Source of the DNA: a virus
Strand: one strand, 5' to 3'
DNA: 18,696 nt
IMG/VR virus record: IMGVR_UViG_3300045988_180339
Coordinates: 1-18,696 of that record
Part shown: in pieces, positions 1 through 18,696 of the stretch
Numbering within the stretch: the first letter of the stretch is position 1
How the letters are laid out: every line of letters begins with the position of its first letter
Notes under the pieces: model-generated
Databases searched by the model: none
What the model was told of the DNA's origin: nothing
Seen by the model: the letters and a program-made list of their open reading frames with translations, nothing else
Translations under genes and position numbers: made by a program

Positions 1-5
1 TAGTA

Positions 6-37
6 AACAATATCCAACTTATTTCCCCCAAATAATA
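6..37 (+). repeat. ITR-internal ~30-bp direct repeat copy 1 (AAcAATATCCAACTTaTTTCcCCCcAAAtAATA)
   Basis: Imperfect direct repeat of 129-158 inside the same ITR (core AATATCCAACTT identical). Possible iteron or origin-protein binding site. Confidence 0.6.
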
Positions 38-128
38 ATACCCACAGTATGACCCCACAAAAACACAACCCACTTTCTTTAACCCACATAAGCACAACAC
101 AAACTAACCACAACAAACTGCACCACAA

Positions 129-158
129 AATAATATCCAACTTTTTCGCCCAAAATAC
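129..158 (+). repeat. ITR-internal direct repeat copy 2 (AAtAATATCCAACTTtTTTCgCCCAAAAtA), abutting the -35 element
   Basis: Matches 6-37 with few mismatches. Ends 1 nt before the -35 hexamer of the ITR promoter, so it could double as an operator. Confidence 0.6.
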
Positions 159-187
159 TAGACATCACTTTACACACCTGATATAGT
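159..187 (+). promoter_or_regulatory. Inward-facing sigma70-like promoter inside left ITR: -35 TAGACA (159-164), 17-nt spacer, extended -10 TGaTATAGT (179-187)
   Basis: Near-consensus hexamers with exact 17-nt spacing and a TGn extended -10. Followed about 60 nt later by SD GGAAGGAG (241-248) and ATG 255-257, the last 3 nt of the ITR. Confidence 0.55.
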
Positions 188-254
188 GGTCACTGTCAGC
201 AAGGCAAGGCACCCGGCGATGGGCTTGGGTGCGCTGTTTGGAAGGAGCAGGATT

Positions 255-320
255 ATGGAAATCAAAGAAGCTGTTATCAAAAGCGCGTTGTATCCGTTTG
301 CACTTCAAGTGCTGGGGTAG
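255..320 (+). CDS. 21-aa leader ORF (MEIKEAVIKSALYPFALQVLG) initiated by the ITR-borne SD+ATG
   Basis: Best SD in the region (GGAAGGAG, 6-nt spacer) sits before ATG 255 and stops at TAG 318-320. Immediately followed by a second SD GAGGAGGA (322-329) plus ATG 336 (7-aa ORF). Could be a leader peptide, or the N-terminus of a frameshifted gene. Confidence 0.3.
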   Translation: MEIKEAVIKSALYPFALQVLG

Positions 321-369
321 TGAGGAGGACATCGAATGCTTCAAGTCTCTTATCGATGACAGTTCCGAC

Positions 370-696
370 ATGGCTGGTTACTGCATATCGTTTAGCGGTA
401 GTCGTGACATTGTTAATATGGATCCGACAGTATACAAATTAGACGGTATGACTATTTTCGAATGGAGAAAAGAGAACCGAGCGTTAGCCGCCAGGGTTCG
501 GGAGCTTGAGAGCAGTTACGATCGCGTGATTGATTACAACCATGCACTTACGGTAAACCTGGTTAGCGCGTTAAATGCAAAACCCGACTATGCCGAGTTG
601 CACGCTTTTATTGCTGATTTTGAGAAGTGTATTCTGGACATTTCCGAAGCTATCAATGGAGCGATTGAGGTGGTGAGAGCACATGAAACCAAATAA
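370..696 (+). CDS. Hypothetical early protein (108 aa from ATG 370; ORF open from GTG 229; alternative ATGs at 418 and 448)
   Basis: Long open frame 229-696 with coding-like codon use but no convincing SD at any in-frame start. Contains the motif AELHAFIADFEK shared with the 858-1067 protein. GC about 45%. Confidence 0.4.
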   Translation: MAGYCISFSGSRDIVNMDPTVYKLDGMTIFEWRKENRALAARVRELESSYDRVIDYNHALTVNLVSALNAKPDYAELHAFIADFEKCILDISEAINGAIEVVRAHETK

Positions 697-853
697 CACC
701 CAATACGATATCGGTTACCAAAACGGATACGATGACGGCTATTCCCGAGGATTCTCCGCAGGCTATAGAAAAGGTGCCGATAAGGCGGAGGAGATAAGCA
801 GGCAAAAATTCCAAGACTACGATAGGCGCTACGAGTACCCAAGATGGAGGTGA
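683..853 (+). CDS. Small Tyr/Gly-rich early protein, 56 aa (MKPNNTQYDIGYQNGYDDGYSRGFSAGYRKG...)
   Basis: ATG 683 preceded by GAGGTGGTGAG. Overlaps the stop of the previous ORF. Not in the ORF track (short). GYQxGY motif shared with the next gene. Confidence 0.5.
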   Translation: MKPNNTQYDIGYQNGYDDGYSRGFSAGYRKGADKAEEISRQKFQDYDRRYEYPRWR

Positions 854-857
854 TAGC

Positions 858-1067
858 ATGCCAACGTTCGACAAGGAGAACTCGATAGCATACGTCCGAT
901 ACATCGAGGAGAACTGCCCGCACGTGGACGTTTTCCGAAAGCAAATCGGCAACAGCGGCGTGTACGTTCTGATAGCCGACGGCAACACGTTGTTCGACAC
1001 TTCCGAGCTGCACGCCTTCGTGGCGGGTTATCAGAAGGGATATATGAAGGGTAAGGCTTATCGGTGA
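858..1067 (+). CDS. Hypothetical early protein, 69 aa
   Basis: SD GGAGGTGA 7 nt upstream of ATG 858. C-terminus SELHAFVAGYQKGYMKGKAYR combines the ELHAF(I/V)A motif of ORF 370-696 and the GYQxGY motif of ORF 683-853. Confidence 0.65.
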   Translation: MPTFDKENSIAYVRYIEENCPHVDVFRKQIGNSGVYVLIADGNTLFDTSELHAFVAGYQKGYMKGKAYR

Positions 1068-1255
1068 AGCTGAAGAAACTGATTCCACTGCTCAAGGATG
1101 ATTTCCTCGTCTGCGATTTAGACGAGGGTCTTACTTGGACAGTTGATAGCCACTTTGCAACCGAGGATAATTCGACGGTTTCAAATCAGCTTGAAAAGAA
1201 AATTATCTCGGTTTCCTCTTTCTATGACCAGGTTTTGGTCAGAGTTAAGTTATAA
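1064..1255 (+). CDS. Hypothetical protein, 63 aa, GTG start, in a low-GC (~42%) island
   Basis: GTGA overlap with the upstream stop. Weak SD (AAGGGTAAGG). Clear composition drop relative to the flanks. Confidence 0.4.
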   Translation: MKLKKLIPLLKDDFLVCDLDEGLTWTVDSHFATEDNSTVSNQLEKKIISVSSFYDQVLVRVKL

Positions 1256-1288
1256 TGTCAAAGTGACGTTTGAAAAGGAGGTGATTAA

Positions 1289-1516
1289 ATGATTCGCCGT
1301 AAAATGACCACCACTATTTGCGATGTGGTAACGCCTGATGGGGAGATGCTCGGCGAGGCGTCCTATTACGGCAAAATCAGCCCTGCAAGGCTCGCCAAGG
1401 TGGCGCGTCGGCTGTACAAGAACCAGCTCGCCACTATCACGAACTACCGAACTGTGCAGGAAACTTACGAGATGGAAGAGGAAGCTTTCATCGCAAACGC
1501 AACCAAAGTAGACTAA
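1289..1516 (+). CDS. Hypothetical early protein, 75 aa (basic N-terminus MIRRKM)
   Basis: Strong SD AAGGAGGTGA 7 nt before ATG 1289. Confidence 0.7.
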   Translation: MIRRKMTTTICDVVTPDGEMLGEASYYGKISPARLAKVARRLYKNQLATITNYRTVQETYEMEEEAFIANATKVD

Positions 1517-1531
1517 GAGAAGGAGCAAACA

Positions 1532-2005
1532 ATGACCGCAGAGTTCTATGAAGAGGAACAGGCCATCGCAACCCAGCAGGCTGCAGCCCAGCTTGCCAAC
1601 GGAAACGGCTTCGCGCAGAAGATCGTGCAGGAAGTGAACGAGCAGGGCTTCTACACCACGCTCGACATCTCCACCATGGCAGGAAAGAAGACGCTCTACA
1701 GCGCGACCAACGCGAGCGTGCTTCTCCGCGATTTCATGGAGACTCCGCTTGCGATTGCGAACATCACGTTCGCCCCGTCGGAAATCAGCGACGAGGACGG
1801 CAACCCGCTCACCACGCTCGGTGTCTTCCTCACCGACGAGAACGGCACCACATACAGCTCAACCTCCACGGGCGTTCTCAAGTCGGCTATGCGCATCCTC
1901 GCCAACTTCGGCGAGCCTACCGATTGGGGCGAGCCGCTCACCGTCGTGTGCAAGGAGACCAACACCAGCAAGGGTCGCCGCTACAAGTTCCTCGACGTGG
2001 AGTAG
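1532..2005 (+). CDS. Acidic 157-aa early protein; candidate SSB or DNA-binding replication accessory protein (by position only)
   Basis: SD GAGAAGGAG before ATG 1532. Sits directly upstream of the terminal protein/DNA polymerase gene pair. Followed by a GC-rich hairpin cluster. No motif recognised. Confidence 0.7.
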   Translation: MTAEFYEEEQAIATQQAAAQLANGNGFAQKIVQEVNEQGFYTTLDISTMAGKKTLYSATNASVLLRDFMETPLAIANITFAPSEISDEDGNPLTTLGVFLTDENGTTYSSTSTGVLKSAMRILANFGEPTDWGEPLTVVCKETNTSKGRRYKFLDVE

Positions 2006-2026
2006 CGCGAACTTGCGTGATATCCT

Positions 2027-2119
2027 GGGAGCGTGCGCTTAGGCCGCGCTCCCTCAAAGGGCGCGCCTTAGGGCGCGCCCTTCGTATCACAGCATAAACA
2101 AAGCCCGCTTGCGCGGGCT
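2027..2119 (+). promoter_or_regulatory. Cluster of three GC-rich hairpins between ORF 1532-2005 and the terminal protein gene (candidate U-tract-less terminator/attenuator or RNA processing site)
   Basis: Hairpin 1 is 2027-2033/2047-2053 (GGGAGCG/CGCTCCC). Hairpin 2 is 2057-2067/2072-2082 (AAGGGCGCGCC-tta-GGCGCGCCCTT, perfect 11 bp). Hairpin 3 is 2102-2108/2113-2119 (AGCCCGC/GCGGGCT), just before SD AAAGGAGCAGG. Confidence 0.45.
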
Positions 2120-2138
2120 GGAAAAAGGAGCAGGCATC

Positions 2139-3353
2139 ATGGCGAGGAAGAGAACGGAACTCGATAAGAAGATATCCCGCGCTCAGAAGAATGCCCGAAA
2201 CAAACTATACCGCATCCGTAAAAAGGGCGCAATCAACAGCGAGGAGTTCGACCCTCGCGTCTCCCAGGCAGAGATTAAGCATATGAACGGCTCGCAGAAG
2301 AAGGCATATCTCAGGAAGCTTGAACTGTTCAATGGCCGTGCGAACAAGGTTATCGTGCAGCCTGGAAACGGGATAGCGATTCCCGAGACCAAGCTCAAGG
2401 CGTACAGGCAGGCGGAGCTAGAGCTAAACGCCGCACGCATCATCCGAAGGGCTGGAATAGAGGAGGCGGTGAAGTCGGCGGCGGTTCTCGACATCTCCAG
2501 GATTCAGAAGACGGTGAACAAGGAGATAGCCAGGCGCGAGCGGGCGGAGAAGCTAGGCAAGCCGTACAAGCCGCTCAAGAAGTCGGTTGAGTCTATGCGC
2601 GGCATGCCCGTGAACTGGAACAAGCTTGACATCGACTACCTGGCTAAAGCTCAGAGCTACTACGACCCCGTGTTCAAGCAGTGGAAGCCGGGGGAGCGGA
2701 ACAAGTTCCAAGACCTCGTGCCAATCTGGATGCGCGAGTCCTTCCCCTCCGTGAAGTCGGTAGAGGAGCAGACCAGGAAGGCGAAGGAGGCAAAGGAGCG
2801 AATAAAGGTCGCCAGGAAGCGCTACCCGCAGTACCGAGAGGCGCTCATCGAGAAGGCCATGTTCTCGGGTTACCCCGAGCTTGCCGAGGCGATACGCGCG
2901 CTCACCTACGCGCAGCTCGATTACCTGCACTACTACACGGATTTCGACGCTTGGGGATCGTTCTTCTCGTCGTCGAAGGGCTATATCGCGGGAAATCAGG
3001 CGCTGTTCGAGGAGCAGCGCGACCAGACGGACGATGCTGCCGCGCAGATGATGGCGGAGATTCTGCGGGCGAGGCGCATAAGGCCCGGGCAGTCTGGAAT
3101 ATCGAACATCACTTACAACAAGGAATGGCGCGGCGAGAGGGGCTTTGCGAAGGCGGGCGGAAATCTCGGAAGCACCGGACTGGACCCCGATATCGTCGAT
3201 ACGATGAGCAGGGCGTCCATATCAGGCTCGCGACTCGGGTTCAGGACGTCCATCTTCGACTACAAGGAGAGCAAGGCGGAATCGGCAAACAGCGAGCGCA
3301 TGCTGCATGAGCTTTCCTACGAGATCGCGCGCCAGATAAGGCACGGGAAATGA
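2139..3353 (+). CDS. Putative terminal protein (TP, 404 aa), translationally coupled to the DNA polymerase
   Basis: SD AAAGGAG precedes ATG 2139 (the upstream ATG 2109 lacks an SD). Very basic N-terminus (MARKRTELDKKISRAQKNARNKLYRIRKKG). Stop overlaps the polymerase start (ATGA at 3350-3353). In phi29/Cp-1-like genomes the TP gene immediately precedes the polymerase. Confidence 0.55.
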   Translation: MARKRTELDKKISRAQKNARNKLYRIRKKGAINSEEFDPRVSQAEIKHMNGSQKKAYLRKLELFNGRANKVIVQPGNGIAIPETKLKAYRQAELELNAARIIRRAGIEEAVKSAAVLDISRIQKTVNKEIARRERAEKLGKPYKPLKKSVESMRGMPVNWNKLDIDYLAKAQSYYDPVFKQWKPGERNKFQDLVPIWMRESFPSVKSVEEQTRKAKEAKERIKVARKRYPQYREALIEKAMFSGYPELAEAIRALTYAQLDYLHYYTDFDAWGSFFSSSKGYIAGNQALFEEQRDQTDDAAAQMMAEILRARRIRPGQSGISNITYNKEWRGERGFAKAGGNLGSTGLDPDIVDTMSRASISGSRLGFRTSIFDYKESKAESANSERMLHELSYEIARQIRHGK

Positions 3354-5041
3354 TAGAGTACGCGAGCGACTTCGAGACCACGACGCAGGCCGATGACTGC
3401 CGCGTTTGGGCCTGGGGGTGCGCAAAAGCGTGCGGTGAGCCAGAACCGACGTTCGAGAGCGGTACCGATATCGATTCGTGGCTTGCGCACGTCAAGTCGA
3501 ACCCAGGCCGATACTGGTTCCACAACCTGGGATTCGACTCCCGCTTCGTCATGTGGCACCTGCTCAACTCAGGGTGCGAATGGGTGGAGAAGAAGCCGGT
3601 GGAAGGCCAGTTCTCAACCGTCATAGACAACATGGGAAAGATATACTCGCTAGAGATAGGCAACGAGGGCGGGAAGCTTGTTCTGGCTGACAGCTTCAAG
3701 AAGATTCCGATGAGCCTCGAGAGCGTCGCCCAGGCGTACGACCTGCCCATGTCGAAGGGCGATTTGGACTACGAGGCCTACCGAGAGGTCGGGCACGTGC
3801 TGACGGACGAGGAGATGGACTACCTGTACCGCGACGTGCTGATACTCGCAAGGGCGATGCACAAGCGACTCGAAGTCGGAACAAAGCTCACCACGGGCGC
3901 AGATTGCCTTGAAACCTACAAGGACATCATAGGCAAGGACCTATGGAACAAGTGGTTCCCCCACCTCAACCCGATACTCGACGGCGAGATTCGCCAGGCA
4001 TACCGAGGCGGATACGTGTACTGCAACCCGCTGCACCAGGGGCAGGTCGTAGGAAAGGGGATAGCGCTGGACGTCAACTCTCTTTACCCGTGGGTCATGA
4101 GAACGGCGCTGCTCCCCTGGGGCATGCCGAAGCGAGGGCGCGGCAAGCCGAAGGAGAGCAAGGATTTCCCGCTTTGGGTCGCGGAGGTGCAGTTCGACGC
4201 GACGTTGAAACCCGGGAAACTTCCCTGCATACAGATGAAGAACAACATGTTCTACCGCGATAGGGAGTACATACGCGAGACGGTAGAGCCTATAGACCTC
4301 TGGGTATCGTCGGTAGACTGGAAGCTCATATGCGACATGTACGAGGTCACCGTGTACGCGTGGGGAGCGCATTACCTGTTCCACGGTGCCAAGGGCATGT
4401 ACAACGATTACGTGGATTATTGGATGGCAGAGAAGATCGCGGCGGGCAAGGAGGGAAACCGCGCGAGGCGGCAGAACTCCAAGCTGTGCCTCAACAACCT
4501 GTACGGCAAGTTCGGTCAGAAGGTGGAGGTGCAGGGCAAGGTTCCCGTGCTCGATGCCGACAAGGTTCTCCACCTGCTGCCAGGCGACAAGGGAGAGCGC
4601 GATCCCGTGTACATCCCAAGCGCGGTGTTCATCACCGCATGGGCGAGGGACAAGACGATACGCACCGCCTGCGAGTTCGGGGACAGGTACCTTTACAGCG
4701 ACACCGACTCCATCAAGGCGCTGGGAACGGACATTCCAGACGATGTGCACGTGGACGATTACGAGCTTGGCGCATGGGCGTTGGAGCAGACGTTCGACAA
4801 GGGCATCTTCCTGCGGGCGAAGACCTACGCCACCTACTCCGACGGGCTTTGCGAGTACATATGCGCGGGAATGCCGAACAGCCTCAAGGAGGTCATGCGC
4901 TTCGATGACTTCAGGGTGGGATTCACCACGCTCGGCAGCGACAACCCCGATTACGCGAACAAGGACAACTGGAAGCTCGTGCCGCAGAACGTGCCCGGCG
5001 GTTGCGTGCTGGTGCCAAGGCCGTTTACAATACACGGATAG
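3350..5041 (+). CDS. Protein-primed family-B DNA polymerase (phi29 gp2-like, 563 aa)
   Basis: Exo I DFETT (aa 7-11), Exo II YWFHNLGFD (56-63), Exo III YLYRDV (158-163), YxGG AYRGGY, motif A DVNSLYP (241-247, identical to phi29), motif B KLCLNNLYGKFG (378-389), motif C YSDTDS (449-454), KxY KTYA (491-494). Size close to phi29 gp2. Confidence 0.95.
   Translation: MIEYASDFETTTQADDCRVWAWGCAKACGEPEPTFESGTDIDSWLAHVKSNPGRYWFHNLGFDSRFVMWHLLNSGCEWVEKKPVEGQFSTVIDNMGKIYSLEIGNEGGKLVLADSFKKIPMSLESVAQAYDLPMSKGDLDYEAYREVGHVLTDEEMDYLYRDVLILARAMHKRLEVGTKLTTGADCLETYKDIIGKDLWNKWFPHLNPILDGEIRQAYRGGYVYCNPLHQGQVVGKGIALDVNSLYPWVMRTALLPWGMPKRGRGKPKESKDFPLWVAEVQFDATLKPGKLPCIQMKNNMFYRDREYIRETVEPIDLWVSSVDWKLICDMYEVTVYAWGAHYLFHGAKGMYNDYVDYWMAEKIAAGKEGNRARRQNSKLCLNNLYGKFGQKVEVQGKVPVLDADKVLHLLPGDKGERDPVYIPSAVFITAWARDKTIRTACEFGDRYLYSDTDSIKALGTDIPDDVHVDDYELGAWALEQTFDKGIFLRAKTYATYSDGLCEYICAGMPNSLKEVMRFDDFRVGFTTLGSDNPDYANKDNWKLVPQNVPGGCVLVPRPFTIHG
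5002..5031 (+). promoter_or_regulatory. Candidate internal promoter for the lysis cassette: TTGCGT-18 nt-TACAAT inside the 3' end of the polymerase gene
   Basis: Hexamers 4/6 and 5/6 to consensus, about 12 nt upstream of SD GGGAAGGGAGGTGA and the holin ATG 5059. Confidence 0.25.
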
Positions 5042-5058
5042 GGAAGGGAGGTGATTCA

Positions 5059-5436
5059 ATGGCAGTTTTTCAAGGTTTGGACTGGTACGCGGTCATCGCG
5101 GCTCTTCTATTCATCCTGTTCGACTTCGCGACGGGGATTGCCAAGGCCGCTTATTTTAAGCAGGTCTCATCGACCGTCATGCGCGAGGGACTCTACCACA
5201 AGTTCGCGGAGATTCTCGTCATCGTGCTGGCAGGCGTAATCGACGTCGCATGCGAGCACCTGGAATTGGGGTTCGACACGCCGATTCTAGCGGTGACATG
5301 CGCCTACATCGTTCTCATGGAGGTTGCAAGCATACTTGAGAACATCGGGGCGATGAACCCCGATCTGGCAAACAGCCCCGTTTTCTCTATTTTCAAGAAG
5401 GAAGGCACAACAAATGGCAAGCATTCGGGGAATTGA
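5059..5436 (+). CDS. Holin (125 aa, three predicted TM segments)
   Basis: Strong SD GGGAAGGGAGGTGA. Hydrophobic stretches WYAVIAALLFILFDFATGIA, FAEILVIVLAGVIDVA and ILAVTCAYIVLMEVASILENIG. The SILEN-type motif and hydrophilic C-tail are typical of a phage_holin_4-like family. Immediately upstream of, and overlapping, the endolysin gene. Confidence 0.7.
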   Translation: MAVFQGLDWYAVIAALLFILFDFATGIAKAAYFKQVSSTVMREGLYHKFAEILVIVLAGVIDVACEHLELGFDTPILAVTCAYIVLMEVASILENIGAMNPDLANSPVFSIFKKEGTTNGKHSGN

Positions 5437-6313
5437 CGTGAGCTCGAACCAGCCCGCGGACATCTGCTCGCTGGTAGATTACGATTTCGCGATTGTGAAG
5501 GCTACGGGGAACCCGCCCGGCTACGCGTGGAACTACAAGAACCCGTACATGGAGCAGCAGGTGGACGATGCGCTCGGAAAGACGGGGTGCGCGGGGCTTT
5601 ACCACTTCACGTTCGGGCGCGCCGCCAAGGAGGAGGCGGACTTCTTCTGCGACACGGTGGCCGATTACGCGGGGCGCGCAATGCTGGTCATCGACTACGA
5701 GGGGCAGGCTATCGACAACGGGCGCGAATGGCTTCGCACGTTCGCGCAGCGCATCAAGTACCGCACGGGCGTCAACCCCGTAGTGTACGCGTCAAGCTCG
5801 GTAATTCGAGACCAGGATTTGGAGTCCTTGGCCGAAGAGGAGGATTTGTCTCTTTGGAGCGCGAACTACTGGCGCGGCTACGATACCGTGTACGGCTACG
5901 ACACGAGCGGGATGAAACAGGATATCCCGTCGAGCGCGCTCTGGCAGTTCACCAGCCAGGGAGTGCTCGAAGGCTACGACGGGTACCTTGATTTGGACTT
6001 GTTCTACGGGGATTACGACACGTGGCAGAAATACTGCGCACCGAGCCAAACGCCCGCAGAACCTGAGGAACCAAGCGACCCGGAAGGAGGAAACATGCTA
6101 ACGGAACATCAAGATAGGCTTCTGGCCGTTATTTACGAACAGGTCACGGGCACATACGACCCTACGGGTCGCGGTATCGCGCTCTGCGACCACGACCACA
6201 TCAAGTGGATTGGAAAGCAGACGGCAGACAACGGCGCTGCAATCGAGGACTTGAAGGCTCGGATGGACTCCATCTCCGACAAGCTGGACGTGCTTCTGTC
6301 AGCCAAGGGCTAG
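5414..6313 (+). CDS. Endolysin: N-terminal GH25 muramidase (Cpl-1-like), Pro/Glu-rich linker, ~90-aa C-terminal domain of unknown type
   Basis: GIDVSSNQ, YHFTFG, EEADFFCDTV, LVIDYEG, LWSANY, LWQFTS, LDLDLFYG match the conserved blocks of pneumococcal phage lysozyme Cpl-1 / GH25. Linker is PSQTPAEPEEPSDPEGG. No choline-binding repeats. Confidence 0.85.
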   Translation: MASIRGIDVSSNQPADICSLVDYDFAIVKATGNPPGYAWNYKNPYMEQQVDDALGKTGCAGLYHFTFGRAAKEEADFFCDTVADYAGRAMLVIDYEGQAIDNGREWLRTFAQRIKYRTGVNPVVYASSSVIRDQDLESLAEEEDLSLWSANYWRGYDTVYGYDTSGMKQDIPSSALWQFTSQGVLEGYDGYLDLDLFYGDYDTWQKYCAPSQTPAEPEEPSDPEGGNMLTEHQDRLLAVIYEQVTGTYDPTGRGIALCDHDHIKWIGKQTADNGAAIEDLKARMDSISDKLDVLLSAKG

Positions 6314-6332
6314 CTTCGAGTCAAGCACTCGG

Positions 6333-6365
6333 CGGACAGCGGCCTCAAGCTCGGCGCGCTGTCCG
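6333..6365 (+). other. 9-bp GC hairpin (CGGACAGCG / CGCTGTCCG, 15-nt loop) 20 nt after the endolysin stop; flanked by direct repeat TCAAGC(A)CTCGGCG
   Basis: Seen directly: 6333-6341 pairs with 6357-6365. TCAAGCACTCGGCG (6321-6334) and TCAAGCTCGGCG (6345-6356). Confidence 0.4.
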
Positions 6366-6394
6366 GCATGCAACCAAATATCCCTCCGGGCTGT

Positions 6395-6439
6395 AAGACG
6401 CAGGCACGCGCAGTATACGCGGCCTGCGTCTTTTCTTCT
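6395..6439 (+). terminator. Rho-independent terminator ending the rightward early/replication/lysis transcription unit
   Basis: 11-bp stem AAGACGCAGGC (6395-6405) / GCCTGCGTCTT (6422-6432), 16-nt loop, followed by TTCTTCT. Confidence 0.65.
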
Positions 6440-6810
6440 GCTCGCCGTTCCGCGCCACGCGGACACGAGGTGCTCATCGCCGCACTTGCAAACGGAAACC
6501 TCTATGTCGCACTCCGCTCCCCGCCTGTCCGAATCGGCCTTCACAGCGACTGCCCAGGCGCGGTTCCCGAAACCGCCCTCTAAAATTACGCGCTCCATGT
6601 TCTGCTCCTTTCATTTCCACCGAAATTATGCCACAATGTAAGCGCTGGAGAAGTCCCGTTTCTCTGCCAGTAGCGTAATTCGGGACAGCGGGCCTTGCGG
6701 CCACCGAGGCGCGGTTTCAGGCTGGGGACTTTGAGCAGACTGCGGGTGACTTCCGAGCAACAAAAGACCTGAAACGGGAAGTCTCGCGACTGAACCGTTT
6801 CAGGTCGATT
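6440..6810 (+). ncRNA. Non-coding region with stable hairpins; candidate packaging RNA (pRNA) and/or late-operon leader
   Basis: No ORF with an SD on either strand across about 370 nt in an otherwise gene-dense genome. Contains the 12-bp hairpin 6766-6806 and the repeated GTTTCAGG motif. A gp16-like ATPase and gp10-like connector are present, and phi29-like motors use a pRNA. Assignment is inferential. Confidence 0.3.
6766..6806 (+). promoter_or_regulatory. Perfect 12-bp hairpin GACCTGAAACGG / CCGTTTCAGGTC (17-nt loop) immediately upstream of the scaffold gene SD
   Basis: Seen directly. GTTTCAGG also occurs at 6714-6721 and can pair with the same CCTGAAAC arm (6769-6776), giving mutually exclusive structures. 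Confidence 0.5.
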
Positions 6811-6827
6811 TAGTTTAGGAGGCAAGA

Positions 6828-7133
6828 ATGGATTTCGACGAGCTGCTCAAGCAGTACGACAACATCCACGACACCGAGGGCATCCCCGGTTTCCGCGAGA
6901 CGCTGGTGTCGTACGGCCAGAGCGTCGGGCAGATCTCCGAGGGAGCCAACGCCCGCATCAGCGAGCTAGAGACCGCTCTGGCTGCAGCGGAGGAGAAGGC
7001 TACGAACCTCGCTGCAAGGAACTACGAGCTTATCATCGCGGCGACCGCCCAGGAAGCGGCGGAGGAGAAGCCGACCGATGAGATCACCGACGAGGACAGG
7101 GACGTGAAGACCCTGTTCGGAAAGAAGGAATAA
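6828..7133 (+). CDS. Head scaffolding protein (101 aa, acidic, coiled-coil-like)
   Basis: SD TTTAGGAGG. Ala/Glu-rich heptad-like segment ISELETALAAAEEKATNLAARNYELIIAATAQEAAEEK. Directly precedes the major capsid gene, as phi29 gp7 does. Confidence 0.6.
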   Translation: MDFDELLKQYDNIHDTEGIPGFRETLVSYGQSVGQISEGANARISELETALAAAEEKATNLAARNYELIIAATAQEAAEEKPTDEITDEDRDVKTLFGKKE

Positions 7134-8597
7134 ATGGGAGATGCAATCCTGCAGGCGGACAACGCCGCAATCATCAACAAGGTGCGCGCCAACGCGAGCC
7201 TCGAATACCAGTCGCGAATCCCCGCGGTAACGCAAGCCAACCTGTCCAAGACGTTCGCCACGCTGCAGGCTTACCCGCTGATGTGGAACGAGTTCATGGA
7301 CGTGCTCATCAACCGAATCGGACTCACGCTGTTCAACCAGAACAGCTTCACGAACCGTCTGAAGCCGCTCAAGTCGGGCGCTATGAACTACGGCGGCATG
7401 ATTCAGGAGATCGGCGCGAACCTGCTGCACGCGGAGTCCTACGACCCGAACGACACCAACGTGTTCGGCGGCGAGAAGGCGGACGTGGAGGTGAACTACC
7501 ACCAGATCAACCGACGCGACAAGTACAAGATGCGCGTGAACAACGACCTTTTGGAGGAGGCGTTCCTGAACGACGGGCAGCTTGCGGAGTTCGTGAACAA
7601 CCTGCTGTCCCTCCCGCAGAAGTCCGACGAGTGGGACGAGTACATCATCATGCGCGGCCTGCTCAAGAAGTACCAGGAAGCGGACGGCTTCTTCAACTAC
7701 CAGGTGCCTGACTTGGGAGCGTCCGCAGACCCCGAGGCCGACGGCAAGAAGATCACCGAGCTGCTCCGAGAGGTGTACCTCGACACCAAGGGCTTCTATA
7801 GAACCAAGTACAACGCGCTCGGCATGCAGGTAGCTCCCGAGGAGCTCATCCTTCTCGGCACGCCGAAGTTCTTCGCGAAGCTCGACGTGAACGTGCTCGC
7901 TGCAGCGTACCACATGGACAAGGCAGACTTCCTGGCAGACCGCACCATCGTGGTCGATGATTTCGAGATGCCCGGCACCCAGTGCATGTTCCTCGACAGC
8001 AACTGGTACAAGTGCATGGACACCAAGCTCAAGACCACGAACATGTACAACCCGTCTGCAGACGAGTGGACTTACTACCTCCACCACTGGGGCGTGTACT
8101 CCGCATCCCGTCAGAGCACGTGCATCCGCTTCTCGACCGATGCCGCGACGGCCGTCATCGGCCAGGCCCGCACGGTAACGGGTATCGCAGCGGCGCTCGA
8201 CCCGACGGTGGCAGGCAACAAAGTGCTCGAACCTGGCGCGGACGTCGCGTTCAAGGTGGCGGTATCCTACTCGGACGGAAGCTCCGACTCCAACGCCTAC
8301 GCTATCATCACGACCGAGGACGCGACCGCGCCGACCAAGCTCCCCGCGAACGTCGTGTACCCCGACACGGGAACCTACGTAGACCGCATGGGCGTGCTGC
8401 ACGTGTCCGACACGGCAGCGTTCAACAACCTGACCGTCACCTGGGTTTCAACCATCGACGCGACCAAGCTCGCGTCCGTGAAGCTCACGGCGGCCGATTC
8501 GGCGGTTGCGGCATCCGACGATTCCGCATCGACGCCGACCAAGGCCAAGGCCGTTTCCCGCGCGAAGGCCGTAAAGGCGGCAACCGAGGAAAAGTAA
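7134..8597 (+). CDS. Major capsid protein (487 aa) with a C-terminal Ig-like (BIG2-type) domain
   Basis: Largest structural ORF, following the scaffold gene. The C-terminal ~150 aa are Thr/Ala/Val-rich beta-sandwich-like (TVTGIAAALDPTVAGNKVLEPGADVAFKVAVSYSDGSSD...), as in phi29 gp8. Ends with a Lys/Ala-rich tail. Confidence 0.75.
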   Translation: MGDAILQADNAAIINKVRANASLEYQSRIPAVTQANLSKTFATLQAYPLMWNEFMDVLINRIGLTLFNQNSFTNRLKPLKSGAMNYGGMIQEIGANLLHAESYDPNDTNVFGGEKADVEVNYHQINRRDKYKMRVNNDLLEEAFLNDGQLAEFVNNLLSLPQKSDEWDEYIIMRGLLKKYQEADGFFNYQVPDLGASADPEADGKKITELLREVYLDTKGFYRTKYNALGMQVAPEELILLGTPKFFAKLDVNVLAAAYHMDKADFLADRTIVVDDFEMPGTQCMFLDSNWYKCMDTKLKTTNMYNPSADEWTYYLHHWGVYSASRQSTCIRFSTDAATAVIGQARTVTGIAAALDPTVAGNKVLEPGADVAFKVAVSYSDGSSDSNAYAIITTEDATAPTKLPANVVYPDTGTYVDRMGVLHVSDTAAFNNLTVTWVSTIDATKLASVKLTAADSAVAASDDSASTPTKAKAVSRAKAVKAATEEK

Positions 8598-10772
8598 ATG
8601 GGAAACCTGCTGAAAAGACTTCGCGGCGAGAACCCCGAGAACCTCAACGAGGACTCGGGGTTCACCCCTTATTCGTGGCCCACCGACTCGAAGGCCACGC
8701 TTTGCCGCGTGCCCTGGGACGCCGAATACCGCAACGTGGTGGACTGGCAAGACCAGCAGCACAAGGACAGCTACTTCTCATCGCTTGAATCAGATTCGTG
8801 CGAGCTCGGGTCGATGACGTACCTAAAGCCGAACGACCCGATCTTCGTGGACGTGCCGTTCTCGAAGGCGTACAGCTACAACTACATCGTCGTGGAGAAC
8901 CCCAAGCTCCCCGTTCCGGGAGAGGTGGAGCCGCGCAAGCTCTACTACTTCGTGACGGCGGTAGGCTACGTCGCGCCGAACACCACCTCGATAGCGGTGC
9001 AGCTCGACGTGTGGACGACTTACGGCGACACCGCCGAGTTCGGGCGCTGCTTCGTGGAGCGAGGGCACGTGGGAATAGCGGCCGAGATGAGCAAGCCGAC
9101 GCCTACGGCGGATAAACTGGGACCAGCTCGTTCGAAGGTGTACCGACGCTACCTCACGGCTGCCGAGGGTTTGGACATCGGCAACGAGTACCTGATCGGG
9201 GACGTTGACGCTTTCAGCATCGCCGACTACGACCATGGGTGGGCGGTGGTCATCATGAGCACCACCGACCTTTTGGCCGATTGGGGCACTCTCAGCAACC
9301 CGTCCATGACAACTGCGGACGGCCAGGTTACGGACGGCCTGATAGGCGGGTGCAACGTCTACTCGCTGTCGACCGCCGATTTCAGGCAGTTCATGAAGAA
9401 CATCCGCAACTATCCCTGGGTTGCGAAGGGAATCATCAGCGTAACGGCGTTTCCGAAGGCGCTTCTAACGGACGGGCCCTCTGTGGACAAGGACGGCGTC
9501 ACCCTGTACTTCCTGGGGACGACGCCCGACAAGGGCTTCTACCGTGAAATCGACGATGTTTGGGAGCGATTATCGAAGTCGATTCCAGATCGTTACCGCA
9601 ACCTGCACAAGCTGCTGTGCTATCCGTACTCGGTCATCGAGCTGAACACCTACAACGGAAGCCCTGTGCTTCTGAAACCCGAGCTGCTCAACACCGACAC
9701 GCTCAGGCTCAGGAACATCTCGTGCGCCGTGCCGGGGCACATCAAAATCGGGTTCTACCCCTGGGCATACGACAGCGAGCGCCTCGTGCTGAACGAGTAC
9801 GGCCTGCCCGTGGTGTCGGCTACGATGGACGACCCGACGGTGAACCTGCCTGTTTCGGGTAACTCGCTCGACTCGTGCGTTTGGATGCAGGAAATGCCGA
9901 AGTTCTCGCTTGTGAACGACAACTACCTCAACTACCTCGCTTCCACCACGCATACCCGCGAATGGCAGTACAACTCGGCCGGATGGCAGCAGGCGAAGTC
10001 GAACGCGAGCGCCCACCTGTCGTATGACCAGGCGCAGCAGCAGATAGCGACGAACCGCGCCAACTGGAACGCATCGACGCGGGGCTTGCTGGGCAACGTG
10101 GCGGGCAACATCGGGAACCTTGCGATGAGCGGTGCGGACGCCCTCGGCATAGGCGGCGCGGTAAGCGGTGCGGCCGACTTCGCGAACGGCGTGCTGGGAA
10201 CGGTATCGGGCGCTATCGGTGCTACGGGCTGGGACAACATGCAGGGCATCGTGAACAACCTCACGGGCCTTACCGAGCTGAACAACAACCAGGCCCTGCA
10301 GGGCAACATCGCCTCGCAGAACCTCGACCTGGCCCAGTGGGCGGCGCAGGGAGACTACGAGAACGCGATCGCCAAGATAAACGCGACCGTGCAGGACGCG
10401 GCGCTCACAGCTCCATCGGTCATCGGCCAAGCAGGCGGCAGCGGGTTCTCGATGTCGAACGGCCTCTTCGTCGTGCAGACTAGGTTCAAGACCATCGACC
10501 AGAACCACATGCACATCATCGGCGAGTATTGGCTAAGGTACGGCTACGCGGTGCGCGAGTTCATGGTGCCGCCAGCCGACCTCTGTTGCATGGAGCACTT
10601 CACCTACTGGAAGATGCTGGAGACGAGCGTGGAGTGCGCGCTCGCCGACGAGACGTCTAAGGAGACCATCAGGGGAATATTCGAGAAGGGCGTCACCGTG
10701 TGGAGGAGCGCCGACGAGATAACCACGTGGGACTTATCGGACAACGACCCGATTTTGGGCGATTACTACTAA
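8598..10772 (+). CDS. Tail knob / distal tube protein (phi29 gp9-like, 724 aa) with a Gly-rich hydrophobic loop
   Basis: Position between the capsid and connector genes, as for phi29 gene 9. Gly-rich segment GLLGNVAGNIGNLAMSGADALGIGGAVSGAADFANGVLGTVSGAIGATG (nt about 10080-10230), like the membrane-active loop of gp9. C-terminal GVTVWRSADEITTW resembles the gp9 end. Confidence 0.6.
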   Translation: MGNLLKRLRGENPENLNEDSGFTPYSWPTDSKATLCRVPWDAEYRNVVDWQDQQHKDSYFSSLESDSCELGSMTYLKPNDPIFVDVPFSKAYSYNYIVVENPKLPVPGEVEPRKLYYFVTAVGYVAPNTTSIAVQLDVWTTYGDTAEFGRCFVERGHVGIAAEMSKPTPTADKLGPARSKVYRRYLTAAEGLDIGNEYLIGDVDAFSIADYDHGWAVVIMSTTDLLADWGTLSNPSMTTADGQVTDGLIGGCNVYSLSTADFRQFMKNIRNYPWVAKGIISVTAFPKALLTDGPSVDKDGVTLYFLGTTPDKGFYREIDDVWERLSKSIPDRYRNLHKLLCYPYSVIELNTYNGSPVLLKPELLNTDTLRLRNISCAVPGHIKIGFYPWAYDSERLVLNEYGLPVVSATMDDPTVNLPVSGNSLDSCVWMQEMPKFSLVNDNYLNYLASTTHTREWQYNSAGWQQAKSNASAHLSYDQAQQQIATNRANWNASTRGLLGNVAGNIGNLAMSGADALGIGGAVSGAADFANGVLGTVSGAIGATGWDNMQGIVNNLTGLTELNNNQALQGNIASQNLDLAQWAAQGDYENAIAKINATVQDAALTAPSVIGQAGGSGFSMSNGLFVVQTRFKTIDQNHMHIIGEYWLRYGYAVREFMVPPADLCCMEHFTYWKMLETSVECALADETSKETIRGIFEKGVTVWRSADEITTWDLSDNDPILGDYY

Positions 10773-10784
10773 GGAGGTGCAGCT

Positions 10785-11822
10785 TTGAGCAAGGCAATCA
10801 AGCAGCGCGAGCTTGTTGACTGGCCTGACGAGATGGACCAGATGTACGGGCGCAACTGGGTGCGAAAGATGTTCACCGCAGCCGAGCGGTTCGACCTGAT
10901 GCAGTACCGCCACTGGCTCTGGTACCTGGAATCGCTGGCAATCGGCGCTTTCAAGTGGAGCAACGTACCCGCTGGAATCGACGCGAGGGCGATCGAGTAC
11001 ATCCTGCTGCACTTCGGGCAGGGAGCTTTGTTCATGGACGAGGGCGGCATGCTGTTCGCGGCCGCAGCTCCCGCCGACAACATCAACATGTACTGGAACC
11101 CGAACAAGATCATGCTGACCGCTCCGAACGGCCAGACGTGGGAGCGCCATTGCGAGAGCTGGGTTATGGCAGACGGCGATGGCGGCCACCGCGTCATGCA
11201 CCGCGACGCCGTCATGTGCTTCGACAACATGCGTCGCTTCCCGCTCTACGCGGACATCAGGAACTACGCAAGGCGTCTCGCGAGAATCGACGCCATCCTC
11301 GACGTGAACCACGGCGCGCAGAGAACGCCGTACATCGTAACCGGCAGCGAGGAGGGGAAGAACTCCCGCCGCGACGTCATCAGAAAGCTGGAGAGCAACG
11401 ACCAGTACATACAGATGAACAGCGAGCTATCGGGCAACTTGGGGATGGTGGACGTGCTGCAGACCGTCGCGCCCTACGTGGCCGACAAGCTGCTGTCGGA
11501 CAAGCAGAAGATTCTCAACGAGGCCGTTACCATGCTTGGAATCGACAACACCAACAACGAGAAGCGCGAGCGCATGATAGACGCCGAGGCGACGTCCAAC
11601 AACGAGCAGATAATGGTCATGCGCAGGAACCGCCTTGAGGAGCGAAGGAAGTTCTGCATCAAGGCGAACACCATCTTCCAAGACCTCGACATGTGGGTCG
11701 AATGGGGCGTTCCGCACGAGCGCACGGACATCGACGCGAAGCCGCTCGGCGGCAAGCAGTCGGAAGACGGCGAATCCAAGCCGAAGGGCGGCAGCGCCCC
11801 GACGGGAGGCGATGAGGAATGA
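10785..11822 (+). CDS. Head-tail connector / portal protein (phi29 gp10-like, 345 aa), TTG start
   Basis: SD AAGGAGGTG 6 nt before TTG 10785. YLESLAIGAFKWSNVPAGIDARAIEYILLHFGQGALFMDE aligns with phi29 gp10 [39 protein letters not shown]. Acidic Gly-rich C-tail. Confidence 0.85.
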   Translation: MSKAIKQRELVDWPDEMDQMYGRNWVRKMFTAAERFDLMQYRHWLWYLESLAIGAFKWSNVPAGIDARAIEYILLHFGQGALFMDEGGMLFAAAAPADNINMYWNPNKIMLTAPNGQTWERHCESWVMADGDGGHRVMHRDAVMCFDNMRRFPLYADIRNYARRLARIDAILDVNHGAQRTPYIVTGSEEGKNSRRDVIRKLESNDQYIQMNSELSGNLGMVDVLQTVAPYVADKLLSDKQKILNEAVTMLGIDNTNNEKRERMIDAEATSNNEQIMVMRRNRLEERRKFCIKANTIFQDLDMWVEWGVPHERTDIDAKPLGGKQSEDGESKPKGGSAPTGGDEE

Positions 11823-12382
11823 TATACACCGACGAGGCACCGACCCTGTACGACGTCGTGAACCTCTACGGAGAGGACTACGCGGGAGCTATGGCCGACT
11901 ACCCTATCTGGGACGAGTCGATGAGGGCATGGCTCAACAACCGCATCTACGAGAAGTTCGCGTTCAGGGAGATAGGCGTTGACACGCCCGCGAAGTTCCT
12001 GTTCTTCCTGCGCCGCCGCATGCACGACATGATGCCGACCGTGAACCCCATGTTCGCGGCGTTGGAGGACGTTGACATCCTGGAAGGATACGAGACGTTC
12101 GACGACGCGTCGGCAGATTCGAAATCGAGCGCCGAGCAGGCCAACCTCTACTCGGCGACGCCGCAGACGCAGCTCTCGAACGCGAAGAACTACGCGACGA
12201 ACCTCACGCAGACGGAGGGCGAGAACATGGGCGAGAGCACGCAGAAGGCGCGCCACTACGGCCGCAGCGGCACCGTCGGCGACATGGTGGGCAACTGGGC
12301 GATGAGCGTGAACAACGCGCTCTACATCGTCTACAATGGCATCGAGCCTTTGTTCAACCAGATATGGAAGGAGGACTTCTAA
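11819..12382 (+). CDS. Structural protein, 187 aa (candidate lower collar / adaptor by position)
   Basis: ATGA overlap with the connector gene. SD GGGAGG upstream. No motif recognised. Confidence 0.5.
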   Translation: MIYTDEAPTLYDVVNLYGEDYAGAMADYPIWDESMRAWLNNRIYEKFAFREIGVDTPAKFLFFLRRRMHDMMPTVNPMFAALEDVDILEGYETFDDASADSKSSAEQANLYSATPQTQLSNAKNYATNLTQTEGENMGESTQKARHYGRSGTVGDMVGNWAMSVNNALYIVYNGIEPLFNQIWKEDF

Positions 12383-12988
12383 ATGGCACTTTGGCAAGAC
12401 AAGTGCAACCGCCTCGACTTCGCGTACAGAGGGTACCAGTACCCCGTGCCGCCGTCATGGAAGTACGCGGTGCGCCTCGAAGACCAGATCCAATGGCTGT
12501 TGCAGGCTATCCTCAAAGCGGCGGACGAGGCTGTGTCGGCAGGCGACCTGATGGACTTCAGAAACGAGATGTACGATTTCATCGACCGCGTGGCGGCGGC
12601 GCTGGAAGAGGAAATCGATGAGTATTCGCAGCGGCGCGCATGGTGCTGCTCGCCAGTGGACGGAGCATTGCGCTCGATGGGCGTGGTCGCCCGCCAAGTC
12701 TACGATGCGGCGCGTCCGCTGGCGATGAGGTACAGGGAGTTCGACGAAATCGGAATGACGTACGACGCGCTCAAGGCAGAGGGCAGGAAGTACAACGACG
12801 TTGACTTCCATAGCAACCTGTACTGGGGCAACGGCAACCTGTTGGCGAACACCACGCCCGCCGAGGCTATTTCAGACCCCGTCGCGGGGGAGCCTGGAGC
12901 GTGGAACCCGACAGGCGGCGGTTACTCGAAGGGAACCACCTACTCGCAGATAAACGAGAACGGGTTCATGTACCGGAAGGAGGCGTGA
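12383..12988 (+). CDS. Structural protein, 201 aa (tail/collar-associated, unknown)
   Basis: Strong SD GGAAGGAGG before ATG 12383. Lies between the connector and fibre genes. Confidence 0.6.
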   Translation: MALWQDKCNRLDFAYRGYQYPVPPSWKYAVRLEDQIQWLLQAILKAADEAVSAGDLMDFRNEMYDFIDRVAAALEEEIDEYSQRRAWCCSPVDGALRSMGVVARQVYDAARPLAMRYREFDEIGMTYDALKAEGRKYNDVDFHSNLYWGNGNLLANTTPAEAISDPVAGEPGAWNPTGGGYSKGTTYSQINENGFMYRKEA

Positions 12989-12989
12989 C

Positions 12990-13967
12990 ATGGCACTTCC
13001 TACTTTCGAGTACGACAGGCGAATCGACATCGTGGACGCGCTGAACGAGCTTTCCACCGCAGCCGATGCGGCCATCGAAGCGGGAGGCGGCTCTAGCAGC
13101 TACGTCCTCCCCGTTGCCGCTGACGCCGTGCTGGGCGGCGTAAAAGGCCAGCGCGTGGAAGAGAAGGACGGCAACGGCAGGATCGTGCAGGTAACGCCCG
13201 ACGGAACCGCCTTCATCGACGCAGCCGACGCGCTGAACCCAGGCGTCGTGCGATCCAAGGAAGGCAATTCGTTCGCCGACACCGATGCAAACATCGCCGT
13301 CAACGCGCACGGCTACATGAAGTGCGACGCTCCCAAGGCCTACGTCGATGCGCAGGTTGCGGGCGTGGAGGCGCACCTGGAAGCGTTCGAGGCGGAGGCC
13401 GTCACGCAGGCCGAGGGGGCGAACGCCATCCAAGCGACTATCGCGCCTACGGAGAGCGCCGGCTCGAAGCTGACAGTCTCGCTCAAGTACGGCACAGGGC
13501 TTGCCGTGCAGAACGGAACCCTCGTGGCAACGGGAGGCGGAGAGGTTACGCAAAAAGTCGTTTCCTTAGCCGCTAATGAAACATTGCCGTTAGGCAATTT
13601 AACGATGCAGGTTGAGCGCAATGGAATTTACTTCGTCACTGTAAGCCAACAGCAAAGATTCGACGCACTGCTGATAAACGCAGTGTTTGCCGTATCATCA
13701 GAATTAGCTGGCCCCGGGTTTAACTTTACATGCCCTAACAGTAACAAAGCTACAAAATGGGTTGTCAACAGCATAGAAGCACCTGATTTAATTAGAACGC
13801 AATTCAAGGTGCCAGTTTTAGGGGGATACGTTCAAAGAGACGTAGAATCGTATACTAATACATACGCCGTCTGCAATGCTTCCGAAACATCGTTATTTAT
13901 CTCTAGTTTCTCAAGCAGCAAAAAATCCTTTTATATGTATCCTCTCACTGTGGTCAGATATCATTAA
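12990..13967 (+). CDS. Receptor-binding tail fibre / appendage protein 1 (325 aa) with a low-GC C-terminal head domain
   Basis: SD GGAAGGAGG. N-terminus (LPTFEYDRRIDIVDALNELSTAADAAIEAGGGSSSYVLPVAADAVLGGVKG) is paralogous to the N-terminus of the next gene and carries a phage-fibre-type repeat (GGVKG...VTPDG). Nucleotides about 13555-13967 drop to ~41% GC. Confidence 0.65.
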   Translation: MALPTFEYDRRIDIVDALNELSTAADAAIEAGGGSSSYVLPVAADAVLGGVKGQRVEEKDGNGRIVQVTPDGTAFIDAADALNPGVVRSKEGNSFADTDANIAVNAHGYMKCDAPKAYVDAQVAGVEAHLEAFEAEAVTQAEGANAIQATIAPTESAGSKLTVSLKYGTGLAVQNGTLVATGGGEVTQKVVSLAANETLPLGNLTMQVERNGIYFVTVSQQQRFDALLINAVFAVSSELAGPGFNFTCPNSNKATKWVVNSIEAPDLIRTQFKVPVLGGYVQRDVESYTNTYAVCNASETSLFISSFSSSKKSFYMYPLTVVRYH

Positions 13968-13977
13968 GGAGTAAACC

Positions 13978-14850
13978 ATGCCAACCAACAACTACAGCCT
14001 TCCCACCATCTCGGGCGAAGAGGTAATCGACATCGTAGGGGACATGAACGCGCTCGCGAACGCGACCGACGCCGCCTTGAAGAAGGTGGAGCAGGGCGGG
14101 CTCGACCAGTACGTTCTCCCCACGGCGACGCGCACCGTAAAGGGCGGCGTCATCGTCGGAGACGGGCTTTCCATCACCCCCGGCGGCGTCCTGTCCGCCG
14201 TCTCGCAGGGCGGGGGCGGCACGGCAACCATGCCCGTAGCAACGTCCGTCACCCTCGGCGGCGTCAAAATCGGCGCTGGAATCACCGTAACGCCCGACGG
14301 AACCATCTCGGTGCCCGCGTCATCGAGCATCGAGGACGGCGCGGTTACGTCCTCGAAGCTTGCGAGCGGAGCGGTGACGGCCGACAAGCTGAGCGCCAGC
14401 GCGGTTACCACGGTCAAAATCGACAACGGCGCGGTGACCGAGGGCAAGATCGCGAACGGGGCCGTCACGTCCTCCAAGCTCTCTAGCGACGTATCGGAGG
14501 ACATCAGCAGCGCCAAGTCGCAGGCGGCGAGCGCTTACCAAGGATGGAGCGGGTCGCCGACACGCGCAGGCTCCTTCTCCTCAGGGCAGGGTACTATCGA
14601 ATGCTGGGGCAAAGTCGTTGTAGTCCATTGCGAGCAAATCACCGTTGCAAGCGCCTCTAAAACTCTTGTCGGAACTGTTTCAGGCGCATATAGGCCTATA
14701 AGCGAAACTACGGGCGTCGTTGGCGCTATCGGCGGTTCTGGAACTGTCAGCGCCTTCATTAAAGTGGAGACGGGCGGCAACATCTACATCAACCCCGGCT
14801 CTGCAGCGGGGCTTAACTGGACTGGCACGCTCGTGTACCTCATCAGCTAA
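13978..14850 (+). CDS. Receptor-binding tail fibre / appendage protein 2 (290 aa) with fibre repeats and a 5x tandem ~11-aa repeat
   Basis: SD AAGGAG. N-terminus YSLPTISGEEVIDIVGDMNALANATDAALKKVEQGGLDQYVLPTATRTVKGGV parallels protein 1. Repeats GGVIVGDGLSITPGGVLS and GGVKIGAGITVTPDGTISV. Then (G)AVTxxK(L/I)xxx five times. The C-terminal ~110 aa are unrelated to protein 1 and lower in GC. Confidence 0.65.
   Translation: MPTNNYSLPTISGEEVIDIVGDMNALANATDAALKKVEQGGLDQYVLPTATRTVKGGVIVGDGLSITPGGVLSAVSQGGGGTATMPVATSVTLGGVKIGAGITVTPDGTISVPASSSIEDGAVTSSKLASGAVTADKLSASAVTTVKIDNGAVTEGKIANGAVTSSKLSSDVSEDISSAKSQAASAYQGWSGSPTRAGSFSSGQGTIECWGKVVVVHCEQITVASASKTLVGTVSGAYRPISETTGVVGAIGGSGTVSAFIKVETGGNIYINPGSAAGLNWTGTLVYLIS
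14335..14490 (+). repeat. Five tandem 30-33-bp coding repeats (GAVTSSKLAS / GAVTADKLSAS / AVTTVKIDNG / AVTEGKIANG / AVTSSKLSSD)
   Basis: Seen directly in the nucleotide sequence (gcggttacg.../gcggtgacg.../gcggttacc.../gcggtgacc.../gccgtcacg...). The period is consistent with a fibrous shaft. Confidence 0.8.
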
Positions 14851-14853
14851 GCC

Positions 14854-16155
14854 ATGCCTACGCGGGACAACACGATCATGTACGCCATGTACGTGATCGG
14901 CAAGGTCGAGTCCGACTGGGATTGGGCGGCCGTCTACCGAGCCGACCCCATAACCATCGGTATGATGCAGGAGTACGGGCAGAACGCGAGCGACCTGCTC
15001 AAGCTATGCCGCGACGGCGATGCAGTGGGGTGGGCGTCCTTCGCGGCGTCCGCCCCCGACCTCGTGGCCGACGTGGACGCGCACGGTGACAGCTGGGACT
15101 GGTGGACTTCGCGCTACATCACCGATTCGGAGGCTTCCGCGTGGCAGGCCATGGCCGCGCGTCCCGAGAACCACAAGATCCAGCAGGACAAGTGGAAGGA
15201 CGAGGCGGCGCGATACATCGATACGCTGACTGGTTGGGGTTGGAGCGAGGAGCGGCCGCATACGCTCGTCTACGCCATGTGCATATACCACCAGTCGCCG
15301 CAGGCGTGCGGGCAGGTGACGAGGAGCTGCAGCGGCTCAGCGTCACTGGACAACCTTCACGCCACGACCCTTAACTCGTGGATTGGGAAGTACGCCAACC
15401 GCTACAACACCGCCTACGACATGCTCAAGGATTGGGACGGGGATAGCGCGCCGCCCGACTTCGGGCAGGTGGTGGACAGCCCGAGCGGCGGCAACTCGGG
15501 CACCGTATCGCAGCCTTCGAACGACATCGACCGCGTTGAGATGCGCAACGGGCAGATCGTCGTATGGGGGCTGTCCTCGTACCCGAACGGGCTTATCTGC
15601 ACCTACGCGGCTCCCAACATCTGGATTCCTTGGAGCCGCAAGGGGGGCACCGACAACCCAGGCGGCACGACGGGCGGGGGAACGGCGCAGGGAGCAGAGG
15701 CGGCGGAGAAGGCCGCCGAGCTTATGCGAAGCTGGGAGAAACGGTTCTCATACTCGCAGGGAGCGGGCAGGCTGTCCCCCGAGAGCAGCGGCTACACCGA
15801 CTGCAGCGGCGTCATCTGGTACGCCTACCAGCAGGCGGCGTCCCTGGACGTCGGCACCTGGACGGGGGAGCAGGCGGAGAAGGGGCGGCAGATAGCGTGG
15901 GGGAACAACGGCATGCCATACAATGCGGAGACGCTCTACGGCATGCGCACGGGCGACCTCGTGCTAATCGACTGGGACACCGTCACGTCCCCTGGGAACA
16001 CGAGCTACGACCATGTAGAGATGTACATGGGAGACAACAAGCTGATGGGGCATGGCGGAGGTGCGGCACATCCAGAGGGGCCGTACTGGAAGGACGATAT
16101 GCTGGCCTACATGCGCAACGTCGCGACTTGGGAAATCAGGCGTTACGCCGAGTAA
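14854..16155 (+). CDS. Virion-associated peptidoglycan hydrolase (433 aa): N-terminal lytic-transglycosylase-like domain plus C-terminal NlpC/P60 endopeptidase
   Basis: VESDW...(14 aa)...IGMMQEYG fits SLT motifs I (ES) and II (GLMQ). The C-terminus has YTDCSGVIWYAY (catalytic Cys), GDLVLIDW and HVEMYMG (His), as in NlpC/P60. Occupies the position of phi29 gp13, a tail lysin. Confidence 0.7.
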   Translation: MPTRDNTIMYAMYVIGKVESDWDWAAVYRADPITIGMMQEYGQNASDLLKLCRDGDAVGWASFAASAPDLVADVDAHGDSWDWWTSRYITDSEASAWQAMAARPENHKIQQDKWKDEAARYIDTLTGWGWSEERPHTLVYAMCIYHQSPQACGQVTRSCSGSASLDNLHATTLNSWIGKYANRYNTAYDMLKDWDGDSAPPDFGQVVDSPSGGNSGTVSQPSNDIDRVEMRNGQIVVWGLSSYPNGLICTYAAPNIWIPWSRKGGTDNPGGTTGGGTAQGAEAAEKAAELMRSWEKRFSYSQGAGRLSPESSGYTDCSGVIWYAYQQAASLDVGTWTGEQAEKGRQIAWGNNGMPYNAETLYGMRTGDLVLIDWDTVTSPGNTSYDHVEMYMGDNKLMGHGGGAAHPEGPYWKDDMLAYMRNVATWEIRRYAE

Positions 16156-16186
16156 AAAGCGTCCCTCGGAAATGAAGGTTATCAAC

Positions 16187-17260
16187 ATGCAGAATGTTCT
16201 CGAAAAAGATAATATATCACCCCGACGGTACTACCCCGTAGCGAAAACATGCAGCTACGGCGCTCCTCTGACGCTCATCATCTCGGCTCGAAGCTACGGA
16301 AAGACCTTCGGTTTCGTACTCAGAGGCCTAAAACGGTGGGCGAAAACGGGCGCTCAGTTCGCTTGGGTGCGGCGCTACGACGACGAGACCGCGAAGACGG
16401 CCCCGACGCTGCTCGATGATGTCCTTTCTCACGGTTATATGGACGGATATGAGTTCCGCTACGTCGGCCGCCGATGGGAAGGCCGAAAGAGCGGCGACGA
16501 CTCGAGACCTTGGGCTACGGTCTGCCACTGCCTGACGTTGAGCATGGGACAGAGCTATAAAGGCGTTGCGTTCCCGCTAGTCGATACGGTAATCTTCGAC
16601 GAGTTCATCCGAGAGGTGAAAACGCCGCCCGGATACCTTCGGGAAGAGGTGGGCGTTTTCCTCAACCTGCTTAAATCGGTGTTCCGCGACCGCCCGCGCG
16701 TGCACGCCTTCGCGCTCGCGAACGCCTGCGACCTTACCGCTCCGCTGCTCGCGTTCGCTGGAGTCCGCAGCGAATCGCAGATAGCGACGCCTTCGGGTTA
16801 TAGCTGGCACAACAATAAAAGCGTCCTCGTGCACTTCGCGCACGATGCGGAGTTTATGGCCCAAGAGGCTGAAACGGTAGTCGGTAGGCTCGTGCAGGGC
16901 ACGCCGTACGCGGGCGTCATGCTCGGCAACCAGTTCGCGAACGGAGGCGACAACCTTATCGGGTCAAAGCCCGCGCGAGCTCGCTACCGATACGGGTTCG
17001 TTTTCGAATCGGAGCGCTTCGGCGTTTGGAGCGACGACGTTACTGGCGTGTTATATGTCAACGGTAAGATTCCAAGCGGTGCGGGTATGCTGTTCACCCT
17101 GCAAGCGGGTGATATGTCCGTGGATGTCGTCATGGTAGAGCGAGCGGCCCCGTTCGCGAAGGCTATCATGAGGCTGTTCGGATTCGGCCGCGTACTGTTC
17201 GACTCGGCGGCAACACGTGAGCGCTTTATAAAGATGCTAGGCTTGTGCGGCCTGCGATAG
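16187..17260 (+). CDS. DNA packaging ATPase (phi29 gp16-like); alternative start ATG 16172
   Basis: PLTLIISARSYGKTFGFVLRG...AQFAWVRRYDDE matches gp16 RILNFVIGARGIGKSYAMKV...EQFIYVRRYKPE (Walker A). TVIFDEFIRE is identical to the gp16 Walker B TIVFDEFIRE. Confidence 0.9.
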   Translation: MQNVLEKDNISPRRYYPVAKTCSYGAPLTLIISARSYGKTFGFVLRGLKRWAKTGAQFAWVRRYDDETAKTAPTLLDDVLSHGYMDGYEFRYVGRRWEGRKSGDDSRPWATVCHCLTLSMGQSYKGVAFPLVDTVIFDEFIREVKTPPGYLREEVGVFLNLLKSVFRDRPRVHAFALANACDLTAPLLAFAGVRSESQIATPSGYSWHNNKSVLVHFAHDAEFMAQEAETVVGRLVQGTPYAGVMLGNQFANGGDNLIGSKPARARYRYGFVFESERFGVWSDDVTGVLYVNGKIPSGAGMLFTLQAGDMSVDVVMVERAAPFAKAIMRLFGFGRVLFDSAATRERFIKMLGLCGLR

Positions 17261-17278
17261 TGTGCAGCCGCTGCACAT

Positions 17279-17309
17279 AAAGAAACCCCCGCGTTTGCGG
17301 GGTTTCTTT
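17279..17309. terminator. Bidirectional rho-independent terminator between convergent transcription units
   Basis: AAAGAAACCCCCGCG-TTT-GCGGGGTTTCTTT: GC stem of about 13 bp with a tetraloop, flanked by an A-tract on one side and a T-tract on the other. It overlaps the stop of the minus-strand gene 17308-17799 and follows the ATPase stop (17260). Confidence 0.75.
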
Positions 17310-17799
17310 AGTATATGCCTTGCTTCGGCATGACAATGAAGCGGCCTACCTCCTCATGATTCGAGGTCATTAAACGGCCTCTCATGATCTCAGCGGGAGC
17401 GCTGTCGATTATGACGTCCAAGCCGCCCGCCTTTGCTACTTTGAGCACTTTATCAAGGAGCTTAGGGTCGTAGCTGTTGCCGCGCGCCTGCGAAGGCTCG
17501 TCGATTAGGTGCCGCCAGTTGCTAGGAGTTACAGGCTCGAACTCCAAGGGTGTATCAAAGGCTATAGAGTCTTTAGCAAGAACCCGCGCATCATCGCCGC
17601 CGAAGGTGCACGGATGGGCCTCCGTGGTCTTTAAATCAACCTCAATGGCCATATAGGTATCAGTGGCGATTATCGCATGGCGGGCAGGACTGTACCAGGG
17701 GCGTTCGAGACCTTTATGCGTGCCCGTTCCTTTGACCTTAAGCGCGCAAGCGCAGAGAGCTTTATAAACCTTACCCGGTATGAACTCCTCATAACACAT
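17308..17799 (-). CDS. Right-end early protein, 163 aa, Cys/His-rich N-terminus (MCYEEFIPGKVYKALCACALKVKGTGTHKG...)
   Basis: SD GAGAGGAG 5 nt before ATG at 17799-17797 (the track ORF extends to 17844 without an SD). Possible metal-binding cluster C3..C15/C17..H25..C66. Function unknown. Confidence 0.6.
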   Translation of the reverse strand: MCYEEFIPGKVYKALCACALKVKGTGTHKGLERPWYSPARHAIIATDTYMAIEVDLKTTEAHPCTFGGDDARVLAKDSIAFDTPLEFEPVTPSNWRHLIDEPSQARGNSYDPKLLDKVLKVAKAGGLDVIIDSAPAEIMRGRLMTSNHEEVGRFIVMPKQGIY

Positions 17800-17800
17800 T

Positions 17801-17935
17801 TTAACTCCTCTCGTACAAAGCGAAGACAGCGATGAACTGTGCAATTCCCACGATCCCCCAAGGTTCTGGAGCGAAGAACATCGCGAAGGCTGCCAGAATC
17901 ATCGAGGCAGCAAACGCGACATCTGCGGCGGTCAT
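17801..17935 (-). CDS. Small hydrophobic peptide, 44 aa (MTAADVAFAASMILAAFAMFFAPEPWGIVGIAQFIAVFALYERS), two predicted TM helices
   Basis: ATGA overlap with the stop of the upstream gene 17932-18186. Its last codons (GAG AGG AGT TAA) form the SD of the next gene. Not in the ORF track because it is short. Confidence 0.45.
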   Translation of the reverse strand: MTAADVAFAASMILAAFAMFFAPEPWGIVGIAQFIAVFALYERS

Positions 17936-18186
17936 GCGTAGGCCTCGCAGTCGTAAGCTTCAAGGTCGAACGAATTGGCAAACTTGGCAGCATCGCGGTA
18001 GAAGTCCACCGCCTTATCAACCTCGTAGCCGAATTCAAAATCTGCAAACATATATGGTTTCTCGACAATGACCCAGTATGTCCACTTGTCGAAGACGTAT
18101 TTAATCCTCTGCAGTTCGACGCGATACGTAACAGTTGAATATTCAAAACCGTGACGCTCAGTCAACGCGATAGTTTCTTTCTCCAT
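17932..18186 (-). CDS. Right-end early protein, 84 aa, aromatic/acidic-rich
   Basis: SD GGGAGG 7 nt before ATG at 18186-18184. The longer track ORF to 18252 lacks an SD and overlaps the upstream gene. Confidence 0.6.
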   Translation of the reverse strand: MEKETIALTERHGFEYSTVTYRVELQRIKYVFDKWTYWVIVEKPYMFADFEFGYEVDKAVDFYRDAAKFANSFDLEAYDCEAYA

Positions 18187-18187
18187 T

Positions 18188-18442
18188 TTAGTCCTCCCAT
18201 TTGATCGCGTTTGCCTGGTCAAGGATAAAAAAGCAATCCATGAAGCTTTCAAGCTGATAAACGCACTCGCGAGGAGAACCGCACGCTAAAACCTTCAAGG
18301 GAACCCACTGCCCACGCTCGAAGCGCTCAAGGTATACGTTATGGCCGATTCCTCCGCGATCATGAACGCGAACATTAAACTGCTTCATATAGTCATTAAC
18401 GTAGTCGATTTTTCCTTCCAAAGTTTTGACGGTGTAACGCAT
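18188..18442 (-). CDS. First right-end early protein, 84 aa, start codon is the last triplet of the ITR
   Basis: SD GGAAGGAG (inside the ITR) with a 6-nt spacer before ATG at 18442-18440, then unique sequence (MRYTVKTLEGKIDYVNDYMKQF...). The track ORF start at 18511 lies in the ITR and is rejected. Confidence 0.65.
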   Translation of the reverse strand: MRYTVKTLEGKIDYVNDYMKQFNVRVHDRGGIGHNVYLERFERGQWVPLKVLACGSPRECVYQLESFMDCFFILDQANAIKWED

Positions 18443-18696
18443 AATCCTGCTCCTTCCAAACAGCGCACCCAAGCCCATCGCCGGGTGCCTTGCCTTGCTG
18501 ACAGTGACCACTATATCAGGTGTGTAAAGTGATGTCTAGTATTTTGGGCGAAAAAGTTGGATATTATTTTGTGGTGCAGTTTGTTGTGGTTAGTTTGTGT
18601 TGTGCTTATGTGGGTTAAAGAAAGTGGGTTGTGTTTTTGTGGGGTCATACTGTGGGTATTATTATTTGGGGGAAATAAGTTGGATATTGTTTACTA
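18440..18696. repeat. Right inverted terminal repeat (ITR), 257 bp
   Basis: Reverse complement of 1-257. The window therefore spans a whole linear genome of phi29/Cp-1 type (Cp-1 is known to have a long ITR of more than 200 bp). Confidence 0.95.
18510..18538 (-). promoter_or_regulatory. Mirror copy of the ITR promoter driving the leftward early operon from the right end
   Basis: Same sequence on the minus strand (-35 at 18533-18538, -10 at 18510-18515). The SD and ATG at 18442-18440 also lie in the ITR. Confidence 0.55.

Follow-up and report, generated by a model that had tools for sequence, protein, structure and literature searches.

Among the phi29-like protein-primed podophages, whose genomes range from ~12 to 30 kb, Bacillus phage phi29 (Salasmaviridae) has inverted terminal repeats (ITRs) of 6 bp and a GC content of 40%. 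Streptococcus phage Cp-1 is a phi29-like phage with long ITRs of 236 bp. The short gp16 packaging ATPase of phi29 requires a packaging RNA (pRNA) of 117 + 13 + 44 nt to dock on the connector (PMC5066667); the pRNA gene lies at the left genome end (PMC11476376), and reviews restrict pRNA to phi29 and its relatives among the Bacillus phages (PMC5066667, PMC11476376). INPHARED includes phi29-like phages of Curtobacterium, Arthrobacter, Glutamicibacter, Microbacterium, Bifidobacterium and Actinomyces, and a 2024 review reports GC contents of up to 65.9% in the group, with Eggerthella among the hosts (PMC11476376).

The window analysed here, an 18,696-nt stretch of viral DNA, very likely represents a virulent phi29-like podophage of the human gut that has not been cultured, and spans its linear genome in full or almost in full. 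In architecture it comes closest to Actinomyces phage Av-1 and to the picoviruses of Curtobacterium and Arthrobacter. Phages of this type are already known and, judged from its sequence, the genome adds a further member whose nearest isolates stand at 30-41% protein identity. What is unexpected in it is a two-domain RNA at 6640-6806 (+) that has not been described before. An earlier note, made from the DNA letters, had proposed a phi29-like protein-primed podophage with the full phi29-type gene set and no integrase. Pfam and PHROGs searches confirmed this identification through the hallmark families, with matches to phi29-like homologues for polymerase, connector, ATPase, capsid and gp9, and retrieved no integrase for any ORF of the genome. 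The gene set itself was upheld: most families were recognized, while the scaffold is assigned from position and size, the 'appendages' are seen only as fibre-like proteins and the terminal protein (TP) has no library match. SD-like motifs precede 23 of the 26 gene starts. The GC-rich core of ~62% given in that note was not recovered, the GC content being 57.9% overall and 59.8% over positions 1501-17300. The two-domain RNA is absent from that note.

The replication genes follow the phi29 order of p6-like gene, SSB, TP and polymerase; in phi29 itself, the early genes are on the opposite strand. The first early gene (255-696, +) is split by a 1-nt frameshift near 318 into a 21-codon ORF and a following frame at 229-696. 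It is unbroken (146-151 aa) in two relatives, L001 and L004, and the frameshift, which lies outside the coverage of an independent ENA scaffold, may be an assembly error beside the ITR. A candidate p6-like dsDNA-binding protein of 75 aa (1289-1516, +; phrog_6370 'dsDNA binding protein', E = 4.7e-5) is encoded directly upstream of the single-stranded DNA-binding protein (SSB; 1532-2005, +; Phi29_Phage_SSB 4e-7, phrog_6243 2.5e-14), as is gene 6 in phi29. The stop codon of the 404-aa TP gene (2139-3353, +) overlaps the start of the protein-primed family B DNA polymerase gene (3350-5041, +; DNA_pol_B_2 1e-59). The alignment of the polymerase with phi29 DNAP (1XHX, E = 8e-104) runs from one end to the other and is continuous through the TPR1 and TPR2 regions. 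Searches of Pfam, PHROG, PDB and Foldseek retrieved nothing for the TP. When its family was compared by profile with hhalign, it matched the protein annotated as TP in Curtobacterium phage Prophecy (93%, E = 2.5e-7), an annotation that is itself bioinformatic; homologues of the TP occur only on contigs of 14-19.6 kb. A lysis cassette follows, with a holin (5059-5436, +; Phage_holin_4_1 4e-18) and a GH25 endolysin with a C-terminal domain (5414-6313, +; Glyco_hydro_25 8.5e-21). A small, fast-evolving gene of 99 aa without assigned function (6299-6598, -) has a strong SD, diverges from the late operon and is kept as a protein in L001-L004 at 32-84%.

The late operon opens with a 101-aa scaffold-position protein (6828-7133, +), for which Pfam and PHROGs gave no family match; the equivalent gene of Curtobacterium phage Ayka is annotated as a scaffolding protein. 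It continues on the same strand with the major capsid protein (7134-8597; Phi29_MCP 4e-82), a gp9-like tail knob (8598-10772; phi29_gp9_C 3.5e-13, phrog_2248 1.6e-84), the gp10-like portal or upper collar connector (10785-11822; Phage_connector 8e-42), a lower collar or adaptor protein (11819-12382; phrog_3225 3e-12, phrog_5472) and a 201-aa tail-module protein without Pfam or PHROGs matches (12383-12988). Next come two fibre-like proteins, encoded at 12990-13967 and at 13978-14850 (PHROG tail fibre families, best 1e-11); an N-terminal motif read from the translations is common to both, and the C-terminal part of the first is a low-GC (0.44), non-conserved module. A tail-associated NlpC/P60 lysin (14854-16155; NLPC_P60 3e-8, phrog_1015) and a 362-aa gp16-like packaging ATPase (16172-17260; Podovirus_Gp16 1.7e-39) complete the operon. 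The ATPase is of the gp16 type without a nuclease domain, and would package the TP-DNA through the gp10 connector. A bidirectional terminator hairpin (17287-17302) separates this operon from a convergent right-end early operon of four small genes (163, 44, 84 and 84 aa; 17308-18442, -) without assigned function.

Altogether, the homologues shared with phi29 are the polymerase, capsid, gp9, gp10, gp16 and SSB. With Av-1 (Dybvigvirus), a phage of an actinobacterial host, the genome has in common the order of small ORFs, SSB, TP, polymerase, scaffold-like gene, capsid, tail knob, connector, adaptor, fibres and ATPase, the reverse-strand small ORFs at the right end, a long TP (361 aa in Av-1) and a polymerase of 40% identity. 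However, the lysis cassette of Av-1 follows the ATPase, whereas here it sits between the polymerase and the scaffold-position gene; the two TPs have no detectable similarity, and the GC content of Av-1 is 49.5%. The nearest cultured phages are those of Curtobacterium, Arthrobacter and Microbacterium (for example Ayka, Prophecy and Anjali), with identities of 39-41% for the polymerase, 31-37% for the capsid and 30-34% for the ATPase; no nucleotide similarity to this group was found. Its TP family is homologous and ITRs are present (55 nt in Prophecy), but its hosts are from soil and plants, its TP is shorter (262 aa), its lysins are M15 and M23 peptidases, and in Prophecy every gene is on one strand. 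Cp-1 is a distant relative with a low-GC host, absent from the best matches.

The two-domain RNA measures 115 + 7 + 41 nt (domain I, linker and domain II). Its 5' domain (6640-6762, +) consists of an outer helix leading to a three-way junction with two arms: arm A ends in an apical hairpin and has an internal loop on its 5' side (6684-6690), and arm B forms a hairpin whose loop lies at 6719-6724. The 3' domain (6766-6806, +) folds into a stable hairpin resembling a terminator, after which come a U-rich tract and the SD of gene 6828. An extended -10 promoter element, TGCCACAAT (6629-6637, +), lies 6-7 nt upstream of the RNA; it was read from the sequence, a consensus scan having given no flag, and is kept in relatives as TGCGATAAT or TGCCACAAT. 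No Rfam family corresponds to the RNA at 6640-6806. The 3' domain has a z-score of -5.75, shows covariation and is present in all subclades examined, while the 5' domain alone gives no thermodynamic signal (z = +0.14). In the alignment of the RNA, 98.8% of cells are paired, compared with 36-50% in slid controls; all six helices contain compensatory pairs, and none of 500 shuffles reached the observed values. Full-length matches occur at the syntenic site in low-GC relatives, and the same topology emerged when a distant subgroup was folded independently and de novo. In the Curtobacterium phages, the two-domain layout recurs at the equivalent position ahead of the scaffolding gene, where 16 of 52 pairs are compensatory. 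Covariation support comes from three lineages, these cultured phages included.

The reading of this RNA that we favour, at just short of an even chance, is that of a true pRNA. The comparison with phi29 pRNA (RF00044) supports such an assignment in several respects: two domains of similar size, a 5'/3' helix, a three-way junction, a terminal hairpin domain and, beside a short hairpin arm, a long one that ends in an apical hairpin and has an internal loop on its 5' side. Moreover, the loops that correspond to the CE-type internal loop and the D-type hairpin loop are Watson-Crick complementary here, and their pairing covaries. In five gut subclades the internal loop/hairpin loop pairs are CAGC/GCUG, GCC/GGC, GGC/GCC, UGCA/UGCA and GACAA/UUGUC. 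Complementarity is thus kept in all five despite the differing sequences, with cognate pairs maximal in the cross matrix and a summed P of 1.5e-4, in a post hoc test that was designed once the pattern had been seen and that covers only about five independent subclades. Intermolecular and intramolecular pairing of these loops look the same at the level of sequence. As this lineage's counterpart of phi29 pRNA, the RNA may form a ring, held together by loop-loop pairing, that docks the ATPase on the connector. The differences from phi29 are also clear. The RNA has no sequence similarity to phi29 pRNA, and the Rfam pRNA covariance model found no match at E <= 1 on the window or at E <= 10 on 6590-6830. 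In addition, the RNA lies mid-genome, directly upstream of the late operon, whereas the phi29 gene is near the left end and transcribed early.

Somewhat lower, though still substantial, is the probability that we assign to the RNA being a cis-acting 5' leader of the late operon rather than a packaging RNA. Its 3' hairpin would then act as an intrinsic terminator, and the three-way-junction domain, its two loops paired within the molecule as a pseudoknot, would control read-through or the translation of scaffold and capsid, in the manner of processive antitermination RNAs or of a riboswitch-like element. The position of the RNA speaks for such a role: in every subclade examined, the hairpin and U-rich tract are 8-20 nt upstream of the SD of the scaffold-position gene, a gap with no room for another promoter, and therefore the late genes must be transcribed through the hairpin. 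The promoter-like element immediately 5' of the RNA and the failure of the Rfam pRNA model fit the leader role too, as does Av-1, whose structured leader in the same slot, upstream of ORF8, combines a terminator-like hairpin with no more than a simple hairpin on the 5' side and has no three-way junction. A terminator-like hairpin right before the late genes suits a cis-regulatory leader equally well; however, phi29 pRNA too ends in a terminator hairpin, its Domain II. Against a leader stand the defining features of phi29 pRNA that this RNA reproduces in the order of its arms, the dimensions of its two domains and the covarying complementarity of internal loop and hairpin loop, as well as the ATPase of this phage, the same short form that depends on pRNA for docking in phi29 (PMC5066667). 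The two functions are not mutually exclusive. The promoter at ~6629 is predicted to start the RNA and, when the hairpin is read through, also the transcription of the late operon, whose genes extend from the scaffold-position gene as far as the ATPase.

The host is probably a bacterium of the Eggerthellaceae, an assignment drawn from one gene, the lysin. Along its full length, the lysin (5414-6313) shares 69% identity with one encoded by a prophage in a chromosome of Ellagibacter (Eggerthellaceae, Actinomycetota); among the full-length relatives found on bacterial contigs it is the closest, and a chromosomal gene flanking that prophage is identical to Ellagibacter NirJ2. This lends indirect support to the high-GC Gram-positive host suggested in the earlier note. 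GC contents are 0.65 in the chromosome flank, 0.61 in the prophage and 0.58 in the phage. Lysins belong to a class of genes that phages exchange, and a scan of species genomes gave only weak matches, to an Eggerthellaceae MAG (55%) and a Rikenellaceae MAG (59%). A high-GC member of the Bacillota, for example of the Oscillospiraceae or Ruminococcaceae, is an unlikely though not negligible host. Holins of the Phage_holin_4_1 family and GH25 lysins, both present here, are common in phages of Firmicutes; lower-GC relatives with the same TP family have a GC content of 42-46%, and Hungatella phage CH17P1 is among the polymerase matches. Clostridia have also been suggested as hosts of many gut MAG picoviruses (PMC11476376). 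These points are countered by the Ellagibacter prophage, which supplies the best full-length relatives of the lysin from outside the phage clade, by Eggerthellaceae being the sole named genome match of any specificity, by the nearest cultured relatives in polymerase, capsid and ATPase, which are all actinobacterial phages, and by a GC3 of 0.8-0.9, in agreement with the Ellagibacter flank. The further claim that a high-GC host is unusual for this group, on the premise that its known members infect low-GC Firmicutes, is wrong, because actinobacterial phi29-like phages and GC contents of up to 65.9% had already been published.

A repeat search confirmed that the left ITR (1-257, +) and the right ITR (18440-18696, -) are exact reverse complements over 257 nt, a match that cannot arise by chance. 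Such repeats are indeed far longer than those of phi29, but their length is not special, the ends of Av-1 being 94% identical over 200 nt. That the window is essentially a whole linear genome is likewise upheld. One database copy, an ENA record whose name carries SAMEA2338670 and LIJU14-1, equals window positions 321-18696 with 0 mismatches and has the same right-hand base (18696); another copy is titled 'human gut metagenome'. Independent assemblies terminate at the identical base or at most 2 nt apart, and contigs of relatives cluster at, and reach no further than, 18-19.6 kb. The ITR of L001, also perfect and 235 nt long, starts 2 nt further out than the window at both ends; the exact termini are uncertain because the window lacks these two terminal nucleotides. 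An assembly artefact (a fold-back, chimeric join or duplicated end of a molecule that is circularly permuted or has short or no ITRs) is very improbable: the left 320 nt are missing from the ENA scaffold and the frameshift near 318 falls just within that segment, but collapse of one of the two copies of an inverted repeat is common in assembly, hence the shorter scaffold, and the ITRs of relatives differ by about 10%, yet are identical within each genome, as in L001, while a 79-nt ITR is found on the L003 contig, ITRs also occur in the Av-1 and Curtobacterium isolates, and the promoter, SD and ATG in the ITR look functional and fit genes at both ends.

Within the left ITR, the outer 160 nt are depleted in G and contain four copies of a ~33-nt repeat, and the inner part provides a promoter directed into the genome (159-187) together with an SD and an ATG (255); the promoter, SD and ATG (18442) of the right ITR serve the 84-aa gene at 18188-18442. 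These identical promoters would drive early genes from each end. Protein-primed replication as in phi29 is predicted, with the TP covalently capping both 5' ends and priming the polymerase at each ITR; the p6-like protein and SSB may assist, possibly via ~28-nt periodic repeats in the G-poor outer ITR.

As a phage genome, the window extends a group that is already broad by one uncultured lineage, which probably infects Eggerthellaceae. This is useful for the annotation of gut viromes and unsurprising; the RNA outweighs it in importance. All phi29-like phages have the short gp16 ATPase that in phi29 is unable to dock on the connector without pRNA. If the RNA described here is a true pRNA, RNA-dependent packaging motors would not be confined to the Bacillus relatives of phi29; they would extend to picoviruses of actinobacterial hosts in both gut and soil, the cultured Curtobacterium phages included, and the pRNA gene would in these phages be joined to the start of the late operon. 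Since a covariation-supported, pRNA-like RNA occurs in distant lineages, some of them, such as the Curtobacterium phages, culturable, a pRNA ancestry of the whole group becomes directly testable.

As the earlier note had claimed, the outermost 257 nt at either end of the window are exact reverse complements, which we confirmed by a repeat search. The related IMG/VR contig L001 (~92% nucleotide identity) has a perfect inverted terminal repeat (ITR) of its own, 235 nt long, and both of its ends consist of TG plus the first bases of the window (termini TGTAGTAAAC at both ends of L001, TAGTAAAC at window 1-8). An ENA scaffold whose record name contains SAMEA2338670 equals window 321-18696 with 0 mismatches and shares the right-hand terminal base, a more distant relative (77% identity) carries an ITR of 79 nt, and the relatives' contigs reach a maximum size of 18-19.6 kb. 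The ENA match, these repeats and ends, and the contig sizes argue for a complete genome, perhaps short of ~2 terminal nt. The GTAGTA reiteration at the termini could, speculatively, reflect sliding-back or jumping-back in protein-primed initiation. The ITRs diverge by ~10% between the window and L001, yet the arms are identical inside each genome, a sign of concerted evolution as expected for functional replication origins. The outer ITR (1-160 and 18537-18696) is G-poor, with 6 G per 160 nt on the 5'-3' strand, and a ~33-nt A/C-rich repeat occurs there in four copies (5-37, 33-65, 61-93 and 128-160, three of them at 28-nt spacing); these could be binding sites for a p6-like DNA-binding protein or for the complex of terminal protein (TP) and polymerase. 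Each ITR further carries an inward expression signal (159-257 and 18440-18538), TAGACA-17-TATAGT with an extended TG, then a Shine-Dalgarno (SD) motif and an ATG. Because the promoter lies in the ITR, the same promoter fires inward at either end, and the first genes at the two ends have promoter, RBS and ATG in common. The first gene (255-696) has a 1-nt frameshift near 318, so that the ATG inside the ITR opens an ORF of 21 codons and the remainder lies in frame 229-696. It is intact in L001 and in another related contig, L004 (146-151-aa ORF), and since the ENA scaffold begins at 321, with the frameshift site just outside, the frameshift may be an assembly error at the edge of the ITR.

The gene map (26 ORFs) combines the ORF list with SD motifs and the independent ENA gene call. 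An SD-like motif precedes 23 of the 26 starts, GGAGG or AAGGAG being frequent. The phi29-type gene set proposed earlier is borne out by Pfam and PHROGs matches: a 75-aa p6-like dsDNA-binding protein (1289-1516; PHROG 'dsDNA binding protein', E = 4.7e-5) directly before the SSB (1532-2005; Phi29_Phage_SSB), the DNA polymerase (3350-5041; DNA_pol_B_2, with an end-to-end alignment to the phi29 polymerase structure 1XHX, E = 8e-104), holin (5059-5436), GH25 lysin (5414-6313), capsid protein (7134-8597; Phi29_MCP), gp9 tail knob (8598-10772), gp10 connector (10785-11822), lower collar (11819-12382), fibre-like proteins (12990-13967 and 13978-14850), tail lysin (14854-16155; NlpC/P60) and packaging ATPase (16172-17260; Podovirus_Gp16). 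The p6-SSB-TP-polymerase order is also that of phi29. Pfam/PHROGs, tRNA and Rfam scans of the window revealed neither an integrase nor a tRNA nor any Rfam family; sub-threshold Rfam matches to Leu_leader and CRISPR-DR28 were set aside as simple hairpins or terminators. The CRISPR-DR28 match falls on a GC-rich hairpin (AAAGCCCGCTTGCGCGGGCT, 2099-2119) between the SSB and TP genes, probably a plain stem-loop, for which there is a terminator-like call on the minus strand.

GC content is 57.9% over the whole window and 59.8% in 1501-17300, with AT-richer ends (0.44-0.49); GC3 is 0.8-0.9 in replication and late genes and ~0.5 in end-proximal early genes. The C-terminal part of the fibre-like gene 12990-13967 forms a low-GC island (13091-13963; 0.44 vs ~0.60), which the GC profile places at 13501-14000. 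At the nucleotide level the island is unmatched in L001 and partly matched in the related contigs L003 and L004, while the N-terminal ~50 aa of the product resemble the N-terminus of the next gene's product. The island looks like an exchanged receptor-binding module. The gp9 knob gene has a variable segment (9191-9878), where nucleotide-level alignment with the relatives L001 and L002 (92% identity) is interrupted.

The 404-aa ORF at 2139-3353 (+), whose stop overlaps the polymerase start, is accepted as the predicted TP on the basis of position and profile homology. It is without a library match in Pfam and PHROGs, and tblastn against phages matched nothing; the family profile gave a full-length match to the annotated TP of Curtobacterium phage Prophecy (hhalign 93%, E = 2.5e-7), within which a Y-T-x-F motif is conserved. 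The homologues are 269-449 aa long and were found only on contigs of at most 19.6 kb. No similarity to the Av-1 TP emerged from either pairwise or profile comparison. When the PDB was searched, with the profile at the sequence level and with an AF2 model (pLDDT 73) in Foldseek, the only matches were generic helical ones, which do not establish the phi29 TP as a structural homologue.

No nucleotide match in INPHARED was found by megablast with the entire window. At the protein level the window comes closest to isolated phages of Curtobacterium, Arthrobacter, Glutamicibacter and Microbacterium and to Av-1, at 30-41% identity; Av-1 has the same gene order as the window, its two ends share 94% identity across 200 nt, and the Prophecy ITR is 55 nt long. 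The earlier view that high GC is out of the ordinary in this group is outdated: a 2024 review of 2115 phi29-related sequences gives a GC range of 22.8%-65.9%, and Actinomyces, Arthrobacter, Bifidobacterium, Curtobacterium and Eggerthella are among the hosts it names (PMC11476376). The earlier identification as a phi29-like phage is correct; this kind of phage is already known, and the window is an additional lineage. Many gut picovirus contigs of 14-16 kb (L029-L058, IMG/VR 3300045988) have the TP family (26-33% identity) and a structured RNA in common with the window; their GC of 41-50% indicates that the clade covers hosts of widely differing GC content.

The suggestion of a high-GC Gram-positive host is supported indirectly, by an Ellagibacter prophage lysin and compatible GC and GC3. 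Beyond the phage clade, the closest full-length relative of the window lysin (69% identity, C-terminal domain included) is a gene of a siphovirus prophage on a 175-kb contig whose GC and GC3 are compatible with those of the window. A chromosomal gene flanking the prophage is identical in sequence to NirJ2 of Ellagibacter (Eggerthellaceae, Actinomycetota), and genes near it cluster at 90% identity with proteins of Ellagibacter isourolithinifaciens and of Coriobacteriia. When species genomes were scanned with the lysin profile, the matches were all weak: 55% in an Eggerthellaceae MAG and 59% in one of Rikenellaceae. The host would seem to be a member of the Eggerthellaceae, a reasonably probable assignment.

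The structured RNA lies at 6640-6806 (+), in a gap of 229 nt between the gene 6299-6598 (-) and the scaffold-position gene (6828-7133, +). About 115 nt of this gap are nearly invariant in genomes just 77% identical overall, and the few changes are apparently compensatory. For the subclade that includes the window, the fold obtained with RNAalifold and a covariance model has two domains: at 6640-6762 a 5' domain in which an outer helix opens into a three-way junction with two arms (A and B), and at 6766-6806 a separate 3' hairpin, terminator-like and immediately before the scaffold-position gene. Over six distinct sequences, 98.8% of cells are paired vs 36-50% in slid controls; compensatory pairs occur in 6/6 helices, and the observed values were reached by 0/500 shuffles. 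That the RNA is on the + strand follows from conserved G-U pairs. The thermodynamic signal is absent from the 5' domain alone (z = +0.14), and no Rfam family was found for 6640-6806. A minus-strand ORF overlapping the RNA (6586-6825) was rejected as non-coding, as relatives show 1-3-nt indels there.

With default filters the covariance model missed the low-GC relatives; with filters off it detected syntenic full-length copies in them. Sequence searches then brought the total to 32 copies, 29 of them distinct; of the 36 genomes in the clade defined by the TP, 32 have a copy, among them those at L027 6150-6274, L029 6978-7098, L030 5499-5620, L039 5567-5689 and L041 5036-5157. Chance 16-mers from exact-motif IMG/VR scans (L017, L018, L019, L021 and L022) were rejected, the L022 match being inside a terminase CDS. 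The most distant subgroup, folded de novo from its own MAFFT alignment, shows the same topology with its own covariation, and Curtobacterium phages have this two-domain arrangement in the same slot (Prophecy 3985-4178) with 16 of 52 pairs compensatory. The RNA is therefore backed by covariation in three lineages. The 5' internal loop of arm A is complementary to the hairpin loop of arm B in 5/5 gut subclades tested, with different sequences (post hoc test, summed P = 1.5e-4, cognate pairs being maximal); on visual inspection, UUGCA and UUGCAA, the loops in Curtobacterium phages, are complementary as well.

The prohead (packaging) RNA of phi29, pRNA, comprises a 117-nt Domain I, a 13-nt linker and a 44-nt Domain II, with kissing CE and D loops (PMC5066667). 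The window RNA parallels it in dimensions (115 + 7 + 41 nt), architecture and loop complementarity, but differs in genomic location, and the Rfam pRNA model matched neither the window nor the RNA region. By analogy, the RNA may be a counterpart of pRNA, a serious possibility. It might, somewhat less probably, be a late-operon leader or antiterminator: in all subclades examined, a U-rich tract and then the next gene's SD come after the 3' hairpin. The pRNA-counterpart and leader readings are compatible, not exclusive. The gene 6299-6598, divergent from the RNA/late-operon promoter, is small and fast-evolving but conserved as a protein (84% identity in L001; L003 and L004 align at the N-terminal third only, 32-42%); it has no family match and could encode a transcription regulator.

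In Av-1, the feature annotated as 'packaging RNA' (16295-16402) has no structure signal (z = +0.53), whereas an unannotated gap upstream of ORF8 (4471-4611) is strongly structured (z = -4.1), with a terminator-like hairpin before the SD; a covariance-model match at 15466-15583, within lysA, was disregarded. Reviews describe pRNA as unique to Bacillus phi29-likes (PMC5066667, PMC11476376); the Ayka paper mentions no pRNA-like RNA, and a targeted search of the literature turned up no further one. It is this RNA, rather than the genome itself, that merits follow-up.

Follow-up and report, generated by a model that had tools for sequence, protein, structure and literature searches.

The right end of the Bacillus phage phi29 genome comprises the terminus, a p6 recognition region (nt 62-125), the early promoter C2 and gene 17. 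The feature of phi29 DNA that p6 recognises has, to our knowledge, remained vague for decades; the term used for it, a 'bendability pattern', comes with no signature in the sequence. In adenovirus, the inverted terminal repeat (ITR) carries a core origin and auxiliary NFI/Oct-1 sites, and replication involves panhandle intermediates; the extreme end is A/T-rich with a G-poor 5' strand, and the auxiliary protein sites stimulate initiation. Dimers of phi29 p6 bind every 24 bp and favour the genome ends, with a contact every 12 bp in phi29 and every 11 bp in GA-1 (PMC4974454, PMC10899789). At the phi29 right end, a periodic multimeric p6 complex activates initiation of replication and represses the end-proximal C2 promoter (PMC4974454, PMC10899789). 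A 2024 review lists p6 homologues only in the Salasmaviridae and in some Enterococcus faecium strains (PMC11476376).

Here we describe the termini of an uncultured phi29-like phage from a human gut metagenome, in which a p6 homologue is encoded alongside a long, periodic and almost G-free terminal tract.

Genome context and the composite terminal repeat

The window, meaning the whole stretch of 18,696 nt that was analysed (IMGVR_UViG_3300045988_180339), is an 18.7 kb, linear, near-complete phi29-like podophage genome. A perfect 257-bp ITR closes both of its ends and an ITR is also present in the relative L003; capsid, connector and tail knob of phi29 type are encoded (PF25622, PF05352 and PF20934), and homologues of the packaging ATPase match PF05894, as expected for the gp16 type. 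The protein-primed family-B DNA polymerase (DNAP; 3350-5041, + strand; PF03175, E=1.2e-59) aligns over its full length with phi29 DNAP 1xhx (E=8.4e-104), residues 4-561 on residues 9-574, and a phi29-type p5-like single-strand binding protein (SSB) lies at 1532-2005 (+; PF17427 and phrog_6243). Between them, a 404-aa protein (2139-3353, +) is the putative terminal protein (TP), assigned from position and family only: it is all-alpha, basic at the N-terminus and encoded by a gene whose stop codon overlaps the start codon of DNAP, and its family is kept directly upstream of DNAP in relatives. This protein gave no Pfam or PHROG match and no similarity to the Av-1 TP, and its all-alpha model matched no PDB fold, known terminal proteins included. 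With this putative TP, the order p6 - p5 - TP - DNAP is that of phi29.

Whole-genome megablast against GenBank phages returned no match, and the nearest phage isolates share only ~40% DNAP identity. A scan of GTDB genomes for a host or prophage found nothing. An Rfam search for prohead RNA (pRNA) gave no match at E<=1, and a conserved structured intergenic segment at ~6640-6800 is a candidate for it.

The left ITR arm (1-257, +) matches the right end (18440-18696, -) base for base once the latter is reverse-complemented, and this identity stops right after the G of the ATG at 255-257, the start codon of the first gene on each side. Each arm is a composite that can be read as four parts: a terminus, probably truncated here; a phased, G-depleted array of ~155 bp; a strong inward early promoter; and a shared 5'UTR with ribosome binding site (RBS) and start codon. 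The predicted promoter (159-187, +) is of sigma70 type, with 10/12 matches to consensus; it comprises TAGACA, a 17-nt spacer and TGnTATAGT, an extended -10 element with its TG present, and is conserved in relatives. Neither this promoter nor the end of the ITR at the ATG had been noticed in the preliminary description of this DNA. Counted from an inferred transcription start, the predicted 5'UTR (194-257, +) contains a hairpin stem (209-214 / 227-232), the RBS GAAGGAG (241-247) and the ATG (255-257), all within the ITR, and L185 and L183 have hairpins of different sequence at the equivalent place. The right arm has these elements in the inward, minus-strand direction, with the array at 18539-18696, the -35 box at 18533-18538, the -10 box at 18510-18515 and the ATG at 18440-18442.

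The window begins 5'-TAGTAAAC, and the preliminary description, while advising that the completeness of the assembly ends be checked, had taken the first five bases, TAGTA (1-5, +), as a TA-G-TA terminus suited to jumping back. Comparison with relatives points elsewhere, as TAGTA forms the inner part of a conserved terminal motif, RTGTAG(TA). The closest relative, L003 (95% DNAP identity), carries TGTAGTAAAC at both ends, GTGTAG starts L183, L170/L171 and L127 at one homologous base, and L134 starts ATGTAC at this same base. Every relative whose contig reaches that far continues outward past TAGTA, by TG or GTG, and one contig extends 5 nt past the homologous base and 8 nt past window base 1 (AATAAATGTAG). 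TAGTA itself is found in the window, L003 and L183, and its second TA is missing from L170 (TAGGA) and L185 (TAGCG); TA..TA is a 2-nt match with a chance expectation of 1/16. Contigs of this virus from other assemblies break off at window positions 131, 228 and 321, so contig ends here are assembly ends; all being shorter than the window, they do not reveal its true end. Right-end look-ups via ATPase homologues yielded only contigs truncated inside the ITR, and no new termini, and, because assembly collapses an ITR, symmetric ends are uninformative on completeness. The physical end very probably lies outside TAGTA, the contig having probably been truncated in assembly; the most likely true terminus is 5'-GTGTAGTAAAC, which would leave the window ~3 nt (GTG) short at each end.

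As in the systems that slide or jump back (phi29 3'-TTT, PRD1 3'-CCCC and adenovirus 3'-GTAGTA), the genome is linear, protein-primed and bounded by an ITR, and its probable end, 5'-GTGTAG, holds a GT-GT reiteration; in contrast to those systems, TA-G-TA is here internal and not conserved. Av-1 (TGTGT...) and RHph_N3_8 (GTGTG...) start similarly to 5'-GTGTAG. GT-GT is present in three lineages and absent from the ATGTAC and ATGTAG lineages, and, if a reiteration is used, would be a better candidate than TA-G-TA. Metagenomic contig ends are an unsafe basis for terminal-sequence mechanisms.

A phased, G-depleted array

Nucleotides 1-158 (+) form an array of ~11 direct 13.5-bp units, in each of which a CC/CCC(C) cluster follows an A/T-rich block (consensus about AAtTaaCCCAAAaA), with fitted G+C peaks near 1, 15, 28, 42, 55, 69, 82, 96, 109, 123, 136 and 150. 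The 13.5-nt period of C or G+C has a z of about 12 against shuffles, its power was reached by 0/500 dinucleotide shuffles, and the two ITR arms are the top 158-nt windows genome-wide for this periodicity. The signal holds in each half alone and in the middle part alone (P=0.008), is stronger when the promoter is included and stays in phase through it. This periodicity over the whole tract had gone unreported in the preliminary description. Across L003, L185, L170 and L183 the period is 13.4-13.6, each lineage has its G+C peaks spaced by this period from the terminus (+0, +13.5, +27 and so on), and the phase is common to five lineages. The terminus-to-promoter distance differs between them by -41, -12, +25 and +25 nt, near multiples of 13.5, and the tract sequences themselves have diverged to a mean column identity of 65% over the aligned ITR arms of the five lineages. 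The most widely conserved terminal element is a TTTCCCCCAAA box (22-32, +), which every lineage, a distant 15-16 kb clade included, carries ~25 nt in from the end.

Tested in the same way, the phi29 ends showed no clear signal at either 12 or 24 nt and could not serve to calibrate the periodicity method. A 27-28-nt 'dimer' unit suggested by base-identity autocorrelation was dropped, its z of about 3 being marginal and inconsistent across lineages. Internal 13.5-nt signals were likewise set aside as further arrays, neither being A/C-rich: the one at 2035-2150 arises from three GC-rich hairpins and the one at ~6535-6690 overlaps a conserved structured intergenic region.

At nt 21-130, the preliminary description had reported about 4 G in a 110-nt tract made of A and C only. 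The count of G is exactly 4 (positions 47, 51, 92 and 120), and the depletion is pronounced, with 7 G in total over nt 1-178 and no fewer than 13 in any internal 110-nt window, but the tract is not confined to A and C, its composition being 50 A, 39 C, 17 T and 4 G. Its G+C content is 33-40%, as compared to 58% genome-wide. That the single strands would be unstructured was confirmed by folding with DNA parameters: the 158-nt tract has a minimum free energy (MFE) of -2.4 kcal/mol on its top strand and -3.2 kcal/mol on its bottom strand, against a mean of -25.5 +/- 6.5 and a least stable value of -4.5 kcal/mol across 228 internal windows, and the tracts of relatives fold just as weakly. Between the window and L003 the tract differs by 16 substitutions, only 1 of which involves G while 9 are A<->C transversions, a spectrum that indicates selection against G; close variants of the L170 clade offered too few variable sites for this analysis. 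Strand polarity is the same at both ends and in both clades. Mutational strand bias was rejected as the cause, since deamination of the displaced strand yields a G/T-rich strand, the opposite of what is seen.

The two ~30-bp iterons of the preliminary description are a genuine repeat pair, but correspond only to units 1-2 (copy 1; 5-37, +) and 10-11 (copy 2; 128-160, +, an A/T-rich block abutting the -35 box) of the longer array. They are identical at 27/33 positions ungapped, or at ~26/29 with one 1-nt gap, and have a 12-nt exact core in common, AATATCCAACTT; their score was reached by 1/2000 dinucleotide-preserving shuffles of nt 1-178 (P about 5e-4). Absence or variability of the repeats in relatives had been named as evidence that would count against them, and here the copies part ways: all five lineages conserve the promoter-proximal copy just ahead of the -35 box, whereas L185 has a deletion of the core of the terminal one. 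In L003, the two copies have diverged independently. A search of IMG/VR with a 16-nt core pattern gave chance hits only and was uninformative. As with plasmid and phage iterons, these are direct, same-orientation repeats by an origin, overlapping a promoter that a bound protein could autoregulate; unlike iterons, they occur without a Rep-type initiator or a theta or rolling-circle origin, and each unit is short (13.5 bp) and degenerate, with composition rather than a fixed sequence as its main hallmark.

A p6 homologue and comparison with known ends

The ITR promoter drives an operon in which the gene directly preceding that of the p5-like SSB encodes a 75-aa homologue of phi29 p6 (1289-1516, +), identified by PHROG, hhalign and Foldseek. 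The protein matches the PHROG 'dsDNA binding protein' family phrog_6370 (E=4.7e-5), hhalign against phi29 p6 returned 91.3% (E=9.5e-7), or 93.7% (E=1.9e-7) with a deeper alignment, and an HMM of its family matches phi29 gene 6. Its AlphaFold2 model (pLDDT 87.9) has a single significant PDB match by Foldseek, phi29 p6 8pw4_A (E=5.2e-5, TM 0.63). The conserved residues R6, G37 and F76 of p6 align with R4, G28 and F67 of the homologue, from which the acidic tail of phi29 p6 is absent. The earlier suggestion of a p6-like origin-organising protein is thereby supported in spirit: a p6 homologue is encoded, and the G-poor tract is a phased periodic array, as would be expected of a multimeric complex of p6 type.

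The gene and the tract also occur together elsewhere. In the distant 15-16 kb clade, a p6-like gene accompanies tandem repeats at the termini that are G-poor and C/A-rich, and whose units measure 24.75, 39 and 45 nt rather than having a uniform length. The family HMM found no p6-like gene in seven GenBank relatives, and the tract is missing in 6/7 of these p6-less genomes, all six of them complete; MT835826, a p6-less unverified scaffold, has a G-poor right end. Conversely, in the partial genome of Hungatella phage CH17P1 a p6-like gene goes with ends that are G-rich. Among protein-primed isolates, Av-1, Trapezoid, Voltaire and Mendel have ordinary or G-rich 5' strands at their ends.

The arrangement most resembles the right end of phi29 in its order, with a terminus, a C-run box (ATTTCCCCATT at 29-39 in phi29, TTATTTCCCCCAAAT at 20-34 in the window), a stretch of 120-155 bp and an inward early promoter, which in both cases has a TAGACA -35 box (C2 in phi29). 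Both genomes encode p6, a p5-like SSB, a protein-primed DNAP and a terminal protein, the last only putative here. They differ in that the arrangement is duplicated in a 257-bp ITR in the window, as compared to a phi29 ITR of 6 bp; that transcription of the replication genes leads inward from the end in the window and toward the end in phi29; that the 13.5-bp periodicity and the near-total exclusion of G from one strand are found only in the window; that its p6 homologue is the 75-aa, tail-less form; and that the likely terminus is GTGTAG, as against AAAGTA. With adenovirus, the window shares a protein-primed linear genome, a long ITR (about 100-250 bp) and an extreme end that is A/T-rich and G-poor on the 5' strand. 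There is no homology between the two, however; a periodic array stands here in place of two discrete host-factor sites, and the ITR of the window also carries a promoter, a UTR and a start codon.

A proposed p6-type platform and its alternatives

We propose, with moderate confidence, that the array is a sequence-encoded p6-type nucleoprotein platform coupling origin opening with early-promoter shut-off. Its phase starts at the terminus and runs into the promoter, and the array most likely serves to nucleate and phase a multimer of the phage's own p6 homologue. By analogy with the phi29 right end, this complex would wrap and untwist the end and so help the TP/polymerase to start replication, and accumulating p6 would shut off the ITR-borne early promoters. 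As all units point one way, the 5'-ended strand is almost G-free and single strands cannot fold, which may also help strand-displacement replication. From these analogies, and for binding also from the co-occurrence of gene and tract, we infer p6 binding at the array, a 13.5-bp binding register, and effects on both replication and transcription. Against this proposal, the 13.5-bp period differs from the 12-bp (phi29) and 11-bp (GA-1) registers, and p6 binding does not require such an array, because the phi29 ends are without comparable periodicity. Exclusion of G outside the C clusters is not obviously explained by a minor-groove dsDNA binder, and part of the five-lineage periodicity could be the legacy of a tandem-repeat ancestor and not the work of selection.

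More tentatively, and with appreciably less confidence, the strand-polar array may set a tail-less p6 filament in register with both the tip and the promoter as a 'telomere cap', G exclusion then being a second requirement at the single-strand level, which no known p6 property would explain. The 3' strand of eukaryotic telomeres is G/T-rich, the same polarity as seen here.

Other explanations account for parts of these observations. The tract may have been selected for base composition rather than for protein phasing, such that neither the A/C-rich displaced 5' strand nor the G/T-rich 3' template folds, giving the TP/DNAP access and the SSB a strand to coat, and perhaps favouring ITR-ITR panhandle pairing as in adenovirus. 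The weak folding of the tract and of its relatives, the low G+C, the substitutions that avoid G and the equal polarity at both ends and in both clades all speak for such a function, which is compatible with the p6 platform, so that both may act together. As the sole explanation we nonetheless consider it unlikely: a need for composition does not predict the 13.5-nt period, the phase lock to terminus and promoter or the unit-sized length steps, and the ends of Av-1, Trapezoid, Voltaire and Mendel argue that it is no general need of protein priming. A purely transcriptional role, in which the tract is an extended upstream activating region of the early promoter with A/T blocks for the alpha subunits of RNA polymerase or binding sites for an activator from host or phage and no part in replication, is less probable still. 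In UP elements, an A/T-rich block between -40 and -60 has its T-run distally and its A-run proximally, an arrangement that the block at 128-160 resembles: nt 135-156 (ATCCAACTTTTTCGCCCAAAAT) place a T-run at ~-53 and an A-run at ~-42, a partial match by eye, and this block abuts the -35 box, is the one best conserved in all five lineages and belongs to a signal that remains in phase through the promoter. UP elements, however, span ~20 bp and not 155 bp, the phase is anchored at the terminus, where the outermost TTTCCCCCAAA box is the element most widely conserved, also in the distant clade, and a 13.5-bp spacing would put successive sites on different helix faces, which is unusual for activator arrays.

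We also find it very improbable that the tract is a functionless by-product, a tandem repeat left to decay after slippage or unequal exchange at the ends. Related clades do have near-perfect tandem arrays of other unit lengths at the equivalent place, and lengths do differ in unit-sized steps, the two being typical of repeat turnover, yet period, phase, polarity and G depletion persist in five lineages despite their divergence, the substitution spectrum is strongly skewed against G, and the tract co-occurs with a p6-like gene in two clades. Least credible to us is the original reading, with TAGTA as a physical end that jumps back and the ~30-bp repeats as TP/polymerase sites. The repeat pair does exceed chance, terminal reiterations are general in protein-primed systems (PMC4974454) and TAGTA recurs in L003 and L183; against this stand the longer ends of relatives, the loss of the second TA in L170 and L185, the deletion of the AATATCCAACTT core of copy 1 in L185, the independent divergence of the copies in L003 and their inclusion in a longer array, and the sufficiency, in phi29, of the terminal bases and parental TP for origin recognition (PMC4974454).

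If the 'telomere cap' proposal is true, the firing of the origin and the shut-off of early genes are linked through the array. For in vitro amplification primed by terminal protein, the array could also be a source of origins that are stronger or easier to tune. Taken together, this analysis describes a distant, uncultured gut lineage that pairs a compact p6 homologue with an overtly periodic, phase-locked array, a natural model substrate for p6 that opens its recognition code, its binding register and the link between replication and promoter control to direct tests.

A phased array in the terminal repeats

The window is a linear genome of 18,696 bp (58% G+C), both ends of which are formed by a perfect inverted terminal repeat (ITR) of 257 bp. 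It encodes a p5-like SSB (1532-2005), a protein-primed family-B DNA polymerase (3350-5041; full-length match to phi29 DNAP, E=8e-104), and a phi29-type capsid protein, tail knob, connector and gp16-type packaging ATPase. The putative terminal protein (TP) is a 404-aa ORF (2139-3353) that overlaps the polymerase start codon, the usual position of a TP gene, with no relationship to known TPs detectable by sequence or fold. The closest cultured phages (Curtobacterium, Actinomyces, Glutamicibacter, Arthrobacter and Rhizobium phages) show only ~40% polymerase identity, and the identical TP sequence was found in human gut metagenome assemblies (ERR414285).

The terminal features reported in a preliminary description, namely the start sequence, a repeat pair and G depletion, all exist where described; the observation is real, but was under-described and partly misread. 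The direct repeat pair (5-37 and 128-160) is identical at 27/33 ungapped positions with an exact core of 12 nt; when nt 1-178 were shuffled 2000 times with dinucleotides preserved, a single shuffle reached this score. G occurs seven times in nt 1-178 and exactly four times in nt 21-130, the minimum in internal 110-nt windows being 13; nt 21-130 also hold 17 T, so the depletion stands but the wording "A+C-only" was too strong. In the tract, 16 substitutions separate the window from L003, its closest relative (95% polymerase identity); G takes part in only one of them and nine are A<->C transversions, which argues for selection against G on the 5'-ended strand. Given this composition, both single strands of the tract barely fold, and every other 158-nt segment in the genome folds more readily (MFE -2.4 and -3.2 kcal/mol, vs a mean of -25.5).

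Spectral analysis of nt 1-158 revealed a sharp periodicity of 13.5 nt in C, or in G+C versus A+T, with z ~12 against shuffles and a power reached by 0 of 500 dinucleotide shuffles; genome-wide, the highest-power 158-nt windows are the two ITR arms. Analysed separately, each half keeps the periodicity, as does the central portion (38-127, P=0.008), and the signal increases when the promoter is included. Written in 13.5-nt rows, the tract resolves into ~eleven units that begin with an A/T-rich block and finish with CC or CCC(C). Four related contigs (L003, L185, L170 and L183) share the period (13.4-13.6) and the phase, their G+C peaks falling 0, 13.5, 27, ... nt from the terminus despite diverged tract sequences, and terminus-to-promoter distances differ among lineages by -41, -12, +25 and +25 nt, approximately whole numbers of units. 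Rather than two iterons, the tract forms an array: the pair previously described as such is genuine, but represents only units 1-2 and 10-11, its 123-nt offset being nine periods.

Within the array of L170 (84% lineage; nt 105-145), a ~29-nt G-containing insertion (CGCTTGACATATACACGCGCTTGATATACGCGC), close in length to two units and with no window counterpart, resembles an additional promoter or operator. Elsewhere in the window, three consecutive GC-rich hairpins in the SSB-TP intergenic region (2030-2125), the last of which (2102-2119) was scanned as a minus-strand terminator-like site, jointly imitate the 13.5-nt periodicity in short windows.

Position of the physical terminus

The window starts with TAGTAAAC, and its TAGTA had been taken as the physical end and as a slide-back site for initiation. 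Related contigs extend beyond this point. L003 begins TGTAGTAAAC at both ends, whilst GTGTAG is the contig start of L183 (78% lineage), of L170/L171 (two assemblies of the 84% lineage) and of L127, from a much more remote clade; L134, likewise a distant contig, begins with ATGTAC at the same homologous base, and L185 extends further outward (AATAAATGTAG). Because four lineages stop at one homologous base, these sequences point to the R of RTGTAG as the probable true end, leaving the window about three bases short and making TAGTA very unlikely as the physical terminus. Slide-back on TAGTA is likewise not supported, since the motif is internal in relatives and its second TA is absent from L170 (TAGGA) and L185 (TAGCG). 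A 2-nt jump-back would fit the GT-GT reiteration in GTGTAG, which resembles the starts of Av-1 (TGTGT) and RHph_N3_8 (GTGTG), but the lineages with ATGTAC or ATGTAG are at odds with it. Symmetric contig ends are no proof of complete termini, because assembly collapses the ITR into one path and other assemblies of the same virus terminate at window positions 131, 228 and 321.

Expression signals carried by the repeat

Downstream of the array, the ITR contains an inward-firing sigma70-type promoter with an extended -10 (159-187; TAGACA, 17-nt spacer, TGnTATAGT), a G-rich leader that contains a hairpin (209-232; GCACCC, 12-nt loop, GGGTGC), an RBS (241-247) and the ATG of the first gene (255-257), at which the repeat stops exactly. 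Each arm therefore holds the origin region and the whole expression signal of the first gene. These first genes head inward-reading early operons, the left of which carries the replication genes. Av-1 similarly has annotated inward promoters ~205 nt from each end, and the right end of phi29 is laid out in this way too, its promoter being C2.

Hairpins of different sequence occupy the same 5'UTR place in L185 (GCGAGG..CCTCGC, about 196-217) and L183 (GGGGGC..GCCCCC, about 165-184), which suggests that a leader structure of early transcripts is conserved. The ITR-borne ATG (255) opens only 21 codons before a TAG stop (318-320): a G-run at 314-317 has one G more than in relatives, whose first gene spans about 145-150 aa, and the remaining coding sequence lies in a different frame and extends to 696. 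The extra-G sequence is identical in other assemblies of the same sample. The repeat boundary moves between close relatives, since the ITR of L003 (nt about 235-262 against its right end, L126) stops ahead of the RBS, ~23 nt short of the window's, which runs through the ATG; this is consistent with ongoing end-to-end homogenisation.

Another conserved element precedes the scaffold-like and capsid genes, where an intergenic segment (6599-6827, plus strand) is near-invariant across six lineages. It combines a conserved extended -10-like TATGCCACAATG with ~160 nt of predicted helices, with compensatory changes at three predicted base pairs. The segment is a candidate for a structured RNA that serves as a pRNA equivalent or leads the late operon; an Rfam search of the window gave no pRNA match.

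A p6 homologue and a proposed platform

Directly upstream of the SSB gene, in the position of phi29 gene 6, a 75-aa ORF (1289-1516) matches the PHROG family 'dsDNA binding protein' (E=4.7e-5). Its family HMM matches phi29 gene 6, and hhalign against phi29 p6 gave 91% (E=9.5e-7, 72 columns) with a 7-sequence profile and a stronger 93.7% (E=1.9e-7) with 19 sequences. The p6 crystal-structure sequence ranked top in a PDB sequence search, and p6 (8pw4_A; E=5e-5, TM 0.63) was the sole significant PDB match of an AlphaFold2 model (pLDDT 87.9). The protein keeps 3/6 invariant p6-family residues (R6, G37, F76) but, unlike phi29 p6, lacks an acidic tail. The suggestion of a p6-like origin-organising protein is thus supported by this homologue and the phased array, with binding itself predicted.

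A second clade of 15-16 kb contigs (41% ATPase and 31% TP identity) combines the same elements: each encodes a p6-like ORF upstream of the TP gene (E=2e-11 to 8e-10), and a tract poor in G and rich in C and A separates each terminus from an inward TAGACA promoter. In L130/L211, L131/L208, L132/L214 and L136 (IMG/VR sample 3300045988), the terminal 150-400 nt are near-perfect C/A-rich tandem-repeat ITRs with units of 24.75 nt (>11 copies), 39 nt or 45 nt, followed by TAGACA-17-TATATT. The family HMM found no p6-like match in seven GenBank relatives (Av-1, RHph_N3_8, Reje, Trapezoid, Voltaire, Mendel and MT835826), and the six complete genomes among them likewise lack a G-poor tract, with the caveat that MT835826, an unverified scaffold, has a G-poor right end.

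The HMM also matches (E=1e-4) an ORF at about 9946-10251 of the cultured gut Hungatella phage CH17P1 (L200), its first early-operon gene, annotated as hypothetical; p6-family proteins may therefore be more widely spread among gut phi29-like phages than annotated.

Dimers of phi29 p6 bind one per 24 bp, a monomer per 12 bp, and GA-1 p6 binds at 11-bp intervals; the DNA is wrapped in a right-handed superhelix, and the phi29 complex, which has a preference for genome ends, activates protein-primed initiation and represses C2, an early promoter close to the end (PMC4974454, PMC10899789). By analogy, the 13.5-bp array would hold the p6 homologue in register all the way between tip and promoter. Three points count against this proposal: the array's period differs from the known p6 registers, phi29's own ends show no such periodic signal, and the exclusion of G outside the C clusters is unaccounted for. 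Under the p6-platform proposal, the strand bias would follow from direct units in the same orientation, and the absence of single-strand structure could be an added benefit. Bound to the array, the p6 homologue would stimulate initiation and repress early promoters as in phi29, at both ends of the genome.

Follow-up and report, generated by a model that had tools for sequence, protein, structure and literature searches.

Long inverted terminal repeats of an uncultured phi29-like podophage very probably carry a duplicated early promoter, leader and ribosome-binding site

The Streptococcus phage Cp-1 (Salasmaviridae, Cepunavirus; NC_001825) is a protein-primed phi29-like podophage with a long inverted terminal repeat (ITR), annotated at 1–236 (236 bp), and with genes running inward from both ends. 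In each of these respects it resembles the genome described here. The Cp-1 record places early promoters in and beside the ITR, PE1 and PE2 on the left and PE4 and PE5 on the right. Their -35/-10 pairs lie at 222–227/245–250 and 316–321/339–344, with exact mirrors at the right end, and start sites are annotated at 351 for PE1, at the mirrored 351 for PE4, and at the mirrored 257 for PE5. The ribosome-binding site (RBS) and first ATG are nearly mirrored as well (376 on the left, 375 on the right). The two Cp-1 ends are 97.7 per cent identical over 352 nt, and this identity stops about 7 nt before the RBS.

Actinomyces phage Av-1 (Dybvigvirus; NC_009643) is among the closest cultured relatives of our genome, with a DNA polymerase that is 40 per cent identical and with the same gene order. 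Its record gives a -35/-10 pair at 206–211/232–238 and a mirror pair at the right end, both inside an imperfect ITR and annotated as signals only, without start sites. The Av-1 ends match at 95 per cent up to nt 210, with weak similarity as far as about nt 260, and the first inward genes begin at 285 on the left and at the mirrored 270 on the right. In phi29 itself, the early promoter C2 lies near the right genome end and fires inward, as is predicted for the genome described here. Unlike in our genome, however, the phi29 ITR is only 6 bp long, so that the promoter is not duplicated, and the left early operon is transcribed outward. C2 is repressed by p6, a protein that is also active in DNA replication (PMC11476376). 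The PRD1 record contains no promoter features, and a full-text search gave no usable statement on promoters in the PRD1 ITR.

The stretch of DNA that we analysed, referred to below as the window, is 18,696 bp long and has the gene content of a phi29-like protein-primed podophage. Matches above the cut-offs to PF25622, PF05352, PF20934, and PF05894 identify the phi29-type capsid, connector, tail knob, and gp16 packaging ATPase, and a GH25 endolysin is also encoded. The SSB and polymerase genes are listed in Table 1, together with a putative terminal protein gene, an ORF directly 5' of the polymerase gene that had no family match. Almost all genes run rightward, from nt 255 to 17260, and four small genes at the right end run leftward. 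A terminator-like hairpin (17287–17302), which would end both the right unit and the long plus-strand unit, separates these four from the packaging ATPase gene; the same hairpin was the source of weak Leu_leader matches in Rfam. No cultured phage matched when the whole window was searched at near identity, and the nearest polymerases, about 40 per cent identical, belong to Curtobacterium phages, Av-1, Glutamicibacter phage Voltaire, and Arthrobacter phage Mendel. Because of its gene content, its gene order, and the distance to these nearest polymerases, the window is taken to come from an uncultured phi29-like podophage with a gene order of the Cp-1/Av-1 type and to be all or nearly all of its genome. 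With a perfect 257-nt ITR on 18,696 bp, it also has the form of a linear genome of about 17–20 kb with ITRs.

Although the genome encodes a gp16-type ATPase, no Rfam match to a packaging RNA (pRNA) was found in candidate regions at E values up to 10. The pRNA model of Rfam is based on Bacillus phages and may be too narrow for the present group. In Av-1, a pRNA is annotated on the plus strand of the right arm (16295–16402). We rejected the idea that the ITR transcript is itself the packaging RNA, given the lack of an Rfam pRNA match and the fact that the transcripts of the two ends would be common for only about 60 nt. Elsewhere in the window, a strong hairpin, AAAGCCCGCTTGCGCGGGCT, is found at 2097–2120, just 5' of the putative terminal protein gene. 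It scored below threshold against a CRISPR repeat model and has a 3' T-run on the minus strand only, where no genes occur. The GC content falls to 0.47 at 13501–14100, which covers the 3' part of ORF 12990–13967 and the start of the tail-fibre-like ORF 13978–14850; this stretch is possibly an exchanged receptor-binding segment.

Table 1. Features of the window, ordered by position; -35, -10 and Shine-Dalgarno elements are predicted.
Feature	Positions	Strand	Remarks
Left ITR	1–257	+	100% complementary to 18440–18696
Outer ITR module	1–158		Mirror 18539–18696; G-poor: 6 G in 158 nt, A+C 76%
-35 TAGACA	159–164	+	Mirror 18533–18538, minus strand
17-nt spacer	165–181	+	Read from sequence
TGn extension	179–181	+	Read from sequence
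Extended -10 TGaTATAGT	179–187	+	Mirror 18510–18518, minus strand
-10 TATAGT	182–187	+	Read from sequence
11-mer GTCACTGTCAG	189–199	+	Mirror 18498–18508; spans predicted start, just 3' of -10
Leader hairpin GCACCC-N12-GGGTGC	209–232	+	Mirror 18465–18488
Shine-Dalgarno GGAAGGAG	240–247	+	Mirror 18450–18457
Start codon ATG	255–257	+	Innermost triplet of left ITR
First left gene, frameshifted	255–696	+	21 codons from ATG 255 to TAG 318–320
phi29-type SSB	1532–2005	+	Downstream of left cassette
Putative terminal protein	2139–3353	+	Assigned by position only
Protein-primed family B DNA polymerase (PolB)	3350–5041	+	PF03175, E = 1e-59; phrog_1907, E = 1e-128
Bidirectional intrinsic-terminator-like hairpin	17287–17302	both	GC-rich, T-runs on both strands
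Conserved 163-aa gene	17308–17799	-	Right transcription unit
Third right gene, 44 aa	17801–17935	-	Hydrophobic by eye
Second right gene, 84 aa	17932–18186	-	Right transcription unit
First right gene, 84 aa (MRYTVKTLEG...)	18188–18442	-	ATG is innermost triplet of right ITR
Right ITR	18440–18696	-	100% complementary to 1–257

An earlier note on this DNA had claimed that the identity of the two ends stops right after an ATG, and this is what we found: the repeat closes with the ATG triplet, and nt 258 is the first at which the ends differ. The 100 per cent identity of the two copies is not independent evidence, because de Bruijn assembly collapses both copies of a repeat, but the inner branch point of the ITR is. 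At the outer edge, relatives carry two or three more terminal bases (TG before TAGTAAAC in contig c141537, GTG before TAGGAAAG in c000072), so the true ends of the window may be slightly longer, and the window is probably without its very last nucleotides. The Av-1 genome begins TGTGTCTGTG.

It is highly improbable that the perfect 257-bp repeat and its edge are products of assembly, whether by repeat collapse or through a chimeric end. The collapse of copies does force 100 per cent identity, and a frameshift in a run of Gs (see below) hints at sequence errors. Several relatives also have terminal repeats of only 41, 55, or 79 nt, exact lengths that resemble assembler overlaps; we infer that these are k-mer-sized overlap stubs that keep the inner edge of a longer repeat. 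A length of 257, however, is not among the common default assembler k values, which range from 21 to 141, and an ITR of the same content, 235 bp long, occurs independently in contig c141537. Moreover, the branch point is set by two different genes, both supported by homologues, and long ITRs are real in the cultured phages Cp-1, Av-1, and Voltaire.

The 257 bp of the ITR make up two modules, an outer one of about 158 bp and an inner one of about 100 bp. The outer module is poor in G (Table 1), and the composition of 159–257 is balanced. Imperfect repeats occur in the outer module at a spacing of about 28 nt (5–37, 33–65, 61–93), and a fourth copy at 128–160 abuts the -35. Given the protein-primed PolB and what is known of the phi29 family, the outer module is presumed to be the protein-primed replication origin and a protein-binding region. 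Its repeats are candidate sites for a terminal-region protein, which could possibly couple origin function to promoter control. In phi29, p6 acts by binding the terminal origin regions, and its action at C2 offers a possible parallel for the repeat copy that abuts the -35; no p6 homologue was identified in the window. When the whole ITR was folded as single-stranded DNA, the structure was unremarkable (z = +0.53). The ITR also contains a 45-aa ORF (49–186; mirror 18511–18648) that overlaps the promoter and is without a Shine-Dalgarno sequence (SD). This ORF is probably an artefact, because the G-poor sequence has few stop codons.

A sigma-70-type -35/-10 pair is found on the inward strand inside the repeat, and hence at both ends of the genome. 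TAGACA-17-TGaTATAGT is the best match of this type in the genome. Four genome sites match the consensus at 10/12 positions, with the TGn extension present only in the ITR site and its mirror. Using 20,000 first-order Markov simulations of ITR composition, we estimated P ~0.0012 for a 10/12 site with TGn on the inward strand of a 257-nt stretch. The genome-wide consensus scan was not enriched over shuffles (nine sites versus 6.6 expected), and for this reason the case for a promoter rests on the single site, its TGn, and its conservation. The positions claimed previously for TAGACA (159–164), the 17-nt spacer, TGaTATAGT (179–187), and the ATG (255–257) were all the same when re-read. The SD was the exception: placed earlier at 241–248, it is found one base further left, at 240–247. 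An outward promoter-like site (TTGATA-17-CATAAT, 252–280 on the minus strand) is present at the left end only and is probably due to chance, because its -10 is the complement of the ATTATG start context.

Scans of metagenome and genome collections with a promoter-core pattern gave no match, probably because the ITR is missing from most assemblies. Searches with the tail protein recovered relatives instead. The same-clade set consists of four IMG/VR contigs and several ENA contigs, with polymerases that are 78–95 per cent identical to that of the window and tail proteins that are 69–97 per cent identical. A much more distant genome, L040 (RBWB01581942), was recovered as well. Its tail protein is 35 per cent identical, and its perfect 541-bp ITR (1–541 and 17364–17904) holds a promoter-like site at 332–360 and the SD GAAGGAGA.

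Comparison of the window with the c000072 lineage shows the promoter block (159–199) to be the best-conserved segment of the ITR, at 78 per cent identity versus 25–64 per cent for the other segments. No aligned relative end departs from TATAGT. The c000072 contig has lost the TGn but has a -35 that matches the consensus TTGACA in full, two compensatory changes. The right copy of L034 no longer matches the left one and keeps a -10-like TATTAT. Changes of these two kinds are the pattern that would be expected of a functional promoter. The two L034 ends agree at all of the 33 nt that precede the ATG yet differ in the promoter, and the leaders of the relatives are mosaics of left-type and right-type patches.

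These results bear on whether the ITR is a replication origin only, with promoter-like and SD-like motifs that are chance or non-functional and terminal genes that are expressed from elsewhere. The finding that promoter-like sites are about as numerous genome-wide as in shuffles would agree with this. We nevertheless consider it very unlikely, given the low P value for a 10/12 site with TGn in the ITR and the compensatory changes in the best-conserved block of the repeat. In addition, the right unit has nothing but the ITR upstream from which it could be transcribed, and the Cp-1 record annotates start sites at the equivalent position. The inner ITR is thus read as very probably a duplicated early promoter, leader, and RBS, where both 'early' and 'promoter' are terms that we infer from sequence for the ITR of the window.

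Transcription is predicted to start at about 192–195, with a leader of about 60 nt. Segment 194–270 folds as RNA at -23.9 kcal/mol (z = -2.05), and the leader hairpin is found in the c141537, c140176, and L030 lineages and is deleted in c000072. Seven nucleotides separate the GGAG core of the SD from the ATG. GGAA/GGAG is conserved in close relatives, and the SD within the L040 ITR is similar.

The 11-mer that spans the predicted start, GTCACTGTCAG, is kept in close relatives. It also occurs once per contig, 26–36 nt from the left contig end, in eleven contigs of a distant group (L049, L051, L053, L055, L057, L085, L090, L092–L094, L098) with tail proteins about 34 per cent identical to that of the window, and there it lies 5' of another promoter-like site. 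The expected number of occurrences in the window is 0.23 at up to one mismatch. This 11-mer may be an operator or another protein-binding site. A one-mismatch copy is present at 13635–13645. For the ITRs of the distant group, a scan with its left-terminal 32-mer matched one end only.

At each end, the first gene inward lies directly downstream of the predicted promoter with an RBS of its own, though the left one is frameshifted. The ATG at 255 is followed by a stop after 21 codons, and a long ORF (229–696) runs in a different frame. In the alignment with metagenomic relatives, these are one base shorter here, and removal of one G from the run at 314–317 gives a 146-aa ORF that aligns over its full length with the c141537 protein. 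In relatives the ATG opens an intact gene, of 146 aa in c141537 and 151 aa in c000072. The window therefore carries a 1-nt frameshift, probably at the G-run, that may be a genuine lesion or may stem from a sequencing error in the homopolymer. As it stands, the left translation signals of the window serve a 21-aa peptide only. Programmed frameshifting was rejected, as the relatives use one frame and other lineages carry deletions. The gene is evidently dispensable, because internal deletions leave 70 aa of it in c140176/L036 and 20 aa in L030. The earlier note had described each ITR as a self-contained inward expression cassette. The promoter, leader, and RBS anatomy of the inner ~100 bp bears this out, but the left coding body behind it is frameshifted, which the note had overlooked.

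At the other end, the mirror copy precedes the 84-aa ORF on the minus strand, as had been claimed. Homologues of this first right gene occupy the same position in c148937 and L034, and its product had no family or PDB match. The 44-aa product of the third right gene is possibly a membrane protein. We compared the right arm of the window (17801–18442) with those of L030, L034, L036, L063, L064, and L096. Between the ITR and the conserved 163-aa gene there are one to three small genes, varying by lineage, and gene content here is hypervariable. The first right gene itself varies among lineages with a common leader. The window and c141537 right genes have ATGCGTTAC in common and then encode unrelated proteins. 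When c000072 is compared with L034, the first right gene has been lost exactly, through a deletion from ATG(CG) to ATG(CG) that joins the ATG(CG) of the ITR to that of the second gene. The proteins of the variable terminal genes gave no informative Pfam, PHROG, or PDB match.

The earlier note had also proposed comparing relatives to see whether the ITR always ends at an ATG. We expressed the position of the inner edge as an offset in nt from the first start codon at the left and right ends, with negative values for an edge before the start codon. The edge is exact (0/0) in the window and in c000072 and L034, where the repeat ends in ...GGAAATG and is followed by GTAGAT at the left end and by CGTACG or CGATAC at the right. 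Contigs L031 and L033 start right after those two ATGs and are consistent with 0/0. Four other lineages are offset. In L030 the edge lies at +4/+4, where both genes begin ATGGAAA; in L036 it lies at -3/-2 and in c148937 at -7/-6. In c141537 and L035 it lies at -24/-20, where the perfect ITR stops right after the leader hairpin and the SD regions beyond it are alike but not identical. In the distant L040, the edge is 1 nt before a left TTG start and overlaps the right ATG by 1 nt. Among the metagenomic relatives, then, the edge at either end falls within a range from 24 nt before the first start codon to 4 nt after it. An ATG-terminated repeat is exact for the window and the c000072 lineage and does not hold as a rule, and by the note's own test its proposal is in part refuted; the coincidence looks like a frequent by-product.

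Voltaire (L024), with a DNA polymerase about 40 per cent identical to that of the window, has a perfect 176-bp ITR that also ends at a coding boundary. Its terminal regions (1–184 and 18243–18418) hold an ITR whose inner edge falls on the gp26 stop codon at the right and 5 nt before that of gp01 at the left. Unlike in the window, the terminal genes of Voltaire run outward, so its ITR cannot be their expression cassette. Voltaire fits a repeat that fills the non-coding terminal region. The ITR of Mendel is only 16 bp long, which counts against such filling being universal.

One alternative is that the exact edge is selected or made by a mechanism, with the start codon as a preferred recombination junction, each end turned thereby into a plug-in slot for accessory genes, and homogenisation actively running to the ATG. 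The exact edges in the window and several contigs of the c000072 lineage, and the edge within 1 nt in the distant L040, speak for it. So do the ATG(CG)-to-ATG(CG) deletion between L034 and c000072, the likeness of the window and c141537 right genes over ATGCGTTAC only, and the hypervariable gene content beside the ITR. We find this alternative doubtful, however. The edge ranges from -24 to +4 among close relatives with the same leader, and the Voltaire edge behaves likewise at stop codons. Junctions that keep the start codon behind a common SD are also those that selection for retained translation would keep, which gives ATG-precise junctions with no special mechanism needed.

We think it likely that the best overall explanation is a repeat composed of an origin module and a promoter/leader/SD module, with the two ends homogenised up to their differing coding sequences. 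The anatomy, its conservation, and the positions of the boundaries are observed directly in these genomes; promoter activity, early timing, and the means of homogenisation are predicted from them. The inner ~100 bp would comprise a promoter for the host RNA polymerase (sigma-70/sigma-A type, with an extended -10), a leader hairpin, and an SD. Because the promoter module is part of the repeat, both genome ends would fire the same inward transcript head once the DNA enters the cell. The left transcript would lead into the dispensable first gene, small genes, and the genes for SSB, the putative terminal protein, and the DNA polymerase, and the right transcript would run through the four small genes as far as the terminator.

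Exchange between the two ends would then keep the repeat uniform by concerted evolution. The repeat would spread inward only while both ends tolerate identical sequence, that is, until differing coding sequences are reached, and its edge would come to lie at or just before the start codons because two different coding sequences begin there. Gene loss and replacement beside the repeat would occur at the start codon, and the repeat would provide an unchanging expression head in front of a variable first gene. An exchange of this kind fits the mosaic leaders, the 33 nt of identity between the L034 ends, and the ITR of Voltaire, which ends at stop codons. By analogy with adenovirus and further replicons of the protein-primed type, the exchange could proceed by template switching or by panhandle pairing of the displaced strand.

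A more speculative version, for which we have little confidence, treats the ends as plug-in slots. Here the promoter, leader, and RBS would evolve in concert, accessory early genes would be swapped precisely at the start codon, and GTCACTGTCAG would act as an operator-like site for co-regulation. The swapped accessory genes would then possibly be host-takeover or anti-defence genes.

This analysis documents, in a clade of uncultured phi29-like phages, long ITRs that are predicted to act both as replication origins and as duplicated early-expression heads. About nine related genomes show repeats that stop at the first coding boundary, and a reason for this is offered above. These results should aid the annotation of metagenomic contigs from protein-primed phages, whose ends assemblers truncate at this position, and they flag the gene adjoining each repeat as a variable early slot.

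For comparison with known systems, phi29 with its 6-bp ITR is the wrong comparator, and the long-ITR relatives are the right ones. The earlier note had suggested that the arrangement was without precedent. This does not stand, as the GenBank records of both Cp-1 and Av-1 annotate mirrored -35/-10 pairs at both ends, precedents that rest on the feature tables of these records. Deposited annotations thus already describe phi29-like phages with inward early promoters duplicated in their ITRs. Cp-1 has no detectable DNA similarity to the window and differs from it in having two tandem promoters per end and an RBS and ATG outside the repeat. In Av-1 the imperfect ITR fades within the promoter, and again unlike in the window, the repeat does not reach the SD and ATG. 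The principle is already seen in Cp-1 and Av-1, so the understanding of the family is unchanged. What the present clade adds is a matter of degree: its repeat also includes the SD and reaches the start codon.

Follow-up and report, generated by a model that had tools for sequence, protein, structure and literature searches.

The late genes of this phi29-like phage are preceded by a strongly conserved non-coding leader RNA whose 5' domain is predicted to fold like the prohead RNA (pRNA) of phage phi29. Our preferred reading, to which we assign a probability of about one half, is that the leader is a pRNA-like small RNA that arises when transcription of the late-operon leader terminates. Two back-to-back promoters would fire, one leftward into a small gene (ORF99) and one rightward into a non-coding RNA of ~170 nt. 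The 5' domain of this RNA would adopt the pRNA-like fold, and a transcription stop or processing at a hairpin at 6766-6806 would yield a discrete small RNA. This RNA would then form multimers on the connector by means of a bulge-loop contact and serve as docking site of the gp16-type ATPase, and read-through of the hairpin would give the late mRNA for scaffold, capsid, tail, connector and ATPase. We infer termination, read-through and any packaging role of the leader RNA; conservation, covariation and structural comparison provided the evidence set out below. The window analysed was the whole 18,696-nucleotide stretch of viral DNA, and all positions refer to it.

Genomic setting of the region before the scaffold gene

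The region considered, 6314-6827, extends from the stop codon of a GH25 endolysin gene (6313) to the ATG of the scaffold gene (6828). An initial sequence-only reading had described it as 515 bp free of genes. That description did not hold, as 300 of the 515 bases belong to a conserved protein gene on the minus strand, ORF99, and the true intergenic part is 6599-6827 (229 nt) only. The accompanying claim of a sole sizeable non-coding region survived in reduced form: the intergenic part is still the largest internal non-coding stretch, at 229 nt rather than 515. Other non-coding stretches are a 103-nt gap between the SSB and TP genes and, in each 257-bp ITR, the initial 254 nt, which precede the start codon. 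Features of the region outside the leader RNA are as follows.

6299-6598, minus strand: ORF99 gene, 99 aa, starting with ATG and with AAAGGAG 6 nt upstream
6333-6365, unstranded: 9-bp hairpin (6333-6341/6357-6365), -26 kcal/mol, within ORF99
6395-6439, plus strand: intrinsic terminator of the left (replication and lysis) operon, a hairpin with T tract within ORF99 codons 54-68
6605-6611, minus strand: Shine-Dalgarno sequence AAAGGAG of ORF99, read from the sequence
6625-6633, minus strand: predicted extended -10 promoter of ORF99 (TGGCATAAT), read from the sequence
6629-6637, plus strand: predicted extended -10 promoter of the leader RNA and late operon (TGCCACAAT), with a predicted start at ~6644
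6817-6822, plus strand: Shine-Dalgarno sequence AGGAGG of the scaffold gene, which starts with the ATG at 6828 and is the first late gene

The gp10-like connector and gp16-like ATPase on which the original proposal of a pRNA locus was based were both confirmed (PF05352, E=8e-42; PF05894, E=2e-39). Further phi29-like traits are Phi29_MCP, phi29 gp9, a type 2 (protein-primed) PolB and the 257-bp ITRs, and the late genes run in the order scaffold-MCP-tail-connector. The phage belongs to a high-G+C, human-gut, phi29-like lineage, with actinobacterial phages as its nearest cultured relatives (~33% capsid identity). Searches of INPHARED phage DNA for near and distant relatives gave no match. IMG/VR searched with conserved-core DNA patterns returned four known contigs and two chance matches of 18-22 nt (L024 and L025), around which wider similarity was absent. 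Searches of IMG/VR and GTDB genomes with an MCP alignment found no more distant relatives, so the power of the covariation analysis could not be raised, and a scaffold-protein search gave only 15 clusters. ARAGORN found neither tRNA nor tmRNA.

ORF99 is a real, fast-evolving gene. It occupies the same position in 16 of 16 distinct related genomes, here overlapping the endolysin 3' end by 15 nt, and nearly all of its 67 homologues are exactly 99 aa long. Six divergent ORF99 protein types were found at this same site across all loci, with DNA that cannot be aligned; variable sites are distributed 29/26/56 over the three codon positions. The AlphaFold2 model (pLDDT 90.5) comprises four strands followed by two helices. 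ORF99 had no match in Pfam or PHROG and nothing significant in a fold search, and similarity to p4, p6 or other DNA-binding families was not found by sequence or fold.

The canonical terminator reported at 6395-6439 is real, and its function is conserved: a plus-strand hairpin with T tract occurs at this site in all clades (9/9 representatives), built from unrelated stem sequences. It does not lie in gene-free DNA, as had been assumed, but inside the convergent ORF99. The terminator consists of an 11-bp stem (6395-6405/6422-6432), an inner CGCG/CGCG stem and a TTTTCTTCT tail. In this convergent arrangement the left operon's intrinsic terminator is embedded in coding sequence, an example of how a seemingly gene-free region can conceal a conserved orphan gene. 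The 9-bp hairpin noted at 6333-6365 also exists. It is mismatched in the closest relatives, where partner positions vary independently and only -12 to -18 kcal/mol is reached; given this degradation, it is probably specific to this genome and incidental.

From the DNA sequence we infer that 6599-6827 contains back-to-back extended -10 promoters and the ends of the leader RNA. For the predicted ORF99 promoter, every clade keeps a -10-like box at the corresponding alignment position, and in L003 and L029 this box reads TATAAT. The position of the predicted rightward promoter is likewise conserved in all clades (TGCGATAAT in L003), and the conserved non-coding block begins 6-8 nt downstream of it, at the predicted start. 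There is no separate late promoter besides this one.

Conservation and predicted fold of the leader RNA

From ~6644 onward, sequence comparison shows a non-coding block under strong purifying selection. Core identity between genomes is 76-99%, compared with 45-66% at four-fold degenerate sites in the neighbouring late genes, and 1-nt indels among clades rule out coding. A 79-aa minus-strand frame (6586-6825) and a 25-aa plus-strand frame (6695-6772) were considered and rejected, since neither frame stays open beyond stretches of invariant DNA and 1-nt indels interrupt both in other clades. An RNA from the plus strand is favoured, with 98.5% of cells paired in the consensus fold versus 84.7% for the opposite strand, and an alifold energy of -47 versus -39. 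A minus-strand RNA was rejected on this poorer energy and on the many G-U pairs that would become A-C mismatches. The leader RNA occurs in a single copy per genome, and the rest of the genome holds no further conserved structured non-coding region. The SSB-TP gap (2006-2108) was rejected as a pRNA site, as it is variable in length, contains a clade-specific insert of 28 nt and lacks a three-way junction.

Comparative folding divides the leader RNA of ~170 nt into a 115-nt domain, a 7-nt linker and a 41-nt terminator-like hairpin. Its predicted elements are as follows.

6644-6758, plus strand: domain I, a predicted pRNA-like three-way junction of 115 nt (RNAalifold consensus and compensatory changes)
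6644-6670, plus strand: 5' strand of the A-like helix, pairing with 6731-6758, with internal loop UUC 6660-6662 / CU 6740-6741
6673-6712, plus strand: C/E-like arm, with helices 6673-76/6709-12 and 6680-83/6704-07, a bulge and an apical hairpin
6686-6689, plus strand: bulge tetranucleotide CAGC, whose complement GCUG lies in the D-like loop (6721-6724); a candidate kissing contact or pseudoknot
6713-6730, plus strand: D-like hairpin, 6-bp stem with loop AGGCUG 6719-6724
6714-6721, plus strand: upstream copy of GTTTCAGG, with a second copy at 6797-6804 and the complement CCTGAAAC at 6768-6775
6750-6754, plus strand: CUUCC, which may pair with GGAGG 6818-6822 of the scaffold Shine-Dalgarno sequence or with GGAAG 6777-6781
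6759-6765, plus strand: A-rich, single-stranded linker of variable sequence and length
6766-6806, plus strand: terminator-like hairpin, the equivalent of pRNA domain II, with a 12-bp lower stem and top GAAGUC-NNNN-GACU

The three-way junction emerged from unsupervised RNAalifold. Double changes occur at 7 pairs of the consensus, its covariation score was reached by 0 of 500 column shuffles, and nearly every other variable position lies in a predicted loop or bulge. Alignment with relatives, one of the checks that the sequence-only reading had put forward, showed that three helices, namely E, D and inner A, as well as the 3' hairpin carry compensatory changes, although the covariation is thin, as the lineages that are independent number only ~5. 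Folding, another of those checks, reproduced the layout of pRNA domain I at 6644-6758.

The A-like helix (~22 bp) is predicted in both the minimum-free-energy and consensus folds. Its pair 6664-6738 covaries (CG, UA, GC, GU) and pairs 6663-6739 and 6659-6742 alternate between wobble and Watson-Crick, and a U6654 to C change disrupts one outer pair unless the register shifts. The C/E-like arm carries a 5' bulge, GACAGCG (6684-6690), and the hairpin GGCC-UUGC-GGCC (6691-6702). Pair 6693-6700 changes from C-G to U-A in 5 sequences, 6694-6699 is U-G in L029, and the apical loop is GUAA in L015 and L026; the two C-helix segments are invariant and so carry no covariation information. In the D-like stem, which has no unpaired cell, pair 6715-6728 changes from U-A to C-G in 6 sequences and 3 more pairs alternate between wobble and Watson-Crick. 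CAGC and GCUG, the partners of the candidate kissing contact, are invariant, though adjacent loop bases vary.

Taken by itself, domain I shows no excess stability over shuffled sequences (z -0.4). Single-sequence minimum-free-energy folds differ by clade, and the consensus without its outer helix lies 7-22 kcal/mol higher; the outer A helix was taken from the single-sequence fold and added to the consensus. A long-range helix, 6650-57/6725-32, is compatible with the data and clashes with the better-supported D hairpin; it is a possible alternative conformer only.

The perfect 12-bp hairpin described at 6766-6806 was recovered as an inverted repeat, 6766-6777/6795-6806. It ends 10 nt before AGGAGG, not 6 nt as had been stated. 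Linker and 3' hairpin are present in every clade, with lower-stem sequences that differ and a top that is conserved. The U tract following the hairpin is good in L004, L016, L029 and L032 and poorer here.

Relation to phi29-family pRNA

The idea of a pRNA at this locus gained from architecture (the comparative fold of 6644-6758, the kissing complementarity and the domain sizes) and found no backing in the Rfam pRNA family. RF00044 had no match at its gathering score or at E<=10 anywhere in the window, nor in 6635-6830 alone (196 nt) or in three relatives. Among controls, phi29 scored 145 bits and B103 50 bits (gathering score 100), and the annotated GA-1 pRNA was not found. As RF00044 thus misses a true pRNA, the absence of a match, which the sequence-only reading had counted as grounds for refutation, is not valid as such, and more widely should not be taken to mean that a pRNA is missing. 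Neither sequence nor covariance-model similarity to known pRNAs was detected in either direction.

Compared as a structure, the modelled domain I is shown to match pRNA in architecture, its predicted dot-bracket being nearly superimposable on the Rfam consensus. The tree-edit distance between the two is 26, against 87.5±19.9 for shuffles (n=1000), none of which came as near. The lowest value over 2478 genome windows was 38, and authentic pRNAs lie at 31 (the highly diverged GA-1) and 46-64 (B103). A descriptor of pRNA architecture that included the 4-nt kissing contact matched phi29 pRNA, this genome only at 6691 and the same spot in 7 of 10 relatives, with 2 matches in 2.24 Mb of shuffles (43 before the kissing contact was required); the statistics of the structural comparison are optimistic, as the descriptor was written after both structures had been seen and the outer helix came from a single-sequence fold. 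In the distant actinophages Anjali and Prophecy, which have gaps of 190-300 nt before the scaffold gene, neither the covariance model nor the descriptor gave a match.

The resemblance to phi29-family pRNA extends over several levels. Both occur in phi29-type podoviruses encoding a gp10 connector and a gp16 ATPase, and domain I, linker and domain II measure 115/7/41 nt here versus 117/13/44 nt in phi29 (PMC5066667). Domain I, as modelled, shares with pRNA a closing helix made by the 5' and 3' ends, which includes an internal loop of 3 nt, and a three-way junction with a 6-bp D hairpin and a 4-bp apical C/E hairpin. The C/E bulge is on the 5' side only (7 nt here, 9 nt in pRNA), and a 4-nt Watson-Crick complementarity, placed as the kissing contact is in pRNA, links it to the last four D-loop bases. 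The 3' hairpin domain is ~41 versus ~44 nt, and total length ~170 nt (predicted) versus ~174 nt.

Differences were also seen. G+C content is 63% for the leader RNA and 41% for phi29 pRNA, and unpaired junction bases number 2+0+0 here versus 1+3+0. The pRNAs of phi29 and GA-1 are stand-alone early genes near the left genome end, in contrast to a late-operon leader at 6.6 kb; genome position is not strictly defining, however, since in GA-1 too the gene lies inside the genome, at 1.7-1.9 kb and directly against the next promoter. Known pRNAs share 12% similarity (PMC5066667), whereas the leader RNA is far more conserved in sequence than is usual for pRNAs.

Reported so far only from Bacillus phages (PMC11476376), pRNA has been described as unique to the phi29-like phages of that genus (PMC11476376, PMC5066667). 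The present finding, one strongly constrained non-coding RNA with pRNA architecture and no sequence similarity, bears on whether other phi29-type motors use RNA. If it is a true pRNA, RNA-dependent packaging would reach across phyla, a very divergent second reference would be available for what matters in the pRNA fold, and the fusion of a pRNA to a late-operon leader would represent a new genomic wiring.

Alternative readings of the conserved block

The main alternative, which we rate as less probable, is that the leader acts purely in cis as an attenuator of the late operon, with the conserved domain serving as a sensor or factor-binding platform and the likeness to pRNA coincidental. By default the A helix and the hairpin would form and transcription would stop, or CUUCC would mask the ribosome-binding site; a ligand, or a factor from phage or host, would then free GACUUCC to pair with GGAAGUC of the hairpin top, permitting read-through. 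A leader position fits such a regulator equally well, as the one plausible late promoter and the first late gene directly flank the element, leaving no room for another promoter. A canonical U tract follows the hairpin in four clades, and the hairpin top keeps its sequence above a lower stem that covaries. This top is complementary to the invariant 3' strand of the A helix in all clades (7-12 bp, with wobble-compatible changes), as is CUUCC to the GGAGG of the Shine-Dalgarno sequence, and near-total sequence conservation is typical of aptamers and factor-binding RNAs. However, the alternative conformation is 6-19 kcal/mol less stable. The pairings of CUUCC are alternatives to the A-like helix, and covariation support for the switch between A helix and hairpin top is absent, as every partner is invariant. 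Rfam riboswitch and leader families gave no match, nothing antiterminator-like was recognised among the proteins, no fold could be assigned to ORF99, and the detailed pRNA architecture and the kissing positions would be left unexplained.

Two known systems illustrate regulation of this kind. Riboswitches and protein-dependent attenuators share with the leader a three-way junction closed by a P1-like helix, a linker, a terminator-like hairpin and a P1 3' strand complementary to part of that hairpin; they differ in that the leader matches no known family and has a much less stable alternative fold. In phage lambda, the PR' promoter gives a ~194-nt 6S RNA ending at the tR' terminator, and read-through into the late genes depends on Q. 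The constitutive-looking promoter, short structured transcript and hairpin directly upstream of late genes resemble the arrangement seen here, a layout in which the short transcript would end at the hairpin and late expression would therefore need read-through. Lambda differs in that neither a Q-like protein nor a Q-binding site was identified here, phage family and host are unrelated, and the present leader is strongly conserved and elaborately folded.

Action as an attenuator and as a pRNA is not mutually exclusive. A genuine prohead RNA, which would be the first beyond the phages of Bacillus, could at the same time be the attenuating leader of the late operon, a combination that we regard as rather unlikely. 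A single promoter would then serve for the packaging RNA, as the terminated form, and for the structural-gene mRNA, produced by read-through, and pRNA supply would be coupled to late-gene expression through competition between A helix, hairpin top and ribosome-binding site.

We consider it improbable that the block acts as DNA, as a control region like phi29 A2c/A2b-A3, which p4 and p6 bind, with in-phase protein-binding sites (RAAGTCNC at 6650, 6725-32, 6746-53 and 6778) and a hairpin that merely stabilises or marks the late-mRNA 5' end. As in phi29, a divergent promoter region of ~220-230 bp lies between an upstream block and the late genes, directly before the scaffold gene, with a small divergent gene (ORF99) adjoining. 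GAAGTC-type motifs recur with centre spacings of 75, 21 and 32 bp, and two copies carry an identical T to C change (6654 and 6728). Unlike in phi29, the replication genes lie outside the divergent unit and ORF99 is unrelated to p4 or p6, nor did it match any other DNA-binding family. The conserved block is predicted to be transcribed, lying downstream of the predicted start rather than surrounding the promoter, and GAAGTCNC is not over-represented (4 versus 3.2 expected). Compensatory and wobble-compatible changes in three helices, an RNA-type covariation, together with the strand asymmetry favour RNA, and the divergence of ORF99 to ~20% identity, against 76-99% for the block, is unlike a cognate protein-site pair.

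The repeat of GTTTCAGG that had first drawn attention to the region is genuine (4 copies in the genome versus 0.53 expected, clustered here with three copies within 91 nt); 6714-6721 was placed correctly, and the other two positions were off by one and are given corrected in the list above. A further improbable reading, in which 6714-6721 competes with 6797-6804 for CCTGAAAC and opens the hairpin as an anti-terminator or anti-sequestor, has a perfect 8-bp complementarity and a predicted duplex of -22.5 kcal/mol in its favour but is not supported as a conserved mechanism, since the hairpin arms are altered in L015, L026, L003, L029 and the L004 group with no matching change at 6714-6721, the strongest upstream partner varies between clades, the complementarity of 6714-6721 to the hairpin arm is confined to this genome's own clade, and 6714-6718 already lies in the covariation-supported D-like hairpin.

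Gene content and the minus-strand gene at the locus

The window is the complete genome of a phi29-like podovirus (18,696 bp), with perfect inverted terminal repeats of 257 bp. It carries genes for a phi29-type SSB, protein-primed PolB, a holin and a GH25 endolysin, together with genes for a scaffold-like protein, a Phi29_MCP capsid protein, a gp9 tail knob, a gp10 connector and a gp16 ATPase. Deposited phages include no relative at the DNA level; the nearest cultured relatives are actinobacterial phi29-like phages (~33% capsid identity). The comparisons drew on IMG/VR and human-gut metagenomes, which supplied 16 distinct forms of the locus; these sort into ~5 lineages.

A sequence-only reading had described 6314-6827 as gene-free. 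A conserved ORF in fact occupies part of it, leaving a shorter intergenic region:

6299-6598, minus strand: ORF99, ATG with AAAGGAG 6 nt before it, conserved homologues
6395-6439, plus strand: intrinsic terminator, within ORF99 codons 54-68
6599-6827: true intergenic region, 229 nt

Databases hold 67 homologues of ORF99, nearly all exactly 99 aa. The gene has the same position in every related genome, its start lying 225-230 nt from the scaffold ATG, and is retained even where the DNA is unalignable and the proteins are only ~20% identical; residues common to the divergent proteins are ME..LEGG...AW...E.EV..Y. Variable sites by codon position number 29/26/56 in the window's own clade. An AlphaFold2 model is confident (pLDDT 90.5, four strands and two helices), family and fold searches gave no assignment, and all members of the family belong to this phage group. 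The homologue in the related locus L015 (6618-6869) is cut to 83 aa, ending just past the embedded terminator; closely related L026 encodes one of 97 aa. The short form may reflect a dispensable C-terminal tail or an error in the contig.

The terminator proposed earlier at 6395-6439 holds up. Because a hairpin and T tract recur at the equivalent site in every lineage with unrelated stem sequences (including related loci L003, L004, L015, L026, L029 and L032), it is a functional terminator that conservation ties to the converging replication-lysis operon, although it overlaps coding sequence of the opposite strand. The atypical GC3 of ORF99 (0.68 versus 0.78-0.87 in other genes) may be a consequence. 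A terminator for one strand inside a convergent gene also dictates a basic ORF99 segment, an 'RRK/KK + hairpin-encoded' peptide. The 9-bp hairpin (6333-6365) has decayed in the nearest relatives and is probably incidental.

Conservation and predicted fold of the putative leader

The intergenic region opens with two back-to-back extended -10 boxes, TGGCATAAT leftward and TGCCACAAT rightward, whose positions are kept in all lineages. Rightward transcription is predicted to start at ~6644, and conserved DNA begins at this point across lineages whose neighbouring ORF99 is unalignable. Over 6644-6760 identity is 0.76-0.99; in the neighbouring late genes, four-fold degenerate sites reach only 0.45-0.66. 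Genomes of the window's own clade differ in this block by 1 nt at an alignment edge and otherwise not at all, although their synonymous divergence is 34%. Coding is excluded by single-nucleotide indels. A covariance model built from it found exactly one copy per genome and no match in distant phages. The rest of the genome yielded no further conserved structured non-coding region.

Unsupervised RNAalifold analysis of the plus strand predicted the first four of the following elements; the fifth, further 3', was found in every lineage:

6655-59/6742-46 and 6663-70/6731-39, plus strand: closing helix
Next to the closing helix, plus strand: three-way junction
6673-76/6709-12 and 6680-83/6704-07, plus strand: first arm, with 7-nt 5' bulge GACAGCG and hairpin GGCC-UUGC-GGCC
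6713-18/6725-30, plus strand: second hairpin, loop AGGCUG
6766-6806, plus strand: downstream hairpin

In single-sequence folds the closing helix reaches 6644/6758. Compensatory changes occur in its inner part at 6664-6738 (CG, UA, GC, GU), in the apical hairpin at 6693-6700 (C-G to U-A) and in the second hairpin at 6715-6728 (U-A to C-G, plus three wobble-to-Watson-Crick changes), and likewise back the downstream hairpin. Counted on the same alignment from which the structure was derived, 98.5% of cells are paired, and the observed covariation score, drawn from only ~5 lineages, was reached by no column shuffle. The remaining variable sites lie mostly in predicted loops and bulges. The middle arm helices show no variation in any lineage, one outer closing-helix pair is broken unless the register shifts, and the 115-nt domain I (6644-6758) is no more stable than shuffled sequence (z -0.4). 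In the downstream hairpin the lower stem varies by lineage and the top, GAAGUC-NNNN-GACU, is conserved; the U tract that follows is canonical in four lineages and weaker in the window.

The earlier observations on this span are partly confirmed and their interpretation partly supported. The 9-bp hairpin, the hairpin with T tract and the perfect 12-bp inverted repeat at 6766-6806 are all present; two motif coordinates were off by one (correctly 6797-6804 and 6768-6775), and 10 nt, rather than 6, separate the hairpin from the scaffold AGGAGG that follows it. The 8-mer GTTTCAGG is indeed clustered, with three of its four genome copies in the span (0.53 expected genome-wide). The proposed GTTTCAGG/CCTGAAAC switch is limited to the window's own clade and shows no covariation with the hairpin arms elsewhere.

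Similarity to pRNA and competing explanations

Rfam searches, including the earlier suggested comparison with the pRNA family RF00044, found nothing for the leader, even with 196 nt searched alone. Controls showed this test to be weak, since phi29 scored 145 bits, B103 scored 50 bits, under the model's own gathering threshold of 100, and annotated GA-1 pRNA was not detected at E<=0.01 (control loci L043 172-287; L044 519-679). The family model misses known members. The suggestion of a pRNA is plausibly right on structural match, for reasons that the Rfam test could not have shown.

The dot-brackets of domain I (115 nt) and the Rfam pRNA consensus (113 nt) are nearly superimposable. Their tree-edit distance is 26; none of 1000 shuffles came as close (87.5±19.9), and the nearest of 2478 windows from this genome scored 38. 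On the same scale authentic GA-1 pRNA lies at 31, B103 at 46-64, the consensus fold obtained wholly without supervision at 37-48 and the minimum-free-energy folds of L015/L026 at 41. Bulge CAGC (6686-6689) is complementary to loop GCUG (6721-6724), both invariant, at the places where phi29 has its kissing bases AACC/GGUU (5' bulge and last four D-loop bases). An architecture descriptor matches phi29 pRNA, a single site in the window genome (6691) and the homologous site in 7/10 relatives; in 2.24 Mb of dinucleotide shuffles it matched twice (43 times without the kissing requirement), odds that are optimistic because the descriptor was written after both structures were seen. Overall, the parts measure 115/7/41 nt, a layout like that of phi29 pRNA with 117/13/44 nt (PMC5066667).

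We give roughly even odds (about 0.5) that the leader is a pRNA-like small RNA: termination or processing of the late-operon leader would yield the small RNA, and read-through past it would give the late mRNA. The main rival, compatible with this reading and rather unlikely as a full account, is a purely cis-acting attenuator. A separate late promoter has no room, GGAAGUC in the hairpin top complements GACUUCC, the closing helix's invariant 3' strand, and CUUCC could hide the ribosome-binding site GGAGG. Against this, the alternative state loses 6-19 kcal/mol in stability and every partner of the alternative pairing is invariant. A DNA-level operator is less likely because the block is predicted to be transcribed from ~6644, its covariation is RNA-type and strand-asymmetric, and ORF99 has diverged freely next to an unchanging block. 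Whichever of two things it is, a highly divergent pRNA whose genomic wiring is new or a new leader of the late operon, the element represents a new RNA motif.

Two distant actinobacterial phi29-like phages, Arthrobacter phage Anjali (L038 4993-5294) and Curtobacterium phage Prophecy (L039 3985-4178), have 190-300-nt gaps just 5' of the scaffold-like gene, with no similarity to the leader element. The Anjali gap holds a strong GGGAGACCCC hairpin and may also contain a small ORF that the annotation lacks.

Other features of the genome

The SSB-TP gap (2006-2108) contains GC-rich hairpins, one in a clade-specific 28-nt insert. A minus-strand terminator-like hairpin at 2102-2119 has no minus-strand gene close by and matches CRISPR-DR28 weakly, at a sub-threshold 28.5 bits. 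In the left operon the DNA polymerase gene is followed directly, with overlap, by the holin and GH25 endolysin genes (5002-6313), which phi29 has in its late operon; lysis timing must therefore be controlled differently. At 13500-14000, in the 3' part of ORF 12990-13967, G+C drops sharply to 41-47% versus ~60%. Genes at this position in relatives have other sizes or are split (325, 399 or 216+111 aa), suggesting that a receptor-binding module has been swapped. At 17287-17302 the ATPase gene is separated from the right-end minus-strand operon by a bidirectional terminator, the hairpin CCCCGCGTTTGCGGGG, which has T tracts on either strand. Each terminal repeat (1-257 and 18440-18696) holds an A/C-rich terminal tract, a TAGACA-17-TGATATAGT promoter, a leader, and the Shine-Dalgarno and ATG of that end's first gene, so promoter and start codon are common to both terminal operons.

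Follow-up and report, generated by a model that had tools for sequence, protein, structure and literature searches.

The window analysed here is the whole stretch of 18,696 nucleotides, a complete 18.7-kb genome of an uncultured phi29-like podovirus from human gut metagenomes, with a perfect ITR of 257 bp. Searches against Pfam and PHROG identified a phi29-like MCP, tail knob, connector, lower collar, gp16 ATPase, protein-primed polymerase and SSB. The MCP is only 33% identical to those of its nearest isolates, megablast with the full window found nothing in a set of 50,697 phage genomes, and a scan of IMG/VR with the conserved gene g201 recovered only 2 relatives. The hosts of the family are probably high-GC Actinobacteria; one MAG match, obtained for a long-tailed phage that carries a head domain described below (head_a), gives a weak host assignment to Ellagibacter. 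Two putative fibre genes lie between the lower collar gene and a gp13-like NlpC/P60 lysin gene (Pfam, PHROG), the slot that the appendage gene occupies in phi29. The features of this region are listed below.

11819-12382, lower collar (phrog_3225/5472)
12383-12988, + strand, g201, conserved left flank for cassette exchange (96-98% amino-acid identity among relatives)
12990-13967, + strand, protein 1, putative fibre/receptor-binding protein (RBP) of 325 aa, comprising A1, stalk, Gly linker and head_a (ORF with Shine-Dalgarno sequence)
12990-13154, + strand, anchor A1, aa 1-55 of protein 1 (BLASTP, hhalign; conserved in 60 homologue clusters)
13155-13532, + strand, stalk, aa 56-181, with a helical AYVDAQVAGVEAHLEAFEAEAVTQAEG segment (GC3 0.8-0.9)
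13533-13541, + strand, Gly-Gly-Gly linker, recombination junction and onset of the GC fall (limits of the L002 and L013 matches)
13542-13964, + strand, head_a, aa 185-325, predicted all-beta sandwich (GC 0.416, GC3 0.42)
13978-14850, + strand, protein 2, putative fibre/RBP of 290 aa, comprising A2, fibre repeats, neck helix and head_b (ORF with Shine-Dalgarno sequence)
13978-14154, + strand, anchor A2, aa 1-59 of protein 2 (BLASTP, hhalign)
14155-14508, + strand, fibre repeats, P.AT..LGGVK and GAVT..K[LI] units (PHROG tail-fibre matches)
14509-14847, + strand, neck helix and head_b, aa 178-290, predicted lactococcal-phage-type RBP head
14608-14742, + strand, local GC3 dip within head_b, aa 211-255 (GC3 0.42, CAI 0.32)
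14854-16155, + strand, gp13-like NlpC/P60 tail lysin, conserved right flank (Pfam PF00877, phrog_1015)

Both flanks are strongly conserved among relatives: g201, which matched no family in Pfam or PHROG, has a dN/dS of about 0.07, and the P60 lysin retains 96-98% amino-acid identity. Each fibre gene is preceded by a strong Shine-Dalgarno sequence, GGAGG at 12979-12983 for protein 1 and AAGGAG at 13966-13971 for protein 2. BLASTP aligned aa 2-113 of protein 1 with aa 7-149 of protein 2 (E 3e-9, 30% identity), and hhalign, run on profiles of both anchor families, gave 95% probability and an E value of 2.8e-8 over 50 columns; the anchors are judged paralogous on these alignments. The C-terminal parts of the two proteins showed no mutual similarity in BLASTP. 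The A2 anchor is also found in the single RBP of low-GC relatives (group C), whose proteins begin MPTPNFNLPLINGASPISIVNDMNALA.

Full-length homologues of protein 2 form about 20 clusters, at 45-96% identity. Its aa 110-190 match tail-fibre PHROGs (phrog_892, E 1e-11), and tblastn of the protein against the 50,697 phage genomes recovered tail fibres of unrelated phages, with matches over aa 11-175 through generic fibre repeats only. In the predicted structure, head_b is a compact C-terminal beta-barrel following a helical neck, a fold of the lactococcal type, and PDB 3da0 (a TP901-1/p2 chimera) is among its fold matches; as modelled, head_b carries a true receptor-binding-protein head fold. The modules of protein 1 were delimited from homologues. 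Family searches with this protein returned nothing but one weak PHROG of unknown function, tblastn found no counterpart in the 50,697 phage genomes, and neither protein matched Pfam at E 0.01. head_a is confidently predicted as a beta-sandwich, while its matches to knob-like folds are weaker. Its fold matches are moderate, the best being the accessory domain of a glycosidase; against viral models, Foldseek yielded E values of at least 2e-3.

The sequence-only reading had described the locus as two ORFs for receptor-binding proteins that share an N-terminal anchor, continue into fibre repeats and end in unrelated heads. The ORFs, the anchor and the unrelatedness of the heads all agree with the present results. 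Fibre repeats were recovered for protein 2 but not for protein 1, with its single weak PHROG. The identification as RBPs is favoured by the appendage gene position and by the fold of head_b, whereas the matches of head_a are moderate.

Base composition changes abruptly within the gene of protein 1, where GC3 falls exactly at the linker. The N-terminal part of the gene has a GC of 0.650 and a GC3 of 0.79, and GC3 around head_a is 0.79-0.90 against 0.42 inside, with all three codon positions low (GC1/2/3 of 0.43/0.40/0.42 over 13542-13964). head_a is the lowest 423-nt window of the coding genome, the others having a mean GC of 0.603 (sd 0.027, minimum 0.527), and its CAI is 0.22 compared with 0.62-0.79 elsewhere (structural genes as reference). 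Because GC3 falls as well, amino-acid composition alone is insufficient to account for the dip and was rejected as its sole cause. head_a has a dN/dS of 0.3-0.7, compared with a backbone value of about 0.05. In protein 2, the GC dip is a modest anomaly: the region 14580-14760 has a GC of 0.53, and about 3.4% of the remaining coding windows of 181 nt have values this low. The GC3 dip of head_b recurs in the related loci L003, L013 and L025, and it does not depend on amino-acid variability, whose association with GC3 in this protein is weak (rho 0.41, p 0.08). The GC profile is hence far from flat, as had been anticipated, and codon adaptation drops in head_a and in the dip of head_b, although the claim of low GC in both applies in full to head_a only.

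An architecture table of about 40 related loci and contigs revealed that the modules are shuffled among them, with breakpoints at the Gly-Gly-Gly linker. In the relatives, every slot-1 head follows such a linker (A[TL]GGG). head_a was seen on seven different N-terminal contexts, and head_b on both fibre/anchor types, a distribution that marks head_b as a family-wide head type and not, as had been supposed, foreign DNA. The modular RBP exchange that had been proposed is thus directly visible, both in the relatives and in a clean DNA breakpoint at 13532-13541. A diversity-generating retroelement was also sought, and no RT was found among the large ORFs of the 18.7-kb genome, all of which were assigned or scanned. 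In the mechanism that we propose, the two proteins would be tail fibres (RBPs) of three parts each. An anchor of about 50 aa presumably attaches the fibre to the collar or tail; a fibrous stalk follows, and a beta-sandwich head at the C-terminus would bind the host surface. Both proteins would sit on the virion as trimers and bind a receptor. The heads would act as interchangeable cassettes, recombining at short conserved linker motifs (A[TL]GGG in slot 1), and whole heads would pass from one fibre to another, from phage to related phage, and also to an unrelated long-tailed phage that presumably shares the host.

The breakpoint was located with two related loci. In blastn, a 219-aa gene of L002 matches the anchor and stalk of protein 1 at 93.8% nucleotide identity and ends at 13540, while a separate 222-aa gene of L013 matches head_a from 13532 onwards; both breakpoints are borne out by alignment, and the junction is a 9-nt stretch common to both parental gene types. 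These matches indicate that protein 1 arose by recombination as a fusion. Crossing over within the GGG codons (13532-13541) would have joined the anchor and stalk of the 219-aa gene directly to the head of the 222-aa gene. About 0.7 kb would have been lost in this way, encoding a 71-aa protein, two 'cap' modules of C-terminal position and the N-terminus of the head gene itself. The fibre is encoded by two or three genes in close relatives, in L002 as proteins of 219, 71 and 227 aa, and is fused in the window; phages of group A and of group B alike have the three-gene layout, which is hence ancestral. As the crossover would have removed the intervening coding sequence, the fibre here would be a single chain, compared with apparently two or three polypeptides in the relatives. 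The pieces of these split fibres would then be held together by non-covalent joints between a 'cap' and the next N-terminus. This 'segmented fibre' reading follows from the logic of the fusion only, and any in-frame deletion between syntenic genes gives the same pattern. A cap-bearing 107-aa protein of the relative L028 passes the cut-off of PF11133 (Phage_head_fibr) with 25.3 versus 24.6 bits, its cap region matching the C-terminus of the phi29 head fibre, so that the short cap-ended proteins could be complete small fibres and not segments.

Low GC is a property of all slot-1 heads, which have GC3 values of 0.31-0.47 across at least seven types unrelated by phmmer. Alleles of head_a, at dS 0.03-1.14, all remain within GC3 0.39-0.47, and their polarised singletons are balanced (41 W>S versus 41 S>W, or 16 versus 16 without an unpolarisable branch; a small sample). 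At third positions of the backbone, S>W changes number 252 and W>S changes 29, which predicts a neutral GC3 of 0.51 (CI 0.40-0.60), compared with actual values of 0.8-0.9, in an equilibrium argument that uses 5-8 sequences and parsimony polarisation. In searches of 5.8e9 and 1.84e9 proteins, head_a was carried only by high-GC phages, namely podoviruses of 58-61% GC and a long-tailed phage of 65-70% GC, where head_a is low in GC too; the clusters, at least 14 in number, all sit on N-termini of such phages. Taken as a whole, the low GC of head_a looks old and stable, not freshly imported. Divergence alone does not lower GC, since the tail knob has normal GC in its central segment (about 9300-9900), which is divergent, and head_a shows no link between variability and GC3. 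Correlating conservation with GC across the genome proved unreliable and was discarded, as most loci miss the left half and the knob segment is a counter-example. The genome ends are equally AT-rich.

Several explanations for this composition were weighed. Recent import from a lower-GC phage, with head_a and the head_b patch still unameliorated and the heads of relatives representing repeated imports from the same pool, would fit the abrupt fall of GC3 precisely at the linker, and the GC3 range of slot-1 heads equals the genome-wide GC3 of the group C sisters, which have 45-48% GC and the same genome layout and habitat, as well as the A2 anchor. Cassettes have also moved recently, as head_a is synonymously closer to L013 (dS 0.03) than is the neighbouring P60 gene (dS 0.18); however, this visible movement originates from a sister high-GC phage. 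No homologue emerged beyond the family, whether in the 50,697 phage genomes or among 1.84e9 representative proteins, where the head_a profile returned family members only, plus the weak repeat protein P0063, regarded as spurious. Patterns of head_a gave no confirmed match in GTDB genomes, HMMs of head_a and head_b matched none of the RBPs of the low-GC sister phages at E<10, and phmmer clustering left the slot-1 heads unlinked to the group C heads (about 9 types). Among the usual marks of xenology, a compositional deviation at synonymous sites is present (GC3, CAI), but all carriers have 58-70% GC, and amelioration is not in evidence, with W<->S changes balanced and GC3 flat over a dS of about 1.1 in this small sample. 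We therefore consider recent import unlikely. The earlier proposals of a lower-GC donor, and of this DNA as the most recently acquired in the genome, are not supported by these data, though an unsampled low-GC reservoir may be the source of the heads. It is highly improbable that AT-richness is itself selected, for recombination insulation, for tuning of translation or folding, or through host AT-binding silencers. Low GC3 is universal in sequence-unrelated slot-1 heads and stable across long divergence, as such selection would have it, but its level is that predicted from neutral mutation pressure, which makes extra selection unnecessary; in addition, GC3 in head_a is alike at invariant (0.37) and variable (0.45) codons, and no motif or structure was found. 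In the reading that we regard as probable, slot-1 heads would lie near the AT-biased mutational equilibrium of these phages, while the backbone would be held GC-rich. A further step, which we rate as less likely than not, is that the head slot is a long-lived cassette locus whose interior escapes the GC-raising force acting on the backbone and relaxes to this equilibrium. The force could be GC-biased gene conversion in frequent homologous recombination, or codon selection; why it would spare the heads is something we infer.

Two further alternatives concern the proteins themselves. An assembly artefact, in which reads of two co-occurring phages were joined at a shared GGG repeat, would be compatible with the 9-nt junction stretch, but is scarcely credible: the identical 325-aa protein 1 occurs on six independent contigs from different samples and assemblers (ENA, Logan), on which ground the chimera was rejected, and a second, distinct fusion of 224 aa has the same junction on two further contigs. 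It is also very unlikely that only one of the proteins is a tail RBP and the other a capsid fibre of the phi29 gp8.5 kind or a decoration with no part in adsorption. The P.AT..LGGVK repeats weakly match phi29 head-fibre sequences (E 0.06-0.09), the interval from the MCP gene to the knob gene contains no head-fibre gene, and the PF11133 hit of the cap-bearing relative points the same way. Against this, both genes occupy the appendage position with homologous anchors, the RBP-fold head_b occurs on both anchor types in relatives, and neither protein of the window reaches any Pfam threshold, including the gathering score of PF11133. Overall, we regard as probable the reading of dual modular fibres with swappable heads, a fused protein 1 and an old, stable low GC in head_a.

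The fibre pair is an ordinary kind of system. RBPs of lactococcal and Listeria siphophages (TP901-1 ORF49/BPP, p2 ORF18, bIL170, PSA gp15) likewise combine a conserved N-terminal attachment with a swappable head, at only 12-19% sequence identity. Those are siphophage proteins with a baseplate shoulder domain, whereas here a phi29-like podovirus has a fibre-repeat stalk, two paralogous fibres and, in head_a, a larger and different beta-sandwich. The phi29 gp12 appendage shares the gene position between collar and gp13-like lysin and the presumed role in adsorption. It is a beta-helix tailspike of approximately 850 aa with an autocleaved chaperone, while the present proteins, of 290-325 aa with knob heads, are one third of that size, and no match to gp12 (beta-helix, C-terminal autochaperone) was found in Pfam, PHROG or PDB sequences. 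Segmented and fused fibres comparable to the one-, two- and three-gene versions are represented by T4 gp34-37 and by the T2 gp38 adhesin versus the T4 gp37 tip; their sequences are unrelated, and the fibres here are much smaller, with joints that we infer. Dual-RBP podoviruses (the SP6/K1-5 adaptor and Klebsiella 'anchor-branch' systems; recent account in PMC13579863) also have side-by-side RBPs with conserved attachment and exchangeable specificity domains. In the anchor-branch arrangement the second RBP docks on a branching domain of the first, whereas each protein here has its own homologous anchor, and no T4gp10-like branching domain was detected in either with Pfam or PHROG. The same general phenomenon, ongoing domain-level mosaicism concentrated in RBPs, was described by Smug et al. 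2023 (PMC10684548), to which the present case adds exact nucleotide breakpoints and a head class that stays AT-rich in GC-rich phages.

The fibre genes probably determine host range in an uncultured and abundant family of small phages of the human gut. Their exact linker breakpoints, together with the naturally fused and split versions, provide a blueprint for RBP swaps in a minimal 18-kb chassis, and the existence of one-, two- and three-gene fibres would mean that fibre joints can switch freely between covalent and non-covalent form. The results also call for caution, as tail-fibre tips with low GC are routinely taken for recent horizontal imports; here it is common to every slot-1 head and apparently at equilibrium. 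If the heads do escape the GC-raising force of the backbone, a GC trough at an RBP head would signify recombinational isolation of a hypervariable cassette and not foreign origin, and the heads would serve as built-in neutral reporters of phage mutation bias.

With its 18,696 bp, the window covers a linear phage genome from end to end, since its termini are perfect inverted terminal repeats of 257 bp (1-257 and 18440-18696), far longer than the 6 bp of phi29; imperfect 33-nt repeats are located inside them. Annotation with Pfam and PHROG revealed a phi29-like gene set, including an SSB, a protein-primed type-B polymerase, a holin and a GH25 lysin, together with genes for the major capsid protein, tail knob, connector, lower collar, NlpC/P60 tail lysin and gp16 packaging ATPase. 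The mechanically called gp16 ORF (16052-17260) shares its first 100 nt or so with the lysin gene; on identical contigs its start lies about 120 nt later, at window position 16172 (362 aa). The whole genome has a GC of 0.58, and the GC3 of the structural genes is 0.81-0.90. No nucleotide match was found among 50,697 deposited phage genomes, and the capsid protein is about 33% identical to those of podophages of Arthrobacter, Curtobacterium and Bifidobacterium. The contigs identical or related to the window originate from human gut metagenomes, Hadza samples included.

Two fibre genes lie downstream of the lower collar and upstream of the gp13-like lysin, which is the position of the appendage gene in phi29:

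12990-13967, protein 1, an ORF of 325 aa with a strong ribosome-binding site upstream
13978-14850, protein 2, an ORF of 290 aa with a strong ribosome-binding site upstream

Their N-termini are homologous (BLASTP, E 3e-9), and a profile-profile alignment of the two anchor families gave 95% probability (E 2.8e-8, 50 columns). The C-terminal parts share no similarity, so the shared anchor and unrelated heads proposed in the sequence-only reading are borne out. Protein 2 contains generic tail-fibre repeats (phrog_892, E 1e-11), with fibre matches also in unrelated phages; the model of its C-terminal 113 residues has a pLDDT of 92, and by its predicted fold it is a putative receptor-binding protein. 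The head of protein 1 (head_a) was predicted as a beta-sandwich larger than the protein 2 head, head_b (pLDDT 84, pTM 0.81), and Foldseek returned only weak fibre and collagen-like matches among viral models. Protein 1 is also a predicted receptor-binding protein, since its anchor is homologous, its gene lies in the appendage position and its fold is compatible. The dN/dS of head_a is 0.3-0.7, compared with about 0.05 in the collar, the lysin and g201, the conserved gene preceding the fibres, as would fit a host-contact surface under relaxed or diversifying selection. Eight repeats of P0063, a 1044-aa repeat protein of the representative library, match positions 73-105 of the head_a profile (…LISKTFTVPTIAGK…, overall E 2e-11), probably by chance or at the motif level. 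The g201 gene (12383-12988), between collar and fibres, keeps its N-terminal half in all clades and has a C-terminal half of variable length (170, 201, 205 or 282 aa); it may encode a fibre docking protein.

About 40 related loci were fetched and their fibre-region architectures tabulated. Residues 1-185 of protein 1 were found in about 60 protein clusters with differing C-termini (17-19-kb contigs), while head_a alone occurred in 14 clusters of 193-224 aa (57-96% identity) within seven different N-terminal contexts. In L009, L012 and L024, head_b is carried on a protein 1-type stalk, and protein 2 bears a third head type. The same anchors occur with different heads and the same heads on different stalks, which bears out the modular exchange suggested earlier. 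Most close relatives (groups A and B) have four genes between g201 and the lysin:

gene 1, an anchor(+stalk) protein with a terminal 32-aa "cap" (GVARADVIDIVKQALQSAVLTDNGTLQFTLPD)
gene 2, a protein of 71-111 aa that has an N-terminus of its own and a similar cap
gene 3, a protein of 199-227 aa comprising fibre repeats, the linker ALGGG and a head
gene 4, a protein 2 homologue

In other relatives the number of pieces is lower, the slot-1 fibre (the protein 1 position) being encoded by two genes or by a one-gene fusion. The multi-gene layout is present in both groups and is therefore probably ancestral, the fusions being derived. The split fibre pieces terminate in two related cap modules of 30 aa, consisting of a helix and the motif DGT[LM].FT[LV] (L002, 10560-10660 and 10790-10890; L028, 3116-3439). 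The longer cap-bearing protein (107 aa, L028) scores above the cut-off of PF11133, the Pfam model of the phi29 head fibre, and because its cap region matches the C-terminal part of this family, the cap may be simply a fibre-terminating trimerisation module. A second mosaic module of the window was observed in the tail knob gene (8598-10772; 724 aa versus 735 aa in relatives), where relatives matching at 93% on either side show hardly any or no nucleotide similarity over the middle, about 9000-9900; GC is nevertheless normal there, at 0.58-0.62.

Protein 1 itself is a recombinant. Positions 11801-13540 share 93.8% nucleotide identity with L002 through its 219-aa anchor/stalk gene, and 13532-16200 share 95.7% with L013 from the head of a separate 222-aa gene onward. 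These matches overlap only at the linker codons GGA GGC GGA, and about 0.7 kb is absent from the window compared with the multi-gene layout. An assembly artefact was ruled out, because six contigs of different sample origin encode the identical 325-aa protein; two further contigs carry another, shorter fusion joined at the same point. By Rosetta-stone logic, we infer that the anchor and head proteins of the relatives are parts of one physical fibre.

The sequence-only reading had described the head of protein 1 and part of protein 2 as low in GC, which holds strongly for protein 1 and modestly for protein 2. The head_a DNA (13542-13964) has a GC of 0.416 and a GC3 of 0.42, against a GC3 of 0.79 where the gene encodes the N-terminal portion, and is the lowest-GC 423-nt segment of the coding genome (remaining segments: mean 0.603, sd 0.027, minimum 0.527). 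Its CAI relative to the structural-gene reference is 0.22, compared with 0.62-0.79 elsewhere. The drop falls in third codon positions, starting within about 20 codons of the Gly-Gly-Gly linker, so amino-acid content does not account for it. Within protein 2, the region 14580-14760 has a GC of 0.53, equalled by 3.4% of other segments, with a GC3 of 0.42 at residues 211-255. The early-gene regions at both genome ends (1-1400 and 17800-18696) match head_a in AT-richness (GC 0.43-0.50), so head_a is not the sole low-GC DNA; ORF 229-696 has a GC3 of 0.49 and a CAI of 0.28.

The earlier explanation, a recent import from a lower-GC donor, was not supported. All slot-1 heads of groups A and B have a GC3 of 0.31-0.47, in at least seven clusters without detectable mutual similarity, while the first 60 codons of their genes have a GC3 of 0.72-0.80. 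Furthermore, head_a was seen only on modules of high-GC phages, including L017, a long-tailed phage of another kind (65-70% GC) in which it also forms a GC trough. There (L017, 1-9169), the head_a gene (6466-7134, 74% identity) lies just upstream of a holin and a CHAP lysin in an otherwise unrelated phage. A tail protein of L017 is 74% identical to that of L019, a contig binned in an Ellagibacter (Eggerthellaceae) MAG, a weak hint of the host, in line with lysis genes of Gram-positive type and with the GC content. The lower-GC sister clade, group C (L032-L046, 45-48% GC, genomes of about 15 kb), has a single receptor-binding protein with a protein 2-type anchor, and no relatives of head_a or head_b were detectable among its approximately nine head types. 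The group C receptor-binding protein (e.g., L042, 4222-5001) contains an Ala-rich coiled coil and occurs with many head types, and the g201 homologue is 282 aa.

Recency was not supported either. The head_a alleles span a dS of 0.03-1.14, several-fold above the backbone (0.17-0.38), and all retain a GC3 of 0.39-0.47. A sequence ameliorating towards a GC3 of 0.85 should show a several-fold excess of AT-to-GC changes; the polarised head_a singletons comprised 41 in each direction (16 versus 16 without an unpolarisable long branch). Backbone third-position singletons (window genes 7134-17260 versus L001, L002, L003, L005, L007, L013 and L025) comprised 252 GC-to-AT and 29 AT-to-GC changes, and the neutral equilibrium GC3 is therefore about 0.51 (CI 0.40-0.60), far under the actual 0.8-0.9. 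Given this opposite imbalance, the backbone is kept GC-rich against AT-biased mutation, and the heads are near the level set by mutation alone. The movement that is visibly recent involves a sister phage: head_a differs from that of L013 by a dS of 0.03, and the adjacent lysin gene by 0.18. Considering the class-wide low GC3, the exclusively high-GC carriers, the stable GC3, the balanced changes and the lack of a group C homologue, we regard old, stable, near-equilibrium cassettes as a better-supported reading of the heads than recent import, although an unsampled low-GC reservoir is still a conceivable source. The heads could be spared because GC-biased gene conversion is lacking within divergent cassettes, or by weakened codon selection; the middle of the tail knob gene, divergent at normal GC, is a counter-example.

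The fibres of this dual-fibre podovirus add a new, well-documented case to a known phenomenon, that of modular receptor-binding proteins whose anchors are conserved and whose heads can be swapped. Two aspects go beyond the routine: one fibre exists in natural one-, two- and three-gene versions with an exact breakpoint, and the AT-richness of the heads is class-wide and apparently at equilibrium.
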